A stretch of 64,000 nt of DNA, from the NCBI GenBank assembly GCA_026770705.1, contig JANJGN010000010.1, positions 23,808,001 to 23,872,000 of the forward strand, written 5' to 3'. The position numbers and the translations under genes are program-made. The notes under the pieces were generated by a model. The model saw only the letters and a list, made by a program, of their open reading frames with translations. It was not told the DNA's origin and did no database searches. Positions 1-64,000 of the stretch are shown in pieces. Within the stretch, counting starts at the first letter, position 1. Each line of letters opens with the position of its first letter. Origin of the DNA: Isurus oxyrinchus (taxonomy: Eukaryota).

Positions 1-250
1 GAACCCAGTGAGCTCTGGAATATTTCGACCAATGCCTCGATTATCTCTGCAGCCACCTCCTTTAAAACCCTTGGATGTAGGCCATCAGGTCTTGGCGACT
101 TGTCTGCCTTTAGCCCCATTAGTTTGTCAAATACATCATCCCTTGTGATAGAGACTGTTACAAGATCTTTCCTCCCATTAGCTCTTTGCTTATCTGATAT
201 CTTTGGGATGTTTGTGGTGTCCTCCACTGTTGCAAAATACTGGTTTAATC
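1..250 (-). mobile_element. CR1 LINE ORF2 fragment
   Basis: Minus strand reads ...DKSPRPDGLHPRVLKEVAAEIIEAL..., a typical CR1 ORF2 segment upstream of the RT domain. Confidence 0.8.
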
Positions 251-258
251 TTTTGTTT

Positions 259-594
259 TTATTCATTCAAGGGGTGTGGGTGTTGCTGAGCAGGCCAGCA
301 TTTATTACCCATCCATAGTTGCCATAGTTCAGGGGACATTTAAGAGTCAACCACATTGCTGTGGGACTAGAGTCACATGTAGGCCAGACCAGGTAAGGAC
401 AGCAGGTTGCCATCCCTAAAGTGAACCAGATGAATTTTTACAACAATTGACAATGGTTCCATGGTCATCATTAGACATTTAATTTCAGACTTTTTACTGA
501 GTTCAAATTCCACCATCTGCCATAGCAGGATTTGAACCTAGGTTCCCAAAGGATTACTAGTTCAGCAACAATTCCACTACACCATTGCCTCCCC
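259..594 (-). mobile_element. tRNA-derived SINE (family with LINE-B 3' tail)
   Basis: Reverse complement aligns by eye to copies at 8571-8970 and 27628-28022: A/B-box-like head and tail GGGyAATAAATGCTGGCC...CCCACA. Confidence 0.8.
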
Positions 595-598
595 CAGG

Positions 599-763
599 GT
601 CTCGCTGTTTAACCTCTCTCTCCTGAAGTTTCACTGTTTTAACCTTTCTGTCCCAGAGTCTTGCTGCTTTAAGCTCTCGCTCACGAAGTCTTGTTGTTTT
701 ATCCTCTCTTTCCTGATATCTTGCTCTTTTAACCTCTCTCTCCTGAAGTTTCCTTGTTTTAAC
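599..763. repeat. ~30 bp minisatellite, ~5.5 degenerate copies
   Basis: Unit approximately GTCTTGCTGTTTTAACCTCTCTCTCCTGAA, repeated in tandem. Confidence 0.85.
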
Positions 764-1684
764 GACACAAAGATAGATAGGAAAGTATATGGTTAAGAGG
801 ATGTAAGGAGGCTACAAGGTGACATGGATATGTTAAATGAATTGGCAAAGATCTGGCAAATGGAGTATAATGTGGGTGAAGGTGAAATTGTTCATTTTGG
901 CAGGAAGAATAAAAAAGCACATTATCTAAATGGTAAGAGATTGCAGAGCTCTGAGATTCAGAGGAATTTGGGTGTCCTAGCTCATGAATCACAAAAGGTT
1001 AATATGCAGGTACAGCAGGTAATTAGGAAAGCTAATAGAATGTTATCATTTATTGTGAGGGGAATTGATTACAAAAGTAAGGAGGTTATGCTTCAGTTAT
1101 ACAGGGCATTGATGAGACCACATCTGGAGTATTGTGTTCAGTACTGGTCTCCTTATTCGAAGAAAGATGTAAATGCACTAGAAGCAGTTCAGAGAAGGTT
1201 TACTAGTCTAATACCAGGAATGGGTGGGTTGCCTTATGAGGAAAGGCTGGACAGGTTAGGCTTGTATCCACTGGAATTTAGAAGAGTAAGAGGTGACTTA
1301 ATTGAAACCTTTAAGGTCCTGAGGGGTCTTGACAGGGTGGATGTGGAGAGGATGTTTCCTCTTGTGGGAGAATCTAGAACTAGGGGTCACTGTTTAAAAT
1401 AAGGGGTCACTCATTTAAGACAAATGAGGAGAATTTTTTTCTGTCAAAGGTTTGTGAGTCTTTGGAACTCTCTTCCTCAAAAGGTGGTGGAAGCAGAGTC
1501 TTTGAATATTTTTAATGCAGAGCTGATGGATTATTAATTAACAAGGGGGTGAAAAGTTATCAGCGGGTAGGCAGGAGTGTGGGATTGAGGTTACATTCAG
1601 ATCAACCATGATCTTATTGAATGGCGGAGCAGGCTCGAGGGGCTGAGTGGCCTACTCCTTCTCCTAATTCGTATGTTCATATGT
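761..1684 (+). mobile_element. CR1 LINE 3' portion (RT C-terminus and 3' UTR)
   Basis: ORF 824-1402 has WQMEYN..., LQLYRALMRPHLEYCVQYWSP, LEAVQRRFT and RRVRGDLIE, followed by the CR1 tail GGCTCGAGGGGCTGAGTGGCCTACTCCT. Confidence 0.93.
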
Positions 1685-1925
1685 AGAATCAATTACAGCT
1701 GTGAGGAGGAATGATATATTAAATAAATCATCAAATGAAGCTATATGGATTGAGCTCAGAAATAAAAAGGGGCAGCCGCGCTGCTAGGATTGAGCTATAG
1801 ACCCCCAAATAGTGAGAGAGAAAAAGAAGAGCAAATATGTCAGCAAATTTCTGAGTGCAAAAGCAATTGGGCAATAATAGTTGGGGTCTTCGGCTACCCT
1901 AATATCAACTGGGATACAAACAGTA
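1685..1925 (+). mobile_element. CR1 endonuclease-domain fragment
   Basis: EAIWIELRNKKG...YRPPNS...IIVGVFGYPNINWD, a decayed APE GDFN motif. Confidence 0.8.
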
Positions 1926-1929
1926 TAAT

Positions 1930-2424
1930 TAGCATTTTTGCACAAAATAGGCCCTTGGGCCTATTGGGACCCTTAAGCGGACAATTAATAGGCTGGAAGG
2001 CTGGCGAGCCGTTGTACAAGCCCTTATCAGGCAAAGGCTGGGGGAGCTCCTTTGTAGGCACCCTGGGCCCATCAGAGACAGATCCCCAAAGGTTACCTTC
2101 CCCCGCCACATTTAATGCTCCACCATGACCTCTTGAATCTGGCCCGCTGCCTTCCTCACCTGCCTCGCCGAGACATCTGATCTTGTACTTACCTGGGCTC
2201 TTCGGCATAGTAGGACTACCTGTAGTGCCAGCAACTGCCAGTGTTCCCGCTGGATGGCTGACAGTTCTCCTAGGGTGGAATTCCTCCCAAGATTGCAACA
2301 GAAGCTGGGATCATGGGTGGGTTCCCCTGGCCCCAACTTTTTATTGGGGGGAGGGGCGGGGGGGGGGGGGGGGGGGGGGCGGGGTGGTGGTGGTGGGGAC
2401 TGCAGTGTCCCATAAAATCCAGCC
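1930..2424. mobile_element. GC-rich interspersed repeat, probably a non-autonomous DNA transposon fragment
   Basis: Abrupt GC-rich block with no credible ORF, ending in TAAAATCCAGCC (possible TIR). Family not identified. Confidence 0.35.
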
Positions 2425-2550
2425 TTACCTTTATTATCAGAAACCATTGCCTGAATAACAGGGAAAATAGAATTCAGACTGAAGAAATAATTGGTCTTTA
2501 TAGTCCAAATGGTTCCATTGAATCCATGATTAGAAGCCTATGTATTTTAC

Positions 2551-2850
2551 TAAACAAAATACTGCAGATGCTGGAAATCTGAAATCTGAACACAAAATGC
2601 TGGAAATACTCAGCAGGTCAGGCAGCATCTGTGGAGAGAGGAAAATAGAGCTCATGTTTCAGGTTGATGACCTCAGAAATGGAATAAGTTGGAGCTGTAA
2701 CAGGTTTTAAGAAGTACAGAGACAGGAAATGGTGGGGCGGGGGGGTGGGGGGGGGGAGGCGGGAAAGCCACAACAGAAGGGGAGGTCTGTTATCAGGCGA
2801 AGGGCACCCTGAAATGATAATTTTGTTTCTCTCTCCGCAGATGCTTCCTA
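2551..2850. mobile_element. Penelope-derived fold-back mini-element (degenerate)
   Basis: Terminal motif GATGCTGGAAATCTGAA...CTCAGCAGGTCAGGCAGCATCTGTGGAGAGAG, with an inverted copy TCTCTCTCCGCAGATGCT at ~2828-2846. Confidence 0.8.
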
Positions 2851-4285
2851 AATATATTGGCCTGTAGCTGTCTGTATAAGTTATCCATGATGAATACACC
2901 TCAAACTAAAATGCTTGTTTTTCTACTCTTTTTCCTTCTTGCCTTCTTCTCGTTTATTTTATGCTTTCCCATTTCCCTCTGTTCCCTTCTCCTCTGTCTG
3001 TTTCTTCAATAAAGGCATTTGTAAATGTAAAATAAATGAAAACACACATTTATTATTACTGAAATCTGAAAAGTCACAAAGGAGAAGAGAGTATCACAAA
3101 GGCGGACTTTGTTATTCCAAGTTGGAACTGTGAAATAAGAATCATGTAAGCATTCTGGACATTGGATGTGGAGACTGAGTAATGCAATCTGACTTCTTGT
3201 ATTATATGTAGGCATGAGATTTTTGCTTCTTCAGCTTCAGCACAGTTGCTTCCTCATGAGTTACACCAGCACGACCACAAGCCTCTCTACAGAGGAACTG
3301 ATGCAGAGGCAACGTCGTTCGTCTTTTTAACAAAACACAATGGCTTGCAGTATTTGACGATTAAACAAGTTGAGTCACTGTCTGAAAAGTTCTCGTCTTG
3401 CTGCTTATTTAAGAAGCACAATGTTATGTTGCAGTGTGGGTTGTGGACAATAGAAAGAGCCAAAGAAGCTGACTGGTGTTGAACAAAAGATAATCTCAAA
3501 CCAAACATTATTATGGCACCTTGTCATATGCAGGTGATGTGATTTTACCTGCAGAGTATCTTAATCTAACAAAGATCTGAAATGTGTTGACAATGTAATC
3601 TACATCACATCTTTGAAGTCACTCAAAACAGGATTTCCAGGTTAAAAGCATCTGTCCCATGGCAGCACCCCCCTGCCACCACCACTACATCCACCCTTAT
3701 AAATTAGATGAATCTTAAAGAAAACAGGATGCAACTATTGGACATGAAGGAATGATCAAATTTGTGTTTCCACATAGTTCTGCAGCTGCTACCTCCCTTC
3801 CGTGGACTCTTCTTCAGGAAGATCTGACAGTCATCACAGATAATAACTCCCTTTTACATTTGATATACTATGGATTACTTGCATCAATTAGAAAGACCAT
3901 CAATTACAGACATAAAATATAGACTGTTATATCTTCCATGCTAATGGTGATGCCAAACTATGGTAATAGTTTCAGATAACCAGCTAAGAATTAATAAAAA
4001 GAAGTAATATTTGTACTTAATTAGTGCCTCATTATTATGCTAAATGATTTGTTTCTCAAAGTGCTGCACACAATGATTAACACTTGAAATACAGAAACTG
4101 TTACAGAGGCAAACACTGTAGTCATTCCTCTACCAGCAACATCTGAGAAACAGTAAAGAAGTGAATGATGGATTAATTTATCTTTCTTCAGTGGTCTAGG
4201 TGATTATGACACCAGGAGAATTCCCTACTTTTCTTCCTCTAATGTCACTCGGATCTTTAATATCCACCTGATAAAACATTTGGGA

Positions 4286-4404
4286 CAAAAACAGGAAATG
4301 CTGGAATAACTCAGCAGGTCTAGCAGCCTCTGCAGAGAGAGAAACAGAGTTAACGTTTCGAGTCTGTATGACCCTTCTTCAGAACATATCAGAACATGTT
4401 CTTC
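4286..4404 (-). mobile_element. Penelope-derived mini-element with 13 bp TSD
   Basis: Penelope terminal sequence flanked by a perfect AAAACATTTGGGA at 4273-4285 and 4405-4417. Confidence 0.9.
4349..4385 (-). ncRNA. Minimal type I hammerhead ribozyme motif, canonical core
   Basis: Minus strand GUU-CUGAAGA-A-GGGUC(AUACA)GACUC-GAAA-CG-UU-AAC: core boxes, 5 bp stem II, palindromic ACGU stem III and 3 bp stem I. Confidence 0.75.
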
Positions 4405-4504
4405 AAAACATTTGGGATCTTTGTTCAACATCGGATCCAAAGAAGAGTATAAAAAACAAGGTAAAACTAACTGCATTAGAATGGTACCACTGAATAAAAT
4501 GATG

Positions 4505-4650
4505 CAACAATGACTTGTATTTATATGGCATCTTTAACATAGTAAAAGAAGCGTTATTTTTAAAAAACTGACATTGAGCCACATAAAGAGATATTAGGAC
4601 AGGTGACCAAAAACTTGGCCAAAGGGTAGGTTTGATGGAGTCTCTTAAAA
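4505..4650 (-). mobile_element. L2 LINE 3' tail
   Basis: ACTTGTATTTATATGGCATCTTTAAC...GGTGACCAAAAACTTGG, the same tail seen at ~48400 and ~57200. Confidence 0.65.
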
Positions 4651-5789
4651 CAATGTTGTCCAAGAGTATTTTGATGCTTGCCAAACTTATGGTGATCAGG
4701 TCATCATATTTGAAACATGATATAAAATATATGGACTATGAGTAAAATAAATGAATATAAGTTTGAGGTTTTAAACCATCAGTGATCGAGACCGATACAT
4801 TCACTACCAGAGTCAGGTAGCTTCAAAATGTTTTACAATCCAATTGTTCCGCAAAGCAAGCCTAATGCATACTCTCAGAGGATGGTAACAATCTGTTAAC
4901 TGAAGTGTTCTGTTTCTGATAGTGTGCTCAAGTTCATTTAAAACAAACAAATTTCCCCAAGAGTAAGCTGTCTCTATTTTGTCAGAAGTAATATATTAGG
5001 AGATTTGGGGAGGGAAAAAAAACAACAAATCTCCATGTATTGGTTTCTGTGCTCCAATTCTTACCTTGCTTATGTTCTGTCACCTGCCTTTTCTAAACAC
5101 AGTGTTTGGACATTTAATAATTCTTTGACTCATGGACAACCTCCTGTAATAAAAAGACAAAAAAGATTTGCATTTATATCTCCTTTTTCACAACCAATGA
5201 ATGTCACAGCATTCAGAGAGTTTAGACATTTCAAAGTTGTGTTTCTTTTCACCAATACTACAGTACTACATATTTAAACTCAAAGAAAGGAGTTAAAATA
5301 GAAGTTTGCCCAGGGTGCATTTCCCTAAGGCTGCTCATGGTTGTATTGATGTATTATCTAGAGTACCCATGCACCTCCATGGAAGAAAGCAGCCATGCAG
5401 AAATGCAACGTTAGACTGCCAAAAATAGAACAACTGGCTAATGGTGTACATTTTCCCACAACGGTGACCTTTGCCTGCTGCAGTACATACATGATATATC
5501 GTTTCTGTTGGTCAGGTTAATACTTGTAACAAAAAAAGTTAATGTGAATACATCATCATATCTCCTTATACTATAGATGTATATTTCCATGTAGCCAAGG
5601 AAATATAGAGGAGCAAGAAGGAACACCAGATTTGAGATACCATTTCAGGCAGACTTGAGAATGTTGAAGATGTTACCAGGTACTCAGTTAGGGAAGGGAT
5701 GGAATTTCCCTTTCCACTTTTCATTAAACATACATTGTGCCTTCATTCTGCTGGAAAGACTTTTTGTAATACTTGTTATTTCAACAGTT

Positions 5790-6430
5790 AGGAACATAGG
5801 AACAGGAGTAGGCCATTTGGCCTGTTGAGCCTGCTCCACCATTCAACTAGATCATGGCTGGTCTACTACCGCAACACCATTTTCCTGCGGTATCCCCATA
5901 TTCCTTGATGCAGCTACCATCTAAAAATCTATCGATCTCTGCCTTGAACATACTCAATGACTGAGCCTCCACAGCCCTCTGGGGTAGAGAATTCCAAAGA
6001 TTTACCATCCTCTGAATGAAGAAATTCCTCTTCATCTTAGTCTTACATGGCTTACCTCTTATTCTTATTCTGAGACTGTGTCCCCTGGTTCTACGCACCC
6101 TGCCACCACAGCAACCAGGAGAATCTTCCTGCACCTACCCTGTGGAACCCTGTAAGAATTTTATATGTTTCAATTATATCACCGCTCGTTCTTTTAAAAT
6201 CTAGAGAATACAGGCCCAGTCTCCTCAATCTCTCCTCATTGGACAACCCACCATCCCAGGGATCAGTTTGGTGAATCTTTGTTACACTCCCTCTATGGCA
6301 AGTATATACTTCCTTAAGTAAGGAGACCAAAATTGTACGTAATGCTCCAGATATTGTCTCACCAAGGCTCGATACAATTGCAGCAAGACAACTTTACTCC
6401 TGTACTCAAATCCTCTTGCAATAAAGGTCA
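5790..6430 (-). mobile_element. CR1 LINE 3' portion
   Basis: Minus-strand ORFs read EERLRRLGLYSL...GDIIETYKIL and RTRGHSL...RMVNLWNSLPQRAVEA; CR1 tail at 5790-5850. Confidence 0.92.
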
Positions 6431-6439
6431 ATTATATGG

Positions 6440-7975
6440 CAGTTAATGGCTAATGGAGTAAAGCCCACACAAAATCTGGAGTGGAGTCCCATTAGCAGAT
6501 TGGTGTTTCCTGCAAGTTAGGACCTTCTGGCAACTCCTGCAACTGGCCAGGCCCCCGATGTATAGTCTTTAGTCTTCCCTCTGGATGCCAGTCTACGAGG
6601 TCAAGAGGGTGGTACAGATTCTAGGCAAGTTGGCACCTTCCAAAACTGTGACTAGGTTGCATAGCAAAAAAAGAAAGGTAATCATTTGGCTTGGAAGCTG
6701 GAATCTGAGGACTATGTGCCCTGGCATTAACAACAGCTCACATTCCACAGCAAATGGACTCAAGATAGCCCTGATTGACCCAGAGCTACTCAAGCTTGTG
6801 TCGACCTTGCCTCTCCACTACAAATCAGATTAGCCGACACAGTCTCTATTTGTGAAGATAATTGCACCTTCTACTGACATGGAAAAGGCACTGAAGACCA
6901 CTGTGAGCATGGCGTAAGCTTTGCAGTAAGCAACTGGTTGATACAGTCAATTGAGTCACTAGTAGCAACCTCAGAGTGCCTCATCTTTCTGTGACTGTCA
7001 TCTGATGGAGGTGCAGTCAATATCATATGTGCCTGTGCACCAACTTTGTATGCCAGCATTTCAGTTAAGGTGCATTTCTATGACTCCTAGGTAATGTTCT
7101 GAGAAGCATTTCAAACGGCGAGAGGCTATCCATTCTGGGTGACTTCAATGTACATATTGGGGTGGCAAGCGATTCACGGCCAATATGACTTGGTGGCAAG
7201 ATAAATTATAATGGACAACACCTTCTTGAGTTTTATGCCCTGAATGAGCTCTGTGTCAATGGCACCTTTTTTTCAGGGCAGACATCACCACAAGGTTCAC
7301 AGCATCACCCAGAGCCTGGACATTGACATCAACTAGGCATGGTCATAATGAGAAGGCGCGATCTGCCCAGTATTCTACACACCCGCAATGCTCTACCACA
7401 GTGCAGATGCGGCACAGGCCATTGTCTTGTCAGAAGAACAGTGAAGGTGCACCCCTGAAAGTTTCACAGTTCCAAACACGATGGCCTGCCACACATCAAC
7501 ATCCCCTGCACAAGTAATGGTGTCAAATAGCAACACTTTGCACTGTTGCTAGAATGACTACTACCCACTAAAGGTTTACCAGGAAGTGCCACAGCTGGTA
7601 TCAGTGAAGTGTGGAAGTCATGAAGCTCAATCATTGATGAAGCAGCATTATTTGGACATGTGCAGCTGAGATGACGTCAGTCATTGATGCAAAAAACAAA
7701 GCCTTACCTGATGGAGAACATAAACCCAACACCTAAAACACAGCATGACCTAAAAGGAGCCAGGACAACTGTGCAAAAGACAAAATATACTGTTCAAATA
7801 AACACTGGATCAACTTATGACAGAAAATCCAAACTGCCTGTGACAATAGAAATCTATGAACAGTGTATGAAAGGATCAAGGGGACACTTGGTCCTACCAC
7901 ACCAAATTTGTACCCCTGAAGTCAGCAGATGGTGACGTACTCACCGACATAAGTAAACCATTGGGCTGAACACTG
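6440..7975 (+). mobile_element. Decayed RTE-clade LINE (endonuclease region)
   Basis: GSWNLRTM..., HGVSFAV, ICACAPTL and ILGDFNVHIG in broken frames, resembling an RTE/BovB APE domain. Confidence 0.7.
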
Positions 7976-8179
7976 ACCCCTGGGGAACTCCACTGCAAAC
8001 CTCCGCAAGTCTAAAAAACATCCATTAAAAACTGTTTCCTGTCATTCAGCCAATTTCGTATCCATGTTACTACTGTCCCTTTCATTCCATAAACTGTAAC
8101 TTTGTTTACAAACCTTTTGTGCGGCACTGTATCATGTGCCTTTGGAAGTCTATGTACACCACATCAACAGCACTACCTT

Positions 8180-8347
8180 AATATAAAAGCAAAATATTGT
8201 GGATGCTGGAAATCTGAAACAAAAACAGAAAATGCTGAAATAACTCAGCAGGTCTAACAGCATCTGTGGAGAGAAAGACAGTTAACGCTTTGAGTCCATA
8301 TGACTCTTCTTCAGCTCTGAAGAAGAGCCATACGGACTTGAAACATG
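8180..8347. mobile_element. Penelope-derived fold-back mini-element with ~14 bp TSD
   Basis: TSD AACAGCACTACCTT (8166-8179) / AACAGCATTACCTT (8348-8361). Back-to-back degenerate hammerhead motifs are centred at ~8315. Confidence 0.88.
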
Positions 8348-8570
8348 AACAGCATTACCTTCATCAGCCCTCTCTGTTACCTCCTCAAAAAACTCCAGCA
8401 AGTTAGTCAAACAGGATTTCCCTTAACAAATCCATGCTGGCTTTCCTTAATTAACCTGCATTTATCCATGTGATTAATAATTTTGTCCCAAATTATTTTT
8501 CTAGAAGTTTCCCCACCACCAAAGTTAAACTGACTGGCCTATAGTTGCTGGGCTTATCTATTTTTGAACA

Positions 8571-8970
8571 AGGGGGAGATGGTGACATAGTGGTAATGTC
8601 ATTGGCACTAGTGATGCAGAGGCCCAGGCTAATGCTCTGGGGACTTAGCTTCAAATCCTGCCATGGAAGCTGGTGGAATTTAAATTCAATTAATAATTTT
8701 TTAAAATCTGGATTTGAAAGCTAATTATGGTGACCATGAATCTATCACTGATTTTCATAAAAATCCATCTGGTTCACTAAATTTAGCAAAGGAAATCTGC
8801 TGTCCTTACCCGGTCTTGCCTACATGTGACTCCAGACCGACAGTAGCGTTGTTGACTTTTAACTGCACTCTGAAATAGCCTTGCAAGTCATTCATTTCAA
8901 GGGTAAATAGGGATGGGCAACAAATGTTGGCCTTGCCAGTGATGCCCACATCCATGAAAGAATTTTTTAA
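8571..8970 (+). mobile_element. tRNA-derived SINE (family with LINE-B 3' tail)
   Basis: Head TGGTGACATAGTGG...TTCAAATCC; tail GGGATGGGCAACAAATGTTGGCCTTGCCAGTGATGCCCACATCC. Confidence 0.85.
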
Positions 8971-9099
8971 AAATTCTCTAGTTCTCTGGTATCATCCGTA
9001 AGTCGAAGGAAGACTGGAAAATAACGGCCAGTGCCTCTGCAATTTCCACTCTCACTTCTCTCAGTATCTTTGGATGCATCTCATCTGCTTCTCCTTTCT

Positions 9100-10245
9100 T
9101 TTATTCATTCACAGGTTGTGGGCTTTGCTGACTGGGCCAGCATTTATTGCCCACTCCAAGTTTCCCTTGAGAAGGTGGTGGTGAGCTGCCTTCTTGAGCT
9201 GTTGCACTCTATGTGGAGTAGGTACACCCACAGTGCTTTTAGGAAGGAAGTTCCAGGATTTTGACGCAGCGACAGTGAAGGGACGGCGATATATTTCCAA
9301 GTCAGGATGGTGAGTGACTTGGAGGGGAACTTCCAGGTGGTGGTGTTTCCATCTATCTGCTGCCCTTGTCCTTGTAGATGGTAATGGTTGTGGGTTTGGA
9401 AGGTGCTGTCGAAGGAGCATTGATGAATTCCTGCAGTGCATCTTGTAGTTAGTACATACTACTGCCACTTTGCATCGGTGGTGGAGGGGGTGAATGTTTA
9501 TGGATGTGGTGCCAATCAAACAGGCTGCTTTGTCCAGGATGGTGTCAAGTTTCTTGAGTGTTGTGGGAGCTGCACTCACCCAGGCAAGTGGGGAGTATTC
9601 CATCATACTCCTGACTTGTGCCCTTGTAGATTGTGGACAGGCTTTGGGGAGTCAGGAGGTGAGTTACTCGTCTGGTCAATGGTAACCCCCAGGATGTGGA
9701 AAGTGGGGATTTAGTGATGGTAATGCCTTTCAACATCAAGGGGCGATGGAGATGGTCATTGCCTGGCACTTGTGTTGCTCAAATGTTACTTGCCACTTGT
9801 CAGCACAAGCCTGGATATTGTCCAGGTCTTACTGCATTTGGACATGGGACAGCTTCAGTATTGGAAGAGTTGCGAATGGTGCTGAACATTGTGCAATCAT
9901 CAGCGAACATCCCCAATTCTGACCTTATGATGGAAGGAAAGTTATTGCTGAAACAGTTGAAGATGGTTGGGCTGAGGACACTACCCTGAGGAACTCCTGC
10001 AGTGATGTCCTGCAGCTGAGATGACCGACCTCCAATAACCACAACCATCTTCCTTTGTGCAAGGTATGACTCCAACCAGTTTTCTCCGATTCCCATTGAC
10101 TCCAGTTTTGCTGGGTCTCCTTGATGCCACACTCGGTCAAATGCGGCCTTGATGTCAAGGGCAGTCACTCTCACCTCGAGTTCAGCTCTTTTGTCCATGT
10201 TTGAACCAAGGCTGTAATGTGTCAGGAGCTGGGTGGCCCAGGTAG
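9100..10245 (-). mobile_element. Second non-LTR family ('LINE-B', CR1/L2 group), RT and 3' end
   Basis: ALDIKAAFDRVWH, GVPQGSVLSPTIF, MFADD and MEYSPLAW...LDTILDKAA across frameshifted ORFs. Confidence 0.9.
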
Positions 10246-10271
10246 AACCCAAATTCCTGGTGCCTTACCAA

Positions 10272-10392
10272 CTAAAATGTTAACTCTCTTTCTCTTGATG
10301 TCTCTGCAGATGCTGCCTGACCTGCTGTGCACCTACCAGCGATTTTCTATTTCTATTTCAAATTCCCATCGAGCGTCCTTAGCATTTTGCTA
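10272..10392 (+). mobile_element. Penelope terminal-repeat fragment (degenerate)
   Basis: GCAGATGCTGCCTGACCTGCTG...CCAGC...TTCAAATTCC, the reverse orientation of the motif at 2551. Confidence 0.65.
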
Positions 10393-10529
10393 CAGCTTGG
10401 GGGTAAAGTCGGCTCGGAAAAAAACAAAAAGTTAGGAAATGACTGGTACTGGTCCGAGCTGTAGTTCCACATTGAGATATACAAAACCATTTCCGACCAA
10501 TCCCGGTTATTTACCAAGTTTACAGTTTC

Positions 10530-13500
10530 GCCCCTACATCCCACCCCTCCCCCACCTCCACCTCCCCCCCTCTCCCTTCTCCCCTCTCTCTTCTCCCATC
10601 TCCCCCTCCCCTCCCTTCTCCCTCCCACCTCCGCTTCTCCCCCTCCCCACTTCTCCCCCCTCCCCCCTTCTCCCACCCCTCCTCTCCTCACTTCTCCCCC
10701 TCCCTCCATCCCCCCTTCCCCACCCTCCCCCCTTTGTCCCCTCTCCATGCCCTACCCCTCCCTCTCCTTCTCCCTTCTCCCCCCATTCTCCCTTCTCCTC
10801 CTCCCCTCCTCCCCCCTCCCTCCCTTCTCCCCCTCCCTCCCTTCTCCCCCTTCAGCCTCCATCCGCTTCTCGTTCTCCCTCCCTCCTCCTCCCTCCCCCA
10901 TTCTCCCTCCCTTCTCCCCTTCTCCCTCTTGCCCCCCCCCTCTCCCTTCTGCNNNNNNNNNNNNNNNNNNNNNNNNNNNNNNNNNNNNNNNNNNNNNNNN
11001 NNNNNNNNNNNNNNNNNNNNNNNNNNNNNNNNNNNNNNNNNNNNNNNNNNNNNNNNNNNNNNNNNNNNNNNNNNNNNNNNNNNNNNNNNNNNTCCCTCCC
11101 CCTTTCCCCCTCCCCCTCTTCACCCCCCTCTCTTCCCCCTCCCCCTCCCCTCTTCACCCCCACAACCCTATTCGCCCCCTCCCTCTCTCCCCCTCCCCAC
11201 TTCTCCCCCCCTTTGCCCCCCTCCTGACCTCTCCCCCCCGCTCCCGCACCCACTTCTCCCTTCCCCTTCTCCCCCCTTTCCCCCCCTCCCCGCTTCTCCC
11301 CCTCACCCCTCCCCCTTCTCCCCCTCACCCCTCCCCTCTTCTCCCCCTCTTTCCCCCCCACCATCCCTTCTCCCCCCTTCTCTCCCCTGACCCCCCCTTC
11401 TCCCACATCACTCCTCCTTCTACCCCCACCCCCCTTCTCCCCCCTCCCCACTCACCCCCCTCCCCCTCTTTCTCCCTTCTCCCCCATTCTCCCCTTCTCC
11501 CCCCTCACCTCCTCCCTCCCTCCCTTCTGCCCCACTCACCCCTTCTTCCCCCCTTCCACTCTCCCCCTCCCCCTCTCCCCGCTCCCCCCTTTCCCCTTCA
11601 CCCCTTCTCCCCTATTCGCCCCCTCCCCCTTTCCCCTTCACCCCCTCACCCCTATTCGCCCCCCTCCCTCTCTCCCCCTCCCCACTTCTCCCCCTTGCCC
11701 CCTCCTGCACCCACATCTCCGTTCCCCTTCTCCCCCCTATCCCCCTCCCCTCCCTTCTCCCCCTCACCCTTCCCCTCCTCCCCTCGCCCCTTCTCCCCGC
11801 TTCTCTCCCCTGACCCCCCTTCTCCCACCTCACTCCTCCTTCACCCCCCAACCCCCTTCTCCCCCCTCCCCACTCACCCCTCCCCCTCTTTCTCCCTTCT
11901 CCCCCTCTCCCTTCTCCCACCTTCTCTCTTCTCCCCCCTCCTCACCTCCTCCCTCCCCCCCTTCTCCCACCACATCCCTCCTTCTCCCCCACACCTTCTC
12001 CCCTCTCCCCACTCACCCCCTCCCCCTCTTTCTCCCTTCTCTCCCCATTCTTCCCCTCTCCCTTCTCCCCCCTCCTCACATCCTCTCTCCCTCCCTTCTC
12101 CCCCCTCCCCCTTTTCCCCCTCCCCCCTTTCCCTCTTCCCCCTCCCCTTTCCCTCTTCCCTCCCTCTTGCTCCCCCTCTTCCCCTCTCCCGCTTCCCCCT
12201 CCCTCTTCCCCCTCTTCTCACCCACCATCTTCCCTCCCTCTCCCTCTTCCTCCCCCTGCCCCACATCCCCCTCTCCCGCTTCCCCCTCTCCCTCTCCCCC
12301 CTCTCCCTCTCCCCCCACTCCATCTTCCCCCCTCCCTCTCCCCCACTCCCTCTTCCCCCACTCCCTCTTCCCTCTCCTCCCTTCCCTCTTCTCCCTTCCC
12401 CACTTCCCCCTCTCCCTCCCCCTTCACCCTCCCCCCTCTTCACCCCCAATCTCCCCACTCTTCCCCCTTCTCCATCTTCCCCCTCCCCTCTCTCCATCTT
12501 CCCCCCGCTCCCCCCTTTCCCTCTTCCCTCCATCTCCCTCTTCCGCTTCCCCCCTCCCTCTCCCTCCACTCCCTCTTCCCCCTCTTCACTCCTCCCCCTC
12601 TCCCTCCATCCTCTTCACCCTACCCCCTCTTCCCCCAACCTCCCCACTCTTCCCCCCTCCCCCTCTTCCCCCCACCCCCTCTTCCACCCTCCCCCTTCCC
12701 CCTCCCCCTCGTCCCCCCCAATACCCCCCCACTCTCTCCCCTCACCCCTTTCCCCTCACCCTCTCGCCCCCCACCACCCAACCCCTTCCCCTCTCCCACC
12801 CCCCCACCACATCCCCACCCCTTCCCCCAATCCCCCCCACTCTCTCCCCCCACCCCCTTCCCCTCACCCCCACCCCCCTTCCCCTCACCCCCCCACCCCC
12901 TTCCCCTCTACCACTTCCCCAACCCCTTCCCCCTCACCCTCTCCTCCCCACCCTTCCACCACTTCCCCACCTATGTCCTCACACACATTCCCCCCACCCC
13001 CCTTACTCTCTCCCCCCCCACCCACTCCCCACCCTCCCCCTTTCACCTCCCCCTCTCCCCCTTCCTCTCCCCCTCCACCCTACCCTCCCCCCTCCCCCCA
13101 CTCTCCCCCTTTCCCCTCACCCCCCTTTCCCCCTCACCCTCTTCCCCCCTTTCCCCCGCACTCTCTCCCCCCTTTCCCCCTCACCCTCTCCCCCGCTTTC
13201 CTCCCACCACCATCTCCCCCTCCCCCACTCTCCCCTGCCCCCTTTCCCCTCTGCCCCTTTCACCTCACCCTCTCCCCCTTTCACCTCACCCTCTACCCCC
13301 CTTTCCCCTCACCCTCTCCCCCTTTCACCTCACTCTCTANNNNNNNNNNNNNNNNNNNNNNNNNNNNNNNNNNNNNNNNNNNNNNNNNNNNNNNNNNNNN
13401 NNNNNNNNNNNNNNNNNNNNNNNNNNNNNNNNNNNNNNNNNNNNNNNNNNNNNNNNNNNNNNNNNNNNNNNNNNTTTCCCCTCTCCCACCTTTCCCCCTC

Positions 13501-14340
13501 TCCACTCCCCCCTTCCCCTCTCCTCCCCCCCTTCCCCTCTCCTCCCCCCTTCCCCTCTCTCCCCCTTCTCCCACCCCACTTTCCCCCCTTTCCCCTCTTC
13601 CCCCTCGTCTCTCCTCCCCCCTTCCCCTCTCTCCCCCTTCCTCCCCCTCCTTCCCACCCCACTTCCCCCCCTTCCCCCTCCTCCCTTCACCCCTCCTCCC
13701 CTCCCCTCTCCCCTCCTCCTTCCCCTCTCCACTCCCCCCTCTCCCTCTCCCCCCTCCCCTATCACTTTCCTTTCCCCCCTCTCCTCTCCTTCCTCCTCCC
13801 CCTCGCCTCTCACCCCCCTCCCCCCTCTCTCCTCCCCTCTCACCCCCTCCCCCTCTCTCCTCCCCTCTCACCCCCTCCCCCCTCTCTCCTCCCCTCTCAC
13901 CCCCTCCCCCTTCTCTCCTCCCCCTTTCCCTTCCCCCGCCATTTCCCCTCCCTCCCCCCTCTCTCCTCCCCCTTTCCCTTCCCCCGCCATTTCCCCTCCC
14001 TCCCCCCATTTTCCCCTTCCTCCCCATTTCCCCTCCCCCCACCCCCCATTTCCCCTCCCCCCACCCCCATTTCCCCTCCCCCCCACCCCCACCCCCCCAC
14101 CCCCCCATTTCCCCTTCCTCCCCATTTCCCCTCCCCCCACCCCCCCATTTCCCCTCCCCCCACCCCCCATTTCCCCTCCCCCACCCCCCATTTCCCCTCC
14201 CCCACCCCCCATTTCCCCTACCCCCATTTCCCCACCCTCCCCTTCCCTCTCCCCCCATATTTCCCGTCCCCATTTCGCTTCCCCATTTCCCTTCCCCTCT
14301 CTCCCCCCCATTTCCCTTTCCCCATTTCCCTCCCCCTCCA
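10530..14340. repeat. C/T-only low-complexity tract containing two assembly gaps (10953-11092, 13340-13474)
   Basis: Almost exclusively C and T on the plus strand, with internal duplications; N runs seen directly. Confidence 0.97.
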
Positions 14341-15700
14341 TTTCCCCTCTCTACCCCCCATTTCCCTCCCCCTCCATTTCCCCTCTCTACCCCAATTTCC
14401 CCTCTCTACCCCCCCAGATTTCTCTTCTCTACCCCCCAATTTCTCCTCTCTACCCCCCCAATTTCTCCTCTCTACCCCACCCCCCAATTTCTCCTCTCTA
14501 CCCCCCATTTCTCCTCTCTACCCCCCATTTCTCCTCTCTACCCCCCCATTTCTCCTCTCTACCCCCCCAATTTCTCCTCTCTACCCCACCCCCCAATTTC
14601 TCCTCTCTACCCCCCCCATTTCTCCTCTCTACCCCCCCCCCCCCCATTTCTCCTCTCTACCCTCCCATTTCTCCTCTACCCCCCCCAAATTTCTCCTCTC
14701 TACCCCCCCAATTTCTCCTCTCTACCCCACCCCCCAATTTCTCCTCTCTACCCCCCATTTCTCCTCTCTACCCCCCATTTCTCCTCTCTACCCCCCCCAT
14801 TTCTCCTCTCTACCCCCCCCCATTTCTCCTCTCTACCCCCCCCCATTTCTCCTCTCTACCCCCCCATTTCTCCTCTCTACCCCCCCCCACAATTTCTCCT
14901 CTCTACCCCCCCCATTTCTCCTTTCTACCCCCCACAATTTCTCCTCTCTACCCCCCCCCCCCACAATTTCTCCTCTCTACCCCCCCCCCCACAATTTCTC
15001 CTCTCTACCGCCCCCCCACAATTTCTCCTCTCTACCCCCCCCCCCACAATTTCTCCTCTCTACCCCCCCCCCACAATTTCTCCTCTCTACCCCCCCCTCC
15101 ACAATTTCTCCTCTCTACCCCCCCCCACAATTTCTCCTCTCTACCCCCCCCCCCACAATTTCTCCTCTCTACCCCCCCCCCACAATTTCTCCTCTCTACC
15201 CCCCCCACAATTTCTCCTCTCTACCCCCCCCCCACAATTTCTCCTCTCTACCCCCCCCAATTTCTCCTCTCTACCCCCCCAATTTCCCCTCTCTACCCCC
15301 CCAATTTCTCCTCTCTACCCCCCCAATTTCTCCTCTCTACCCCCCCCACACACAATTTCTCCTCTCTACCCCCCCGCAACCACAATTTCTCCTCTCTACC
15401 CCCCCCCCCCCAACCACAATTTCTCCTCTCTACCCCCCCCCACCACCACCACCACAACAATTTCTCCTCTCTACCCCCCCCCCCCCACCACAATTTCTCC
15501 TCTCTACCCCCCCCCAACAATTTCTCCTCTCTACCCCCCCCCCCAACAATTTCTCCTCTCTACCCCCCCCCCCAACAATTTCTCCTCTCTACCCCCCCCC
15601 CCAACAATTTCTCCTCTCTACCCCCCCCCCCCAACAATTTCTCCTCTCTACCCCCCCCCCCCCCCAACAATTTCTCCTCTCTACCCCCCCCCCCCCAATT
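14340..15700. repeat. Minisatellite (A)ATTTCTCCTCTCTAC+(C)n, unit ~21-30 bp, roughly 55-60 copies
   Basis: Near-invariant core separated by variable poly-C runs; copy number estimated from array length. Confidence 0.97.
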
Positions 15701-15719
15701 CTGGGGCTCCATGGTTTCC

Positions 15720-16640
15720 CAGAACTGAGCACGTAGGGGCGGGGCTAACTGTACGCGGGACGTGCGTCGGGAGGGAGGGAGGGCAATTTGTTGGGAACGG
15801 CGGGGCGTTGCGTGCGCGCGGCGTGGAAGGATTATGGGTAGGCCGGCGGCGCGCACGTATGGGAGACACGGGACGCGCGGACATTTTGTCGGGATCGCGG
15901 ACGCCCTCCAGGGAGAAAGCGGGAGAGAGGGAGCGGAGTATGTGAGGCGAAAGGAAGAAAGCTCGGTGTGAGCGGTCCCGGGGGGGGCATTCACCAGGCC
16001 GGAGAAGGAGGAGGAAGAAGAAGGAGAAGAAGCGGGGGGCAGGGAGAAGAAGGAGGAGGAGGAGGAGGGTGTACTTATTTATTATTTAGATTCCTCTCTC
16101 GGTGTTTTCCCCGGTCGGGATGAGCCGGCGGGTCGGCCTGTCGCTGCTGCTGTTCTGAGGTCCCCGCAGTCTCCGGTGTTATTTTATCTACAGTTAGAAA
16201 CATTATTTATTAGGTTTACACCCCTCCCTCCCTCCCTCCCTCCCCGGCACCACCTCACCTTTCTTCCCCGGGGGCTGAGTGTAGGCCGCCCGCCACACAC
16301 CGGCCTCGAGTCCGTCTCTTCCCCTCACCACCTTCTCCCCCCCCCCCCCCCCCCAAAACCCACTTTCCTTCCACCCGGCCTCCTGCCGAAGATGATGTGC
16401 GAGGTGATGCCGACCATCAGCGAAGACACGCTGAGCCCGCGGGGCTCGCAGTACGGCGCCGAGACCGAGGCCAATTTCGAGCAGCTGATGGTGAACATGC
16501 TAGACGAGCGCGACAAGCTGCTGGAGAGCCTGCGGGAGAGCCAGGAGTCGCTGGCCCTGTGTCAGGCCAAGATGCAGGAGGCTTTCCACGAGAGGGACTC
16601 GCTGCAGAGGCAGCTCAACACCGCCTTACCTCAGGTAGGA
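15720..16640 (+). promoter_or_regulatory. CpG island / promoter and 5' UTR region of the liprin-alpha gene
   Basis: Dense CpG (CGTGCGCGCGGCG, GGCGGCGCGCACG) in a CpG-poor window; GC box GGGGCGGGGC at 15736-15745; overlaps the first coding exon. Confidence 0.85.
16392..16634 (+). CDS. ppfia4: Liprin-alpha first coding exon (81 codons), most similar to liprin-alpha-4
   Basis: [12 protein letters not shown]...[26 protein letters not shown]...[16 protein letters not shown], then donor CAG|GTAGGA after LPQ. Family is certain. The paralog call rests on ANFEQ and [11 protein letters not shown], which match PPFIA4 as recalled rather than PPFIA1/2 (SHFEQ, RLLDTLRETQE). Confidence 0.85.
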
Positions 16641-18764
16641 GGGAAGGGAGCCACCTAAACAACCAACACACCCCATCCCTTTCAAATAAACACTCACTCC
16701 AGGCCTTTGCCTTCCTCCCTGTCTCCTTCTGCTACTTTGTTAGCAACTGCAGGCACTAAAAGCTGCCAACTTTCATAAAACCATTTTTAAAAAAAAAACT
16801 TCTGTCTAAATCCAAAGGGAAGGGAGGGGGTGCTCAGCTCTTCTAGTAGCAAACCTTTTTGTGGTCTCTTTCTGAGTTAAGATTCCCTCCAACAAACAAA
16901 AACACACGCACACAACGACACTTTGTGCAAGAATGTGACAATTCACCTTAATTTAACCTTTTTTCTTGTAAAGGGGGTCATCTACTCGGGATCGAGTGGA
17001 ATGTAATTATTTCATTACAAAGCAACGCACTCCTTCCCCCGCCCCGTTACCTTCACTCAAAGGCTGCTTTTCCCAAGGGCATGGAGTAGGTACTTTCTGA
17101 ACACAATCTCTTTTAGGAACAAAACCCATTGTGTTTAAATATATCAAATACAAGTTTTTGGTGACGAGGTGATTTCAAATGCTATGTCAGTCTGGCAGTC
17201 ATTGTTAGCGATAAGATATGCTTGCCTCACAGTGGTACAGCTAGGATATAAACGCATCTTGAAACTTTGGGCAAGCTAGTTGTTTATTATTAAAGATGCA
17301 TTGATGATTTTGTTACTTGTTGCCTCTAAACTAGGGGATTTGGTAATCTGGCATTTACATCCAGTCGTCTGTGCTGCTGTTTGTGCACTTGCATAATTAG
17401 ATTGTGAATTGTGTTCCCAGTTTTTTAGAAATTTTGTATTGTTTTGCATTGTGAAGATAGTTATCCTTCAAGGAGAGTTGGACTACATCAGTTACACAGT
17501 TGATGTAGACTTTCATCTATGGTCGTCATGTAATCTAATTGGAAAGGCATATGCAGTGGTTTGGAACAGAAGATATTAAATTTAAATGCTGGATGAAACT
17601 TGTGCATACCGCACACCCTTTCCAAATCTAAAATAGCACATTGTTCTTTAAAGTATATGCAAGTGTTTCCGTTCCAATTGTGATATGTGATTTCTGGATT
17701 TGACTACAGCCATTTGTATTATAGTCAGCTGAACTAAATTGGAATAATGTATATGTTAGTTATAACTTGTATTGTTAGACTCAGTGAACAAACAGTTTTG
17801 GTTTGAAATTGATCAGAGCAGGAAGTGTTGAACAAGCTTTACTTTCTCAACAACTGATTGTTTTATACCTCTTTAATTATTTGACCCGAAACAAATAATG
17901 CTGCACCTAGTTACATAGAACAGTAGCAGAGAGCCTTTTATTTATATTGCGTTTTACAACTTGTCTAGATCATTTTGAGGCTTTAGACACATTTATGTTA
18001 CTGGTGCTGGGTCAGTCGAAATAAAAGCAAATCTTACTGTAGACTTCAGATTTTTCGGCATATAAATAATATACATCATGGGAATAAAGAGATGTGAAAA
18101 TATCAAGCAATCTGAAGAATTGCAACACTATGACTCTGTCCTTAATGCTGGTTATAACTGGGAATTGTATCTTGAGGATTATTGGCTTAAAGGTCCCCTC
18201 TTTCTATTTCAAAATGTAATCTGTGTGTGTAGTTTGGGTTATGGAATCAGTACATTCTTTGGGTCTAAACGGGTATTACTTGTGTGAAAGGCAGGTTTTA
18301 CAATTTCTGAGCAGTTCATTATTTTGAAAGAATGCAATTTAATACTGTAAAAGTGTTTTACAGTCAGCTGGCATTAGTACCAGATTTAACTGCTTGCATG
18401 CATAGGTTGCACAGTTGTTAAACTAACACGTTATTAGGAAGTGTTGGATTTGTTATGGGTGCCAAAATGTTTTACCCAGCCAATAATAAAACAACACCGT
18501 GGCCTTTGGTGTACTTTTTTTCATTTAAAAAGGGCAAATATGTGTGTACACAGATTAAAGTTTTTTCCAAAATTGTGATGTAGTTTTATTTCTAAGTTGT
18601 TGGACCTTATGGTGTGGGGCTGCCAGCGGCAAGTAACAATGTACTGAAATAAAGACTTCAACCAACCATATAGAGGTAAAAGTTGTTCATAATACTACGA
18701 CAGTTGTTTACCATGCTGTGCATTGAATGAAAAGCTGGACTGATTTTTAAATCTCTGACTGAAC

Positions 18765-19865
18765 TTTATCCCTCCTGGTCCTCCTTGACTCCATTGCAGT
18801 GGATCACACCATCCCTGTCATTGTCTCCCTCATCTCATTGCAGTTAATCTCTGATTTCCCTTGTATTAAACTGCTCCTACCTGTCACTATATTACCAGGA
18901 GGTTTACAGTGGCTTTTGCTCCTGTCCCCTGTGCACTCATCTCCTAAATTGCTGGGTTTTATCAATTAGCACCATAATTTCCTTGTCAAATGCTGGTGTT
19001 TGGGGTCATTCCCAATTGTTGGTTGATTGGCCTAAATAGCCAAGTGGTTATGGTACTGGGTTTGTAACCCCAAGACTCAAGAGTTCAAATCTCACAATGG
19101 TAAGCTATGAAACAATGTAACTTCATCTGAATAGGAGCAGATGGAAACATGTTTGTGCTCAAGAGTTACATTCATTTATGCCTTCTACTGCCACCCTTGA
19201 CTCCCAAGAGCATGCTGCCTGACTGTTTGCCTAACATTAAATTGTGATAGGCAAGAACTTTTTACATCTTCCTCAACACAACCAAAGACGACTGGTTTAA
19301 CTTTTACCAGAAATTCATCACTCTAGCCCATGATTTCATCTTTCTCACCAGCTGTTTGCTCAGGCTGCACCATATTGTTTGCAACAGATTACCTACTTTG
19401 ACTTGAGTATCATTGCCTGCTCCAATTGCATGCTCACTGCCTCTGAACTTTCATTGAAAGCTCTAACACCTCCAAGTTCAACTACACCAATGCACCTCAC
19501 TAGCCTCTCAAGTTTTATTTGGCATATAGTTTATCCAAAACTCAGCCCTTGCCATTCATTACCTTTGTAAAGTGCAACATTCCCACATTGTCTCTGCCCT
19601 TGCCGACATAATTTCTTGATGTATCAAATTTGAAACCTTGTCTTCATCTACTGTATAGGTCATTATGGCTTAGCCTGTTCCTTCCCCTGTGACCTACATG
19701 CCAGTGTGCATTCTGTTTTTCCATTTTGATCTCTATTGTACCTTCCCTCTGTCTTTGATCGCAGACCCTGCGTTGACATCTTCAGCTCTGTTGTTGCGTG
19801 GTGTCCAGTTTTGCCACTTTCTGTTTGCTACGGCAAAGGCACTATAATTAACACTGAGTTGCAAT
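18765..19865 (+). mobile_element. Highly decayed L2 LINE fragment
   Basis: Remnant of the LLVLLD...VDH RT motif at ~18770 and an L2-like tail near 19830-19862. Confidence 0.45.
19029..19170 (+). mobile_element. Short tRNA-derived SINE-like element (tRNA-Thr(TGT)-like head)
   Basis: A box TAGCCAAGTGG, anticodon arm CTGGG-TTTGTAA-CCCCA, B box GAGTTCAAATC. The acceptor stem does not pair; ~70 nt tail. Confidence 0.6.
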
Positions 19866-20127
19866 TAAAATGTAATAAAACTCTTTATCACAATGTGTCT
19901 GCTATCGCAATGTGTCTGCTAATGTGTTACCCACCCATCTAATAGACTTTCCAAGGCTTTGGGCAGTAATATAGGCAATAATACACATGGCAGATCAGCA
20001 TTAAATACTTTCTGTAAAGTGAAAAAATGATTAATGAAGTGGAACTCTAGACAAAATTCCCCACGATCTTTCTCTAACTGAATCACACGTGATAAAGTTT
20101 CTGTGGAACTGCACAACCCTCTATAAA

Positions 20128-22596
20128 TATAAAAGCAAAAAACTGCGGATGCTGGAAATCCAAAACAAAAACAAAAATACCTGGAAAAACTCAGCAGGTC
20201 TGGAAGCATCTGTGGAGAGGAGCACAGTTAACATTTCAAGTCTGCATAACTCTTCAACAGAACTAAAGAAAAATAGGAAAGGGGTGAAATATAAGCTGGT
20301 TTAAGGGTGGGGGGGGGTGGGGGGGGTGGTGTTGGGTCAAGAAGAGCTAGGTAGAGGGCCAGTGATAGGTGGAGATAACCAAAAGATGTCACAGACAAAA
20401 GGACAGAGGTGTTGAAAGTGGTGATATTATCTAAAGGAATGTGCTAATTAAGGGTAGAAAGCAGGACGAGCAAGGTACAGATAGCCCTGGAAAAACTCAG
20501 CAGGTCTGGCAGCATTGGCGGAGAAGAACAAAGTTGACGTTTCGAGTCCTTGTGACCTTCAACAGATTCTCGTTCTGTTGAAGGGTCATGAGGACTCGAA
20601 ACGTGAACTTTGTTCTTCTCCACCGATGCTGCCAGACCTGCTGAGTTTTTCCAGGTATTTCTGTTTCTTGTTTTGAATTTCCAGCATCCGCAGTTTTTTG
20701 TTTTTATATTTATACAGATAGCCCTAGTGGGGGTGGGGTGAAGGAATTGAAAAAGGCTAAAAGGTACAGCTACAACAATGGATAGGAATACATTTAAAAA
20801 TAATGGAAATAGGTGGGAAAAGAAAAATCTATATAAATTATTGGAAAAAACAAAGGAGGGGGAAAATCGAAAAGGGAGTGGGGATGGAGGAGAGAGTTCA
20901 TGATCTAAAATTATTGAACTTAATATTCAGTCCAGAAGGCTGTAAGGTGCTTAGTCGGAAGATGAAGTACTGTTCCTCCAGTTTGCGTTGAGCTTCACTG
21001 GAACAATGCAGCAAGCCAAGGACGGACATGTGGGCATGAGAGCAGGGTTGAGTGTAGAAATGGCAAGCAACAGGGAGGTCTGGGTCATGCTTGCAGACAG
21101 ACCAAAGATGTTCTGCAAAGCGATCACCCAGTCTGCGTTCAGTCTCTCCAATGTACAGGAAACCGTATTGGGAGCAACAAATGCAGTAAACTAAGTTGGG
21201 GGAAGTGCAAGTGAAATGCTGCTTCACTTGAAAGGAGTGTTTGGGCCCTTGGACGGTGAGGAGAGAGGAAGTAAAGGGGCAGGTGTTGCATCTTCTACGG
21301 CTGTGTGGGAAGGTGCCGTGGGAGCGGGTTAAGGTGTAGGGGGTGATGGAGGAGTGGACCAGGGTGCCACACAGGGAACAATCCCTGCGGAATGCCGCCG
21401 GGGTGTGAAGGGAAGATGTGTTTGGTGGTGGCATCATGCTGGAGTTGGCGGAAATGGCGGAGGATGATCCTTTGAATGCAGAGGCTGGTGGGGTGATAAG
21501 TAAGGATAAGGGGGACCCTATCATGTTTCTGGGAGGGAGAAGAAGGTGTAAGAGCGGATGTGTGGGAAATGGGTCGGACACGTTTGAGGGCCCTGTCAAC
21601 CACTGTGGGTGGAAAACCTCAGTTAAGGAAGAAGGAGGACATGTCAGAGGAACTGTTTTTGAAAGTGGCATCATCAGAACAGATGCGACAGAGGCAAAGG
21701 AACTGAGAGAATGGGATGGAGTCCTTACAGGAAGCGTGGTGTGAGGAACTGTAGTCGAGGTAGCTGTGGGAGTCGGTAGGCTGAGGTAGCTGTGGGACTC
21801 GGTAGGCTTGTAATGGATATTGGTGGACAGTCTATCACCAGAGATTGAGACAGAGAGATCAAGGAAGGGAAGGGAAGTGTCAGAGATGGACCATGTGAAA
21901 ATGATACAGGGGTGGAAATTGGAAGCAAAATTATTAAGTTTTTCCAGGTCCAGATGAGAGCGTGAAGCAGCACCGAAGTAATCATTGATGTACCGGAGAA
22001 AAAGTTGTGGAAGGGGGCCAGAGTAGGACTGGAACAAGGAATGTTCCACATTCCCCATAAAGAGACAGGCATAGCTGCGGCCCATGCTGGTACCCATAGC
22101 CACACCTTTTATTTGGAGGAAGTGAGAGGAGTTGAAGGAGAAATTGTTTAGTGTGAGAACAAGTTCAGCCAGACGGAGGAGAGTAGTTGTGGATGGGGAT
22201 TGTTCGGGCCTCTGTTCCAGGAAGAAGTGGAGAGCCATTAGACCATCCTGGTGGGGGATGGAGGTGTGGAGGGATTGGATGTCCATGGTGAAGAGGAGGT
22301 GGTTGTTGTCAGGGAACTGGAAATTGTTGATATGATGTAGGTGGGAAGGGACTGGACAAGGGGAGAGAGAATGGAGTCAAGATTGCAAGAAATGAGTTCC
22401 GTGGGGCAGGAACAGGCTGCTGGGACAGTTCTGTTTGTGGATTTTGGGTAGGAGTTAGAAGCAGGCTGTTGGAGTTTGGGAGACTATCAGGTTGGAAGCT
22501 GTGGAAGGAAGATCTTCAGAAGAGATGAGGTCAGTAACAGTCCTGGAAACAATGGCTTAATGTTCAGTGGTGGGGTCATGGTCCAGGGAGAGGTAG
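20128..22596 (-). mobile_element. Penelope-like retroelement P1 (5'-truncated; RT + GIY-YIG endonuclease)
   Basis: MDIQSLYTSI, QIKGVAMG, FLRYINDYF, LPFLDL and VYCICCSQYGFLYIGETERRLGDRFAEH...PSGLN; 3' terminal repeat at 20128-20890. Confidence 0.93.
20489..20712. mobile_element. Fold-back hammerhead mini-element nested in P1, 13 bp TSD
   Basis: Inverted arms around ~20570; TACAGATAGCCCT at 20476-20488 and 20713-20725. Confidence 0.9.
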
Positions 22597-22622
22597 ACTG
22601 GCATGTATTATATAATATTTAG

Positions 22623-22875
22623 ACGCTCGCGGCCGGGTGTCCCTGGAGAGGGAGCACGCGGTGTCTGCCGGCACACTTGAGGCCTTCCGTGCTTGGTGGA
22701 CACCGCAGGGACTGGGGTGTTTTATTGACCCCCTTAATCACATTTTTGTTTAAAGTTTGTAAGTTTCCTTGAAACTTTGTCCTTGGTTTTACTGCTGACC
22801 TGAATTAGGGGCTGTGCTTGATTTGTCCTTTATTTTGTTAATTTAGTTTAATTATTTTAACTCTAAAAGAGTTAC
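22623..22875 (+). mobile_element. L1-Tx1 clade LINE 3' end
   Basis: ARGRVSLEREHAVSAGTLEAFRAWWTPQGLGCFIDP...* resembles the Tx1 ORF2 C-terminus; T-rich 3' UTR; possible TSD AATATTTAG at 22614 and 22876. Confidence 0.7.
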
Positions 22876-23839
22876 AATATTTAGGCATGAGGTAGCTGAG
22901 GTTTGTGTTGAGCTTCTATTGACTGTTGGGTACCAATTAATGAGGTGTTTGGAGAGCCACCAACCATTGAAGATATGTACTCTTGCTTTATTACCTTAGA
23001 TAAACTGCTCAATGCATTCACTGCTGATTTAAAATTAAAGTTCACTTTTGCATAATTGTCAGTGCAGTTTGATTTCTGTTTAACAGTGTGTCGAGTGAAC
23101 TTTATGGAGTACAGATATTATGCTAGATGGGATGGTATCTTTTTGAAGCATGAAGCCCCACTGCTATTAATCTGCAGTAGGAAAGATCAGTGCATACTCC
23201 GGTAGAATTTATGCTGCAGTTTTTAAGTTAATATGTGCTGTGCAAGAATTTTAAAGTAAAATGTAAGATAGAAATGAACAAATTCTCTTCAGGCTTTTCT
23301 TGTTTGGTTAACTGCGGGATGGTTTTTTTTCTCTTGTACTCTGTTCTATGAAGCAGTATTGTGCAGTGTGCATTCTACATTTGAGTGTAAATGTAAATGT
23401 GCTACTGCAATAACAATGCAGAACTGATGTCCTTTTTGCTTTTGAATGGTTGTATGAAAAACTTGTGTATGTGGTAAATTCATATTCCTAAAGCAGCCAT
23501 CTGATTCATCAATCTGGTGGTATCCCAATGCCTATGTACTGCATAACAGTGCATTTGTTAAGATTTACTGTTGGTGCAAAGCAGTTGCAGCTTTTGGCCG
23601 ATGCTAAACTTTTTGAATGTATATTGCTTTTGAAAGTCACATTCTTTATCAGGGTCTTGCCCTGCTTTGTTCTAATGTCAGATCCAGCCATGATTCAGAG
23701 TACATTTATGCTTTAACAGCAGTTTTGGAATGAAAGAAAACGTCATTTATACCAACACATCTGGCTCCCTTCTGCAGCAGTAGAATCATAAACTGGATTT
23801 CAGTTCTGTTACCCGAATAAGGCCTTGGATTTAGTATAA

Positions 23840-24957
23840 AAGTGTATACACTTGCAACGTGTATGAGACAACCCCATTTTCCCGCCCCCAAAAATCATGT
23901 TTTTGCATTGATTCAGCACAGAAGGCTATCCTCCTATTTTCAGCCATGGTGTGTTGTACTCTCCTTAGTAATCGGCCTCAATTTTTAACCCCACAAATGC
24001 CTGTTTCACTTACTGGTACCTTATAACTGGATCAAGTAGGCAATAGGGACTGTGTTGTGAAGATGCATGGGAGTTTAAGACACACCTACACAGCAAACAA
24101 CAAAGAGAAATGAGCCTTCCAACAAAACAAATGAAGTATGAAGATGGTTTTAAGCAAAAGTCGTAATATTTTCTAACTTGTCAGATAACTGCTGCAGTGA
24201 GGGATTTCGGTGTTAGTGAAATTCAGTGGTGGGCGAATGGAAGAAGAAGGAATCTGTCCTGTGAAGGTGCCCAAGACCAAATATGTCATGAGAAAAGGGA
24301 CCAGACACAGGCCTGATCTTAGAAGCATGTATTGGAATGGGTCCTCAAATAGTCAGAACGGTTGCATTGTCATCAGAAATGCAATGCACACATACACTCT
24401 TAAATGGACCAAATCAAACCGAGTCCAGCAAAGTTTTCAGAGAAACGGCTAGTTGGTGTAGCTGTTTTATGGATCAAAAATGTCTAATATTGCAGCAGGA
24501 GTCCAATAATTGCTCAGTGATAACCAAGAATCTTCAATGCCAATGACTAGTTTCCAGCAGCTCTTCATCAGACAGCGACAAAAACATTGTCACATCGGCA
24601 ACTTGGATGAAATGCCAACGGATTTTGATATGCCCAGAGGGCCGGACTGTGGAGTGGAAAGGTTCAAAAACAGTTCTAGTGAAAGCCACGGCACATAGAA
24701 GACAGCATTCACGGTGGCACTTGCCTGCATGACCGATGGAAATAAGTTAAAGCTTATGGTAATTTTCAAATGTAAAACCATGCCAAAATTCAAGTTCCCT
24801 GAAAGAGATTTTGTGCATGTCCGTGACAACAGTTGGATGAATGAGGATGGAGTGACGTAGATCGATAATGTGTGGAATAGGCGTCCCAGTGGCCTACGTA
24901 AAGAATGCAGTTTGAGCATGGGACATATTCAGATCCCATTTAACAAGGTCAGCGTAT
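23840..24957 (+). mobile_element. Decayed pogo/Tigger-family DNA transposon (DDE transposase pseudogene)
   Basis: MKYEDGFKQKV (Brinker-like DBD), HIGNLDEMPTDFDMP, FTVALACMTDGNKLKLMVIFK, SWMNE and VWNRRP in broken frames. Confidence 0.8.
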
Positions 24958-25950
24958 AAGCAAGTGGCAGATGGCCCTAGTGGGGGTGGGGTGGGGGGAA
25001 GGGATCGAAATGGGCTAAAAGGTGGAGATAAAACAATAGATCAAAATAAATTTAAAAATAGGTGCAGAAGGTGCAACACCTGCTTTATCCCCCCACCCCT
25101 CCTCACCGTCCAAGTGCCCAAACACTCCTTTCAAGTGAAGTAGCACTTCACTTGCACTTCCCTCAATTTAGTCCACTGCATTCGCTGTTCCCAATGCGGT
25201 CTCTTCTACATTGGAGAGACCAAACGCAGACTGGGTGACCGCTTTGCGGAACACCTTCAGTCTGTCTGCCAGCATGATCCAGACCTTCCTGTCACTTGCC
25301 ATTTCAACACACCACCCTGCTTTCATGCCCACATGTCGGTCCTTGGCCTGCTGCAATGTTCCAGTGAAGCTCAACGCAAACTGGAGGAACAGCACTTCAT
25401 CTTCTGACTAGGCACTTTACAGCCTTCTGGACTTAATATTGAGTTCAACAATTTCAGATCATGAACTCTCTCCTCCATCCCCACCCCCTATCCGATTTCA
25501 CCCCCCCCCCAAATAATTTATAATTTAAAAAAAAGTTTTCTTTTCCCACTTATTTTTAAATTTATTTCGATCTGTTGTTCTATCTCCACCTTTAGCTCAT
25601 TTCAATCCCTCCCCCCACCCCCACTAGGGCCATCTGCCACTTGCTTGTCCTGCTTGCTACCCTTAATGTCCCCATTAGCACGTTCCTTAAATAATATCAC
25701 CACCGTCAACACCCTTTTGTCCTTTTGTCTATGACATCTTTGGCAATTTCTTCTTTGCCTGCACCTATCACTGGCCCTCTATCCAGCTTTACCTGTCCCA
25801 CCCCCCTCTACCAGCTTATATTTCACCTCATTTCTCTATTTCCTTAGTTCTGATGAAGAGTCATATGGACTCTAAACGTCAAATGTGTTCCTCTCCGCAG
25901 ATGCTGTCAGACCTGCTGAGTTTTTCCAGCTATTTTTGTTTTTGTTTCAA
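24958..25950 (+). mobile_element. Short Penelope copy (GIY-YIG end + 3' repeat) with a 5' inverted segment
   Basis: VHCIRCSQCGLFYIGETKRRLGDRFAEHL on the plus strand; 24958-25062 is an inverted copy of ~25545-25650. Confidence 0.9.
25846..25884 (+). ncRNA. Hammerhead motif, sense to the host gene, G12 mutated
   Basis: AGUU-CUGAUGA-A-GAGUC(AUAUG)GACUC-UAAA-CGUC-AAAU; GAAA>UAAA, so likely inactive. Confidence 0.6.
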
Positions 25951-26019
25951 CTTTTAGTATGTTGTGTTAACATTTGCATGCTTCAGCAGCACTTATGCAC
26001 CACAGTAAACCTGTTTTTA

Positions 26020-26220
26020 AAAAGAGAAAATGCTGGAAATGTTATACTCGGGTCAGGCAGCGCCTGTGGAGACAGTGAGTTAAGGTTGCAATTCTGTTGG
26101 AAGGTCATTGGCCTAAGCCATTAGTTCTATTTCTCAACAGATGCTGCCAGACCTGCTGATAATTTCCAATGTTTTCTCTTTTTATTTTAGTTTTCCAGCA
26201 TCCACAACATTTTATATTTA
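26020..26220. mobile_element. Penelope-derived fold-back mini-element (degenerate)
   Basis: AAATGCTGGAAAT...GGTCAGGCAGC left arm; CAGATGCTGCCAGACCTGCTGA...TTCCAGCATCC right arm. Confidence 0.75.
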
Positions 26221-27443
26221 AAAACTGTTTTATATTGTACTTTTAAAAGGGATTTTAACATTGCATTTTAGGAAAAGCATTTTGGATTGCACCTTCAGGA
26301 TTATTATTGGAAAGCCCTGGTAATTTTTAAAGAGAGTTAGCTAATGCAGCAGTGAAAAAGTGGAGAAATGGTTGGATGCAGGAGAAAGGGAAACCCAATA
26401 TTATAACTGGGTGACCGCAGAAGTCAAATAATAGTTTTAAATTATGGATTAGTTGGACAGGTAGGATTTCCTGCATGTTGTTGGGTATGGGGTGGGGGCG
26501 GGAGGAAGAGAGAATCTGAAGTCTGTAGGAAGAAAAGGCAGCTTGGGTATGTAACAGGCAGCCTGTTCAGTACCCACAGTTATCTGCCCCTGCTGAGATT
26601 GAAAGTTAACCCCATTTGTGAACAATAAGGCATTGATTTGTTTGAAATGATTTTGTATATTGATTTTTACTGCAAACATGCTCAGCTGCTTGCATTGCAT
26701 CTGAAAAAATTCTCAAGGTATTTGAAGTGTGAAGTGAGTTAAGCGCAGAGCTGATTCTTGATAGTAAAAGTCTTTCTTTGTTGAAAAGTCAGAGAATCTG
26801 TTTACTCTGTGGATTGGATTTGATTTGGATAATGCTGATTCAGGCTAAATCATTGGTAACTATTTTTCTGTTCCATTTCAAAGTACCTTGCCTTATAGAT
26901 ATTATGTTAGTGCCACCGATGATGAAGCAAACTTGCCAGATTCCCTGTAACCAGGAGGATCGAGTTTTAAAAAAAAACAGTTGAGCCGGCGGCATTAATA
27001 CAACTCTTAGCCTAATAGGAAAGCAGCCTTACTTTGTCACTAATTTGAATATATATCCCTGATAGGAAAAATGCATCTGTTTGCATCGTATTTGGTTGAA
27101 TCTTAAAACCAATTTCATACCAAGTTTGCAAACTGGGCTTTCTTCACTTAAAATGTTTAATGATACAAATTAGCACCAGTTAGTACAGTTTGAACTAGAA
27201 AACATTTCAAATCAAAAGCAATTTAAATTGATTGTAATATGCAATCAATTTAGGGGGAGATGATGTTTTGAGATTTAGATTGGTTTAATTTTCCACAATA
27301 GAAAATGTGGAACAAAAAAATTACATTTTTCTCCAGTCAGCTGTTGCTCAGATCTGCAGTTCCATTACCCTTCTCTGCAGGGGAGAGGGGGAGATCAGGA
27401 GAGATGGCTGTTGCTGGCAGTGTGCCAGCGATGGTGAATCCCT

Positions 27444-27599
27444 TTACAGGCCCAGCTTGGTCCTTCTCCAGTGTCTCCTCTTGGAGTTGTATCTGATCTT
27501 GTTGCCAGTTTTCATGTGGATCCACTGCGGAGTTGGTCGGTTTTGCTTCTTCATCTTGGTGAGGAATTGCTTGATCCTGAAGGTTTTGTGGGATAGCAT
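27444..27599 (-). pseudogene. rpl39: Processed (intronless) copy of 60S ribosomal protein L39, full 51-codon frame open
   Basis: [51 protein letters not shown] versus canonical [51 protein letters not shown]. No introns; ATTAAA on the minus strand at 27284-27289. Confidence 0.93.
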
Positions 27600-27627
27600 G
27601 CCTAACCTCCACTCCAGCTGCCTCAAC

Positions 27628-28022
27628 GGTGACGTAGTGGTAATATCACTGGGCCAGTAATCCAAAGGCCCAGGCTAATGCACTGGGGGCAAGGGTTCAA
27701 ATCAAGGGTTCCACCACAGCAGCTGGTGGAATTTGAATTTAATTAATATAATCTGAAATTGAAAGCTAACCACAGTAATGATGACCATGAAACTATAACC
27801 GATTGTCGTAAAAAAACCATCTGATTCACTAATGCTCTTTAGGGATGTAAATCTGCCATCCTTACTGGGCCTGGCCTACATCTGACTCCAGACCCACTGC
27901 AATACGATTGACTCTAAACTGCCCTCTGAATGGCCCAGCAAGCCACTCAGCTCAAAAGATGGGCAACATGCTGGCCTTGTCAGCAACGCCCACCCCCACA
28001 TCTCATGAAAGAATTAAAAAAA
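27628..28022 (+). mobile_element. tRNA-derived SINE (family with LINE-B 3' tail)
   Basis: GGTGACGTAGTGG...GGTTCAAATC head; body and tail match 8571-8970. Confidence 0.85.
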
Positions 28023-28714
28023 TGAAGTCTGTGTTACTAGTGTAGTAGGCATGAAGTCAGGGTTTTTAAAATCTGTCTCCTGTCTTGGATTATAAATTGA
28101 CCCAAATTTTGTTCCCTATATGTTCTATAAAGTTGGAATTTTATTGTTCTCCTTATTGCGCTGTCTTTCATTAGAAAGAGTTATTGAATAGTTAGGCTTG
28201 TGATGCAAGAATAGTTTTGTACTCAAAAGAAAGATCAAATATTGTTGGTCTCCTGGCAAACGAAACCATTGGAAATCCTTGTCTTTTTCAGGAAAATGAT
28301 TTGTCAAACTAGTGTAATTTGGCTGAGGGTAGTGGTTTTGTGTCAGTTAATTTTGAGATCTCTCCATTTTGTGTCACATATTTAGAGCATCTTTTCACCA
28401 GTATTATTTGTAAGATACTGGAACAGGTTCATTCTCAAACTTATTTCTCCCTCAAGGTTTGATGGGGGATCTGAATGACTTCTCAAAGCCTTCTGTTATA
28501 TTCAAGTCGACAGCTGGTATTTCTACAATTGTGCAAATGGCAGGAATAAATCTGGTTCCATGATGTTTAACACTATTTTCTCTTGCACAGGTTCTTTTTG
28601 ATACAGCACTAATGGAATATTTAGAGTTGGGAGATGCCTAGCAGTAAAAAAAAAATGGAGAATGCACCTTATCACATCTGACTCACTTCATGAACCAAGT
28701 TTTAATTTTTAAAA

Positions 28715-30990
28715 TTTATCCTTTGGGATGTGGGCATTGCCAGCTAGATGAGCATTTATTGCTCATCTCTCATTGTCCTTGTGGTGATCTTGAATCACGT
28801 TCTTGAACTGCTGCAGTTCATGTGATGCAGCTATACCCACTGCTGTAACGAAGGGTGTTCCAGGATTTTGACCTAGTGACAGTGAAGGAACAATGATATA
28901 CTTCCAAGTCAGAATGCAGCGTGGCTTGGAGGGGGACTTGCAGGTGGTGGTGTTCCCATGGATTCGGTGTCCTGCCTTTCTAGGTGGTAGAGGCCACAGG
29001 TTTGGAAGGTGCTGTTGAAGGAGCTTTGGTAAGTTGCTGCAATGCATCTTGTCAGTGGCACACAGTTGCCACTGTGTGCATTGATGGTGGAGGGATTGAA
29101 TGCGTAAGGTGTTGGACTACTTTGTCCTGGGTGTTGTTGAGCTTCTTGAGTGTTGGAGCTGCACTCATGCAGGCAAGTGGAAAGTATTCCATCACACTCC
29201 TAACTTGTGCCTTGTAGATGGTGGACAAGCTTTGGGGATTCAGAAGGTGCCGCAGGATTCCCAGCCTCTGACCTGCTCTTGTGGTCACAGTATTTATATG
29301 GCTGGTCCAGTCCAGTTTCTGGTCAATGGTAACCCCCAGGATGTTGTTGAGGATTTAGCAGTAGTAAAGCCATTGAATGTTAAGGGGAGATGATTAGATA
29401 ATCTCTTGGAAATAGTCATTGCCTGGCACTTGTGTGGCGTAAACGTTACTTGTCACTTATCAGCCTGAACCTGAATGTTGTCTGGGTCTTGCTGCATATT
29501 GGCATTGGGTGCTTAAGTACCTGAGGAGCCTGGAATTGTGCTAAATATTTTGCAACCATCAGCAAACAACCCAATGTCAGACCTTACGATGGAAGGAAAG
29601 TCATTGACAAAGCAGCTGAAGATGGTTGGCCTCAGGACACTACCATGATGGATTCCTGCGCTGATGTTCTGGGACAACCACAACTATCTTCCTTTGTGCT
29701 AGGTATGACTCCAACCAGTAGATAATCTCCCCCTCCCCGATTCCCATTGACTTCAGGTTTAAGGCTCCTTGATGCCACACTTGGTCCTTGATGTCAAGGA
29801 CAGCTACTCTCACCTCACCTCTGGAGTTCAGCTCTTTTGTTCATGTTTGGACTTAGGCTATAATGAGGTCTGGAGCTGAATGTCCCTGGTGGAGTCCAAA
29901 CTGAATGTCAGAGCAGGTCATTGTTGAGTAAGTACCCCCTGATAGCACTGTCGACAATTCCTTCTATCACTTTGACCAAGAGTAGACTGATGTAGCAGTA
30001 ATTTGCTGGGCTGGATTTGTCCTGCTTTTGTGGATAGGAGATACCTGGGCAATTTTCCACATTGCTGGGTAGGTGGCATGTTGTAGCCACACTAGAACAG
30101 CGTGGCTTGGGGCATGGCTAGTTCTGGAGCTCAAGTCTTCAGCACTGAGGCTGGAATGTTGTCGGGGCCCATAAGTTTGCAGTATTCAGTGCCACCTTGA
30201 TAACACATGGAGTGAATCAAATTGGCTGAAAACTGGCATCAATGATGCTGGGGACTTCAGGAAGTGTCCAAGTTCATCATACAGTCAGCACTTTTGGCTG
30301 AAGATAGCTGTAAATGCCTAAGCCTTGTCTTTTGCACTGATATGCTGGGCTCCTACATTGAGGGTGGAATATTTGTGGAGCCACCTCCCCCAGTTGGTTG
30401 TTTAATTGTCCAGTGCTATTCATGACTGGATGTGGCAGGACTGCAGAGCTTGGGTCTGATCTGTTGGTTGTGGGATAGCTTAGCTCTGTCAATTGCATGC
30501 TGCTTTTCCTGCTTGTCAAGCAGGTAGTCCTGTGTTGTACCTTCACCAGGCTGATACCTCATTTTTAGATAAAAGCAAAATACTGCCGATACTGGAAATC
30601 TGAAACAAAAACAGAAAATGCTGGTAAAACTCAGCAGGTCTAGCAGCATCTGAGGAGAGAGAAACTGGTTAACGTTTCAAGTCCGTATGACCCTTCTGAA
30701 GGGCCATACGGACTCGAAACATTGACTCTGTTTCTCTCTCCACAGATGCTGCTAGATCTGCTGAGTTTTTGCAGCATTTTCTGTTTCTGTACCTCGTTTT
30801 TAGGTATGCTTGGTGCTGCTCCTGGCATGCCCTCCTGCACTCTTCTATGAACCGGGGTTGATCCCCCCCCTCCCCCTTGATGGCAATGGTAAAGTGAGGG
30901 ATATGCCAGGTCATGAGGTTACAGATGGTGTTTGAAAACAACTCTACTGTTGCTGATGGCCCACAGTGCCTCAAGGATCCCTAGTTTTGA
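28715..30990 (-). mobile_element. LINE-B copy (~2 kb, decayed RT), interrupted by a Penelope mini-element
   Basis: IYKAQVRSVMEYFPLA, KQDKSSPANY and WHIPHFTIAIK...QPRF; same 3' tail as the 9100 copy. Confidence 0.88.
30569..30789. mobile_element. Fold-back mini-element with ~14 bp TSD
   Basis: TACCTCATTTTTAG (30555-30568) / TACCTCGTTTTTAG (30790-30803); arms mirror around ~30697. Confidence 0.9.
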
Positions 30991-31467
30991 GTTGCTTGTA
31001 GTGTGCTTTTTTTTAGACTCACCAAGTGAGTTCCTGATCTGGGTGGTCCTGTCTCTCTCTGGTGAAGCGAGTGATGAACATGCCATAGGCTCACATTGGG
31101 TTAGATTGCAGGGTTGTAGCACATTATCTGAGCCAATTTTTAAAACGTTACATGTTGATTGGCACTAGTGCAATACAGCTTGCAACTTCATATTTTTTAA
31201 TTGACACTATGCCTGAGTCAGAAGTACAACACTAGTAGCAATTCCATTGCTACCAAGTAAATCATTTACCTCTTTAAGCACCCCTTTTCTCTCAATCCCC
31301 TAAATTCATAGTAATAGTGAAACTTCACATTTCATGAGATAATCAGAAGTTTGGAAGAAAATATTAATCGCTTGATCTCTCAGCATGAGAACTTCACGAT
31401 TGCATATCTTAATGCCACGTGGTGACTATAGCTGCTGTGCCATCTGGGGTTGCTGTAGATGCAGTAT

Positions 31468-31830
31468 ATAGGAAGTAGGAGCAGAAGTGGCCCATTTGTC
31501 CCCTCGAGCCTGCTCTGCCATTCAACTAGATCATGGCTGATCTTCTACTTCAACACCATTTTCCTGCACTATCCCCATATCCCTTGTTGTCTTTAATATC
31601 TAGAAATCTGTTGACCTGTCTTGAACATACACAATATGTGAGCCTCCACAACCCACTGGGATAGAGAATTCCAAAAAATCACCCTCTGAGTGAAAAAATT
31701 CCTCCTCATCTCAGTCCTAAATGGCCTATTTATCTTGAGACACTGTTCCCGGTTCTAGACCCGTGCAACCAGGAGAAACATCTGTCCTGGATCTACCCTG
31801 TCCAGCCCTGTGAGGATTTTTGTATGTTTA
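31468..31830 (-). mobile_element. CR1 LINE 3' end
   Basis: Near-identical to the 5790-6170 CR1 tail. Confidence 0.88.
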
Positions 31831-32799
31831 GTTTGAAGGGCTTTTGTTAAACTTTTTAACTTTAAAATAAGCCACTGAAACTTTGGATTTGTGCTGCTTT
31901 GCGGTAAGTGAGGCCAGTAGCTTTCCAAGTTGTAAACTTTGGAGATCTGTAGCTGCATAGATGTGGCTTAGTGATTTTAATTTCTTGTATTATAATTTAA
32001 GCTAAGCCATTTTTAATTTTTTAAGGGACAAAAGGCAAATTACGATGCAAAGTATTGCCTTGAAGCTGACCTGCTTTTGCAAAAAATAATTTTGGTCAGC
32101 ACATTTTAGCCCCTTCCCTGTTTACAGATGTCACCAGTTTTTCCAGTTATTGCCCTCCATGTCAAACATGAAAGATATTTACTGAAGATGAGGCTTTTCC
32201 TCATTGTTGAGTAAACATGGTTAGCTACTGTCATTAGCACAAAAGCTGTCCACATGCATAGCTCCATCAGTGGGATTTTCCATTTGAGAATTTCACTGAC
32301 CCTTGGTTCAGATACAAACTGTTGCTAATCATATTCCTCTATGAAATTACTGATGGCATCTTTTCAACTGTTGCCATGGAAATGAGTTCTTGGGATGTAC
32401 ACTGAATAGAGAATCACAGAATTCCATTTGTAACTTAAGTTGCACTTTCACATCCTGTTCTGGAAGAGGGAAGTATGTTCATTAAGTATAGCGAATCTTT
32501 TGTCCTGGGCAATTCAGGTGCACATTCTGGAGCCTTATAGATCATATAGCCTGTGACCCTGGAAATCTAGCTAAGCACAGGCAGTTCCATTTTATTTGCA
32601 GTTGGATTTGTTTCCTAACTGATTTGAATGTGATCTAGTGATTAAGAGTTGGGCTGTTCTGTGTCTTATTGTCTCATTATTGGAAGTAGGAACACCATGT
32701 TCTCTTTAAATATTCCTGTTACTCCGCATTGTATCATTTAAATTTACAGTTGGCCCACAAAGCTCCACAATGGGTACCTAAACTGCTCACAAAGTTCTC

Positions 32800-32860
32800 C
32801 TGGATTATTAGGCCAGGCCTCTGGATTACTGCATTGCAACATAACCACTACACTATTTCC
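32800..32860 (-). mobile_element. SINE head fragment
   Basis: Reverse complement of the tRNA-like head of the 27628 SINE (GTGTAGTGGTTATG...GTAATCCAGAGGCCTGG). Confidence 0.5.
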
Positions 32861-35576
32861 ATTTTTAATTAGGGTTACAGATTGTTTTAACCTGATTTCC
32901 AAGCTCACTGCTGTCCTCCCTATCTTGTGTTTCTCCATAATTTGATAGATCAGTCCTTAAAGTTCAATGTAATAGTGTGAAACTTAGCATTTCACAAGGT
33001 ATTTATAAGTATGTAACAGGATATTATTTCAGAGTTTTCAATAAGTGAATCTTCCTGAAGGATGGCCAGATGTAGAAATCAGTTTTTCACATAATTTGGC
33101 TGTACATCAAATTCTGTTCCATGTGACTTATTATGAAAAGAGAGAATTTTAGCTGTGCAATTTAACCTATGCAGTGGCTCTCCTGAAGTTGCTTTAAGGA
33201 TTCTAAAGGAACAAAAGTCAAGTGGTATACATTTTCCCTTGGGGATGAAACATTTTTTTAACTTGCTGAACTGTAATTTTCATTTGTCCACACAAATAGT
33301 AAGAACATGTTTTGTGCAGTGCTATCCTGCATGAGAGGAATATTGTTTAGAGAAGGGAGGTTTCTATTGGGTATAAGCTGGGTCACGAAAAAGGATCAGA
33401 ATTTTGCTTTCTCAAAAATTACCATTACAATGCCAAAGGTGCAATAACACATAGAAATTTTAGGTAAATATTTTGAGTTAAGGAGAAAAACTATCTGGAC
33501 ACAGGAAGGGTAGGCTGTACTGCATTCGGTCTGTTCAAAGTGGAGACTTCCATACAAATTAATGTAGTTGCTCTGTAATGCAGATGGAGTTCAGTAGTTA
33601 AACCATGCAATTTGAACATGTCCAGTTGTGTGAGCACATCTGAAGTGGCATATCTCCATGAGTGGCGATGTGTGACAAAAATCAAGATCAAGATACCTGG
33701 TAACAGTTAACACCTTCAGATTTGAAAGAAAATGCATATGCGTATTTTCTAATACCCCTTTCATCAGTCATTTTTCCACCTTTTATGAAAGAATAATAAT
33801 TTGGGGCATTCAATATATCAATAGGAAATCATGAGGGAAGGAAATACCAAGACATTAGCAATTTAAGAACTTTGCCATAGTTTTACCAGGTGATCCTCAC
33901 AATCTTTCTTTACAAAGCCCATTGTGAGCTTCATCCTCAGCCACTTGGCTTTTGTCAGACATTGTATCTCTGTCTGTAATCAGAAGGTATTCTTTGACAT
34001 TGTAACTTAAGAGGCTCATGCCAGTCAGAAAATTGAAATATTTAAATCAATTTTCAGATTGCTCTAACAGCTTGGACATGTACATATTTACAACATACTA
34101 CAGGTAACAAAACTTGACCTTGGATTTCTCATCTTCATTGAGTTAGCATCAATCAATCTTGACGTATAGTTTCAACATTTTTATTGAACATCATAGTTCT
34201 TGTCCAGCGAATGACAGCCATTATGGCTGTTGCTGCTATCTTTTGTTGAGGCACAATTTCCTGCACTACAAGCTTGTGCACTGTTCAGCAAAAAAGGTTT
34301 GTGATCATCTTATTCTGTTGTCAAGATTGTCCTAATGCAGTTCATTGCAATGGAAATACATCAAACTTCGTTTGAAAAAATGCCTGAGACCTTCTCAGGG
34401 AGAGAAATGAGAGATCTTGAAAAATGCACTGTGTATGAACCTATGGAGCTGAAAGAAAGTATTGAGGGTTGCATAATTCTTGGAATTTCCCAAGTACCTG
34501 CTCAATTCTAAAACTTCTAATCAATGTTGAGCGAAAGGAGTACTTAGGATGATGGAAACATTACATTTCTAACTGACCCTGGGCAGTAATACCTTTTACA
34601 GATGCAGAAATAATTGAGTTCTGATGCAGCTTCATACTTGCAAGCCAATTTGGCCTGTCCAATTTGGATTTAGCAGAGGAGCCCATTCAACAGTATCTCT
34701 CAAAAGTGAGAGTGAATGCAGGGATGGAATGGAGAATCTGATGCAAGCATGGACAAGCTGTTTAAAGGGAAGTAAACTGGTGTTCACTTTTCCCCCTCTG
34801 ACGCCCTTTTTCTTCCTTCCCCCGCAAGACAATGGCAATTTCTTGATTGATAATCCTAACATTCCTTTTATTTGGCGGCGGGGGGTGGTAGTGTCTGATT
34901 GTCATTATTAAATATATTTCAAAATAAAATAATTGTGCAACAGCATGGTACCATAATGAGCAACAGGAGTGGAATTATTTTGGGTAGTCCAAGTATTGCA
35001 GTATTGATTCAATGGAGATGGTACCTAAGTATTTTGTTCTGGTTTATTTTACTCCTCAAGGTGATGGCTTTGCAAGTAATGACAGATGGACCTTTGTTGA
35101 TTTCTGATGCGATCCTGGACAGTGCATATTGTTGAGCCATAACAATTGGTCCTGTTGCACTCTTCACCAATGCCTGCACTTTAAATATATTGGACATCCA
35201 TTGGAAACCAGCAGGTAGTATAACCTAGCCCCAGGGTGCAGAGACCATGTTTAACCTGTTGTTGAGATTGACTGGCTTACTTTGCACCACACCAGAGATC
35301 GAATCTGCCCTGTACCTCCCCAATAAATTGTTTTTAAAAATTTGTTCTTGTAATGTGAGTGACCTGTTATCTGAGGACATGGGCTCAATCACGTTGTGTA
35401 GAATGAGTCACGTAGGGCACCTGGATATGTGCAACAGGTCCTTTCCTGTTGGCTATTAAACCGGTTGAGTTTCATTGCAATAAAAACAAAAAACTGTGGA
35501 TGCTGGAAATCCAAAACAAAAACAGAATTACCTGGAAAAACTCAGCAGGTCTGGCAGCATTGGCGGAGAAGAAAAG

Positions 35577-35615
35577 AGTTGACGTTTCGAGTCCTCATGA
35601 CCCTTCAACAGAACT
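35577..35615 (-). ncRNA. Minimal hammerhead motif with variant core (CUGUUGA)
   Basis: AGUU-CUGUUGA-A-GGGUC(AUGAG)GACUC-GAAA-CG-UC-AACU. Confidence 0.65.
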
Positions 35616-38478
35616 GAGTGAATCTAAGGAGAGGGGTGAAATATAAGCTGGTTTAAGGTGGTGGTGGAGGAGGAGGGGGGGTGGGTGGAGAGAAGTGTGG
35701 TTGCAGGGACAAGCAAGCAGTAATAGGAGCAGATAATCAAAAGATGTCACAGACAAAAGAATACAGAGGCGTTGAAGGTGGTGATATTATCTAAACGAAT
35801 GTGCTAATTAAGAATGGATGGTAGGGCACTCAAGGTACAGCTCTAGTGGCGGTGGGGTGGAAAGGCTAGCAGGGCATAAAAGATTTAAAAATAATGGAAA
35901 TAAGTGGGAAAAGAAAAATCTATATAAATTATTGGAAAAAACAAAAGGGAGGGGAAGAAACAGAAAGTGGGTGGGGATGGAGGAGGGAGTTCAAGATCTA
36001 AAGTTGTTGCATTCAATACTCAGTCCGGAAGGCTGTAAAGTGTCTAGTCGGAAGATGAGGTGCTGTTCCTCCAGTTTGCGTTGGGCTTCACTGGAACAAT
36101 GCAGCAAGCCAAGGACAGACATGTGGGCAAGAGAGCAGGGTGGAGTGTTAAAATGGCAAGCGACAGGGAGGTTTGGGTCATTCTTGAGGACAGACCACAG
36201 GTGTTCTGCAAAGCGGTCGCCCAGTTTGCTTTTGGTCTCTCCAATGTAGAGGAGACCGCATTGGGAGCAACAAATGCAGTAGACTAAGTAGAGGGAAATG
36301 CAAGTGAAATGCTGCTTCACTTGAAAGGAGTGTTTGGGCCCTTGGACGGTGAGGAGAGAGGAAGTGAAGGGGCAGGTGTTGCATCTTTTGCATGGGCATG
36401 AGGAGGTGCCATAGATGGGGGTTGAGGAGTAGGGGGTGATGGAGGAGTGGACCAGGGTGTCCCGGAGGGAACGATATCTACGGAATGCCGCTGGGGGGGG
36501 TGAAGGGTAGATGTGTTTGGTGGTGGCATCATGCTGGAGTTGGCGGAAATGGCGGAGGATGATCCTTTGAATGCGGAGGCTGGTGGGGTGATAAGTGAGG
36601 AGAAGGGGGACCCTATCATGTTTCTGGGAGGGAAGAGAAGGCGTGAGGGTGGATGTGCGGGAGATGGGCCGGACATGGTTGAGGGCCCTGTCAACGACCG
36701 TGGGTGGAAAACCTCGGTTAAGGAAGAAGGAGGACATGTCAGAGGAACTGTTTTTGAAGGTAGCATCATCAGAACAGATGCGACGGAGGTGAAGGAACTG
36801 AGAGAATGGGATGGAGTCCTTACAGGAAGCAGGGTGTGAGGAGCTGTAGTCGAAGTAACTGTGGGAGTCGGTAGGCTTCTAATGGATATTGGTGGACAGT
36901 CTATCGCCAGAGATTGAGACAGCGAGGTCAAGGAAGGGAAGGGAAGTGTCAGAGATGGACCATGTGAAAATGATGGAGGGGTGGAAATTGGAAGCAAAAT
37001 TAATAATTTTTTCCAAGTTATGACGAGAACATGAAGCAGCACCGAAGTAATCATCGATGTACCGGAGAAAGAGTTGTGGAAGGGGGCCGGAGTAGGACTG
37101 GAACAAGGAATGTTCCACATACCCCATAAAGAGACAGGCATAGCAGGGGCCCATGCGGGTACCCATAGCTACACCTTTTATTTGGAGGAAGTGAGAGGAG
37201 TTGAAGGGGAAATTGTTCAGTGTGAGAACAAGTTCAGCCAGATGGAGGAGAGTAGTTGTGGATGGGGATTGTTTGGGCCTCTGTTCGAGGAGGAAGCTAA
37301 GGGCTCTCAGACCATCCTGGTGGGGGATGGAGGTGTAGAGGGATTGGATGTCCATGGTGAAGAGGAAGCGTTAGGGGCCAGGGAACTGGAAATTGTTGAT
37401 GTGGCGTAAGGTGTCAGAGGAATCACGGATGTAGTTGGGAAGGGACTGGACAAGGGGAGAGAGAAGGTAGTCAAGATAACAAGAAATGAGTTCCGTGGGG
37501 CAGGAGCAAGCTGAGACGATCGGTCTACCAGGACAGTTCTGTTTGTGGATTTTGGGTAGGAGGTAGAAGCGGGCTATCCGAGTTTGGGCGACTATCAGGT
37601 TGGAAGCTGTGGGAGGAAGATCTCCAGAGGAGATGAGGTCAGTGACAGTCCTGGGAACAATGGCTTGATGTTCAGTGGTGGGGTCATGGTCCAGGGAGAG
37701 GTAGGAGGAAGTGTCTGCGAGTTGACGCTCAGCCTCCGCGAGGTAGAGGTCAGTGCGCCAGACAACAACAGCACCACCCTTGTCAGCATGTTTGATGACA
37801 ATGTCAGGGTTGGACCTGCGAGAATGGAGTGCAGTAAGTTCAGAGAGAGAGAGATTAGAATGGGTGAGAGGAGCAGAGAAATTGAGACGACTAATGTCAC
37901 GCCGACAGTTCTCAATGAAAAGATCAAGAGAAGGTAAAAATCCAGAGGGAGGGGTCCAGGTGGAGGGAGAATATTGGAGGTGGGTGAAAGGATCCGTTGA
38001 ATGGGGAGAGGACTCCTGCCCAAAGAAGTGAGCCCGGAGATGAAGACGGCGGAAGAAGAGTTCAGCATCATGCCGAGCCCGAAATTCATTGAGGTGAGGG
38101 CGTAAGGGTATGAAACTAAGTCCTTTGCTGAGCACTGAACGTTCAGCATCAGAGAGGGGAAGGTCAGGGGGTATAGTGAATACACGGCTGGGGTTGGGAT
38201 TGGAAGATGGGGTGGGGACGGAGGGACAGGCAAGGGTGGAGGGTCCTAGATGGGTGTTGGTGTCGATGAGTTGTTGGAGTTGTTGTTGTGCCCTACCATC
38301 CATTGTTAATGAGCATATTCATTTTGATAATATCACCCCCTTCAACGCCTGTGTTCTTTTGTTCCTTTGTGACATCTTTCCTATCAGTGCTTGCTTGTCT
38401 CTACAACCACACCACAACTCTCCCCCCCACCCCAACCTTAAACCAGCTTATATTTCACCCCTCTCCTTAGATTCACTC

Positions 38479-38517
38479 AGTTCTGTTGAAGCGTCATGAG
38501 GACTCGAAACGTCAACT
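38479..38517 (+). ncRNA. Minimal hammerhead motif with variant core, sense to the host intron
   Basis: AGUU-CUGUUGA-A-GCGUC(AUGAG)GACUC-GAAA-CG-UC-AACU in the inverted repeat of P2. Confidence 0.6.
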
Positions 38518-38872
38518 ATTTTCTTCTCCGCCGATGCTGCCAGACCTGCTGAGTTTTTCCCGGTAATTCTGTTTTTGTTTTGAGTTTCATTGCAACTTGC
38601 ACAACTTCTTCCCCAACAACACTGATGTTTCCAGAGTTAAGTTTCTCATTAAACCTCACTGTTCAGAGTTCTGTATTTGCCCAAGATTGCCCATATGATG
38701 TTGCTCCCTTTTCCTGATGCAGTCTGTCCCCTTGGATGAAGTTATGAATTAACTAGCTTACTTAAGTTGTCCTGAAAATGAAGGGGAGCACAAATGTGAT
38801 ACAAATTAAGTATTGTATTTAATGCCTGAATATTTAATATTCAGAAACTGAACTGGACTAGCCATATAAATA

Positions 38873-41493
38873 AAAACAGAATTACCTGGAAAAACTCAGC
38901 AGGTCTGGCAGCATCGACGGAGAAGAAGAGTTGACGTTTCGAGTCCTCATGACCCTTCGACAGAACTTGAGTTCGAGTCCAAGAAAGAGTTGAAATATAA
39001 GCTGGTTTAAGGTGTGTGGGGGGCAGAGAGAGAGAGAGAAGTGGAGGGGGTTGGTGTGGTTGTAGGGACAAACAAGCAGTGATAGAAGCAGATCATCAAA
39101 AGCTGTCACAAACAACAGAACAAAAGAACACATAGGTGTTAAAGTTGGTGATATTATCTAAACGAATGTGCTAATTAAGAATGAATGGTAGGGCACTCAA
39201 GGTATAGCTCTAGTGGGGGTGGGGGGAGCATAACAGATTTTAAAATGTTTAAAAATAATGGAAATAGGTGGGACAAGAAAAATCTATATAATTTATTGGA
39301 AAAAAACAAAAGGAAGGGGGAAACAGAAAGGGGTTGGGGATGGAGGAGGGAGCTCAAGACCAAAAGTGGTTGAATTCAATATTTAGTCCGGAAGGCTGTA
39401 AAGTGCCTAGTCGGAAGATGAGGTGTTGTTCCTCCAGTTTGCGTTGGGCTTCACTGGAACGATGCAGCAAACCAAGGACAGACATGTGGGCAAGAGAGCA
39501 GGGTGGAGTGTTAAAATGACAAGCGACAGGGAGGTTTGGGTCATTCTTGCGGACAGACCGCAGGTGTTCTGGAAAGCGGTCGCCCAGTTTACGTTTGGTC
39601 TCTCCAATGTAGAGGAGACCACATTGGGAGCAACGAATGCAGTAGACTAAGTAGAGGGAAATGCAAGTGAAATGCTGCTTCACTTGAAAGGAGTGTTTGG
39701 GCCCTTGGACGGTGAGGAGAGAGGAAGTGAAGGGGCAGGTGTTGCATCTTTTGCGTGGGCATGGGGTGGTGCCATAGGAGGGGGTTGAGGAATAGGGGGT
39801 GATGGAGGAGTGGACCAGGGTGTCCCAGAGGGAGCGATCCCTATGGAATGCCGATGGGGGGGGTGAAGGGTAGATGTGTTTGGTGGTGGCATCATGCTGG
39901 AGTTGGCGGAAATGGCGGAGGATGATCCTTTGAATGCGGAGGCTTGTGGGGTGATAAGTGAGGAGAAGGGGGACCCTATCATGTTTCAGGGAGGGAGGAG
40001 AAGGCGTGAGGGTGGATGCGCGGGAGATGGGCCGGACACGATTGAGGACCCTGTCAACGACCATGGGTGGAAAACCTTGGTTAAGGAAGAAGGAGGACAT
40101 GTCAAAGGAACTGTTTTTGTAGGTAGCATCATCGGAACAGATGCGACGGAGGCGAAGGAACTGAGAGAATGGGATGGAGTCCTTACAGGAAGCGGGATGT
40201 GAGGAGCTGTAGTCAAGGTAGCTGTGGGAGTCGGTGGGTTTGTAATGGATATTGGTGGACAGTCTATCACCAGAGATTGAGCCAGTGAGGTCAAGGAAGG
40301 GAAGGGAAGTGTCAGAGATGGTCCACGTGAAAATGATGGAGAGGTGGAGATTGGAAGCAAAATTAATAAATTTTTCCAAGTCCTGACGAGAGCATGAAGC
40401 AGCACCGAAGTAATCATCGATGTACCGGAGAAAGAGTTGTGGGAGGGAGCCGGAGTAGGACTGGAACAAGGAATGTTCCACCTACCCCATAAAGAGACAG
40501 GCATAGCTGGGGCCCATGCTGGTACCCATAGCCACACCTTTTATTTGGAGGAAGTGAGAGGAGTTGAAGGAGAAATTGTTCAGTGTGAGAACAAGTTCAG
40601 CCAGACAGAAGAGAGTAGTTGTGGATGGGGATTGTTTGGGCCTCTGTTCGAGGAAGAAGCTAAGGGCCCTCAGACCATCCTTGTGGGGGATGGAGGTGTA
40701 GAGGGATTGGATGTCCATGGTGAAGAGGAAGCGTTAGGGGCCAGGGAACTGGAAATTGTTGATGTGACGTAAGGTGTCAGAGGAATCACGGATGGGAAGG
40801 GACTGGACAAGGGGAGAGAGAAGGTAGTCAAGATAACGAGAAATGAGTTCTGTGGGGCAGGAGCAAGCTGAGACGATCGGTCTACTGGGACAGTTCTGTT
40901 TGTGGATTTTGGGTTGGAGATAGAAGCGGGCCGTCCGAGGTTGGGCGACTATCAGGTTGGAAGCTGTGGGAGGAAGATCCCCAGAGGAGATGAGGTCAGT
41001 GACAGTCCTGGAAACAATAGCTTGATGTTCAGTGGTGGGGTTATGGTCCAGGGAGAGGTAGGAGGAAGTGTCTGCGAGTTGACGCTCAGCCTCCGCGAGG
41101 TAGAGGTCAGTGCGCCAGACAACAACAGCACCACCCTTGTCAGCATGTTTGATGACAATGTCAGGGTTGGACCTGCGAGAATGGAGTGCAGTAAGTTCAG
41201 AGAGAGAGAGATTAGAATGGGTGAGAGGAGCAGAGAAATTGAGACGACTAATGTCGCGCCGACAGTTCTCAGTGAAAAGATCAAGAGAAGGTAAGAATCC
41301 AGAGGGAGGGGTCCAGGTGGAGGGAGAATATTGGAGGTGGGTGAAAGGATCCGTTGAATGGGGAGAGGACTACTGCCCAAAGAAGTGAGCCCGGAGACGA
41401 AGACGGCGGAAGAAGAGTTCAGCATCATGCCGAGCCCGAAATTATTTGAGGTGAGGGCGTAAGGGTATGAAACTAAGTCCTTTGCTGAGCACT
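38873..41493 (-). mobile_element. Penelope-like retroelement P3 (5'-truncated), inserted into a LINE-B copy, 11 bp TSD
   Basis: ORF 39354-40481 (RYIDD...GIY-YIG); CCATATAAATA at 38862-38872 and 41499-41509; LINE-B sequence continues across the insertion. Confidence 0.95.
38929..38967 (-). ncRNA. Minimal hammerhead motif with variant core (CUGUCGA)
   Basis: AGUU-CUGUCGA-A-GGGUC(AUGAG)GACUC-GAAA-CG-UC-AACU. Confidence 0.65.
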
Positions 41494-41498
41494 ATATA

Positions 41499-42090
41499 CC
41501 ATATAAATACTTGGCTACATGGGCAGGTCAGAGGCTTGGGGACAGACTCGCCAAAGCCTGTCCACAATCCAAAAGGCACAAGTCAGGAGTGTGATGGAAT
41601 ATTCCCCACTAGCCTGGATGAGTGCGGTTCCCTCAACACTCGAGAAGCTTGACACCATCCAGGACAAAGCAACCTGCTTAATTGACACTACATCCATAAG
41701 CATTCACTCCCTCCACCACTGCTGCACAATAGCAACAGTGTGTGCCATTTACAAGATGCACTGCAGGAATTCACCAATGCTCCTTCAGCAGCACCTTTCA
41801 AACCCATGACCACTACCATCTAGAAGGACAAGGGCAGCAGATAGATCGGAACACCACCACCTGGAAGTTCTCCTCCAAGTCACTCGCAATCCTGATTTAG
41901 GAATGTATCACTGTTCCTTCACTGTCATTGGGTCAAAACCCTGGGACTCCCTAACAGCACTGTGGACGTACCTACATCACATGTACTGCAGCAGTTCAAG
42001 AAGGCAGCCCACCACCACCACTTCAAGGGCAACTGGGGATGGGCAATAAATTTTGGCCCAGCCAGTGAAGCCCACATCCCGTGAATAAAA
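41499..42090 (+). mobile_element. LINE-B 3' end (its 5' stub is at ~38842-38872)
   Basis: KAQVRSVMEYSPLAWMSA...LDTIQDKA...IYKMHCRNSP; tail GGGCAATAAA...CCCACATCCCGTGAAT. Confidence 0.9.
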
Positions 42091-43294
42091 GCGCTTTGAA
42101 TATTGTTTTCAGTAAGAGATCTGTTGCCTGCTACTATTTATTGCTGATTGGCAATAGGATGGCTGTACTTTAATCAGAAAAGCGGTTAACAATGCTTGAA
42201 GCTTAGCATCAAGTTTGTCTTACTGAAACAAAATAATTCTGGTTTGTAAACCTGGCTAAATTTGGACATCTTTCATCTGTGATTCAAAAACAATGTAAGT
42301 ATTCATGGTAAAAACTTAACATAAACAGTTGAAAATGTCACAATGGTGATGCTTTCATAGTGATGTATTAAACTTGCTTTTCTCTGGTTGTCAATATTTT
42401 AGGTGTGCCGGTTGCAGGGAATTATGCCGATGCCCCACATTGTAATAACAATGCCTCGGGTGACTTTCTGAGCAGATTTAGGAAGCCTTTCAAATGACCT
42501 GACAGCGCAGCAAATCATTGTGTCTGAAATTTCTCGCAATGAAAAATGAGGATGTCCCCTCTTTCTAAACAATTAACAACCCACTAACAAAATCACAGGT
42601 AGTTGCGACTTTGAAATAGTTTGGGAATGATTACAGTTATTAAAAGAGGAATTTCAGTCTTTTTTAACTGTGCAAATTATGTATGGAATGCCTACCAAGC
42701 AGAAGATGAGACTTGTAACTATGTTCAATTTTTGTTTGGAATAATGTTTCAAGTACTCACCATCCATTTTGGCTACTACATTCAAGAAGTGTTTGTCATA
42801 AATGGAGGTTTTACTAGTGTGTTTTTTAAATAAGTTTGATATTTAGTGAAGCAAAACTATGATAAACAACTTAAAAGGCAGTTTTTACATTGTGTGCAAG
42901 TTTTATTGATTTTAAACAGACTCTCATATATTCTCATATTCAACTGGTAAATTATATCCCAAAAGCAGCATGGTTTGCTTTGGGTCAGAAGTTTAGTCAT
43001 CCAACAGTAGACAATATAATTTTTAAACTTTGCCATACAAAGTTGATTTTTGGGTACACAGGAAACATGCTGTAGGGAGCTTTCTGTAGAAACAATGTGT
43101 TTTTCATTTTGTTTAAATAGTTAATTAATTGCTGTGTTTTTCCATGATCATGTATTTTTCATGGTTTTAGATTTTGATAATTAGATCGTCGGTTCCTTAA
43201 AATTGGTGCTCTGTGGGTCAGAGTAACTTAAATGATGAAAGAACTTTTGAAGTAGAAAACTGGCCAAGATTTTAGGGTAAAACAGCACATTTTA

Positions 43295-43421
43295 NNNNNN
43301 NNNNNNNNNNNNNNNNNNNNNNNNNNNNNNNNNNNNNNNNNNNNNNNNNNNNNNNNNNNNNNNNNNNNNNNNNNNNNNNNNNNNNNNNNNNNNNNNNNNN
43401 NNNNNNNNNNNNNNNNNNNNN
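43295..43421. other. Assembly gap (N run)
   Basis: Run of N. Confidence 0.99.
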
Positions 43422-43944
43422 NGAGTCCTAAACTTTAAAAACAGCATAAATACACTATTGCTTTAGGTCATCATGTACTTAGCTTTGAACTATCTAAGTC
43501 ATATATCTAGGCCAGAACTTCCAGAATAGTAGTGTGGATATTTAGTAGGCTGCCTGTGAATTTCCCCTGAGGGCAGTGTTTGATGTGCTCCGGGGTCTGA
43601 TTAGGAGCTCTGTTGCATGACATGAGTGCTTCAATCTTCCATCTATCTACCAAGTCCAGTTCTGCGGTGGTTTATGGTTGTACATGGTTTGAGAGGCAAG
43701 TTTAATCCTTCAGGTCTTAGTGTGGGGGGTCCTCTATCAGGAATTCATTTGGAATGTTGTGGTTCTTCCAAGCATTACACCATCTTTACAAGGCTGACGG
43801 GAAATTGCTGAAGGGCTTTAGGTGTGGTCCCAAATGGCTGCCAAGATTTGAGGTGTGTTTGTGGTAGGTTGGTCAAGTCAGTCTGAATCAGATAATTCTC
43901 ATAGTCATGGCAGATGATACACTTGTATTATAAGCATTACAGAG

Positions 43945-45520
43945 TAATAGAAGCCAAGACAACAAATGATTTCAAAAGGAAATTGGATGGGTACCGAAGG
44001 GGAATAAATTTACAGAGATACATGGGTAGAGTAGGGGAATGGGACTAACTGGATTGCTGTACAGAGAGCTGGCATGGACTCAATGGGCTGAATGGCCTCA
44101 TTTTGTGCCATAATGACTCTGTGAGTCTGTCTCTGCTGATGTAATGGTTGTATTCTCTAGCGACTGCATATGTGCGTTGGTGTGGTGGTGCAGTATTTGC
44201 CACCACAGGCAGCCGGAATAATGCTGCGAAGAATCGTTGCATGACAAATAATTTTGCTGTACTGAATTACTAAATATAGTGCAATTAGTGCCTATACTTG
44301 AACAGATGGCTGTTCTAACTTGATTAGTCCTTTTTCAGTGTCATTTGTTTTATTATCAGGAGTGTTAAACTCATTTTGTGTTCAAGTTTATGGAGTAGGG
44401 CTTGAACCCAATTCTTCTAACCCCACAGGTGACTCTAAAGAAATGGCTGAAAGGTAGAGTAAAGGGTTGTGATAAATGGATGTTTCTAGACTAGCAGGTG
44501 ATGTTAAAAGGGTGGTCAAGAAATCTGTGCTGGGACCGCTTTCATCTTTGCATAGTTGCCTACACTTGGATGCCAAATAAGCAGGGGTATCAAAATGCAG
44601 GAGGGCATAAATAGGGTGTGAACAGGGGCAGATAAGGGACAAATGCAATTTAATATAGAAGAACCGCGTAGTATATTTTGGGAATAAGAATAAAAACTGA
44701 AATGTGTGATAATTTTTTCTTCAATGAAGGAACAGAGAAATCTGGTGGTTATGCAGACATATAATTCCTTACAGTTGGGTTGACCAGCTTAAAAAAAAAT
44801 CCATCAGGAGTCATACAGCACAGGAAGACGACATTCGGCCCTATACCAGTCCTTTATAAGAGCTACCCGATTAGCTCCACTCCCCTTCCTTCTTCCTCAT
44901 GGCCATGCAATTATTTATCCAATTCCCTTTGGAAGTTACTAATGAATGCACCTCTACCACCCTTTTGTTTGTGCGCACCAGATTGTAATAACTGACTTTT
45001 TAAAAAAAATTCTCTGAAAGGCAATTGATACGAAGGCCATGAACTCAGGATGACTGCAAAAAAACCATTAACTCACACCTGAATGTTGTGCAGTTTTGGG
45101 CTGTCGCACTTCTTTATATATAAAATATCTTGAATTAATGCAACACTGACTTCTCTGGGTGAGATGTGCAAGTTATGAAGAAATTTATAATTAGAGTTGT
45201 ATTTGTTCTGAGTGGAAAAATGGAGATGCTCAAGATAATGAGAGAGACAAAGTAAGCATAGATATTTCTATTGGTGGTAAATTAAAGACGACATAAATCT
45301 TAAAATAAGCATTAGGTACGTAAAAGGGGAGATTGGAAGGTTTTTTCCACATAATTACTGGAATGGTTTTACCACAAATGGTGGTTAATACTAAGTCAAT
45401 TACAACTTTCAAATAGATACTAGATAATTAGTTGGAGCGTAGAAGAGTTTGTGAAAAGGAGGAAAATGGGACTGCGTGAAATGAGTCATCAAGCAGGCCC
45501 AGTATTCATTGCTGGCAAGA
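43945..45520. mobile_element. Cluster of old CR1 and SINE fragments on both strands
   Basis: CR1-type tail GGCATGGACTCAATGGGCTGAATGGCCTC at ~44070-44100, inverted tail at ~44810-44990, and degenerate RT-end remnants. Confidence 0.55.
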
Positions 45521-47267
45521 AGAGCCTATTGATGGTGGTCTCTACTAAGATTTTGGTAATTCTATTTCTGTGGTTACTGGCTATTTCTTGGACTATATAA
45601 AGCAGATGTTCATTGTTGAAGACATTTCTGAACCAAACAGCATTTTTTTCTTAATGAAAAATTCTAATTTAAAGGGACATGAGTGGTACTTCTGTTTTTA
45701 GTCACTTCTAGGACTATGAAGTATTTGTTTAAAGTGCAGCTACTTAATGCCAGTAGTTGTATTTTAGATTTCAGCCAGGCAGAACTGCATGTACGTTGTC
45801 TGGCTCCTGTCTGATTGGAATTCTAACCATCTTTCCCAAGTGTATGCTTGGACATGGGTTTTGGAAAAAGTGCTCCCAACAATTAACACGTTTAAATTTA
45901 AATTTTTTTTAGAGAGAAGTTCTCTCTTCCATTCTTTCTAAACATTTAAGTTAGCTGGGTTACAAAATACCTGGAGGACATTTTGTAAGCCAGGTTTGAC
46001 AATGCATTATTGCATTTATATTGTTGTGTCAATGAAAGTGGTAGTAACTGCTGTCTGTTTATTTTCCACAAAGTTCCAGAGTTCCTTTTCAAAAGTCATT
46101 TTTCTGGATTTTTGATTAGTGCTTTAATCGTCAATCTCCTATACCAAAGGTAACATTATTTTGTTAAAACTATATTCAGAAAATTTGATCATCTAATCTC
46201 CAATATTATAGAAGCAAATGTCAGAAGAAACTAAAGATTTTGGCATTATATTTCAATAATTTGACTCCACTTAGCTTTAGAAAAGGTTATTGGTGCTAGC
46301 CTTGGCTTGTATCAAATACTACCTTTGTTCTTGGTGTTGGCCATAGGTAGTGCATAAAATATTGTTTTGTCCTCTGGGCATGTACCCATTAAAAACCCAT
46401 TAATTGCTTAAACTTATTTCAGTTGGCATCCTTCAGCTTCAGGGGGGAGAAAAGGAAGCTTTCATTCCTTCAGCTTGGCTGGATTTGAACCTAAATTGGA
46501 GGTGGAAGCACAATTTCCAGTCTCCAACTGAACAGGAATTAAATTGGAAGCAGCAGATCAGTCCGCCCTCCTGCTTTTATTCTTCTATTAACATTACCTG
46601 ATATTTGCTTCCTGCGTTTATATTTCAAACATAATTGTAAGAAAACAACTGACCTTGCTGTGCGATCAGTTGATAGTGTAAGTTATTGCTAAAGCTTGTT
46701 CAGATATGCACAAGTAATGTTTGCAATGTTGATATATATTGTGCAGTTGTGCATCAGGCACTGAATATCCCAGAACTGCTTCCTTGTTTTTCTGATCTCC
46801 ATACATCTTTTATGAAGCATAGATCAACACTGTTATCAGCGTATTTGTTTAGATGGAAGCATCAGAACATTGATGGTTTGAGTTCTGTCATCTGTTTAAA
46901 ATTAATTGGATTTAGGCATGAAGGGTTCCCTTGTTTTCTGTTACTCTTTGGTGCTATCAGATGTACTGTATTTGGGAATTGAATGGTGAAGCATGGTGTC
47001 ATGTAACGTGCGTGATTGCAAATTTAATTTAGTAGATGTGCTGTGGTTTCAAAAGTGAAACTGACTTGCACTCTTTGTGGCATACTGGATCTCTGCCAAT
47101 CAGAGCTGGTGAGGGCAGTGTAAAAAATGTTTACATTCCCCATCCATAATTTTAAAATGCATCTAAAACACCATTTTAATTTTAAACAGCCATTAAAATG
47201 GAAAGATCTATGTCAAGTGAGTTAACTGCATGTAGTTTTATTAATGAATTGAGTTAAAGCTTCGTGA

Positions 47268-47845
47268 GAAGCAAGATACTGTGAATGCTGGAAATCTGAA
47301 ACAAAGCGATTGCTGGAAATACGCAGGAGGCTAGGCAGCATTTGTGGAGAGAGAAACAGAGATAATGTTTCAGGTCTGTGATCTTTGACCAGAACTGGGG
47401 AAAGGAAACTCTGTGATAGGGTGGAAGACAGGAAAGGTTGAATGACAGAAAAGTTAGTCTTCCAGGGCTAAAAGGAATGGTGATGGGTCAAGAAAAAAAA
47501 CAAAAAAACAAAAGATGTGCCTAGAGCAGGTGTGCTGCTGTGTCTCCTGTCTTCCGACTTATCACATATCTTCCTCTTGTCCTTGTCCAACCTGTCCCTT
47601 ACTCAAAACCTATTCAATTTCTAACTTTTCCCAGTTCTGATGAAAGGTTGCAGACCTGAAATGAAGCTCCAATTTTTGATACGTGAAGGGAACAAACTGC
47701 ATACATTGATTATCAAGAATAGTTCAGTAATTATGTAGCTGGTCAGCAGAATCTCTACCAAACTGATTCTGATGAAGATTCCACATCTTAAACATTATAA
47801 TTTCGCCTCTCTCTTGTGTATTTCCAGCATTTTCTGTTTTCATTT
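47268..47845. mobile_element. Penelope-derived fold-back element(s) with degenerate hammerhead motifs
   Basis: Terminal motif at 47270-47400; plus-strand AGTT-CTGATGA-A-AGGTT(GCA)GACCT-GAAA at 47633-47661; second CTGATGA at 47769; inverted terminus at ~47805-47845. Confidence 0.75.
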
Positions 47846-49274
47846 AGCACATCCTGGTGCGCAATAGAGATTAATGAATGTGGAAGGGGTTGCTTCTGTC
47901 TTCTATCTTTCCCATATTTTTGGATGAAAGTCAAGTCACTGTTATTAATGACTATGTCACCTGAACAGAAACTGTGCAAAAGGCATCTATTATCTGTTGA
48001 CTCCAAATAGCAAAACACATTGTGTAATGCCTAGCTATTCTAGTCCTGTAGTTTTCTGGCAGTCATTTTCTAAGCTGTTTTACTGTATTTATTCTGCCAA
48101 AATTCAGAACTTTGCTTTAAGGTGGGAAGTGGAGTCCCACAACAATGAGTGCAGGTACCACTGTTATTTACAACTTGTATAGATGACTTAGAGTTTAGAA
48201 TCAAGTTCAGAAGTTTATAAATTGCAAATAATACCAAATTGGGGGGTAATGGTCAATTATGAGGAGAACTACAACAAATTACAAGAAGACAACAATAAAC
48301 TTGTAGGATGGACATACATTTCATTGGGAAATGTATTTCAATATAGAGAACTGAAATTTGCAATTCCTTCTTGTGTAGTGAGAACTGTAAACCTCACAAC
48401 AATGCACTTATATAGTACCTTTAACCTAAAATGTCCTAAGATGCTCCACAGATCTGCAATAGATAAAACTGAATACTAAGCCAAAGAAGGAACCATCAGG
48501 AGAGGTGACTAAAAGTTTGCTTGAAGGAGTGAGTTTCAGGAAGAGATGAAGTAGTTCAGGGAGGGATTCCAGAACACAGGACTTAGATTGCTGAAGGCAT
48601 GGTTGTTGGCGTAGAGCAAAGGGAAGGTTGGATGTACAAAGGCAAGAGTCAAAAGAACAAATATTCTTGTGACCTTTTGGGGGGGGGCAGGGTTGTGACC
48701 TTTATGGTGTTATAGAGCTGGTGGATGTTACAGAGTTAGATAGGGCAAGGCAATAAAGGAATTCAACCATTGGAATGGTTTTAAATTTGAGGCTTTGGAG
48801 GATGTGAAGCCAATGTAGTTCAGCAAGGAAAGGAGTGATGGGTAGGTAGAATAGATACCATTTTGAATTTAACAGAGCATAGTGGGGGAGAGCATTGGAA
48901 TAGTCTTATCTAAAGGTGTCAGAAACATGAATTACAATTTCAGCAGAAAATAGATGGAGGCAGGCGGTGTTGAAATAGGTGGTTTTTGTGATGGAAGGTA
49001 TAGAATTGGAAACTCGGGGTTGACTGGGATGCTGCTGCAAGTAGTGTAGTTCAATCTGTGATGGAGGTTGAAGAGGGTGATGGAATTGGGAGCAGGGCAC
49101 AGCTTGTGGCACTCAAAATGGTGGCTTGGTGTGCCCAATTTTTCACTGGAGGAAAATGTGGCTCACCCAGACAGGATATCGGACAGAGTCTTAATAGCTC
49201 AGTGGAGGCACCGAGAAAGGTGATGGAGCAGTATGTTTGGATTTCGTCAGTGTCCCTGTTGAAACTGACATTGG

Positions 49275-50065
49275 ATTACATAGGATATACGGCACAGAAA
49301 CAGGTCATTCAGCCAACCCAGCCCATACCAGTGCTTATGCTCCATTGGCAGCCTCCCAGCTTCTCACCTAAATCTGTCATCGTAACCCTCTATTCCTTTC
49401 TCCTTTATCTGCTTGTCCAATTTTCTTTTAAATGCATCTATGGTTTTTGGTTCAACCATGCTCTGTCATAGTGAGTGCCACGTTCTCACCACACTTTGGG
49501 TGAAGAAATTTCTTTGGAATTTCCTTTTGGATCTCCTGGTGACAATCTTATGTTGTTAGCATCTAGTTATGTTCTTCCCCACCAGTGGAAACATTCTCTC
49601 TATTCACTCTATCAAAATCTTTCATAATTTTAAAAACCTTTTTATTAGGTAACCCCTCAGCTGCCTTATTTAAAGAGAGAAGAGACCCAGCCTGTCAATT
49701 CTTTCCTGATATGAATACCATTTCTGGTATCATTCTTGTAATTCATCACTGCACCCTCTTCTGTGCCTCTATATCTTTTTTTATAATATAGCAACCAGAG
49801 CTTCACGCAGTACTCTTGTAGTCTAACCAAAATTTGATACAGATTTATCATAACTTCCCTACTTTCCAATTTTATCCCTCTACAAATATAGTCAAGTACC
49901 TGGTTTTAATAGCCTTGCTAACCTGTGGTGTGACCTTTATTGATGTGTGTGTTTGTACTCACTTTATTCCTTTACCCCACCTAGACTCTCACCTTTCAAT
50001 TAATAGTTGACTTTCCTATTCTTCTGGCTAAAATGTACTTTCTCACATTTGACAATTGTTTGCCC
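49275..50065 (-). mobile_element. CR1 LINE 3' portion
   Basis: SREVMINLYQILVRLQEYCVKLWLLYYKK on the minus strand; tail at ~49280-49330. Confidence 0.8.
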
Positions 50066-50180
50066 ATTCTTTAGATGGGCAGCATGTAAATGAGGAAGTG
50101 GGCTGGCCAAAGGTAGACTCTTAGTTAACTCTACAATGATGATGCAGGGGTAGGAAGAGAGGTCATTACTGGAGATGTTC

Positions 50181-50298
50181 AGTTCCAAAGAAGAGTCATA
50201 TTAGACTCTTAGCTCTGTTTCTCTCTCCACAGACGCTGCAAGACCTGCTGATTTTTTTTTATTTCGGGGTCCCAACATCCGCAGTATTTTGCTTTTAC
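50181..50298 (+). mobile_element. Penelope terminal fragment with decayed hammerhead
   Basis: AGTTCCAAAGA-AGAGTC(ATATTA)GACTC, then CTCTCTCCACAGACGCTGC...CATCCGCAGTATTTTGCTTTTA. Confidence 0.7.
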
Positions 50299-50899
50299 CT
50301 TATTGGAGATGTTTTGATTATGGTTGGATTGTTAAAAGCAGAACTATTATGCAATTGATTGAATTGGTCAGTGGAAAGTTTGGAGTAGGGTGGTGTCAAA
50401 TGGAAGAGAGAAAATGAAGCATGGTCGCAGTTGCAGAGAATGTCATTCGTGACTGTTAATTTAGTGCTGTGGCAGGGGTTGAAACATGATTGGAGATACC
50501 CCAACATAGGATTGCAGGAAAGATGTGCATTGATTTAGGATGCAATAAAACACTGAAGGTCTTCAGGGAAAAGAATGGTTGCTGACTTATTTCATCTGGG
50601 AGGTGGGGGAGGGGGGTGGGGGGGTGTTGTTGGGGTTGTCTCCAGTGCGATTTTGTGGTGGTGGCCTGGGAGCAAATATGTTGGAATGGAGAGGGACAGT
50701 ACCTGAACAGAGTGACATTGTAAATGATTCAGTGAATGTAAGGAAGTTGGGTTTGGTGGTCAGTTTCATTAGAATTGGGTCAATGAAACCAGGAAGCGAG
50801 CCTCATGGACAAAATCCACATGGAGAGGGGAGAAACTAGGGCTAGGATGGAAGGGGCCTGGGAAAATTTTGGCTCAAAGGGGAAACTCATTTAGATGGT

Positions 50900-51762
50900 A
50901 AAGTAAGTCCTCACTTAAATTTATAGTTGCGTTCCTGAAAAGTGCAACTTTAGGCAAAACAGATTTTCCCATTAAAACCAATGTGAAAGGTGTAGTTAGG
51001 TTCTGTAGGACCTTTCTCATCAGAAAAAATTAAAACATTAAGTAAGCTGAAATACTTTTACGTTGCTAAATCCTTATATTGTTAAATGAAAAACTTTAAA
51101 AATAGAATTAAAAAATATAGAAGAAAATGCTAACTTTCTACTTCTGCTTCTGCTTACCACCGATTTGTTTAGCAAACTTCCAGCTCAACTTCTCTGCTGC
51201 TCCCTGACCTTCCCCCTCGCTATTGGTCCTCTGGCTCGTGGCCTCTGCTGTTCCCTGATCCTCCTGGTTGTTGTGGAACGTTGTTCTTGCCAAACTTCCT
51301 GCTCCTTTCCACTTCTTTCTTCCGAACTCTCACTCTGAGCGAGAGCTCTGGAGATGAGTGGTGCGAGGCAGGAAGAACAGCTTTGACTTGCAGGAGATAA
51401 GCTGTAAGATGGCGGGTTGGCAGTGAGTGAAAGGGTCAGGGAGCGGCAGAGGCCGTAAGCCAGCCAGCAGAAAGCGGGAGGGTGAGGGCGCGGCAGAAGC
51501 CACAAGACGGAGGATCGGCAGCAAGGGAGGGAATCGAGAGCAGCATAGGCTTACAAGTCAGAGAATCAGCAGCGAGAGGGAAGGTCAGGGAGCAGCAGAG
51601 GCTACTCCAAAATAGCGTTGATGAGGTTATGTGGTCCTATGTCAAACCTGGTGTGAAACAACTTTAACCCCCCTCCATGCTAAGCATTAATGCAGGCCCC
51701 ATTAACCGATCATTGAAGCGGAATGACCTTAAACCAGCAACTTAAAAAGTGGGTGCTTCTGT
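50900..51762. mobile_element. Probable non-autonomous Tigger/mariner-type DNA transposon with internal inverted repeat arrays
   Basis: Left end AGTAAGTCCTCACTTAA (Tigger-like) and a degenerate right end; 51192-51221 is a 29/30 inverted match to 51571-51600. Confidence 0.5.
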
Positions 51763-53669
51763 GCTGAGCTCAGTAACAAGTCCAAGTAAGTTCTTGCACT
51801 GTTGGAGGGGACTGCAGAGAAGGTTGGAAGAGATGGTGGATAATGGGGGGGAAAAAAGTAAACTGGGGTTATCCTTGCTGTCTTGGATAATTATGCAGTG
51901 AACAGGATGTTCTGGTAGAGCAGAATGTTCTAGCCAGATCTACTGATGGATGGCTAAACCAGTGTGTGCCACATATACTCTTCTCTATGTTCCTTGGACT
52001 TGAAGAAGTGAAGATGAGGGGTTTGGGGCAATACCAGGAGGTATTATGAGGCTGGATGGGAATAAAGGTTTTGTTGAGCATAAGGTGGACGTGAGGGATT
52101 GGTCTACAACTACAGATGTTCAAGTTCTGAGAGAGAATGAGCCTAGGAACTGGTTAGGCAGAGTATCCGTGGGTTGTCCAGTGTAAACACTTCGCTGTTG
52201 AAGCATTTCTAAAAAAGTGAATTATATTTTTTAAAAACTGTTTAAGTAGGTTTAAGTAGGTTGTTCTATTAATATGCTATTTTTGTAAGATGTTTTTGAA
52301 AAGGCTATGACTTGGACATGGCTGCATTTTACAGTAAAGTGGATTACTATGGCTGTTTTTCTATTGAGGATCTAGGAAAATTAGTCTAGTATGTATATTT
52401 AGCAAAAGCATGCAAACCTCCTCTAAATAGCACAATAGCCCAATTCAAATTGAAGTGATCCTTATAGTGTTGTATTTTTTCAATTTAAATTTGGACTTGT
52501 TCCAATTTGGTTTTGTGTTCTGTATTACAGATTTGCACTTGCAGGGTGACCCAGTGTCTGAACATACGGAAAATAAATGTAAATTTAGTTCTCACTCTTT
52601 TTAAACTGAAGTTGGTTTAAAAATTCATTTCAAAGCACTGCAAGTTTAACTTTGAATACAAAATGTACTTGAACAAAGGGTAACTGCCAATATATGCAAT
52701 TATTCAGTTATTCTAAGCCTATGCAGAAGGAAATGCTGATTTATGCCCACAGAAACATGCTACACAGAAGCATTTCTATCAGTTTTTTGCGATGTTTCTA
52801 TAGGAAAGTCAAATTGGGGATTCTGAATGGTGGTAAATGCAGTATTACCTAGTTGAACTTCTAATTGTCTAATGAAAGAAGGGTGAATGATAAAGAGAAA
52901 TAAATCGTCTTTTTAACCCTTTTTCCCTGAACTTTAAGTTTCTCAATTGCTGGTTTGAAATGAGGTGAATAACCTGTCCGGTTCCACAAGATAGTGGGTG
53001 GGTGGGGGGGATAAAAAGTAGAAGAATTTGGGGTTCAAATTGGTAACTAATTTAAGCAATGGTACACGAAGACATGCATGCTTATGGCCTTCCATATCAG
53101 AAGTAACCGGTAAGCTCTTGGGCCTTCAGGTTACAGTGGAATTTCTGTCTAATTTTACTGATTTAACTGGCCTTGCTGATGTGGCATTTTGGAAAGGAAG
53201 AAATGTTGGAAAAACTTTGTGACTTGTCAGTTACCCACTTACAATTGCAGATTTTTTTCTGCTGCTACATTGATATGTAATTGGCATACTTGCATGTCGG
53301 CTGGAAAATGTATGTTTGGATAGCCTTAGAGCAGGGATCTCTCACACCACCCAAACCACCCCCCAACCACTTCAGATTTCTAGGTTTTTGCTCTTTAAAT
53401 TGAAGCAATGTTAGTGTTAGTGCTAGCAAATGGAAACATATTTCCACTTGGTTTTCATCATGAAGCACAGGTTAGGTAAACTGTAGTATAGTTGCATAGA
53501 GAAAAAAGCTCTCTGCCCTGTAGTAGCCTCATAAAAACACTCCTTACTTACAGCAATGCAAAGTTCCTGTTAACTATTCTTATGATGTTGGTGAGCAAGA
53601 TGGTTATGTACAGATTTGTTCTGTAGTTATCCGCCTGCTTGGAACCCTGATTTTAGATATAGTGCACAA

Positions 53670-54120
53670 AATGAACCATGACCCAACCAGGACAAAGAAG
53701 CCTGCTTAATTGGCATCCCATCCACCACCTTAGACATTCACTCCCACCACCGCTGTTGATTGGGAGCAGTGTGTACCATTTCCAAAATGCATAGCAGCAA
53801 CTTACCAAGCCTCCTTTGACAGTGTACAAAACTGTGACCTCTTAACACCTAGAAGGACAAGGACAGCAAACACATGAGAACACCAGTACCTGCAAGTTCT
53901 CCTCTGATCCACAGACCATCTTGATTTGGAAGTATATTGCTGTTTCTTCACTCAGGCTGGGTTAAAATCCTGGAGCTCTCTCCCTAACAGCACTGGGTGT
54001 ACCTACACCACAGCAGTTCAAGAAGTTGGTTCATTATCATCTTCTTGAGGACAGGTGGGGATGGGCATTAAATGCTGGCCTTGCCAATACTGCTCATCCT
54101 ATGAACAAATTTTTTTAAAA
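53670..54120 (+). mobile_element. LINE-B 3' end (older copy)
   Basis: Aligns by eye to 41650-42090. Confidence 0.82.
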
Positions 54121-54349
54121 AATCTCATGTTCCAACATAACATTGTACTTGAGTATTTCTTTTTCCCCTAATAGTATTTATGAATGTGTATTTTTATACT
54201 CTGTCAAAGAGCAATTTTTAAATATCTTAATTCATTGTTTAATTTGAATTTGGCTCATTTCTGTAGTAAAGTATCTCATTCTGCTTGCAACTTCCGTGAA
54301 TGATGCATGTGGTCATATTATCGAGGAAATAATAGTGTAAATGTTAAAG

Positions 54350-54535
54350 CTGTAAATAAAAAGACTTCATTTATGTCTCAGTTTACAACCAATGAAGTAC
54401 TTTTGAAGAGATGTCACTGTTGTATTGTAGGAAACGTGGCAGCTAATTTGCACTCAGCAAACTCCCACAAATAGCAGTGTGATAATGAACAGATAATCTC
54501 TTTTTGCAATGTTGATTAAATATTGTCGAGGACAT
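54350..54535 (-). mobile_element. SacSINE1-like DeuSINE 3' half
   Basis: CCAATGAAGTACTTTTGAAG...GTCACTGTTG...GTAGGAAACGTGGCAGCTAATTTGCAC...CAGATAATC. Confidence 0.7.
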
Positions 54536-56309
54536 TGATCCGTCATTGTTAGATATGCATTTTTTCCAGAGGTATTGTCACTGTTACCTTAACCTAGTGC
54601 TCTGTTAAGCACCTTTGCATTTGATTTGAACGGCAGCAAGGTTAAGTCCTGGGCATCAGTGGTGGGAAATTCCTGTTTTAAATGCTAGATTTCCACCCAT
54701 CTGTGAAGCGAAGTTATTGCTAAGTGTTTTTTTCCATGTGACTTAATTGCAGCACAGTTTTTTGGGCATTCCTAAGGCTTCTCACTATACAGTGATCAGG
54801 TTTGTAGGAATGTTTTGGGGGCTGTGCTGTCCTTTAGCAGATTAGTGAAAGTTACATGAATTCTGATGAGCCGAATGACCCTTACCTTGCTGGGTAAGTC
54901 TTTTGCCTTGAGCATTAATTTAAAAATCAATAAAACCAATATGAGCTATTGAGCTTTAAAATGTCATTTTATAAATGTTATATTTGTCTGCCAGTGACCT
55001 ACCGAGTTGAACCATTTAAATTTGGAGTGAACGTAGAACCTCACCAGAATGCAATTAAATAGACATGGTCATGCTTGGTGTAGAAAAATCCAGATTCTGT
55101 GCTTTAACTTGGAGCTGCAAATGCGATTTTGAGAGTTGGTAGGATTTGGATTTAACTGGTCAAGTATGTGTTTGATGGATTACAGTAGCCTTTTTAAGCC
55201 AACAGGTGCATTACATACACAAGTCCATAAAGATAGTTTACTGCTGCAATAACAAGTTGTTTACAGTGCTGTAGGTATGTAGATAATATTGAAAGACTGC
55301 ACATTGAGGGTAAAATGAAATAAACCTATGAGGAACATTGAACTAGGACTATTTCTGTCTGTACTGGTATTAGTACAGTGGATAATTAGCAAATTTTAAT
55401 TTCCAGTTAGATCATTTGCAAATTAACCTTCGTATTTTCATTCTCCCAACCTTTTAAACTCTCAATAGTGTTTTGCAATGGGCAATTAGAAGGTGTGGCA
55501 ATATTTTATTTAAGGTTTCATTCCTTTCATGGAGGTCTAAATGTTCTTTGTGTTTTTAAAAACGAATTGCTTTGAATGTTTTTGCTGTAATTACAAACAA
55601 TATTTATTTTGTTGGGTAATGAAATGAACAGAACCAAAGAATGAAGATTCAAGGAGTTAAATGCCCTAAAAAAATTTGTTGCACACAAGGATGTATGTTT
55701 TATTTTTCCAGTATTTTAAATTGAACAATAGTGTTTTGATTAAAAAATGTAATTTTGGGTGCTTGTACATTGCTTTTTGAAAGCCTGTTTCCACTATCTA
55801 ATCACAGTTGCACTTTGGTTCCTTAGTTACATGCACCATCCTAATTAAGAGAGAGATTATGAGATTTTACTAAGTCTCTGTTGGGCCTTGTTGGGAGGGA
55901 GAAATGTACCTCTGAGATCTTTCTCTTCTGAGACCAGCCAGAACAAAATGTGTATTTTTTTTTTGCAAAATATTGATTTTAAAAAAAGAAAAATGTAAGA
56001 ATTTTGGGTTTTTATTGCACCATTTTCCCTCCTAAGATTATGCAGCAATTCTCATAAGCAGGACTTATCTCCTCAAATACAGAAACAGGAATTTTTGTGA
56101 CCAGTTGCATGACCTAAGAGTTAATAATTGCCTTTACTTCTAGTAATCTGATTATTGGATTAAATGTCTCGTGCTACACTAATACTCCCTTGGAATGGAG
56201 GATACTGCACATAGCCACCATGTATTCATAGTCAAGTACAGATGTGCAGCCAAAGCATTTGGTAAAATGTTAACCACACGATATAAAATTATTACATTTA
56301 TATTCATAT

Positions 56310-56585
56310 TATTATTGTTAAAGCATTTCAAAGTACTTAATGTAATGAATTACTTTTTGGAGTGGGCTGAATGTTATGTAGTCATTCTACACCAGCAGAG
56401 CAACATGCATCAATGAGGTGAACAGTATTAATGGAGGGATGAATTTTGGCCTGCGTACAGGAGAACTCAGTGCTCATCAAATATTGCTGGGGGATTTTTA
56501 AACGTTTGTCTAATGAGCAGACACTTGGCTTAATATCTTATCATTTGTATGTTGCCTTCAACAATGCAACCACTCCTTCATTAGG
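56310..56585 (-). mobile_element. Decayed SacSINE1-like DeuSINE
   Basis: GAGGGATGAATTTTGGCC...CAGGAGAACTC...GCAACCACTCCTTCA, a Deu-domain remnant. Confidence 0.5.
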
Positions 56586-57242
56586 CCAAACATAAATGCA
56601 ATGAGAAAAATTCAGAATATATCTGTTACTCTTCATGATGACTGCTTTTGAAGGCCTGAAATAGTAGTTTATCTTTGGAGAATGGACATCCTGATTATTG
56701 GAAAAACAAATTAAGCACTCTTCTTGTACTACTTCTGATAACTTGACAAAAATTAAGATGTCCCTTGAACAGCGATTAATTGGGGGTGTTCCATTGCTGA
56801 AATAACAGAAGATAGCAGAACTCCTATGCCTGTTGCTAAGCTTAATCCTTTGTGCGATCAGATTTCCAGACATTTTAAATATAATGCAGTTGGTAGATAC
56901 ACAAACCATATGTGTACATGCATAATAGGCAAGTGGAATTTAACTAAACGTCCATATTGATGAGCAATTGATAGGAAAACAATCATTGAAATTAACCCTT
57001 TTGAGCTTTGGATGATTATGATTAGAAGAAGACAAAATAACTTGAAATTAATACATAGGGAAATAGTGTCCACTGATGAAATAGTGAACACGTATCAAGT
57101 AAGCCATTTTCTGAGTCTGCATTTATACAACTGCAATTTTCATTTATGGTTTCTTTAACATAGTAAAACTTCCTGAGACACTTCATAGAAGCATTATCAC
57201 GCATGTTTGACATAAGGCAAAGCAACAAGTGACCAACAATTG

Positions 57243-57810
57243 TGCAAGGTGTTAGTGAGACCGTATCTGGAGTACTGTGTACAGTTTTGGTCTCTTTATT
57301 TAAAGATTTAAATGTGTTAGAAGCAGTTCAGAGGAGGTTCACTCACCTGAGATCTGGGATGTGAGGAGTTATCTTACGAGGAAAGGTTGGACAGACTGTG
57401 GCTTTAACCATTCTAGTTTAAAAGATTGAGAGGTGATCTTATTGAAACTATAAGATCCTGAGGGGACTTGACAGGGTGCATGCTGAAAGTATGTTTGCCT
57501 ATGTAGGAGAGACCAGAACTAGGGGGGGAAAGTTTAAAAATAAGGGGTCTCCTATGGAGATGAGAGAGAATTTTTTTTGGAGGGTCGTGAATCTTTAGAA
57601 CGCACTTCCCCAGAGAGCTGTGGAGGGAGGGTCAATGAATATTCTTAAGGTAGCAATAGGTAGATTCTTAAACTAACAAGGGAGTCAAAGGTTATTGGGG
57701 TAGATGGAATATGGAGTTGAGGTCAGGGTCAGATCAGCCATGACCTTAATGATTGGCAGAGCCGAATTGAGGGGCTGAATGGTCGCCGCCTCCTAATTCG
57801 TATGTTTGTT
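57243..57810 (+). mobile_element. CR1 LINE 3' end inserted into an L2 tail (57120-57242, 57811-57895)
   Basis: LVRPYLEYCVQFWSLYL..., RLRGDLIETIRS and a CR1 tail closely matching 1100-1680. Confidence 0.9.
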
Positions 57811-59114
57811 AAAACTTAGTTCCAAGTGGTAGCTTTCAAGGAATGCGTTAAAGGAGGGCAGAGGGGTGAGATGCAGAGAGGTTTAGGAGGGAATACAATG
57901 AGTTTAACACCAAGTGAAGTGACTTCAGCCTCAGGCTAGTGTAAATGATGAAGACCCTATATGAACTCAACGTGAAATATAGTGGAATTCCCTGAAGGAA
58001 ATAGCCTCACATGACTTCAATTTGACGACATATGATCTGTAAATCTAGTGTGGTGTTGCTGCTGGAGCACTTCGTAAACTTACTCAACTTTAAATGATTA
58101 GCAAGCAGAAATTCTCTTCTCTCTTCTCACTAAACACTTACATTTCAAACTGTTGGAAGAGCTTGTACGCACCTATTTAGGCTTTTTCAGAAATTCCTCT
58201 TAAATGGGACAGTTGTTGAAATTGCAGCCATGCCTGGCTATCATCTCAACAACAGCTGCCTGTCTCAGACTGCATTGTATATGCAGTTTAAGAGGGATGC
58301 ATTGATCTAAACCCAACCGCATGATTGAATCATTTCCAGAAAGCCACCTATATTCTAAACACTGAAACGGAACAGAATGCAATTTGACCATCATGATGAT
58401 GAATCTTCAACCCCAACAAGATTTTTGTTAACCGCTGAATGAGATTTGTAGCAAATTGACTGTTCTGCTTGGCTATCATAGCTTTTCCATACCTCTGTTC
58501 TTCCTGCACTTAAGCACTTGTCTCTATTTTCCTTGAGCCTCTGGAGAAAAAGTATTTTCAGACTGTAAGTTTAGTGATTCAGCATGGTCGTCTAACTGGA
58601 CGAATGAGGTGTTAGTCAATAAATAGGTTTCTTACTTTTTCAATTAATTGCACAGTGAGGTTTATTCTGGCGTGTTTCGTGGGTAACTAGAAGCATATCA
58701 ACTTCACGACCTTGCATGGATTTTAATGCTGAGTCTATCAACGAGGCACTGGTGTTGCAACTTGTACAGGAGCAGAACAAAATTGAACAGCAGCAGGATT
58801 TCAGTTTAACAGCACATGTGTGGGTCCAGAAGTTGCTCTTTAATTTGCTGCATAATATTGATGAGTGCTGTTGGCCTTGCTGTTAGTTCTATTACAAATT
58901 TGAGCCATTGCTTTATTTTAGTAAGTTTTTGTGCTTTCAGGGTGGTTTAATAGAATATGCTATAGCCTTGTATTGATGAATTCCTTAGCTAAATGTGTGA
59001 TCAGCCAAAGAATCTCAATTAGTTAAATTAATGAAAATGTGCTTTTCCTGTTGTAACATAACATGAAATGATTCCTATTTGTTCGATAGACCATGCTGAG
59101 TTTGCAACATATTA

Positions 59115-59380
59115 CTTTGGCTTAGTTGGTTATACTGCCACTTTTGAGTCAAAATGTCATGGGCTTGAGCCCTAATCCGAGATCTGAATGCATCAAGACT
59201 AATTGAGTACCTAGGGAGTACTGAATTGTCTGAGGAGCCAACTTTTAGATGAGACAATGTCTCCTTGCTTAGTCATAGTGACTGCCATGTTTGCCTATGC
59301 AACAAAGCAACTAACTTATTGGAAGTGAAAATACCTTGGGATCTTGACCTTTATAGACTGCTTCACCATAAGTTATATCT
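59115..59380 (+). mobile_element. Decayed SacSINE1-like DeuSINE with tRNA head and Deu domain
   Basis: TGGCTTAGTTGG...TGAGTCA...GGGCTTGAGCCC head; GGGAGTACTGAATTGTC...TTTTAGATGAGAC Deu-domain remnant. Confidence 0.6.
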
Positions 59381-60234
59381 TTACACATACCAGCTGTGGT
59401 AGAAAGAATCACAGAATCGTGCCTGTGTCAGGCCTCTGAATGAATAATTCACCTGGTGCCATTCCCCCAACTTCTCTCTGATTTTTTTTGAAGTTTGTGA
59501 ACAGGAGCAGACTAGCCCATTCAGCCCCTTGAGCCTGTTCTGCGGTTCATAGTTAATCTGTACATCAGCTGCCAATCTTTTGCTCTATATCCCAATAGAC
59601 TGCCAATCTTTGCTCTATATCCCTATGGATACTGTAGTACACAGATTTGTTTATGCAAAAGATATAACCAGGCCTAATCTAGTGCATGTTTTGGTATTGA
59701 CGCATGCACTTCAAGTAGAAGCCATTGGATAGAAACCTGAAGCAGGAGAAGAACACATTTACTTTGTTATTTTTATTTTTGGCATTTGCATTTTCCATTG
59801 GGCTCTTCTAAATTCAAGTAATTAAAGAACAATGATGCCAATTTGAATATTTCCTTATTTTTGGAACTGTTAATCCAATTAAGTTGTAGCTAAAGTCTTC
59901 AACTCCAGCTTGTGGAATTGCTTCTTATTGTTAACATTGGTTCTAAATGTTGTTGGACAGTTAATTATACTATCTGTAAAGTCTGATTTCCGATAACCAG
60001 GTAGAATTAGGTCTCATAACTATAGAAAAAAAATTGTGAATACAAACATATCTGATGTTAGCTGGAATTATAGCTGCATTGTAAAAGAACTTTTGATGTT
60101 TCTTTCTTGTAGTCAGTGTATCATACATTACAAGTGTATGGATTCCAGGCCCAATTTAATCCATGTGTATTGGTTCTTTCTTGCTGAAATTGTATAAATG
60201 TATTATTTTAACCTTAATGAGCTGATTCCTACTC

Positions 60235-60545
60235 TTGATAGAATAGATGAGAAACTGTTTCTGCTGGCAACGGGGTCAGTAACCAGAGGACAGGAGTTTA
60301 ATAATTGGCAAAAGAGCCAGTAGTGAGAAGAGTTTTTTTTTTACTGAGTTTTGACAACCTGCAATGGATTGCCTGCAAGTATGATGGAAGCAGATTCAGC
60401 TGCAACTTTCACACAATAATTGGATGTATACTTAAATGCATGGCCATGAGGAAAGTGTGTGGGAGTGGGACTAATTGGATAACTGTGTGAATGGCACGGT
60501 GAGCCAGGCGGTCTCCTGTGCCGTGTCATTTTGATAATTTCTGCC
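60235..60545 (+). mobile_element. Old CR1 3' end
   Basis: EKLFLLATGSVTRG..., CNGLPASMMEADS, matching the CR1 C-terminus and tail. Confidence 0.7.
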
Positions 60546-61699
60546 ATGTAGTCGACAGTTGTACAAGTATAATTTTACTTGATCTAGCTGATAGTGTTCA
60601 ATAATGTGCAATAAACATCCACTTCTACTGGGAGTTCAACCTTGGCAAGTATCATAACAGCTAGATTGTGCCTTCATACTGCATTTTTTCCTGAACAAAT
60701 TAATTGTGTGGTGTTAATTGTTTTACATGTACTTGTTCTGTGAAAAGTTTTTCATGGCCATGGGTTTTTTTTTACCAGAATGGCATATACTGATTGTGCA
60801 ATCTTTAGCAATTTTGGTTTTAAATTTTTGATGAGCCTTTCCTTCTGTTGTGATTGCTAATTGATTAGAAGTAGACATTTAGATTTTGTGTGTAAGGTGG
60901 AGGTGTAGCTCCAGAATAGCAGCTAAATGTGACTATTGCTTTGTTTGGAATGTGGTGGAATTTGGAAAGAGTGCAAAGAGAAACAGGTTAAAATACAGGT
61001 AGGAATGTGACCTTCAATGTGCTAAGGGAATGGGGTGTGGAGGGGTAGTGGCATGAGCAGCATGGTTTATACATGTGGCTGACTTGACATGCAGTGACTT
61101 TGGGATCCCTATGAAGATACTTCGGGCAATTAAAGGATTGGTGTGAAATGTTTGCAAAGAATACTGTCTGCAGTTGTGTGCCAACAAATGATGGGATATG
61201 ACCTTGTCAAGTGAAGTCTATGCTTTCTTGCAAGAAGAGAGGGAGGGGTGAAATGCCTCAGTTCTTTTAACCACTCCTATTAAGATTATATTTCAAAATA
61301 TGCTGAATTAAATTATTTCCTTACTTTTGTGGAGAGCAAGAAATGGAGTCAAACCAAATGTTATATCCAGCCTTGATCTTTTTCTTTTCCTGCTTTCCCC
61401 CCTTAACCCAACAAACTGACCAGGTCATGAAAAGAGATGCATGGAGTATCAAGTCTGCTGTGGGAGGTGAGCAAATGGCAGGCAGGTTGCAAATAGCAAC
61501 ATTATTTTCAGTACTGCTGCAGTGAAGGATAGGCCCATCCCAAAGAGGAAAAAGCAGAAGAAATTGTTTGAGCTAGGACCTACTTTCTGATGGAATCATC
61601 ATCTGGAAACAGATGATGGAAAGATTGCAAAAGACAACAGGAGAGCCACATGAGTTAGTGAAAGAAATAATAATGTAAAATTCAGAACAGGCATTGACA

Positions 61700-62600
61700 T
61701 GGAGAGAAATGCATTAAATGGTGCTTGAAGTATTTAAATGGTGAGGCAGTGAAAGAATTTATCTTCCATTCAGAGGTCTGGAGAAAGTGCCTAGGGTTTG
61801 GAAGCTGGCAGTAATAATTCTGTAATAGATGGCAGACAGGAAAAAATATCAATCATTGAGTTATTTATCTGTTTAATATTTTAACATTTGCCTAGTGTAT
61901 GGGATAGGGTGCAGACACTTAAATGGAAAACTGCGGGAAAAGACTGGATAGATCCTCCTCCTGAGACAAGTAACTAAAAAATGTTGGGAGTATTAAAAGG
62001 TTTGTGAATATGTTTCAAAGACTTAAGCAGATATGTGATTCATCTGTGAAGAAATGGTGCACAGAACTTGCTGCAGGCTAATATAACATCTGGAAAAGTT
62101 ACCAGATTGCTATAGGAGACGGAGAAGGATGTTTGAGGATTGAAGAAAAAAAAATCAAAGCTTCATGAGGAAAACATTAGCTGCATATTGTCACCCAGCT
62201 TGTTCAGTTTTGTAAGGGACCCTCAAAGAGACAATGGGAATAGAAACTGAAGGCAATGAGTCTGATTATGTATTAGTGATTCAGAACCTAGTAAAAGACC
62301 TCCAATATAACTATGTTGATATTGCCACTGGATCTTGCTACCGCCATAATGGCTAAGGAGATGGGTACAGAAGAAAGAATGGTTTCAAGGTTAGCGTTCT
62401 AAAGACCTAGATTATAATGTGAGGAAGAACATGGGTGGGATGGGAAGAATAATGAACATGCCAGTGATGATGGAAATAATGGTTGAACTTCTATTCCTGG
62501 GGAAGGGGTGTATTGTTGTGGAATTTTTTTGGTGGCCCATGGAAGTCGCTGAAGGAGAGAGAACTCAAGTGTACGAAACTAGTGTTTGACAGAAGGAGAA
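61700..62600 (+). mobile_element. Highly decayed CR1 RT-region fragment
   Basis: Only scattered motif remnants (TGTTTCAAAGAC, GATATTGCCACTGGATC). Confidence 0.35.
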
Positions 62601-64000
62601 TCTGGATAATTTGGAAGTGCTGCACAGTAGCTTATTTGCTTGGCGAGTGACCAAGAGTGCATTAATGCTACAACTGCAGTGTTACTATGAGGGGTAATGT
62701 TTTGCACTGACATTAAAAAGAGTTGCCTAAATCTGAAGTTAGGACCTAACTCAATTCGACTCGTGTGGCAAGCAGAACGAGATCTTCCCTGAGATTTTGC
62801 ATATTTCTTTAGCATAAGTGCAAAGAAAAACTTCTTTGTGCCAATGTTATGAATTTTGGTGTAAAAGCATCCAAAATAAGTGAAATAAATAAGACTACTG
62901 GTTTGTAATGGTTGTTAGGCTAAATGTGTTCTGGGGACTTGATACCCTTGGAAGATGATGGATTAAGTGCCAGATGGAAAATGCCATGTGAAGACCAAAC
63001 CTTCCGTGAGGCTGTGGAGGAATAACGACTGGACACTAGTGGGCAGTATGCTGGAAGTGATGATGTGCCCTTGAATTTCTTAAAATAAGAAATTTGTGGG
63101 GGCGATAGGAGCAGCAATTGGATATATTTTGAGAAAGCAAATGTGTAGAAGAAAATGTTCTTAAAACATACTTTCACTGATGTTTTTTTCCACCTCCCGC
63201 CACTCACTTCAGTCACAAGTATATTTATATGCTTAAATAAAATATGAATTTAACTAGATAAAAATGTTTACTATGTAAAATATGATCTGCAATCCTGGAT
63301 TACATATAACTGAAGAAAGTGCTCCTTGTATAATGCCTCATAATTTCATTTCTGAAGGATCGCAAATTCATTGTAGAAAACTGAATTTTTTTTGTGTAAA
63401 TCATTTATCAAAACAAAGTTTTCTTGTTTACTGAACATTTTGAGTTTCACTGGTTCTGTAGAATCGTGTTAAAACGGAAATATTTGCAGTGATATTGACT
63501 TAACTGGGGAATAAATTTAGAGTTGGGAGTACATCAGAAATTTATGTTTTTGCATCAGATGGATTTGTCTTGACTCAATTTGCACAATACTGCTTTGAGA
63601 AATGTATTCTGCTTTGACTTGTTTACTCTGCAGTTTTGCATTTCTACATTTAAATGTGCTTGAATGTTAATCTCGTGCTCCACCTCTTTTTATACTAGAG
63701 AGCGTTGTTAATAAATAACTAATGTTGGTATCTATCAGCAGTACAGTATAATTCTGATAATTCAGAGTTGTTATTGGTACTGAAATGGATTAAGCAGCAT
63801 AACACACAAAAGTGGTAATTTAGTATTTTAAAAGGTGAATTATTCAGCAATTTGAATGAAATAACTTTGGATTCAGAATAAACTGGTGAATTGTGTGTCA
63901 TTAGATTTTATTTCAGCTGTCAGTTATTCCTGTTCCAATAAAACCACAGTGTCAGTTGACTAAGGTCTAGTCCATATTTAGCTTAACTGGAAAACTGGCT

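Follow-up and report, generated by a model that had tools for sequence, protein, structure and literature searches.

The four small elements E1 to E4 in the window (the whole 64,000-nucleotide stretch analysed) are probably the shortest copies that an autonomous Neptune-type Penelope-like element (PLE) leaves behind when it inserts in the ordinary way, each arising from its own event and none copying itself. All four intervals of the original prediction were borne out (E1, 4286-4404; E2, 8180-8347; E3, 20489-20712; E4, 30569-30789), and comparison with long copies confirmed that they hold the Penelope end only (pLTR and tail region), their arms being 77-94% alike to the ends of long copies. 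The expectation that most carry an inverted copy holds for E3, E4 and, with a very short one, E2, but not for E1, which is a single, tail-less minus-strand arm from the inner start site that runs just past the hammerhead and adds a local duplication/palindrome of ~19 bp (4386-4404). E2 joins a minus-strand arm with tail (8180-8314) to a short plus-strand arm (8315-8347), a hammerhead remnant whose end lies near the cleavage triplet. In E3 a tail-less minus-strand arm (20489-20566) is followed by five letters fitting neither arm (20567-20571) and a plus-strand arm with tail (20572-20712) of the young subfamily, with the core CUGUUGA and a mutated triplet, and in E4 a minus-strand arm with tail ends inside the hammerhead core (30569-30697) and meets a tail-less plus-strand arm with an incomplete core (30698-30789).

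Perfect 13 bp direct repeats flank E1 (4273-4285 and 4405-4417) and E3 (20476-20488 and 20713-20725), and 14 bp repeats with one mismatch flank E2 (8166-8179 and 8348-8361) and E4 (30555-30568 and 30790-30803). When 454 random intervals with this geometry were scored, three equalled the E2 and E4 repeats and none the repeats of E1 and E3. Empty host sites, a check asked for beforehand, were recovered for E2, E3 and E4 with an overlap corresponding to the duplication length: uninterrupted paralogous host copies overlap both flanks by exactly 14 at E2 (seven copies) and E4 (11 copies), and by 13 in six copies and 17 in one at E3. No empty site was found for E1; all 39 other genome hits there stop short of it. 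The claim of genuine duplications is upheld by the random-interval control and, for E2 to E4, by the empty paralogs as well. The host of E2 translates as a CR1-type reverse transcriptase (RT), CR1 being the family name that we presume, E4 lies within a LINE-like repeat and E3 within an older Penelope-like copy (20129-22596, minus strand). The placement of E1 inside a DeuSINE was not borne out: a SINE-like repeat begins ~90 bp to its right, E1 lies outside it, and none of six retrieved copies aligns to the left flank.

Long Penelope-like copies elsewhere in the window are built alike. A 3.1 kb fold-back insertion with a 16 bp duplication (35465/38580) consists of a long, 5'-truncated minus-strand arm with tail, pLTR and broken RT/GIY-YIG ORF (35480-38288) and an inverted, tail-less plus-strand arm of ~300 bp (38288-38588). 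A long single-arm copy without tail (38868-41493, minus strand) has an 11 bp duplication (38862/41499) and a CX4CxxC linker before GIY-YIG; in two other long copies in the window a target duplication was looked for and not found. Duplication sizes of stubs (13-14 bp) and long copies (11 and 16 bp) match, as had been proposed. The pLTR derives from partial tandems, and the tail runs on into the ORF in long copies. ORF pieces of long copies match RVT_1 (E 5.6e-6) and GIY-YIG (E 6.5e-4), both below the Pfam cut-off; among the matches listed, at least 139 longer relatives (27-49% identity) mostly have an RT, and the two that were domain-scanned both carry RT and GIY-YIG. The linker lies between the RT and the C-terminal GIY-YIG, an order shared with Neptune and Nematis, clades that are defined by a CX2-5CxxC motif between RT and EN (PMC8557442). 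From this motif we place the source as a putative Neptune-type element within Neptune/Nematis; the first label, Poseidon, was set aside on the same linker check.

Typical Penelope structure comprises an inverted pLTR, a tail on one arm and a target site duplication (TSD) (PMC3846280, PMC8557442). The complex insertions of EN+ PLEs in these papers share with ours the head-to-head arms, a tail on one arm (~35 bp here, 30-40 bp in known cases), variable TSDs, strong 5' truncation and a hammerhead in the pLTR, and RT/GIY-YIG-derived sequence, pLTR tandems, a one-tailed inverted copy, variable duplications and a minimal hammerhead are all present here. They differ in that here both arms are frequently reduced to the end of the pLTR, leaving no ORF, and in that stubs make up a large share of insertions.

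The hammerhead predicted on both strands persists mainly as remnants. E1 has a descriptor match to a putative complete minimal type I motif on its minus strand (4349-4385; core CUGAAGA, GUU triplet, helix II of 5 bp, helix I of 3 bp, loop III absent), whilst E2 to E4 have a complete motif on neither strand; among 57 elements the descriptor finds one on both strands in two and none in 49. It also matches three of eight long copies tried, all three young. Motifs of this class lack loop III and have a helix I of 3-4 bp, and the canonical type I form with helix III was not encountered. They resemble the minimal hammerheads of metazoan PLEs in being type I, without loop III and with a palindromic centre (PMC4209133), but differ by a U at core position 6 in the young subfamily, where 42 arms match CUGUYGA by descriptor and ribozyme activity is putative. 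Paired motifs, one on each strand and separated by 100-700 bp, have been described, along with mostly single motifs from truncated PLEs (PMC4209133). An Rfam scan of the window gave 12 weak matches, none at gathering score and none to a hammerhead, with sub-threshold microRNA hits only. The frame of the ATG within the hammerhead holds stops in all four copies read. Along L127:400-1500, assembled contigs from four presumed-RNA runs reach a much greater depth over the pLTR/tail than around it, with depth following copy number; they list no go-back joints, assembled contigs being unable to show starts, strand, level or absence.

Abundance and layout were assessed in an unselected sample of 80 evenly placed 10 kb stretches (800 kb), with arms delimited by comparison with long reference copies. 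The sample held 108 arms, in 25 head-to-head pairs (134 to 1819 bp) and as 35 short and 20 long single arms. Small fold-backs (up to 260 bp) make up 19 of the 25 pairs, in a size continuum reaching 1.8 kb, and extrapolate from the 800 kb to ~10^5 genome-wide. It is very likely that these stubs are independent truncated insertions. Junction strings differ in all 48 measurable cases among the 57 elements, and the shared central junction sought in a check set beforehand did not appear, as all 13 measurable junctions of the unselected sample differ in length. Junction types of 27 nt (L045, L009, L018 and L028; E4 with L003) and 38 nt (E2, L007 and L012) do recur; except for L045 and the window's own, these elements belong to a set that had been chosen by resemblance to E4, and elements with recurring junctions carry different subfamily variants.

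Arms were compared in 47 elements (36 of the older subfamily, 11 young), seven of 54 having been dropped for too short an overlap. The two arms of one element have more non-majority bases in common than arms of different elements, both in the older subfamily (2.3% vs 1.05%, 0 of 10,000 permutations) and in the young one (1.4% vs 0.19%, 1 of 10,000); such sharing could also stem from same-age subfamilies or from later conversion between arms. Only in seven of 36 older and four of 11 young elements is the closest match of an arm the other arm of the same element. Between elements, tail arms differ from one another by 12.7% and from second arms by 13.2%, and none of 86 columns tested was arm-specific in this small sample of 47 elements, in which a minor lineage could be missed. 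A self-propagating non-autonomous family, with a MITE-like or retrozyme-like palindrome moved in trans, is very unlikely to account for even part of the copies. It would fit the sheer number of small fold-backs, the 39 other near full-length matches to E4 (83-89%), the few recurring junctions and the existence of non-autonomous PLEs (PMC8557442; bioRxiv 10.64898/2026.07.22.740005), but the elements have neither a shared junction nor a uniform size, their junctions differ throughout the sample, tail and second arms show no separate sites or divergence, the complete motif on both strands is rare, and the stubs have neither promoter box nor tandem units.

Non-LTR retrozymes (PMC7229834; bioRxiv 10.64898/2026.07.22.740005) are likewise short, non-coding and PLE-related, with a type I hammerhead and long TSDs, but they form head-to-tail tandems with canonical active motifs and circular RNAs, whereas the stubs are head-to-head with minimal, mostly broken motifs. 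Where retrozymes have tandem units with a complete hammerhead, the units here are single or head-to-head and the core is usually cut by the junction; together with the differing junctions and the absence of arm-specific sites, this speaks against the retrozyme-like family that had been offered as one of two options. The other, repeated abortive insertions, fits the junctions and arms. MITEs are short, palindromic and high in copy number, with TSDs; the stubs have unequal arm starts, variable size and junction, TSDs of 11-16 bp and a retroelement origin. Their likeness to MITEs is one of looks, as the original prediction held, and its reading of independent insertion by the Penelope RT/GIY-YIG machinery, with true target duplications, stands.

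How PLEs form the inverted layout is still called undefined (PMC8557442). We infer, at about an even chance, that two primings on one RNA template make the fold-back. The GIY-YIG nuclease would nick both target strands 11-16 nt apart, and each 3' end, aided by a few paired bases, would prime reverse transcription inside the element RNA, one at the tail site and the other ~35 nt further in. Both cDNAs would head for the RNA 5' end, most stopping at the hammerhead start, and end joining would link the two into a head-to-head palindrome with one tail; a single priming alone would give single stubs such as E1. With no TATA-like box and, for the most part, no intact ribozyme, the stubs would be dead on arrival. 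PAc, the Poseidon PLE of Anolis carolinensis, is able to nick and extend both strands and begins at two internal RT sites one tail apart; it is predicted to act as a dimer, and ribozyme cleavage is not required (PMC11167929). PAc also resembles our element in its upstream minimal hammerhead and in ends that are independent of the cleavage site, although it belongs to another clade, and the present element is set apart by stops in the hammerhead-ATG frame and by target pairing at junctions. E2 had prompted the idea of second arms beginning at the ribozyme cut (position 101/102); this was rejected, since arms start at 86-98 in only three of 25 sample pairs.

Tail status in the sample agrees with two neighbouring starts: 16 of the 25 pairs combine the tail with the inner start and three the tail with another start, six have no tail, and none has two tails, against 3.6 expected (P ~0.02). 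Immediately beyond the tail, the flanking letters agree with the sequence by which the element itself runs on into the ORF (in the young subfamily, A19 G16 A18 G14 of 32), a bias towards pairing between genomic insertion junctions and target that differs from the anole in vitro system, in which primer and RNA showed no homology (PMC11167929). Short copies may follow this continuation more closely (44 of 76 letters) than long copies do (17 of 44; p 0.058), which, as a post hoc comparison of copies classed by hand, is suggestive only. A snap-back model, in which the 3' end of a cDNA folds back and primes a copy of that cDNA before nuclease resolution strips the tail from one side, is discussed in PMC3846280 and PMC8557442, and we consider it rather unlikely here. 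It accounts for variants common to both arms, for the single tail, for short palindromes or microhomology at some junctions and for several pairs with arms of nearly equal reach. However, in 13 of 19 sample pairs the tail-less arm extends further 5', twice by more than 500 nt (676 vs 140 and 1777 vs 78), which is impossible for an arm copied from the tail arm by snap-back; this bias in arm length is statistically weak (13:5, p 0.096; 1:2 among window elements). Many junctions, moreover, contain extra letters, not overlaps.

Arm ends cluster at the hammerhead's 5' edge: 29 of 105 arms (three edge-cut arms left out) terminate 0-9 nt upstream of the first C of the core. This pile-up amounts to 29 stops per 518 nt at risk, compared with 21 per 1541 in the stretch immediately before it and 10 per 1270 in the one immediately after. 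By eye, a TATA-like box stands ~30 nt upstream of this point, with differing spacers, in 24 of the 28 long copies that were correctly anchored; in the 3.1 kb insertion this putative promoter element lies at 35639-35645 (minus strand), and it is missing in E1 to E4. If two-site priming made the stubs, the cDNAs may stop there because the transcription start of the pLTR promoter is there (run-off, as in strong-stop DNA). That this start is the cause of the pile-up itself is a plausible reading held at somewhat below even confidence. By hand count, 19 of 46 ORF-bearing copies end before position 120, six at 120-160 and 21 beyond, so that many templates read through the supposed start. Such read-through, in 21 of the 27 that reach position 120, counts in favour of the possible alternative that the ends mark a stall at a protein-bound or folded hammerhead, or a splice acceptor. 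Older subfamilies also have a YAG behind a pyrimidine tract, possibly a 3' splice site like that of D. virilis, in which the intron end maps to helix I (PMC4209133). Yet the peak of ends lies on the far (5') side of the motif and not at the helix encountered first, the RNA of the hammerhead region shows no unusual stability (z +0.1 to +1.2 in three long-copy stretches), the TATA-like spacing is kept though the spacer varies, and no common upstream exon sequence was seen by eye after the ends.

Inverted repeats are unstable, and loss of the middle of long insertions could blur junctions. That the stubs arose by such later deletion is nonetheless highly improbable, as single arms with clean duplications end at the same place, young copies (>=90%) show the same stop peak (13 of 45) and long fold-backs persist.

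Tentatively, the stubs may be the Penelope equivalent of strong-stop DNA fixed ~10^5 times, through a dimeric enzyme, two neighbouring priming sites near the mRNA 5' end, run-off at the pLTR start and joining. If so, this would explain the signature of inverted copy plus one tail for the whole class and would map the Penelope promoter from DNA alone. A literature search with subscription papers mostly outside its scope found nothing on twin priming in Penelope elements or on the present family as a MITE. The layout itself is already published; new are the consistent lack of a second tail (0 of 25) and the pile-up of stops ~30 nt behind a TATA-like box. For the anole in vitro system our reading predicts no two tails, one source for both arms and stops 30 nt past a TATA-like box, and some 10^5 minimal independent events in one genome provide a large natural data set on PLE insertion. 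The stubs add ~24 perfect-looking hairpins per Mb to introns and can be mistaken for MITEs or microRNA hairpins.

The four short elements lie where the original prediction placed them, at 4286-4404 (E1), 8180-8347 (E2), 20489-20712 (E3) and 30569-30789 (E4), and the 13-14 bp target duplications claimed for them were borne out, with flanking direct repeats of 13, 14, 13 and 14 bp, respectively, the weaker score being matched by only 3 of 454 random intervals. When the two flanks of each element were queried one at a time against the window plus 130 fetched loci, uninterrupted host copies whose flank overlap equals the exact duplication length were found for E2 (n = 7), E3 (n = 6) and E4 (n = 11), a further copy for E3 had an overlap of 17, and none was found for E1 in this search. 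E1 does not interrupt a DeuSINE as proposed, a SINE-like repeat only adjoins it, starting ~90 bp away. The inverted copy described for most of them is complete in E3 and E4, which are full fold-backs of two head-to-head arms (copies of the Penelope end, the pLTR with or without a ~35 nt tail), and is a 33 bp second arm in E2, whilst E1 is a single arm. The window also contains a fifth, older fold-back, absent from the original prediction, at 26019-26220 (a tail-less arm and a tail arm, 11 bp duplication, one mismatch) and a short single tail arm at 50180-50297 (14 bp duplication, one mismatch). Other old stubs, which lack a clear duplication, occur at 2552-2730, 10275-10368 and 47269-47430.

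All stub arms match the ends of long window copies (20129-22596, 35480-38588 and 38868-41493), whose disrupted ORFs match RT and GIY-YIG weakly, have at least 139 longer relatives among the matches listed and contain a CX4CxxC linker, a type that marks Neptune/Nematis Penelope-like elements (PLEs; PMC8557442). In ORF-bearing copies outside the window the tail continues directly into the ORF, a partial-tandem pLTR layout. The 3.1 kb insertion at 35480-38588 shares the plan of E4, with a tail arm, a tail-less inverted arm and a 16 bp duplication; an inverted pLTR, one tail and a target-site duplication form the typical Penelope structure (PMC3846280, PMC8557442). The stubs are a known kind of insertion, real and abundant, and not a new mobile family.

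Querying the genome with E4 returned 6136 candidates, and all 40 scored match over nearly the full length. As this search selects E4-like copies, 80 evenly placed 10 kb stretches on 20 large contigs (C1-C20) provided an unselected sample of 108 arms. Of these, some form 25 pairs joined head to head, which span 134-1819 bp and in 19 cases do not exceed 260 bp; another 35 short arms and 20 long ones stand alone, and the remaining arms are edge-cut. Extrapolation to the 4.98 Gb genome, whose repeats suggest a shark, gives ~118,000 small fold-backs (71,000-185,000, a Poisson range only).

The junction was measurable in 48 of 57 small elements and all 48 strings differ; in the unselected sample 13 of 13 differ in length, and the two junction types that recur do so mostly within the E4-selected set. 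Among the 47 of 54 elements with enough arm overlap for comparison, non-majority bases were shared by an element's own arms 2-7 times more than between elements, and no column separated tail arms from second arms. A palindromic master would yield arm-specific columns, not own-arm sharing, so the pattern is opposite to that of such a master. The elements sampled here therefore do not behave as a self-copying family, including the suggested non-autonomous, retrozyme-like one; the other option raised, repeated abortive insertions, agrees with the differing junctions.

The element end carries a minimal type I hammerhead with core CUGAAGA in the older and CUGUYGA in the young subfamily. In the young core (window 35605-35611 and 42 sampled arms) U replaces the conserved A at position 6, giving CUGUUGA or CUGUCGA, so this ribozyme may have lost its activity or be a variant form. 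The predicted motif on both strands is complete in 2 of 57 small elements, 6 have it on one strand and 49 on neither, and for this reason the stubs are not retrozymes, which are defined as tandem units with complete motifs in bioRxiv 10.64898/2026.07.22.740005 and PMC7229834, whereas stubs mostly lack a complete motif. PMC4209133 already notes pairs of minimal hammerheads that lie on opposite strands at a distance of 100-700 bp.

None of the 25 pairs has two tails, and 16 combine one tail with one inner start, ~35 nt further in. The tail-less arm reaches further 5' in 13 pairs versus 5 for the tail arm (one tie), and is therefore not always a copy of it. Bases immediately outside the tail are biased to the element's own continuation, indicating that the template extended beyond the tail and that priming used short pairing. 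Arm ends pile up within 10 nt upstream of the hammerhead core (29 of 105 arms), at a stop rate per base 4-7 times that just before or just after; the stability of the surrounding RNA is not unusual, and a TATA-like box ~30 nt upstream of the stop zone is kept across subfamilies (24 of 28, judged by eye). Of ORF-bearing copies reaching position 120, 21 of 27 continue past 160, versus 30 of 79 sample arms (hand count), so many templates are tandem read-throughs; the same 21 copies argue against a sharp transcription start, and the pile-up could possibly be a splice acceptor or a protein-bound stall instead.

Combining the stub patterns with in vitro data on the anole Poseidon PLE, the simplest model, each step of which we infer, would be two primings on a single RNA template, aided by short pairing, with both cDNAs running off at the pLTR transcription start and their ends then united by end joining. 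For the anole element, PMC11167929 describes nicking and extension of both strands, two start sites one tail apart, a predicted dimer and a dispensable ribozyme. No proposal of twin priming or run-off for PLEs was found in the literature searched; the value here lies in mechanistic patterns that are open to testing. At one fetched locus (L060:3387-3633) the junction contains an element piece that lies ~30-50 nt more upstream, which marks a jump of the RT along one and the same RNA template. The 5' ends of ORF-bearing copies (loci L131-L167 and L112-L127) also cluster at positions 41-58 (8 of 46, two of these being duplicates) and at 0-27. Both clusters lie close to the two start sites, which would suit a bound protein that stops the RT.

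A coding exon with a coiled-coil look at 16429-16658 had no match in PDB or Pfam and could be the start of liprin-alpha, which it resembles; if so, E3 and E4 would be intronic and co-transcribed as hairpins. At 10500-15700 a long tract of low complexity, rich in C/T and interrupted by two stretches of N, yields spurious long ORFs.

Follow-up and report, generated by a model that had tools for sequence, protein, structure and literature searches.

The closest described systems are the hammerhead ribozymes of metazoan Penelope-like elements (PLEs) reported by Cervera and De la Pena in 2014 (PMC4209133), among which the Neptune of Acropora digitifera is the nearest listed to the motif analyzed here from the shark Isurus oxyrinchus. 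The published and shark motifs are alike in being type I with no intramolecular stem III, in their palindromic 15.2-16.2, in an extra nucleotide after A9 and in a short stem I, and the G10.1-C11.1 pair of the published motifs recurs in the middle and young shark groups. The elements are also alike in carrying a motif in each terminal repeat, with copies mostly solo or on opposite strands. The role of hammerheads in PLEs is stated in print as unclear. In the anole, the PLE hammerhead requires the element's protein to cut, and in vitro insertion does not depend on this ribozyme (PMC11167929); a position-6 change, A6C, lowers cleavage in other hammerheads but does not abolish it (PMC7151607, PMC3088659); no published cleavage test of A6U was found in the literature.

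We analyzed a 64-kb stretch of the shark genome (hereafter the window), which contains 21 ends of one Penelope-like element. A profile of the element 3′ end recovered 20 window copies and 0 in reversed decoys, and the 21st (47633) was seen directly. A first-pass annotation had placed a Penelope-family terminal repeat with a minimal type I hammerhead at 11 positions; direct inspection found the motif or its decayed remains at all 11, on the strands cited, and both family and ribozyme class agree feature by feature with the published motifs (PMC4209133). Its description of the motifs as intact or decayed holds in that remains are present at all places, but the majority of window copies are broken. 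The full hammerhead descriptor with a CUGnnGA core gave 5 window matches, compared with 3 in 30 simulated windows (mean 0.1); four lie in element copies on the minus strand, with C3 at 4382, 20260, 35611 and 38963. The fifth, at 27359, looks unrelated. The canonical CUGAnGA descriptor passed a single window copy, 4382. The copies and motifs are as follows.

2552-2849: two decayed stubs, 2552-2673 (minus) and 2793-2849 (plus), absent from the first-pass annotation
4348-4386 (minus): complete minimal hammerhead, older subfamily, canonical A6 core, GUU triplet, in a solo 3′ stub (4278-4386)
8183-8359: head-to-head inverted pair of the A6 subfamily with a broken core in each motif (8281, G12A; 8312, H17=G)
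10272-10391 (plus): decayed stub, likewise newly found
20226-20264 (minus): U6 hammerhead of the intermediate subfamily, stems with wobble changes, passes the descriptor
20477-20707: two inverted 3′ stubs facing head to head, with motifs at 20532-20566 (minus) and 20571-20609 (plus; H17=G), predicted long hairpin
20715-22596 (minus): older truncated element body, 87% identity to the intact ORF
25846-25884 (plus): A6 hammerhead carrying G12U, in the 3′-terminal part of a decayed element (25063-25947)
26018-26213: decayed inverted pair, also newly found
30569-30798: head-to-head inverted pair (motifs at 30668), each arm truncated within the 5′ core
35480-38287 (minus): 5′-truncated Penelope-like element with stop-interrupted RT (36879-37370) and GIY-YIG (35991-36878) pieces, then 3′ UTR, hammerhead and tail
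35577-35615 (minus): complete minimal hammerhead, young subfamily, U6-U7 core, GUC triplet, passes the descriptor
38479-38517 (plus): U6 hammerhead with one stem II C·U mismatch, within an inverted 3′ copy (38288-38588)
38868-41493 (minus): second 5′-truncated element, broken ORF
38929-38967 (minus): complete minimal hammerhead, youngest subfamily, U6-C7 core, GUC triplet, passes the descriptor
47268-47857: two more old stubs, 47268-47397 (minus) and 47769-47857 (plus)
47633-47668 (plus): oldest-type motif with stem II AGGUU/GACCU and a broken 3′ core, U16.1A
50180-50296 (plus): decayed 3′ stub, GAAA core deleted (motif 50181)

Natural intact 918-aa ORFs of the element occur at three loci elsewhere in the genome (L184, L189 and L190; mutual identity 98-99%); the window element at 35480-38287 is 95% identical to such an ORF. 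As in EN+ PLEs, a single ORF combines RT with a C-terminal GIY-YIG (RVT_1, E 6.7e-8; GIY-YIG, E 9e-4, below the Pfam cut-off). Ahead of the endonuclease lies a C-x4-C-xx-C linker; of 121 proteins, counting the query and its homologs, 100 carried linker plus EN motif. A CX2-5CxxC linker between RT and EN is a mark common to Neptune and Nematis (PMC8557442), and by its linker, a feature also found in Nematis, we assign this very abundant Penelope-like retrotransposon to the Neptune type; no named Neptune reference occurred among the RT hits. Pseudo-LTRs, partial tandems, inverted 5′-truncated copies and a 30-40 bp tail, all hallmarks of EN+ PLEs, are present, and full-length copies carry motif 1 about 170 nt upstream of the ATG and motif 2 in the 3′ UTR. 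The location of the motif in the pseudo-LTR supports the earlier proposal of a ribozyme-retroelement system, a class already known.

The motif itself has stems I and II, the extra nucleotide after A9 (an A), the palindromic 15.2-16.2 (ACGU, the reduced stem III), an NUH triplet and a pLTR location, as in minimal type I PLE hammerheads; the palindrome, the extra A and the stem II variants GGGUC/GACUC, GAGUC/GACUC and AGGUY/GACCU had all been correctly noted. Between subfamilies, stem II pair 10.1-11.1 is G-C or A-U and pair 10.2-11.2 is A-U, G·U or G-C, so that the stem covariation proposed as a check is present as compensatory changes. The observed level was reached in 0 of 2000 shuffles for 10.1-11.1 and in 69 of 2000 for 10.2-11.2; these are inherited changes amounting to about two events, and the oldest group is itself defined with stem II. 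The Rfam check turned out negative: nothing reached gathering score over the whole window, and no hammerhead model matched at E ≤ 10 in 19500-51000. This failure of Rfam to recognize the motifs, together with the density of copies (21 in the 64-kb window versus 135 in a 1.16 Mb sample), would suit a chance resemblance or a control system recruited by the host for the surrounding gene. Such an origin is largely refuted and very improbable, given descriptor matches far above chance expectation, the close resemblance to the Neptune motif published for Acropora, and the same place of every copy in the transposon, with window copies mostly broken. Pfam and PDB comparison gave no match to a host exon, and the window insertions are passive, most of them broken, and play no part for the host gene. 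The three plus/minus pairs do carry motifs on both strands, but folding predictions give long hairpins rather than hammerheads (two of the three at -152.6 and -135.3 kcal/mol). The Rfam microRNA matches in the window are these inverted pairs.

The departure from the known class lies at position 6. The CUGnnGA pattern first noted is present, but this wording masks the U, in place of A, of the young copies. Exact genome copies numbered 70,493 for U6, 106 for A6 and 143 for a U4A control, which places A6 at the level of point mutation. Among 70 sampled copies, A6 was found in 9 of 9 of the oldest group and 25 of 30 of the middle group, and U6 in 30 of 31 of the young group; nearest-neighbour flank distance was 0.029 for U6 versus 0.148 for A6. 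As judged by these sequence comparisons, A6U is fixed in the currently dominant, youngest subfamily. The canonical core CUGANGA is present in older subfamilies (in 87 of the first 100 matches listed in one older-subfamily search) and absent from the young one, and we therefore file the motif as a variant of the minimal type I hammerhead; searches requiring CUGANGA would overlook the largest subfamily in this genome. In another search, the older stem was combined with U6 in 57 and with A6 in 43 of the first 100 of 7,401 matches listed. Because copies with the older stem already include U6 forms, the changes at N7, loop II, 10.2 (A-U to G·U) and H17 (U to C), all at tolerant positions, postdate A6U. 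C3, U4, G5, G8, A9, G12-A15.1 and U16.1 are unchanged throughout. The triplet shifted from GUU to GUC, and GUC was fixed only after U6, giving a natural series of A6/GUU, U6/GUU and U6/GUC; the subfamily tree itself (65 columns) has unsettled bootstrap support.

Since one normally fixed catalytic letter was swapped, the ribozyme has likely been slowed. We consider it probable (roughly 60%) that the A6U motif of the dominant subfamily, a minimal type I hammerhead in a Neptune-type PLE repeat, cuts slowly, probably with protein assistance, under selection that appears still to maintain its fold. Folding predictions, which disregard tertiary structure and protein, place the hammerhead above the minimum, at -5.9 versus -7.3/-8.3 kcal/mol for the best monomer folds and at -10.1 versus -18.2/-22.7 kcal/mol for the double hammerhead; stem II pairing probability was ≤0.02 in a 150-190 nt context. 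Naturally occurring A6 copies of matching background have a competing fold at -9.8/-11.3 kcal/mol, and U6 weakens the competing helix, so net activity need not fall. An off-state hairpin made by U6 was rejected, as A6 misfolds more strongly. U6 might then be a compensated variant, in which loss of the A6 contact is offset by removal of the misfolding helix (5′ core/CGUCA), with net cleavage kept and the RNA regulated as before. The gap from best fold to hammerhead (1.4-2.4 kcal/mol for U6, 3.9-5.4 for A6) and the fixation of GUC only after U6 agree with such compensation; it is nevertheless distinctly improbable, since A6C lowers the activity of a fast hammerhead by as much as four orders of magnitude at 0.3 mM Mg and the energies leave aside tertiary structure and protein.

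Insertion ends bear on whether the motif cuts at all. The 3′ ends lie about 95-105 or 128-131 nt past C3, well beyond the cut site, and the uncut site is preserved at both ends of insertions. With 5′ ends mapped using 68 upstream references (BLAST-only ends overstate a peak at -5), 14 of 41 young copies begin at -12 to +11, the motif 5′ edge, and 0 of 41 at +28 to +33, the cut. Enrichment of 5′ ends at the cut site was rejected: truncation-type matches in +27 to +39 numbered 1,005, and the first 100 listed gave no clear peak, with, by hand count, 14 starting at +31 (8 of them inversion joints with microhomology) and 13 at +28. A drop in RNA depth at the motif 5′ edge was set aside as confounded by the hypervariable stretch from -25 to -5. 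Retention of the uncut site and the lack of a clear pile-up fit a motif whose catalysis was abolished by A6U and whose sequence is kept as an internal promoter overlap or a protein-binding structure required for copying; 5′ ends cluster where Drosophila Penelope (PMC2377424) would lead one to expect an internal promoter, the 3′ flank block is likewise well conserved, Naiad elements thrive without hammerheads, and 8 of 9 Xenopus dimers failed to cut. We give loss of catalysis a minor but real chance, because the changes after A6U spared all other catalytic positions and the triplet moved to GUC, among the two fastest. A step at the cut site in head-to-tail junctions points the same way: these rare repeats terminate at or past the cut and seldom upstream of it. 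This step is suggestive only and weakened as proof of cleavage, because a downstream control window (+43 to +59; 54 matches) is equally rich in such junctions; an A6-family search returned 5 matches only.

For the slow cutter that we favor, transcription would start near the motif 5′ edge and reverse transcription internally, at either of two tail sites, on uncut RNA as template; the downstream repeat would yield full copies and the upstream repeat short stubs, solo or inverted. For any cleavage after GUC, pairing of two motifs via ACGU or help from protein would be required, and the RNAs thereby lost as templates would be a minority. Bolder, and unlikely, is a scenario in which A6U weakened the ribozyme, left a larger fraction of the template uncut and made possible an expansion to >70,000 copies, with U6 still cutting in the germ line. 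Loci L185-L187 contain 3-9 tandem hammerhead units of 35-40 nt, within single insertions and with no sign of independent spread; in this bolder scenario, such rare units, which extend from the RNA 5′ end precisely to C17 and number up to 9 in L187, would preserve the 5′ cleavage product in DNA form, written by a telomerase-like RT that jumped repeatedly between templates, and would show retrozymes being born.

The lineage offers a dated natural series with intact young ORFs, a natural test of the need for RNA cutting; it lets one measure the cutting kept by the most successful elements and compare weaker cutting with amplification. Position 6 is U in the dominant shark subfamily and A in 56 of 56 published representatives (PMC4209133, Fig. 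S3), whose descriptor may have excluded U6 and which include no cartilaginous fish, and the shark copy number far exceeds the maximum reported there (about 9,000). The Anolis carolinensis Poseidon (Frangieh et al. 2024, PMC11167929) likewise has two internal RT start sites defining the tail, an uncut RNA template (inferred for the shark element) and no ends at the cut site. Its motif overlaps the ATG, whereas the shark motif lies well upstream; the shark element has a Neptune-type linker and a non-canonical core. The A6C hammerhead of phage Bcep176 (PMC3088659, PMC7151607) is also a natural position-6 substitution with the remaining core kept, but the shark change is A6U, in a minimal dimer-type motif and fixed across tens of thousands of copies rather than at one locus. 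Descriptor searches of 11 distant or partial metagenome loci gave no match. Non-LTR retrozymes (bioRxiv 10.64898/2026.07.22.740005) likewise have hammerhead units in tandem that stem from the terminal repeats of Penelope, with a shortest consensus of 51 nt versus the shorter shark units; they form independent tandem arrays, of which the window has none, and the short shark arrays are rare and lie outside it. The minimal PLE hammerhead class is already known, and the departure is the U6 core of the dominant subfamily.

The first-pass annotation had read the repeated motif of the window as a minimal type I hammerhead of a Penelope family, and this reading is right: the motif or its remains lies at every place cited, and its features agree with the class in the relevant passages of PMC4209133. 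A profile of the element's 3′ end recovered 20 copies in the window and 0 in reversed decoys, with the copy at 47633 as a 21st beyond them. Four elements carry the motif in their 3′ UTR, and the motifs outside these sit in stubs, short copies of the same 3′ end:

35480-38287, element with motif in 3′ UTR
38868-41493, element with motif in 3′ UTR
20129-22596, element with motif in 3′ UTR
25063-25947, element with motif in 3′ UTR

Each +/- pair consists of two stubs placed head to head, for which a long hairpin is predicted. Most window copies have broken motifs. Rfam recognised no hammerhead in the window. The full descriptor exceeded chance, matching 4 element copies (0.1 expected per simulated window) and one further, unrelated-looking site. 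Among full-descriptor matches, only that at 4382 has the canonical core CUGAnGA.

All element ORFs within the window are broken. Intact natural ORFs of 918 aa occur at three loci elsewhere in the genome (L184, L189 and L190), with 98-99% mutual identity and 95% identity to the two long window copies. Their proteins contain RT, GIY-YIG and a C-x4-C-xx-C linker, and their nearest named homologs are from the shark Chiloscyllium punctatum (64-68% identity), which suggests that the host is a shark. As such linkers are given as a mark of Neptune and Nematis in the part of PMC8557442 concerned, the element is probably a Neptune, by a mark common with Nematis. Full-length copies carry one motif per end, spaced ~3.2-3.4 kb apart; at L189 the upstream motif lies 169 nt 5′ of the ATG. 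Sampling large contigs at even intervals (116 stretches of 10 kb) gave 135 matches, or about half a million copies when scaled up to the 4.98-Gb genome. Below, C3 of the hammerhead core is position 0 on the element's strand, which places C17, the predicted cut, at +30. Most of the 138 BLAST pieces have their 3′ end at +93..+105 or +127..+131, and these clusters are the known tail.

Several further features accompany these copies. A 286-aa frame overlapping the ORF on the same strand recurs in many young copies (L179-L191), where codon use probably produces it incidentally. The stretch that separates stem I from a conserved block (-25..-5, e.g. window 35616-35636) is hypervariable: young copies show at least six variants, and in one of them part of the stem II 3′ arm is repeated. 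In older copies, the sequence directly downstream of the cut site (+28..+55, e.g. window 20205-20235, minus strand) resembles a branch point with a pyrimidine tract and a CAG acceptor; the young subfamily has lost the AG. Penelope elements are known to retain introns. L188 (G000:C267:338000-347999) is a 2.7-kb tandem array whose unit includes a head-to-tail pair of U6 motifs.

Elsewhere in the window, a GC-rich coding exon with a GT donor at its end (16392-16633, plus strand) had no match in Pfam or PDB and presumably resembles the liprin-alpha N-terminus. Downstream of it, all three descriptor-complete motifs are antisense and all sense copies damaged, numbers too small to test. The first seen exon is adjoined upstream by ~5 kb of low-complexity C/T-rich DNA with a 22-29 bp tandem array at its end (10500-15740), which accounts for the long spurious ORFs. 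Decayed LINE-type RT fragments, which we take to be CR1/L2-like, lie at 797-1402, 6091-6393, 9109-10264 (RVT_1 match at 9800-10264), 28763-29354 and 41507-41809.

The young, dominant subfamily is fixed for U at core position 6 (A6U). Exact genome copies with identical flanks number 70,493 for U6 vs 106 for A6 and 143 for a U4A control, so that A6 is at point-mutation level. Near-full copies made up 75 of the 135 sampled matches, and in 70 the 5′ core aligned without gaps; among these 70, A6 occurs in 9/9 copies of the oldest group and 25/30 of the middle group, and U6 in 30/31 of the young group. Judged by flank distance, the U6 copies are the younger ones (0.029, n=36, vs 0.148, n=37), and in a flank-only tree (65 columns, rough support) the young U6 group falls inside the A6 copies. 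Hand counts of the first 100 exact copies gave 87 with A6 for the oldest stem type (290 copies in all), and 43 with A6 and 57 with U6 for the middle type (7,401 in all). Since U6 already occurs with the middle stem type, it preceded the later fixed changes, which lie at N7, in loop II, at a wobble that keeps its pair and at H17 (GUU to GUC). In the data consulted from PMC3138052, GUC ranks among the two fastest triplets. The family is present in contigs from four runs (three organisms, one metagenome; RNA status mostly guessed), where no non-U letter reached 5% at position 6 in pieces at least 85% alike, a cut that leaves out older A6 copies and leaves identity unproven. One run labelled coral metagenome (X12) contains contigs of the shark element, likely host DNA carry-over.

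The U6 hammerhead might be a compensated active form, a reading we consider improbable. Predicted folding speaks against the U6 motif as a simple active ribozyme: its hammerhead fold reaches -5.9 vs -7.3/-8.3 kcal/mol and is never the sole minimum, a double hammerhead -10.1 vs -18.2/-22.7 kcal/mol for other dimer folds, and stem II probability in sequence context is 0.02 at most. For natural A6 copies that share this background, stronger misfolding is predicted (-9.8/-11.3 kcal/mol). A dead structural relic is the other alternative, one we hold to be rather unlikely. Stem II covariation is seen at two pairs and not, in the sampled copies, at the other three. At pair 10.1-11.1 the oldest copies have A-U, the middle and young ones G-C (pairing reached by 0/2000 shuffles); pair 10.2-11.2 is A-U, G.U or G-C (69/2000). 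This lends the fold modest support, because it reflects ~2 inherited events and the oldest group is defined by stem II itself.

Across 120 stretches, 41 young copies, pair arms counted apart, have their 5′ ends beyond -45 (15), at -45..-13 (6), -12..+11 (14) and +12..+27 (6), with 0/41 at +28..+33; genome-wide, starts at +31 form no clear peak. Junctions that join an upstream unit head to tail to the 5′ edge of the motif gave 5 matches with the upstream unit ending at +9..+25, where the anchor demands a longer unit and so lowers the count, 46 at +26..+42 and 54 at +43..+59. By hand count ~34 of the 46 are independent: 3 before +30, 6 at +30, 8 at +31, 2 at +32, 8 at +33 and 7 later. Three loci (L185, L186, L187) have 3, 3 and 9 tandem units ending at C17 or one base past. 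The ends form a step at the scissile bond without an exclusive peak, explained as well by microhomology, C-end preference or protection of the folded core. The 5′-end distribution suggests that the RNA would begin near the motif, with RT starting within the upstream repeat. On sequence evidence, we favour, at a probability of about 0.6, an attenuated, protein-assisted hammerhead on RNA that would be copied uncut.

The motif class is already known, because Cervera and De la Pena 2014 (PMC4209133) and Frangieh 2024 (PMC11167929) describe such Penelope hammerheads. The sections consulted report, respectively, an extra nucleotide, a palindrome, solo and opposite-strand copies and low dimer activity, and protein-assisted cleavage, an uncut RNA template and two internal RT starts. 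In other hammerheads, A6C lowers yet retains activity, according to excerpts of PMC7151607 and PMC3088659. An A6U Penelope hammerhead appeared in no publication among the matches listed, with subscription papers, Repbase and 2026 preprint supplements outside the scope; the accessible part of bioRxiv 10.64898/2026.07.22.740005 includes one cartilaginous fish. What is new here is a core substitution fixed in the most successful subfamily, amid a datable series of changes. The 5′ ends near the motif resemble the placement of Drosophila Penelope's internal promoter, as described in part of PMC2377424. The Acropora Neptune motif given in PMC4209133 closely resembles the shark motif, whereas the alignment published there has A6 in 56/56 representatives and the young shark subfamily has U6.

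Follow-up and report, generated by a model that had tools for sequence, protein, structure and literature searches.

A hammerhead motif with U at core position 6 in the terminal repeats of a putative Neptune-like Penelope element of the shark Isurus oxyrinchus

Penelope-like copies and hammerhead motifs at the locus

The window, i.e., the whole 64,000-nt stretch of Isurus oxyrinchus DNA that was analysed (contig JANJGN010000010.1, positions 23,808,001 to 23,872,000), carries on its minus strand several copies of a Penelope-like element. P2 (35480..38588) is truncated at its 5' end and has an ORF with stops that matches RVT_1 (E 5.6e-6) and GIY-YIG (E 9.5e-4); a tail (35480-35576) follows its hammerhead, and at about 38288-38588 lies an inverted repeat. 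P3 (38868..41493), likewise 5'-truncated with an ORF broken by stops, is 93% identical to P2, and P1 (20129..22596) is an older copy split by a mini-element. Position 6 of the hammerhead core is normally a fixed A (A6), and these copies have U there (U6). The motif in the 3' repeat of P2 (35577..35615, minus strand; core CUGUUGA, C3 at 35611) is a minimal type I hammerhead with stem I AGUU/AACU, one extra A after CUGUUGA, a 5-bp stem II, GAAA, a palindromic ACGU and a GUC site, the predicted cut falling after 35581. Its counterpart in the inverted repeat at the P2 5' end (38479..38517, plus strand; CUGUUGA, C3 at 38483) has lost one stem II pair (C.U) through a G>C change, so that the original prediction of GAAA, stems and GUC site kept in P2 and P3 stands for the P2 3' motif and needs correction for stem II of the inverted copy. 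The P3 motif (38929..38967, minus strand; C3 at 38963) reads CUGUCGA, the U6/C7 core type found in the youngest subfamilies. The mini-element (20486..20707) consists of two head-to-head U6 motifs (CUGUUGA, C3 at 20565 on the minus and 20575 on the plus strand) with their tails, and the CUGUUGA core of P1 (C3 at 20260, minus strand) lies in a decayed motif in which GAAAUGUU replaces GAAACGUC.

Older motifs with A6 are interspersed with these copies: an A6/A7 motif with a GUU site (4348..4386, minus strand; CUGAAGA, C3 at 4382), a decayed A6/A7 head-to-head pair (8280..8350; CUGAAGA, C3 at 8314 on the minus and 8317 on the plus strand), an A6/U7 motif (25846..25884, plus strand; CUGAUGA, C3 at 25850) joined to about 900 bases of element sequence (25063-25947), and a decayed A6 motif (47633..47668, plus strand; CUGAUGA, C3 at 47637) resembling a still older family, whose stem II is paired differently (AGGUC/GACCU) around an identical core. 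At the predicted cut site, A6 copies mostly read GUU and some read GUC, the triplet usual in the younger U6 families. Every U6 and A6 core that had been predicted was found in its place, but the proposed division into large U6 and short A6 copies is better described as one of young versus old, since the mini-element is short despite its U6 cores, and the A6 core at 25850 has its element sequence upstream.

No shifted register of the core that would give back A-N-G-A is present in the sequence, and for a CUGCUGA in the tail, considered as a second core, no stem I partner was found by eye. An Rfam covariance-model scan returned no hammerhead match to the A6 or U6 copies of the window or to a full-length copy from elsewhere in the genome (L040); since the scan misses A6 copies as well, it is uninformative about U6. 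Its microRNA matches are inverted repeats, and no substitute ribozyme was found in the window or in the full-length copy.

Identity of the element

In 3 of 20 ten-kb loci, selected partly by tandem spacing, U6 cores flank uninterrupted RT/GIY-YIG ORFs (918 residues; 925-926 codons). In L040 (5709-8489) 926 codons run without a stop and match RVT_1 (E 7e-8, above the cut-off) and GIY-YIG (E 9e-4, below it). The order of domains in one ORF, RT and then GIY-YIG, is that of EN+ Penelope-like elements (PLEs), and the cores, about 3.34 kb apart on either side of the ORFs, together with inverted truncated pairs, correspond to pseudo-LTRs. The linker motif CX2-5CxxC between RT and endonuclease is represented by CPRKRCNTC in the ORF P0001, which suggests that the element is Neptune-like and that the U6 core occupies the terminal repeats of such an element. 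This likeness to the Neptune-clade EN+ PLEs of Craig et al. (bioRxiv 2021.04.23.441226) is drawn from the linker motif, and the same source ascribes a reduced form of the motif to Nematis. Searched against PDB, the N-terminal frame had no match.

Abundance and age of the U6 core

The U6 core pattern has 104,609 matches in the whole genome, as compared to 9,237 for A6, and a 31-base U6 motif has 75,520 exact matches as against none for a reversed-pattern control, which argues that the motif is not due to chance. The U6 subfamilies are the most numerous hammerhead-bearing ones of this genome. Confinement of U6 to a few local copies, the outcome that would have spoken against the original prediction, is thus refuted by more than 100,000 genome-wide matches, and a search limited to CUGANGA does overlook the variant, as had been anticipated, leaving undetected about 92% of the matches that share this geometry.

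In a tree of the ORFs, A6 copies are basal and U6 lies along the line that leads to the youngest copies, the branch parting the two having weak support. A6 is found in about 89 among the first 100 of 498 matches in an older related family, and in about 7 among the first 100 of 1,889 non-U6 matches on the young background. By these comparisons between copies, A6 is ancestral and U6 derived, in a lineage series A6A7, A6U7, U6U7 and U6C7 with C6 and U4G side branches. CpG decay was rejected as the origin of U6, A>T not being a CpG change; decay of C7 may add to U7. U6 passes through several successive subfamilies, and an old and a young U6 consensus differ at dN 22/785 and dS 43/253 (dN/dS about 0.16); with the number of matches and the intact ORFs, this bears out the proposal that a subfamily became fixed for U6 and continued to transpose. 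The U4G/U6 double-mutant branch has been amplified, U4G occupying both arms of inverted pairs in 6 of 20 loci, but it makes up less than 1% of the family. The spread of this branch fits an element with no need of catalysis and speaks against the weakened ribozyme that we propose below.

Probable constraint on the remainder of the motif

Since the fixation of U6, synonymous change has reached about 17% and 5-6 of the 38 motif sites have changed, all in ways that hammerheads tolerate (N7, loop II, one A-U pair to G.U, and U17>C only), with no change at the 14 other core positions. C3 U4 G5, G8 A9, G12 A13 A14, A15.1-U16.1 and H17 are constant across eight subfamily consensuses and nearly invariant in 35 young copies picked by their tails. 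In these copies position 6 is U in 32, C in two, G in one and A in none, so that the young copies lack the A6 of hammerheads, and core variation elsewhere is scattered and mostly at CpG. The neutral decay of other core and stem positions that would have counted against the original prediction is not seen along the U6 lineage.

A dead relic drifting neutrally, in which the motif looks conserved on account of an origin of U6 too recent for decay to show, seems to us distinctly unlikely. The motif has indeed changed at close to the synonymous rate, the absence of change at the 14 core sites taken alone has P of about 0.07, and the C6 and U4G branches exist; but the confinement of all lineage changes to tolerated sites has P of about 0.001-0.007, simple models giving 0.0002-0.0065, and U16.1 variants (374) are rarer than loop U (1,580) or non-U6 variants (1,889), each set against the 75,520 matches.

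Insertion ends and probable uncut templates

Nearly all copies hold sequence from both sides of the predicted cut site, at which 231 apparent 5' junctions compare with 88,434 read-through copies. Among 30 ORF-start copies, 25 reach upstream of the site and none begins at it. Most copies therefore appear to have been reverse-transcribed from uncut RNA. The 231 junctions represent a roughly twofold excess over neighbouring offsets (113 and 91, as control counts). In 30 inspected cut-site loci, about 7-8 junctions are deletions, 5 are inversions at stem I microhomology, 4 have unique flanks and the rest are other inverted junctions; all 30 are tail-only, none running into the ORF. The old A6-type tail likewise has few ends at the site (54 versus 4,709), mostly deletions. 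Since A6-type and U6 tails behave alike, the junctions do not tell A6 from U6 motifs, and the excess is uninformative as a footprint of cleavage.

Full activity of U6, rescued by the extra base after A9, a dimer, the element's protein or another metal ion, would account for the junction excess, the strong retention of the remaining core and the shift to GUC, and a natural A6C hammerhead with low activity in Mg2+ (PMC3088659; PMC7151607) is reported to cleave well in Mn2+ (PMC7151607). We nonetheless regard it as distinctly unlikely, given the deletions and microhomology inversions among the junctions, the effect of U6 on predicted stem II in C7 families described below, and the reduced activity reported for CUGA-turn substitutions (PMC3088659, PMC9901934), the latter a mutational scan in which CUGA-region single and double mutants were all low except for a C-G swap.

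The opposite extreme, that U6 abolishes cleavage and the fold is kept for protein recognition, ACGU dimerisation or a promoter or 5' UTR role of the repeat, is a possibility that we think rather unlikely. It agrees with the derivation of copies from uncut RNA, the amplified U4G/U6 branch, the unimpaired in vitro insertion of hammerhead mutants of an anole element (PMC11167929), and the flourishing of Naiad elements that have no hammerheads (bioRxiv 2021.04.23.441226). The positions retained, however, are those that catalysis needs, position 17 went from U to C and not to G, a structural role alone presumably need not keep G12 or H17, and the U4G branch is a very small part of the family. The role of hammerheads in Penelope-like elements is itself called unclear (bioRxiv 2021.04.23.441226; PMC11167929).

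Predicted folding and proposed history

As a single strand the motif folds no better than shuffled sequences (z -0.25 to 1.47), and predicted formation of stem II in the youngest families is 0.00-0.02 in two longer windows. In C7 families it is 0.02 with U6 and 0.35-0.64 with A6. A general rule that U6 makes a rival fold was rejected, as this holds for C7 families only; in U7 families the swap between U6 and A6 has little effect or U6 is higher. The rarity of predicted stem II in the youngest families fits a silenced motif as well as it fits a weakened ribozyme.

The reading that we favour, at about even chances of being correct, is that a Neptune-like Penelope element carries the U6 motif in its terminal repeats as a minimal hammerhead, likely weakened and slow-cutting, whose fold is likely still under selection. 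A lineage would have exchanged A6 for U and then given rise to the most numerous hammerhead-bearing subfamilies. Reverse transcription would start beyond the 3' motif, in the tail that follows it, by analogy with the anole element, in which cleavage requires protein (PMC11167929). With copies made from uncut RNA, slower cutting would carry little penalty for the element and might increase its supply of usable template. Residual cleavage is predicted to occur as a dimer through the ACGU palindrome, aided by the element's own protein, and would explain the retention of C3, G8, G12 and a non-G at position 17. A more elaborate history, which we think unlikely, has the motif turned down stepwise under selection (A6>U, then C7 and a second copy of the stem II 3' strand further upstream, both favouring rival folds) while it was retained as a switch gated by protein or metal; uncut RNA would serve as template, and cleavage would occur only inside the element RNP. 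If so, consensus searches would overlook the largest hammerhead population of this genome.

The U6 family, its cutting likely weakened, offers a natural test of whether elements of this kind need RNA self-cutting, and the ordered natural series and uninterrupted ORFs in one genome would allow cleavage rate to be compared directly with transposition success. Cleavage by U6 would widen the natural core consensus; its failure would mean that a ribozyme is being retired while its host element flourishes. As CUGANGA descriptors miss so many matches here, genomes of this kind may hold far more hammerheads than have been counted.

Related hammerheads

A literature search that did not cover Lünse et al. 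2017 (PMC5785218) found no natural A6U hammerhead, CUGUUGA and CUGUCGA are absent from the searchable text, as distinct from the figures, of the PMC4209133 supplement, and the available part of bioRxiv 2026.07.22.740005 holds nothing on A6. In phage Bcep176 (Perreault 2011, PMC3088659; Naghdi 2020, PMC7151607) A6 has likewise been lost and the other core kept; that case is one phage sequence, with C6, whose assayed activity is weak in Mg2+ and good in Mn2+, whereas U6 here is recorded in genome sequence, as the fixed state of a retrotransposon lineage with over 100,000 matches. [quoted passage not shown] It is a member of the Penelope/Poseidon clade whose canonical core is active with the help of protein, as compared to the U6 core and Neptune-type linker of the shark element. 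Close to it as well are the metazoan PLE minimal hammerheads described by Cervera and De la Pena (2014, PMC4209133), with which the shark motif has in common type I, a place in terminal repeats, a short stem I, stem II with G10.1-C11.1, an extra base between 9 and 10.1, a palindromic 15.2-16.2, an unclosed stem III and very many dispersed copies. It differs from them in having U (C in a side branch) at position 6, and a core exception described there is a compensated U3-A8 pair, whereas the U6 of the shark is uncompensated.

The hammerhead core in the window and the genome

Every core reading named in the original prediction was found in the window sequence: CUGUUGA in the Penelope-like copy P1 (20129..22596, minus strand), at both ends of P2 (35480..38588, minus strand) and in both arms of the mini-element at 20486..20707, CUGUCGA in P3 (38868..41493, minus strand), and CUGAAGA or CUGAUGA in the copies near 4349, 8281, 25846 and 47633. 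The expected contrast between large and short copies was not borne out, in that length does not divide U6 from A6 copies; the stems said to be retained in P2 and P3 mostly are, save for one broken stem II pair in one P2 copy, and the P1 motif is decayed. The motif runs from stem I (AGUU/AACU) through C3-U4-G5-N6-N7-G8-A9, one extra A, a 5-bp stem II, GAAA and a palindromic ACGU to the N17 site, a layout shared with the Penelope minimal hammerheads described by Cervera & De la Pena (2014, PMC4209133). No natural A6U hammerhead was found in the literature searched, which for PMC4209133 was its text and did not take in Lünse et al. 2017.

The frames in the window are broken and weakly match RVT_1 and GIY-YIG; elsewhere in the 4.98-Gb genome, open frames of 925-926 codons lie between two U6 cores in three of 20 ten-kb loci selected partly by tandem spacing. 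The repeat presumably resembles repeats of cartilaginous fish. Counted genome-wide, as had been proposed, U6 cores number 104,609 against 9,237 A6 cores (loop and stems free), a ratio that applies to well-preserved motifs and not to all copies, since exact patterns under-count old, decayed families. The 31-base U6 motif has 75,520 exact matches (control, 0), and replacing its U6 by any other base gives 1,889, of which the first 100 listed were judged by eye to hold C in 88, A in 7 and G in 5; a pattern for the ORF start has 3,632. Contigs of four runs from four organisms have no letter other than U reaching 10% at position 6, which suggests an element family common to relatives, in a comparison whose likeness filter favours U6 and which includes one run at very low depth. 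U6 is a real, genome-dominant and uncompensated core variant of a motif and an element class that are both known.

Order of the subfamilies

A tree of 34 copies (37 linked copies less three unlinked or too short), built from the final 750 bases of the ORF, is ladder-shaped, with A6 copies at the midpoint root, U6 copies leading toward the youngest tips and weak support for the branch between them; a single young A6 copy has the look of a reversion. Old-type tails (the sequence downstream of the 3' hammerhead) selected blind to the core mostly carry CUGAAGA, and in an older family with stem II paired differently, about 89 of the first 100 listed among 498 exact matches carry A6; both support A6 as the ancestral state. 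In that older family (L310-L329; window 47633-47668) the core is the canonical CUGAUGA, the loop is shorter and stem II reads AGGUC/GACCU.

Of 264 copies found, 244 were classified, and their consensuses form the series A6A7; A6U7; U6U7 (loop AUACG, GUU); U6U7 (AUUCG); U6U7 or C6U7 (AUGAG, GUC); U6C7. Over this series tail divergence drops from 0.106 to 0.012. The oldest U6 consensus differs from the youngest by dS 43/253 and dN 22/785, and at 61/342 sites of the upstream UTR, so the evolution of the U6 lineage was that of a working element. What the hammerhead does for such elements can be tested directly on an ordered series of this kind.

Constraint on the motif after U6

Neutral decay of the U6 subfamilies is not what was found: none of the 14 other core positions changed after U6 (P about 0.07 on the core alone), in older classes sampled by patterns with the core fixed, though the A6 families support the ancestral state. 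Net changes amount to five (six steps) and involve N7, loop II, U17>C and a single A-U pair turned into G.U, each of which a hammerhead tolerates (chance 0.0002-0.0065 under simple models). Among 35 young copies selected by tail alone (39 found, four removed as junctions or indels), 32 have U6, two C6, one G6 and none A6, and their remaining core sites are nearly invariant outside CpG, which supports the young state of the core. Single-site variants, set against 75,520, number 374 at U16.1, 1,035 at U4, 1,580 at the loop U and 1,889 at U6, so position 6 now behaves as a loop site does. G makes up about 55 of the first 100 listed of the 1,035 U4 variants, which counts against strict constraint. 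Of 20 U4-variant loci, six carry G4 in each arm of an inverted pair, five have an upstream marker in common, three are junction artefacts and some are ORF-linked; a U4G/U6 double core mutant has therefore itself acted as a source, of <1% of the family. A relic is, in our judgement, improbable.

The small U4G/U6/C7 branch (core CGGUCGA) has amplified, ORF-linked copies included (L234, L235, L238, L243-L246, L248, L249). C6/U7 copies (L210-L229, L013, L014) make up about 79 of the first 100 listed of 1,889, a share well in excess of the decay baseline, and probably descend from one or more C6 sources; the assayed phage Bcep176 variant has the same core.

Cleavage

Young tails reading through the site number 88,434, against 231 apparent junctions at it, and these counts show that insertion templates were, to judge from their ends, mostly uncut RNA. 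The 231 are a twofold excess over neighbouring offsets (113 and 91), to which deletions and microhomology inversions contribute; among old A6-type tails the level is about as low (54 against 4,709). Of 30 ORF-start copies, which include five neighbours in two arrays, 23 start upstream of C3, two inside the motif, five downstream and none at the site.

No cleavage rate for A6U itself was found in the literature searched. A natural A6C hammerhead is described, in PMC3088659 and PMC7151607, as slow in Mg2+ and good in Mn2+, and the data of PMC9901934 have CUGA-region mutants low in one type III ribozyme, with rescue solely by a C-G swap; such published data point to U6 probably weakening cleavage. 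A rough folding model predicts that stem II seldom forms in the youngest families and that U6 adds to its loss on the C7 background only. For an anole element, PMC11167929 has cleavage requiring the protein and in vitro insertion independent of cleavage. A fully active ribozyme is the least probable reading, and a fold kept for a non-catalytic role is unlikely, if less so than a relic; the leading reading, at about even odds, is a weakened ribozyme whose fold would still be under selection.

Other sequence features

In many head-to-head inverted pairs the join lies some 0-20 bases from the hammerhead 5' edge, in some cases via stem I microhomology (window 20486-20707, 8180-8367 and 30564-30792; G000:C1 pairs such as 2424449/2424461), and such joins may mark reverse-transcription stalling or annealing of two cDNAs. 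Upstream of the motif, the youngest (C7) subfamilies have acquired a near-copy of the 3' strand of stem II plus GAA (L040:5545-5556, in a full-length copy; window 38970-38982, minus strand), and this addition could pair with stem II or the core. One inverted tail junction recurs on several small contigs (G000:C47, C62, C87, C132, C133, C169, C261), which suggests that a copy sits inside a tandemly repeated unit. At 15972-16658 (plus strand) a GC-rich open frame ending at GT after CCTCAG has the appearance of a protein-coding exon from a host gene, in whose introns the repeats probably lie, and the very long stop-free frames at 10465-15945, across two N stretches, are probably low-complexity repeat.
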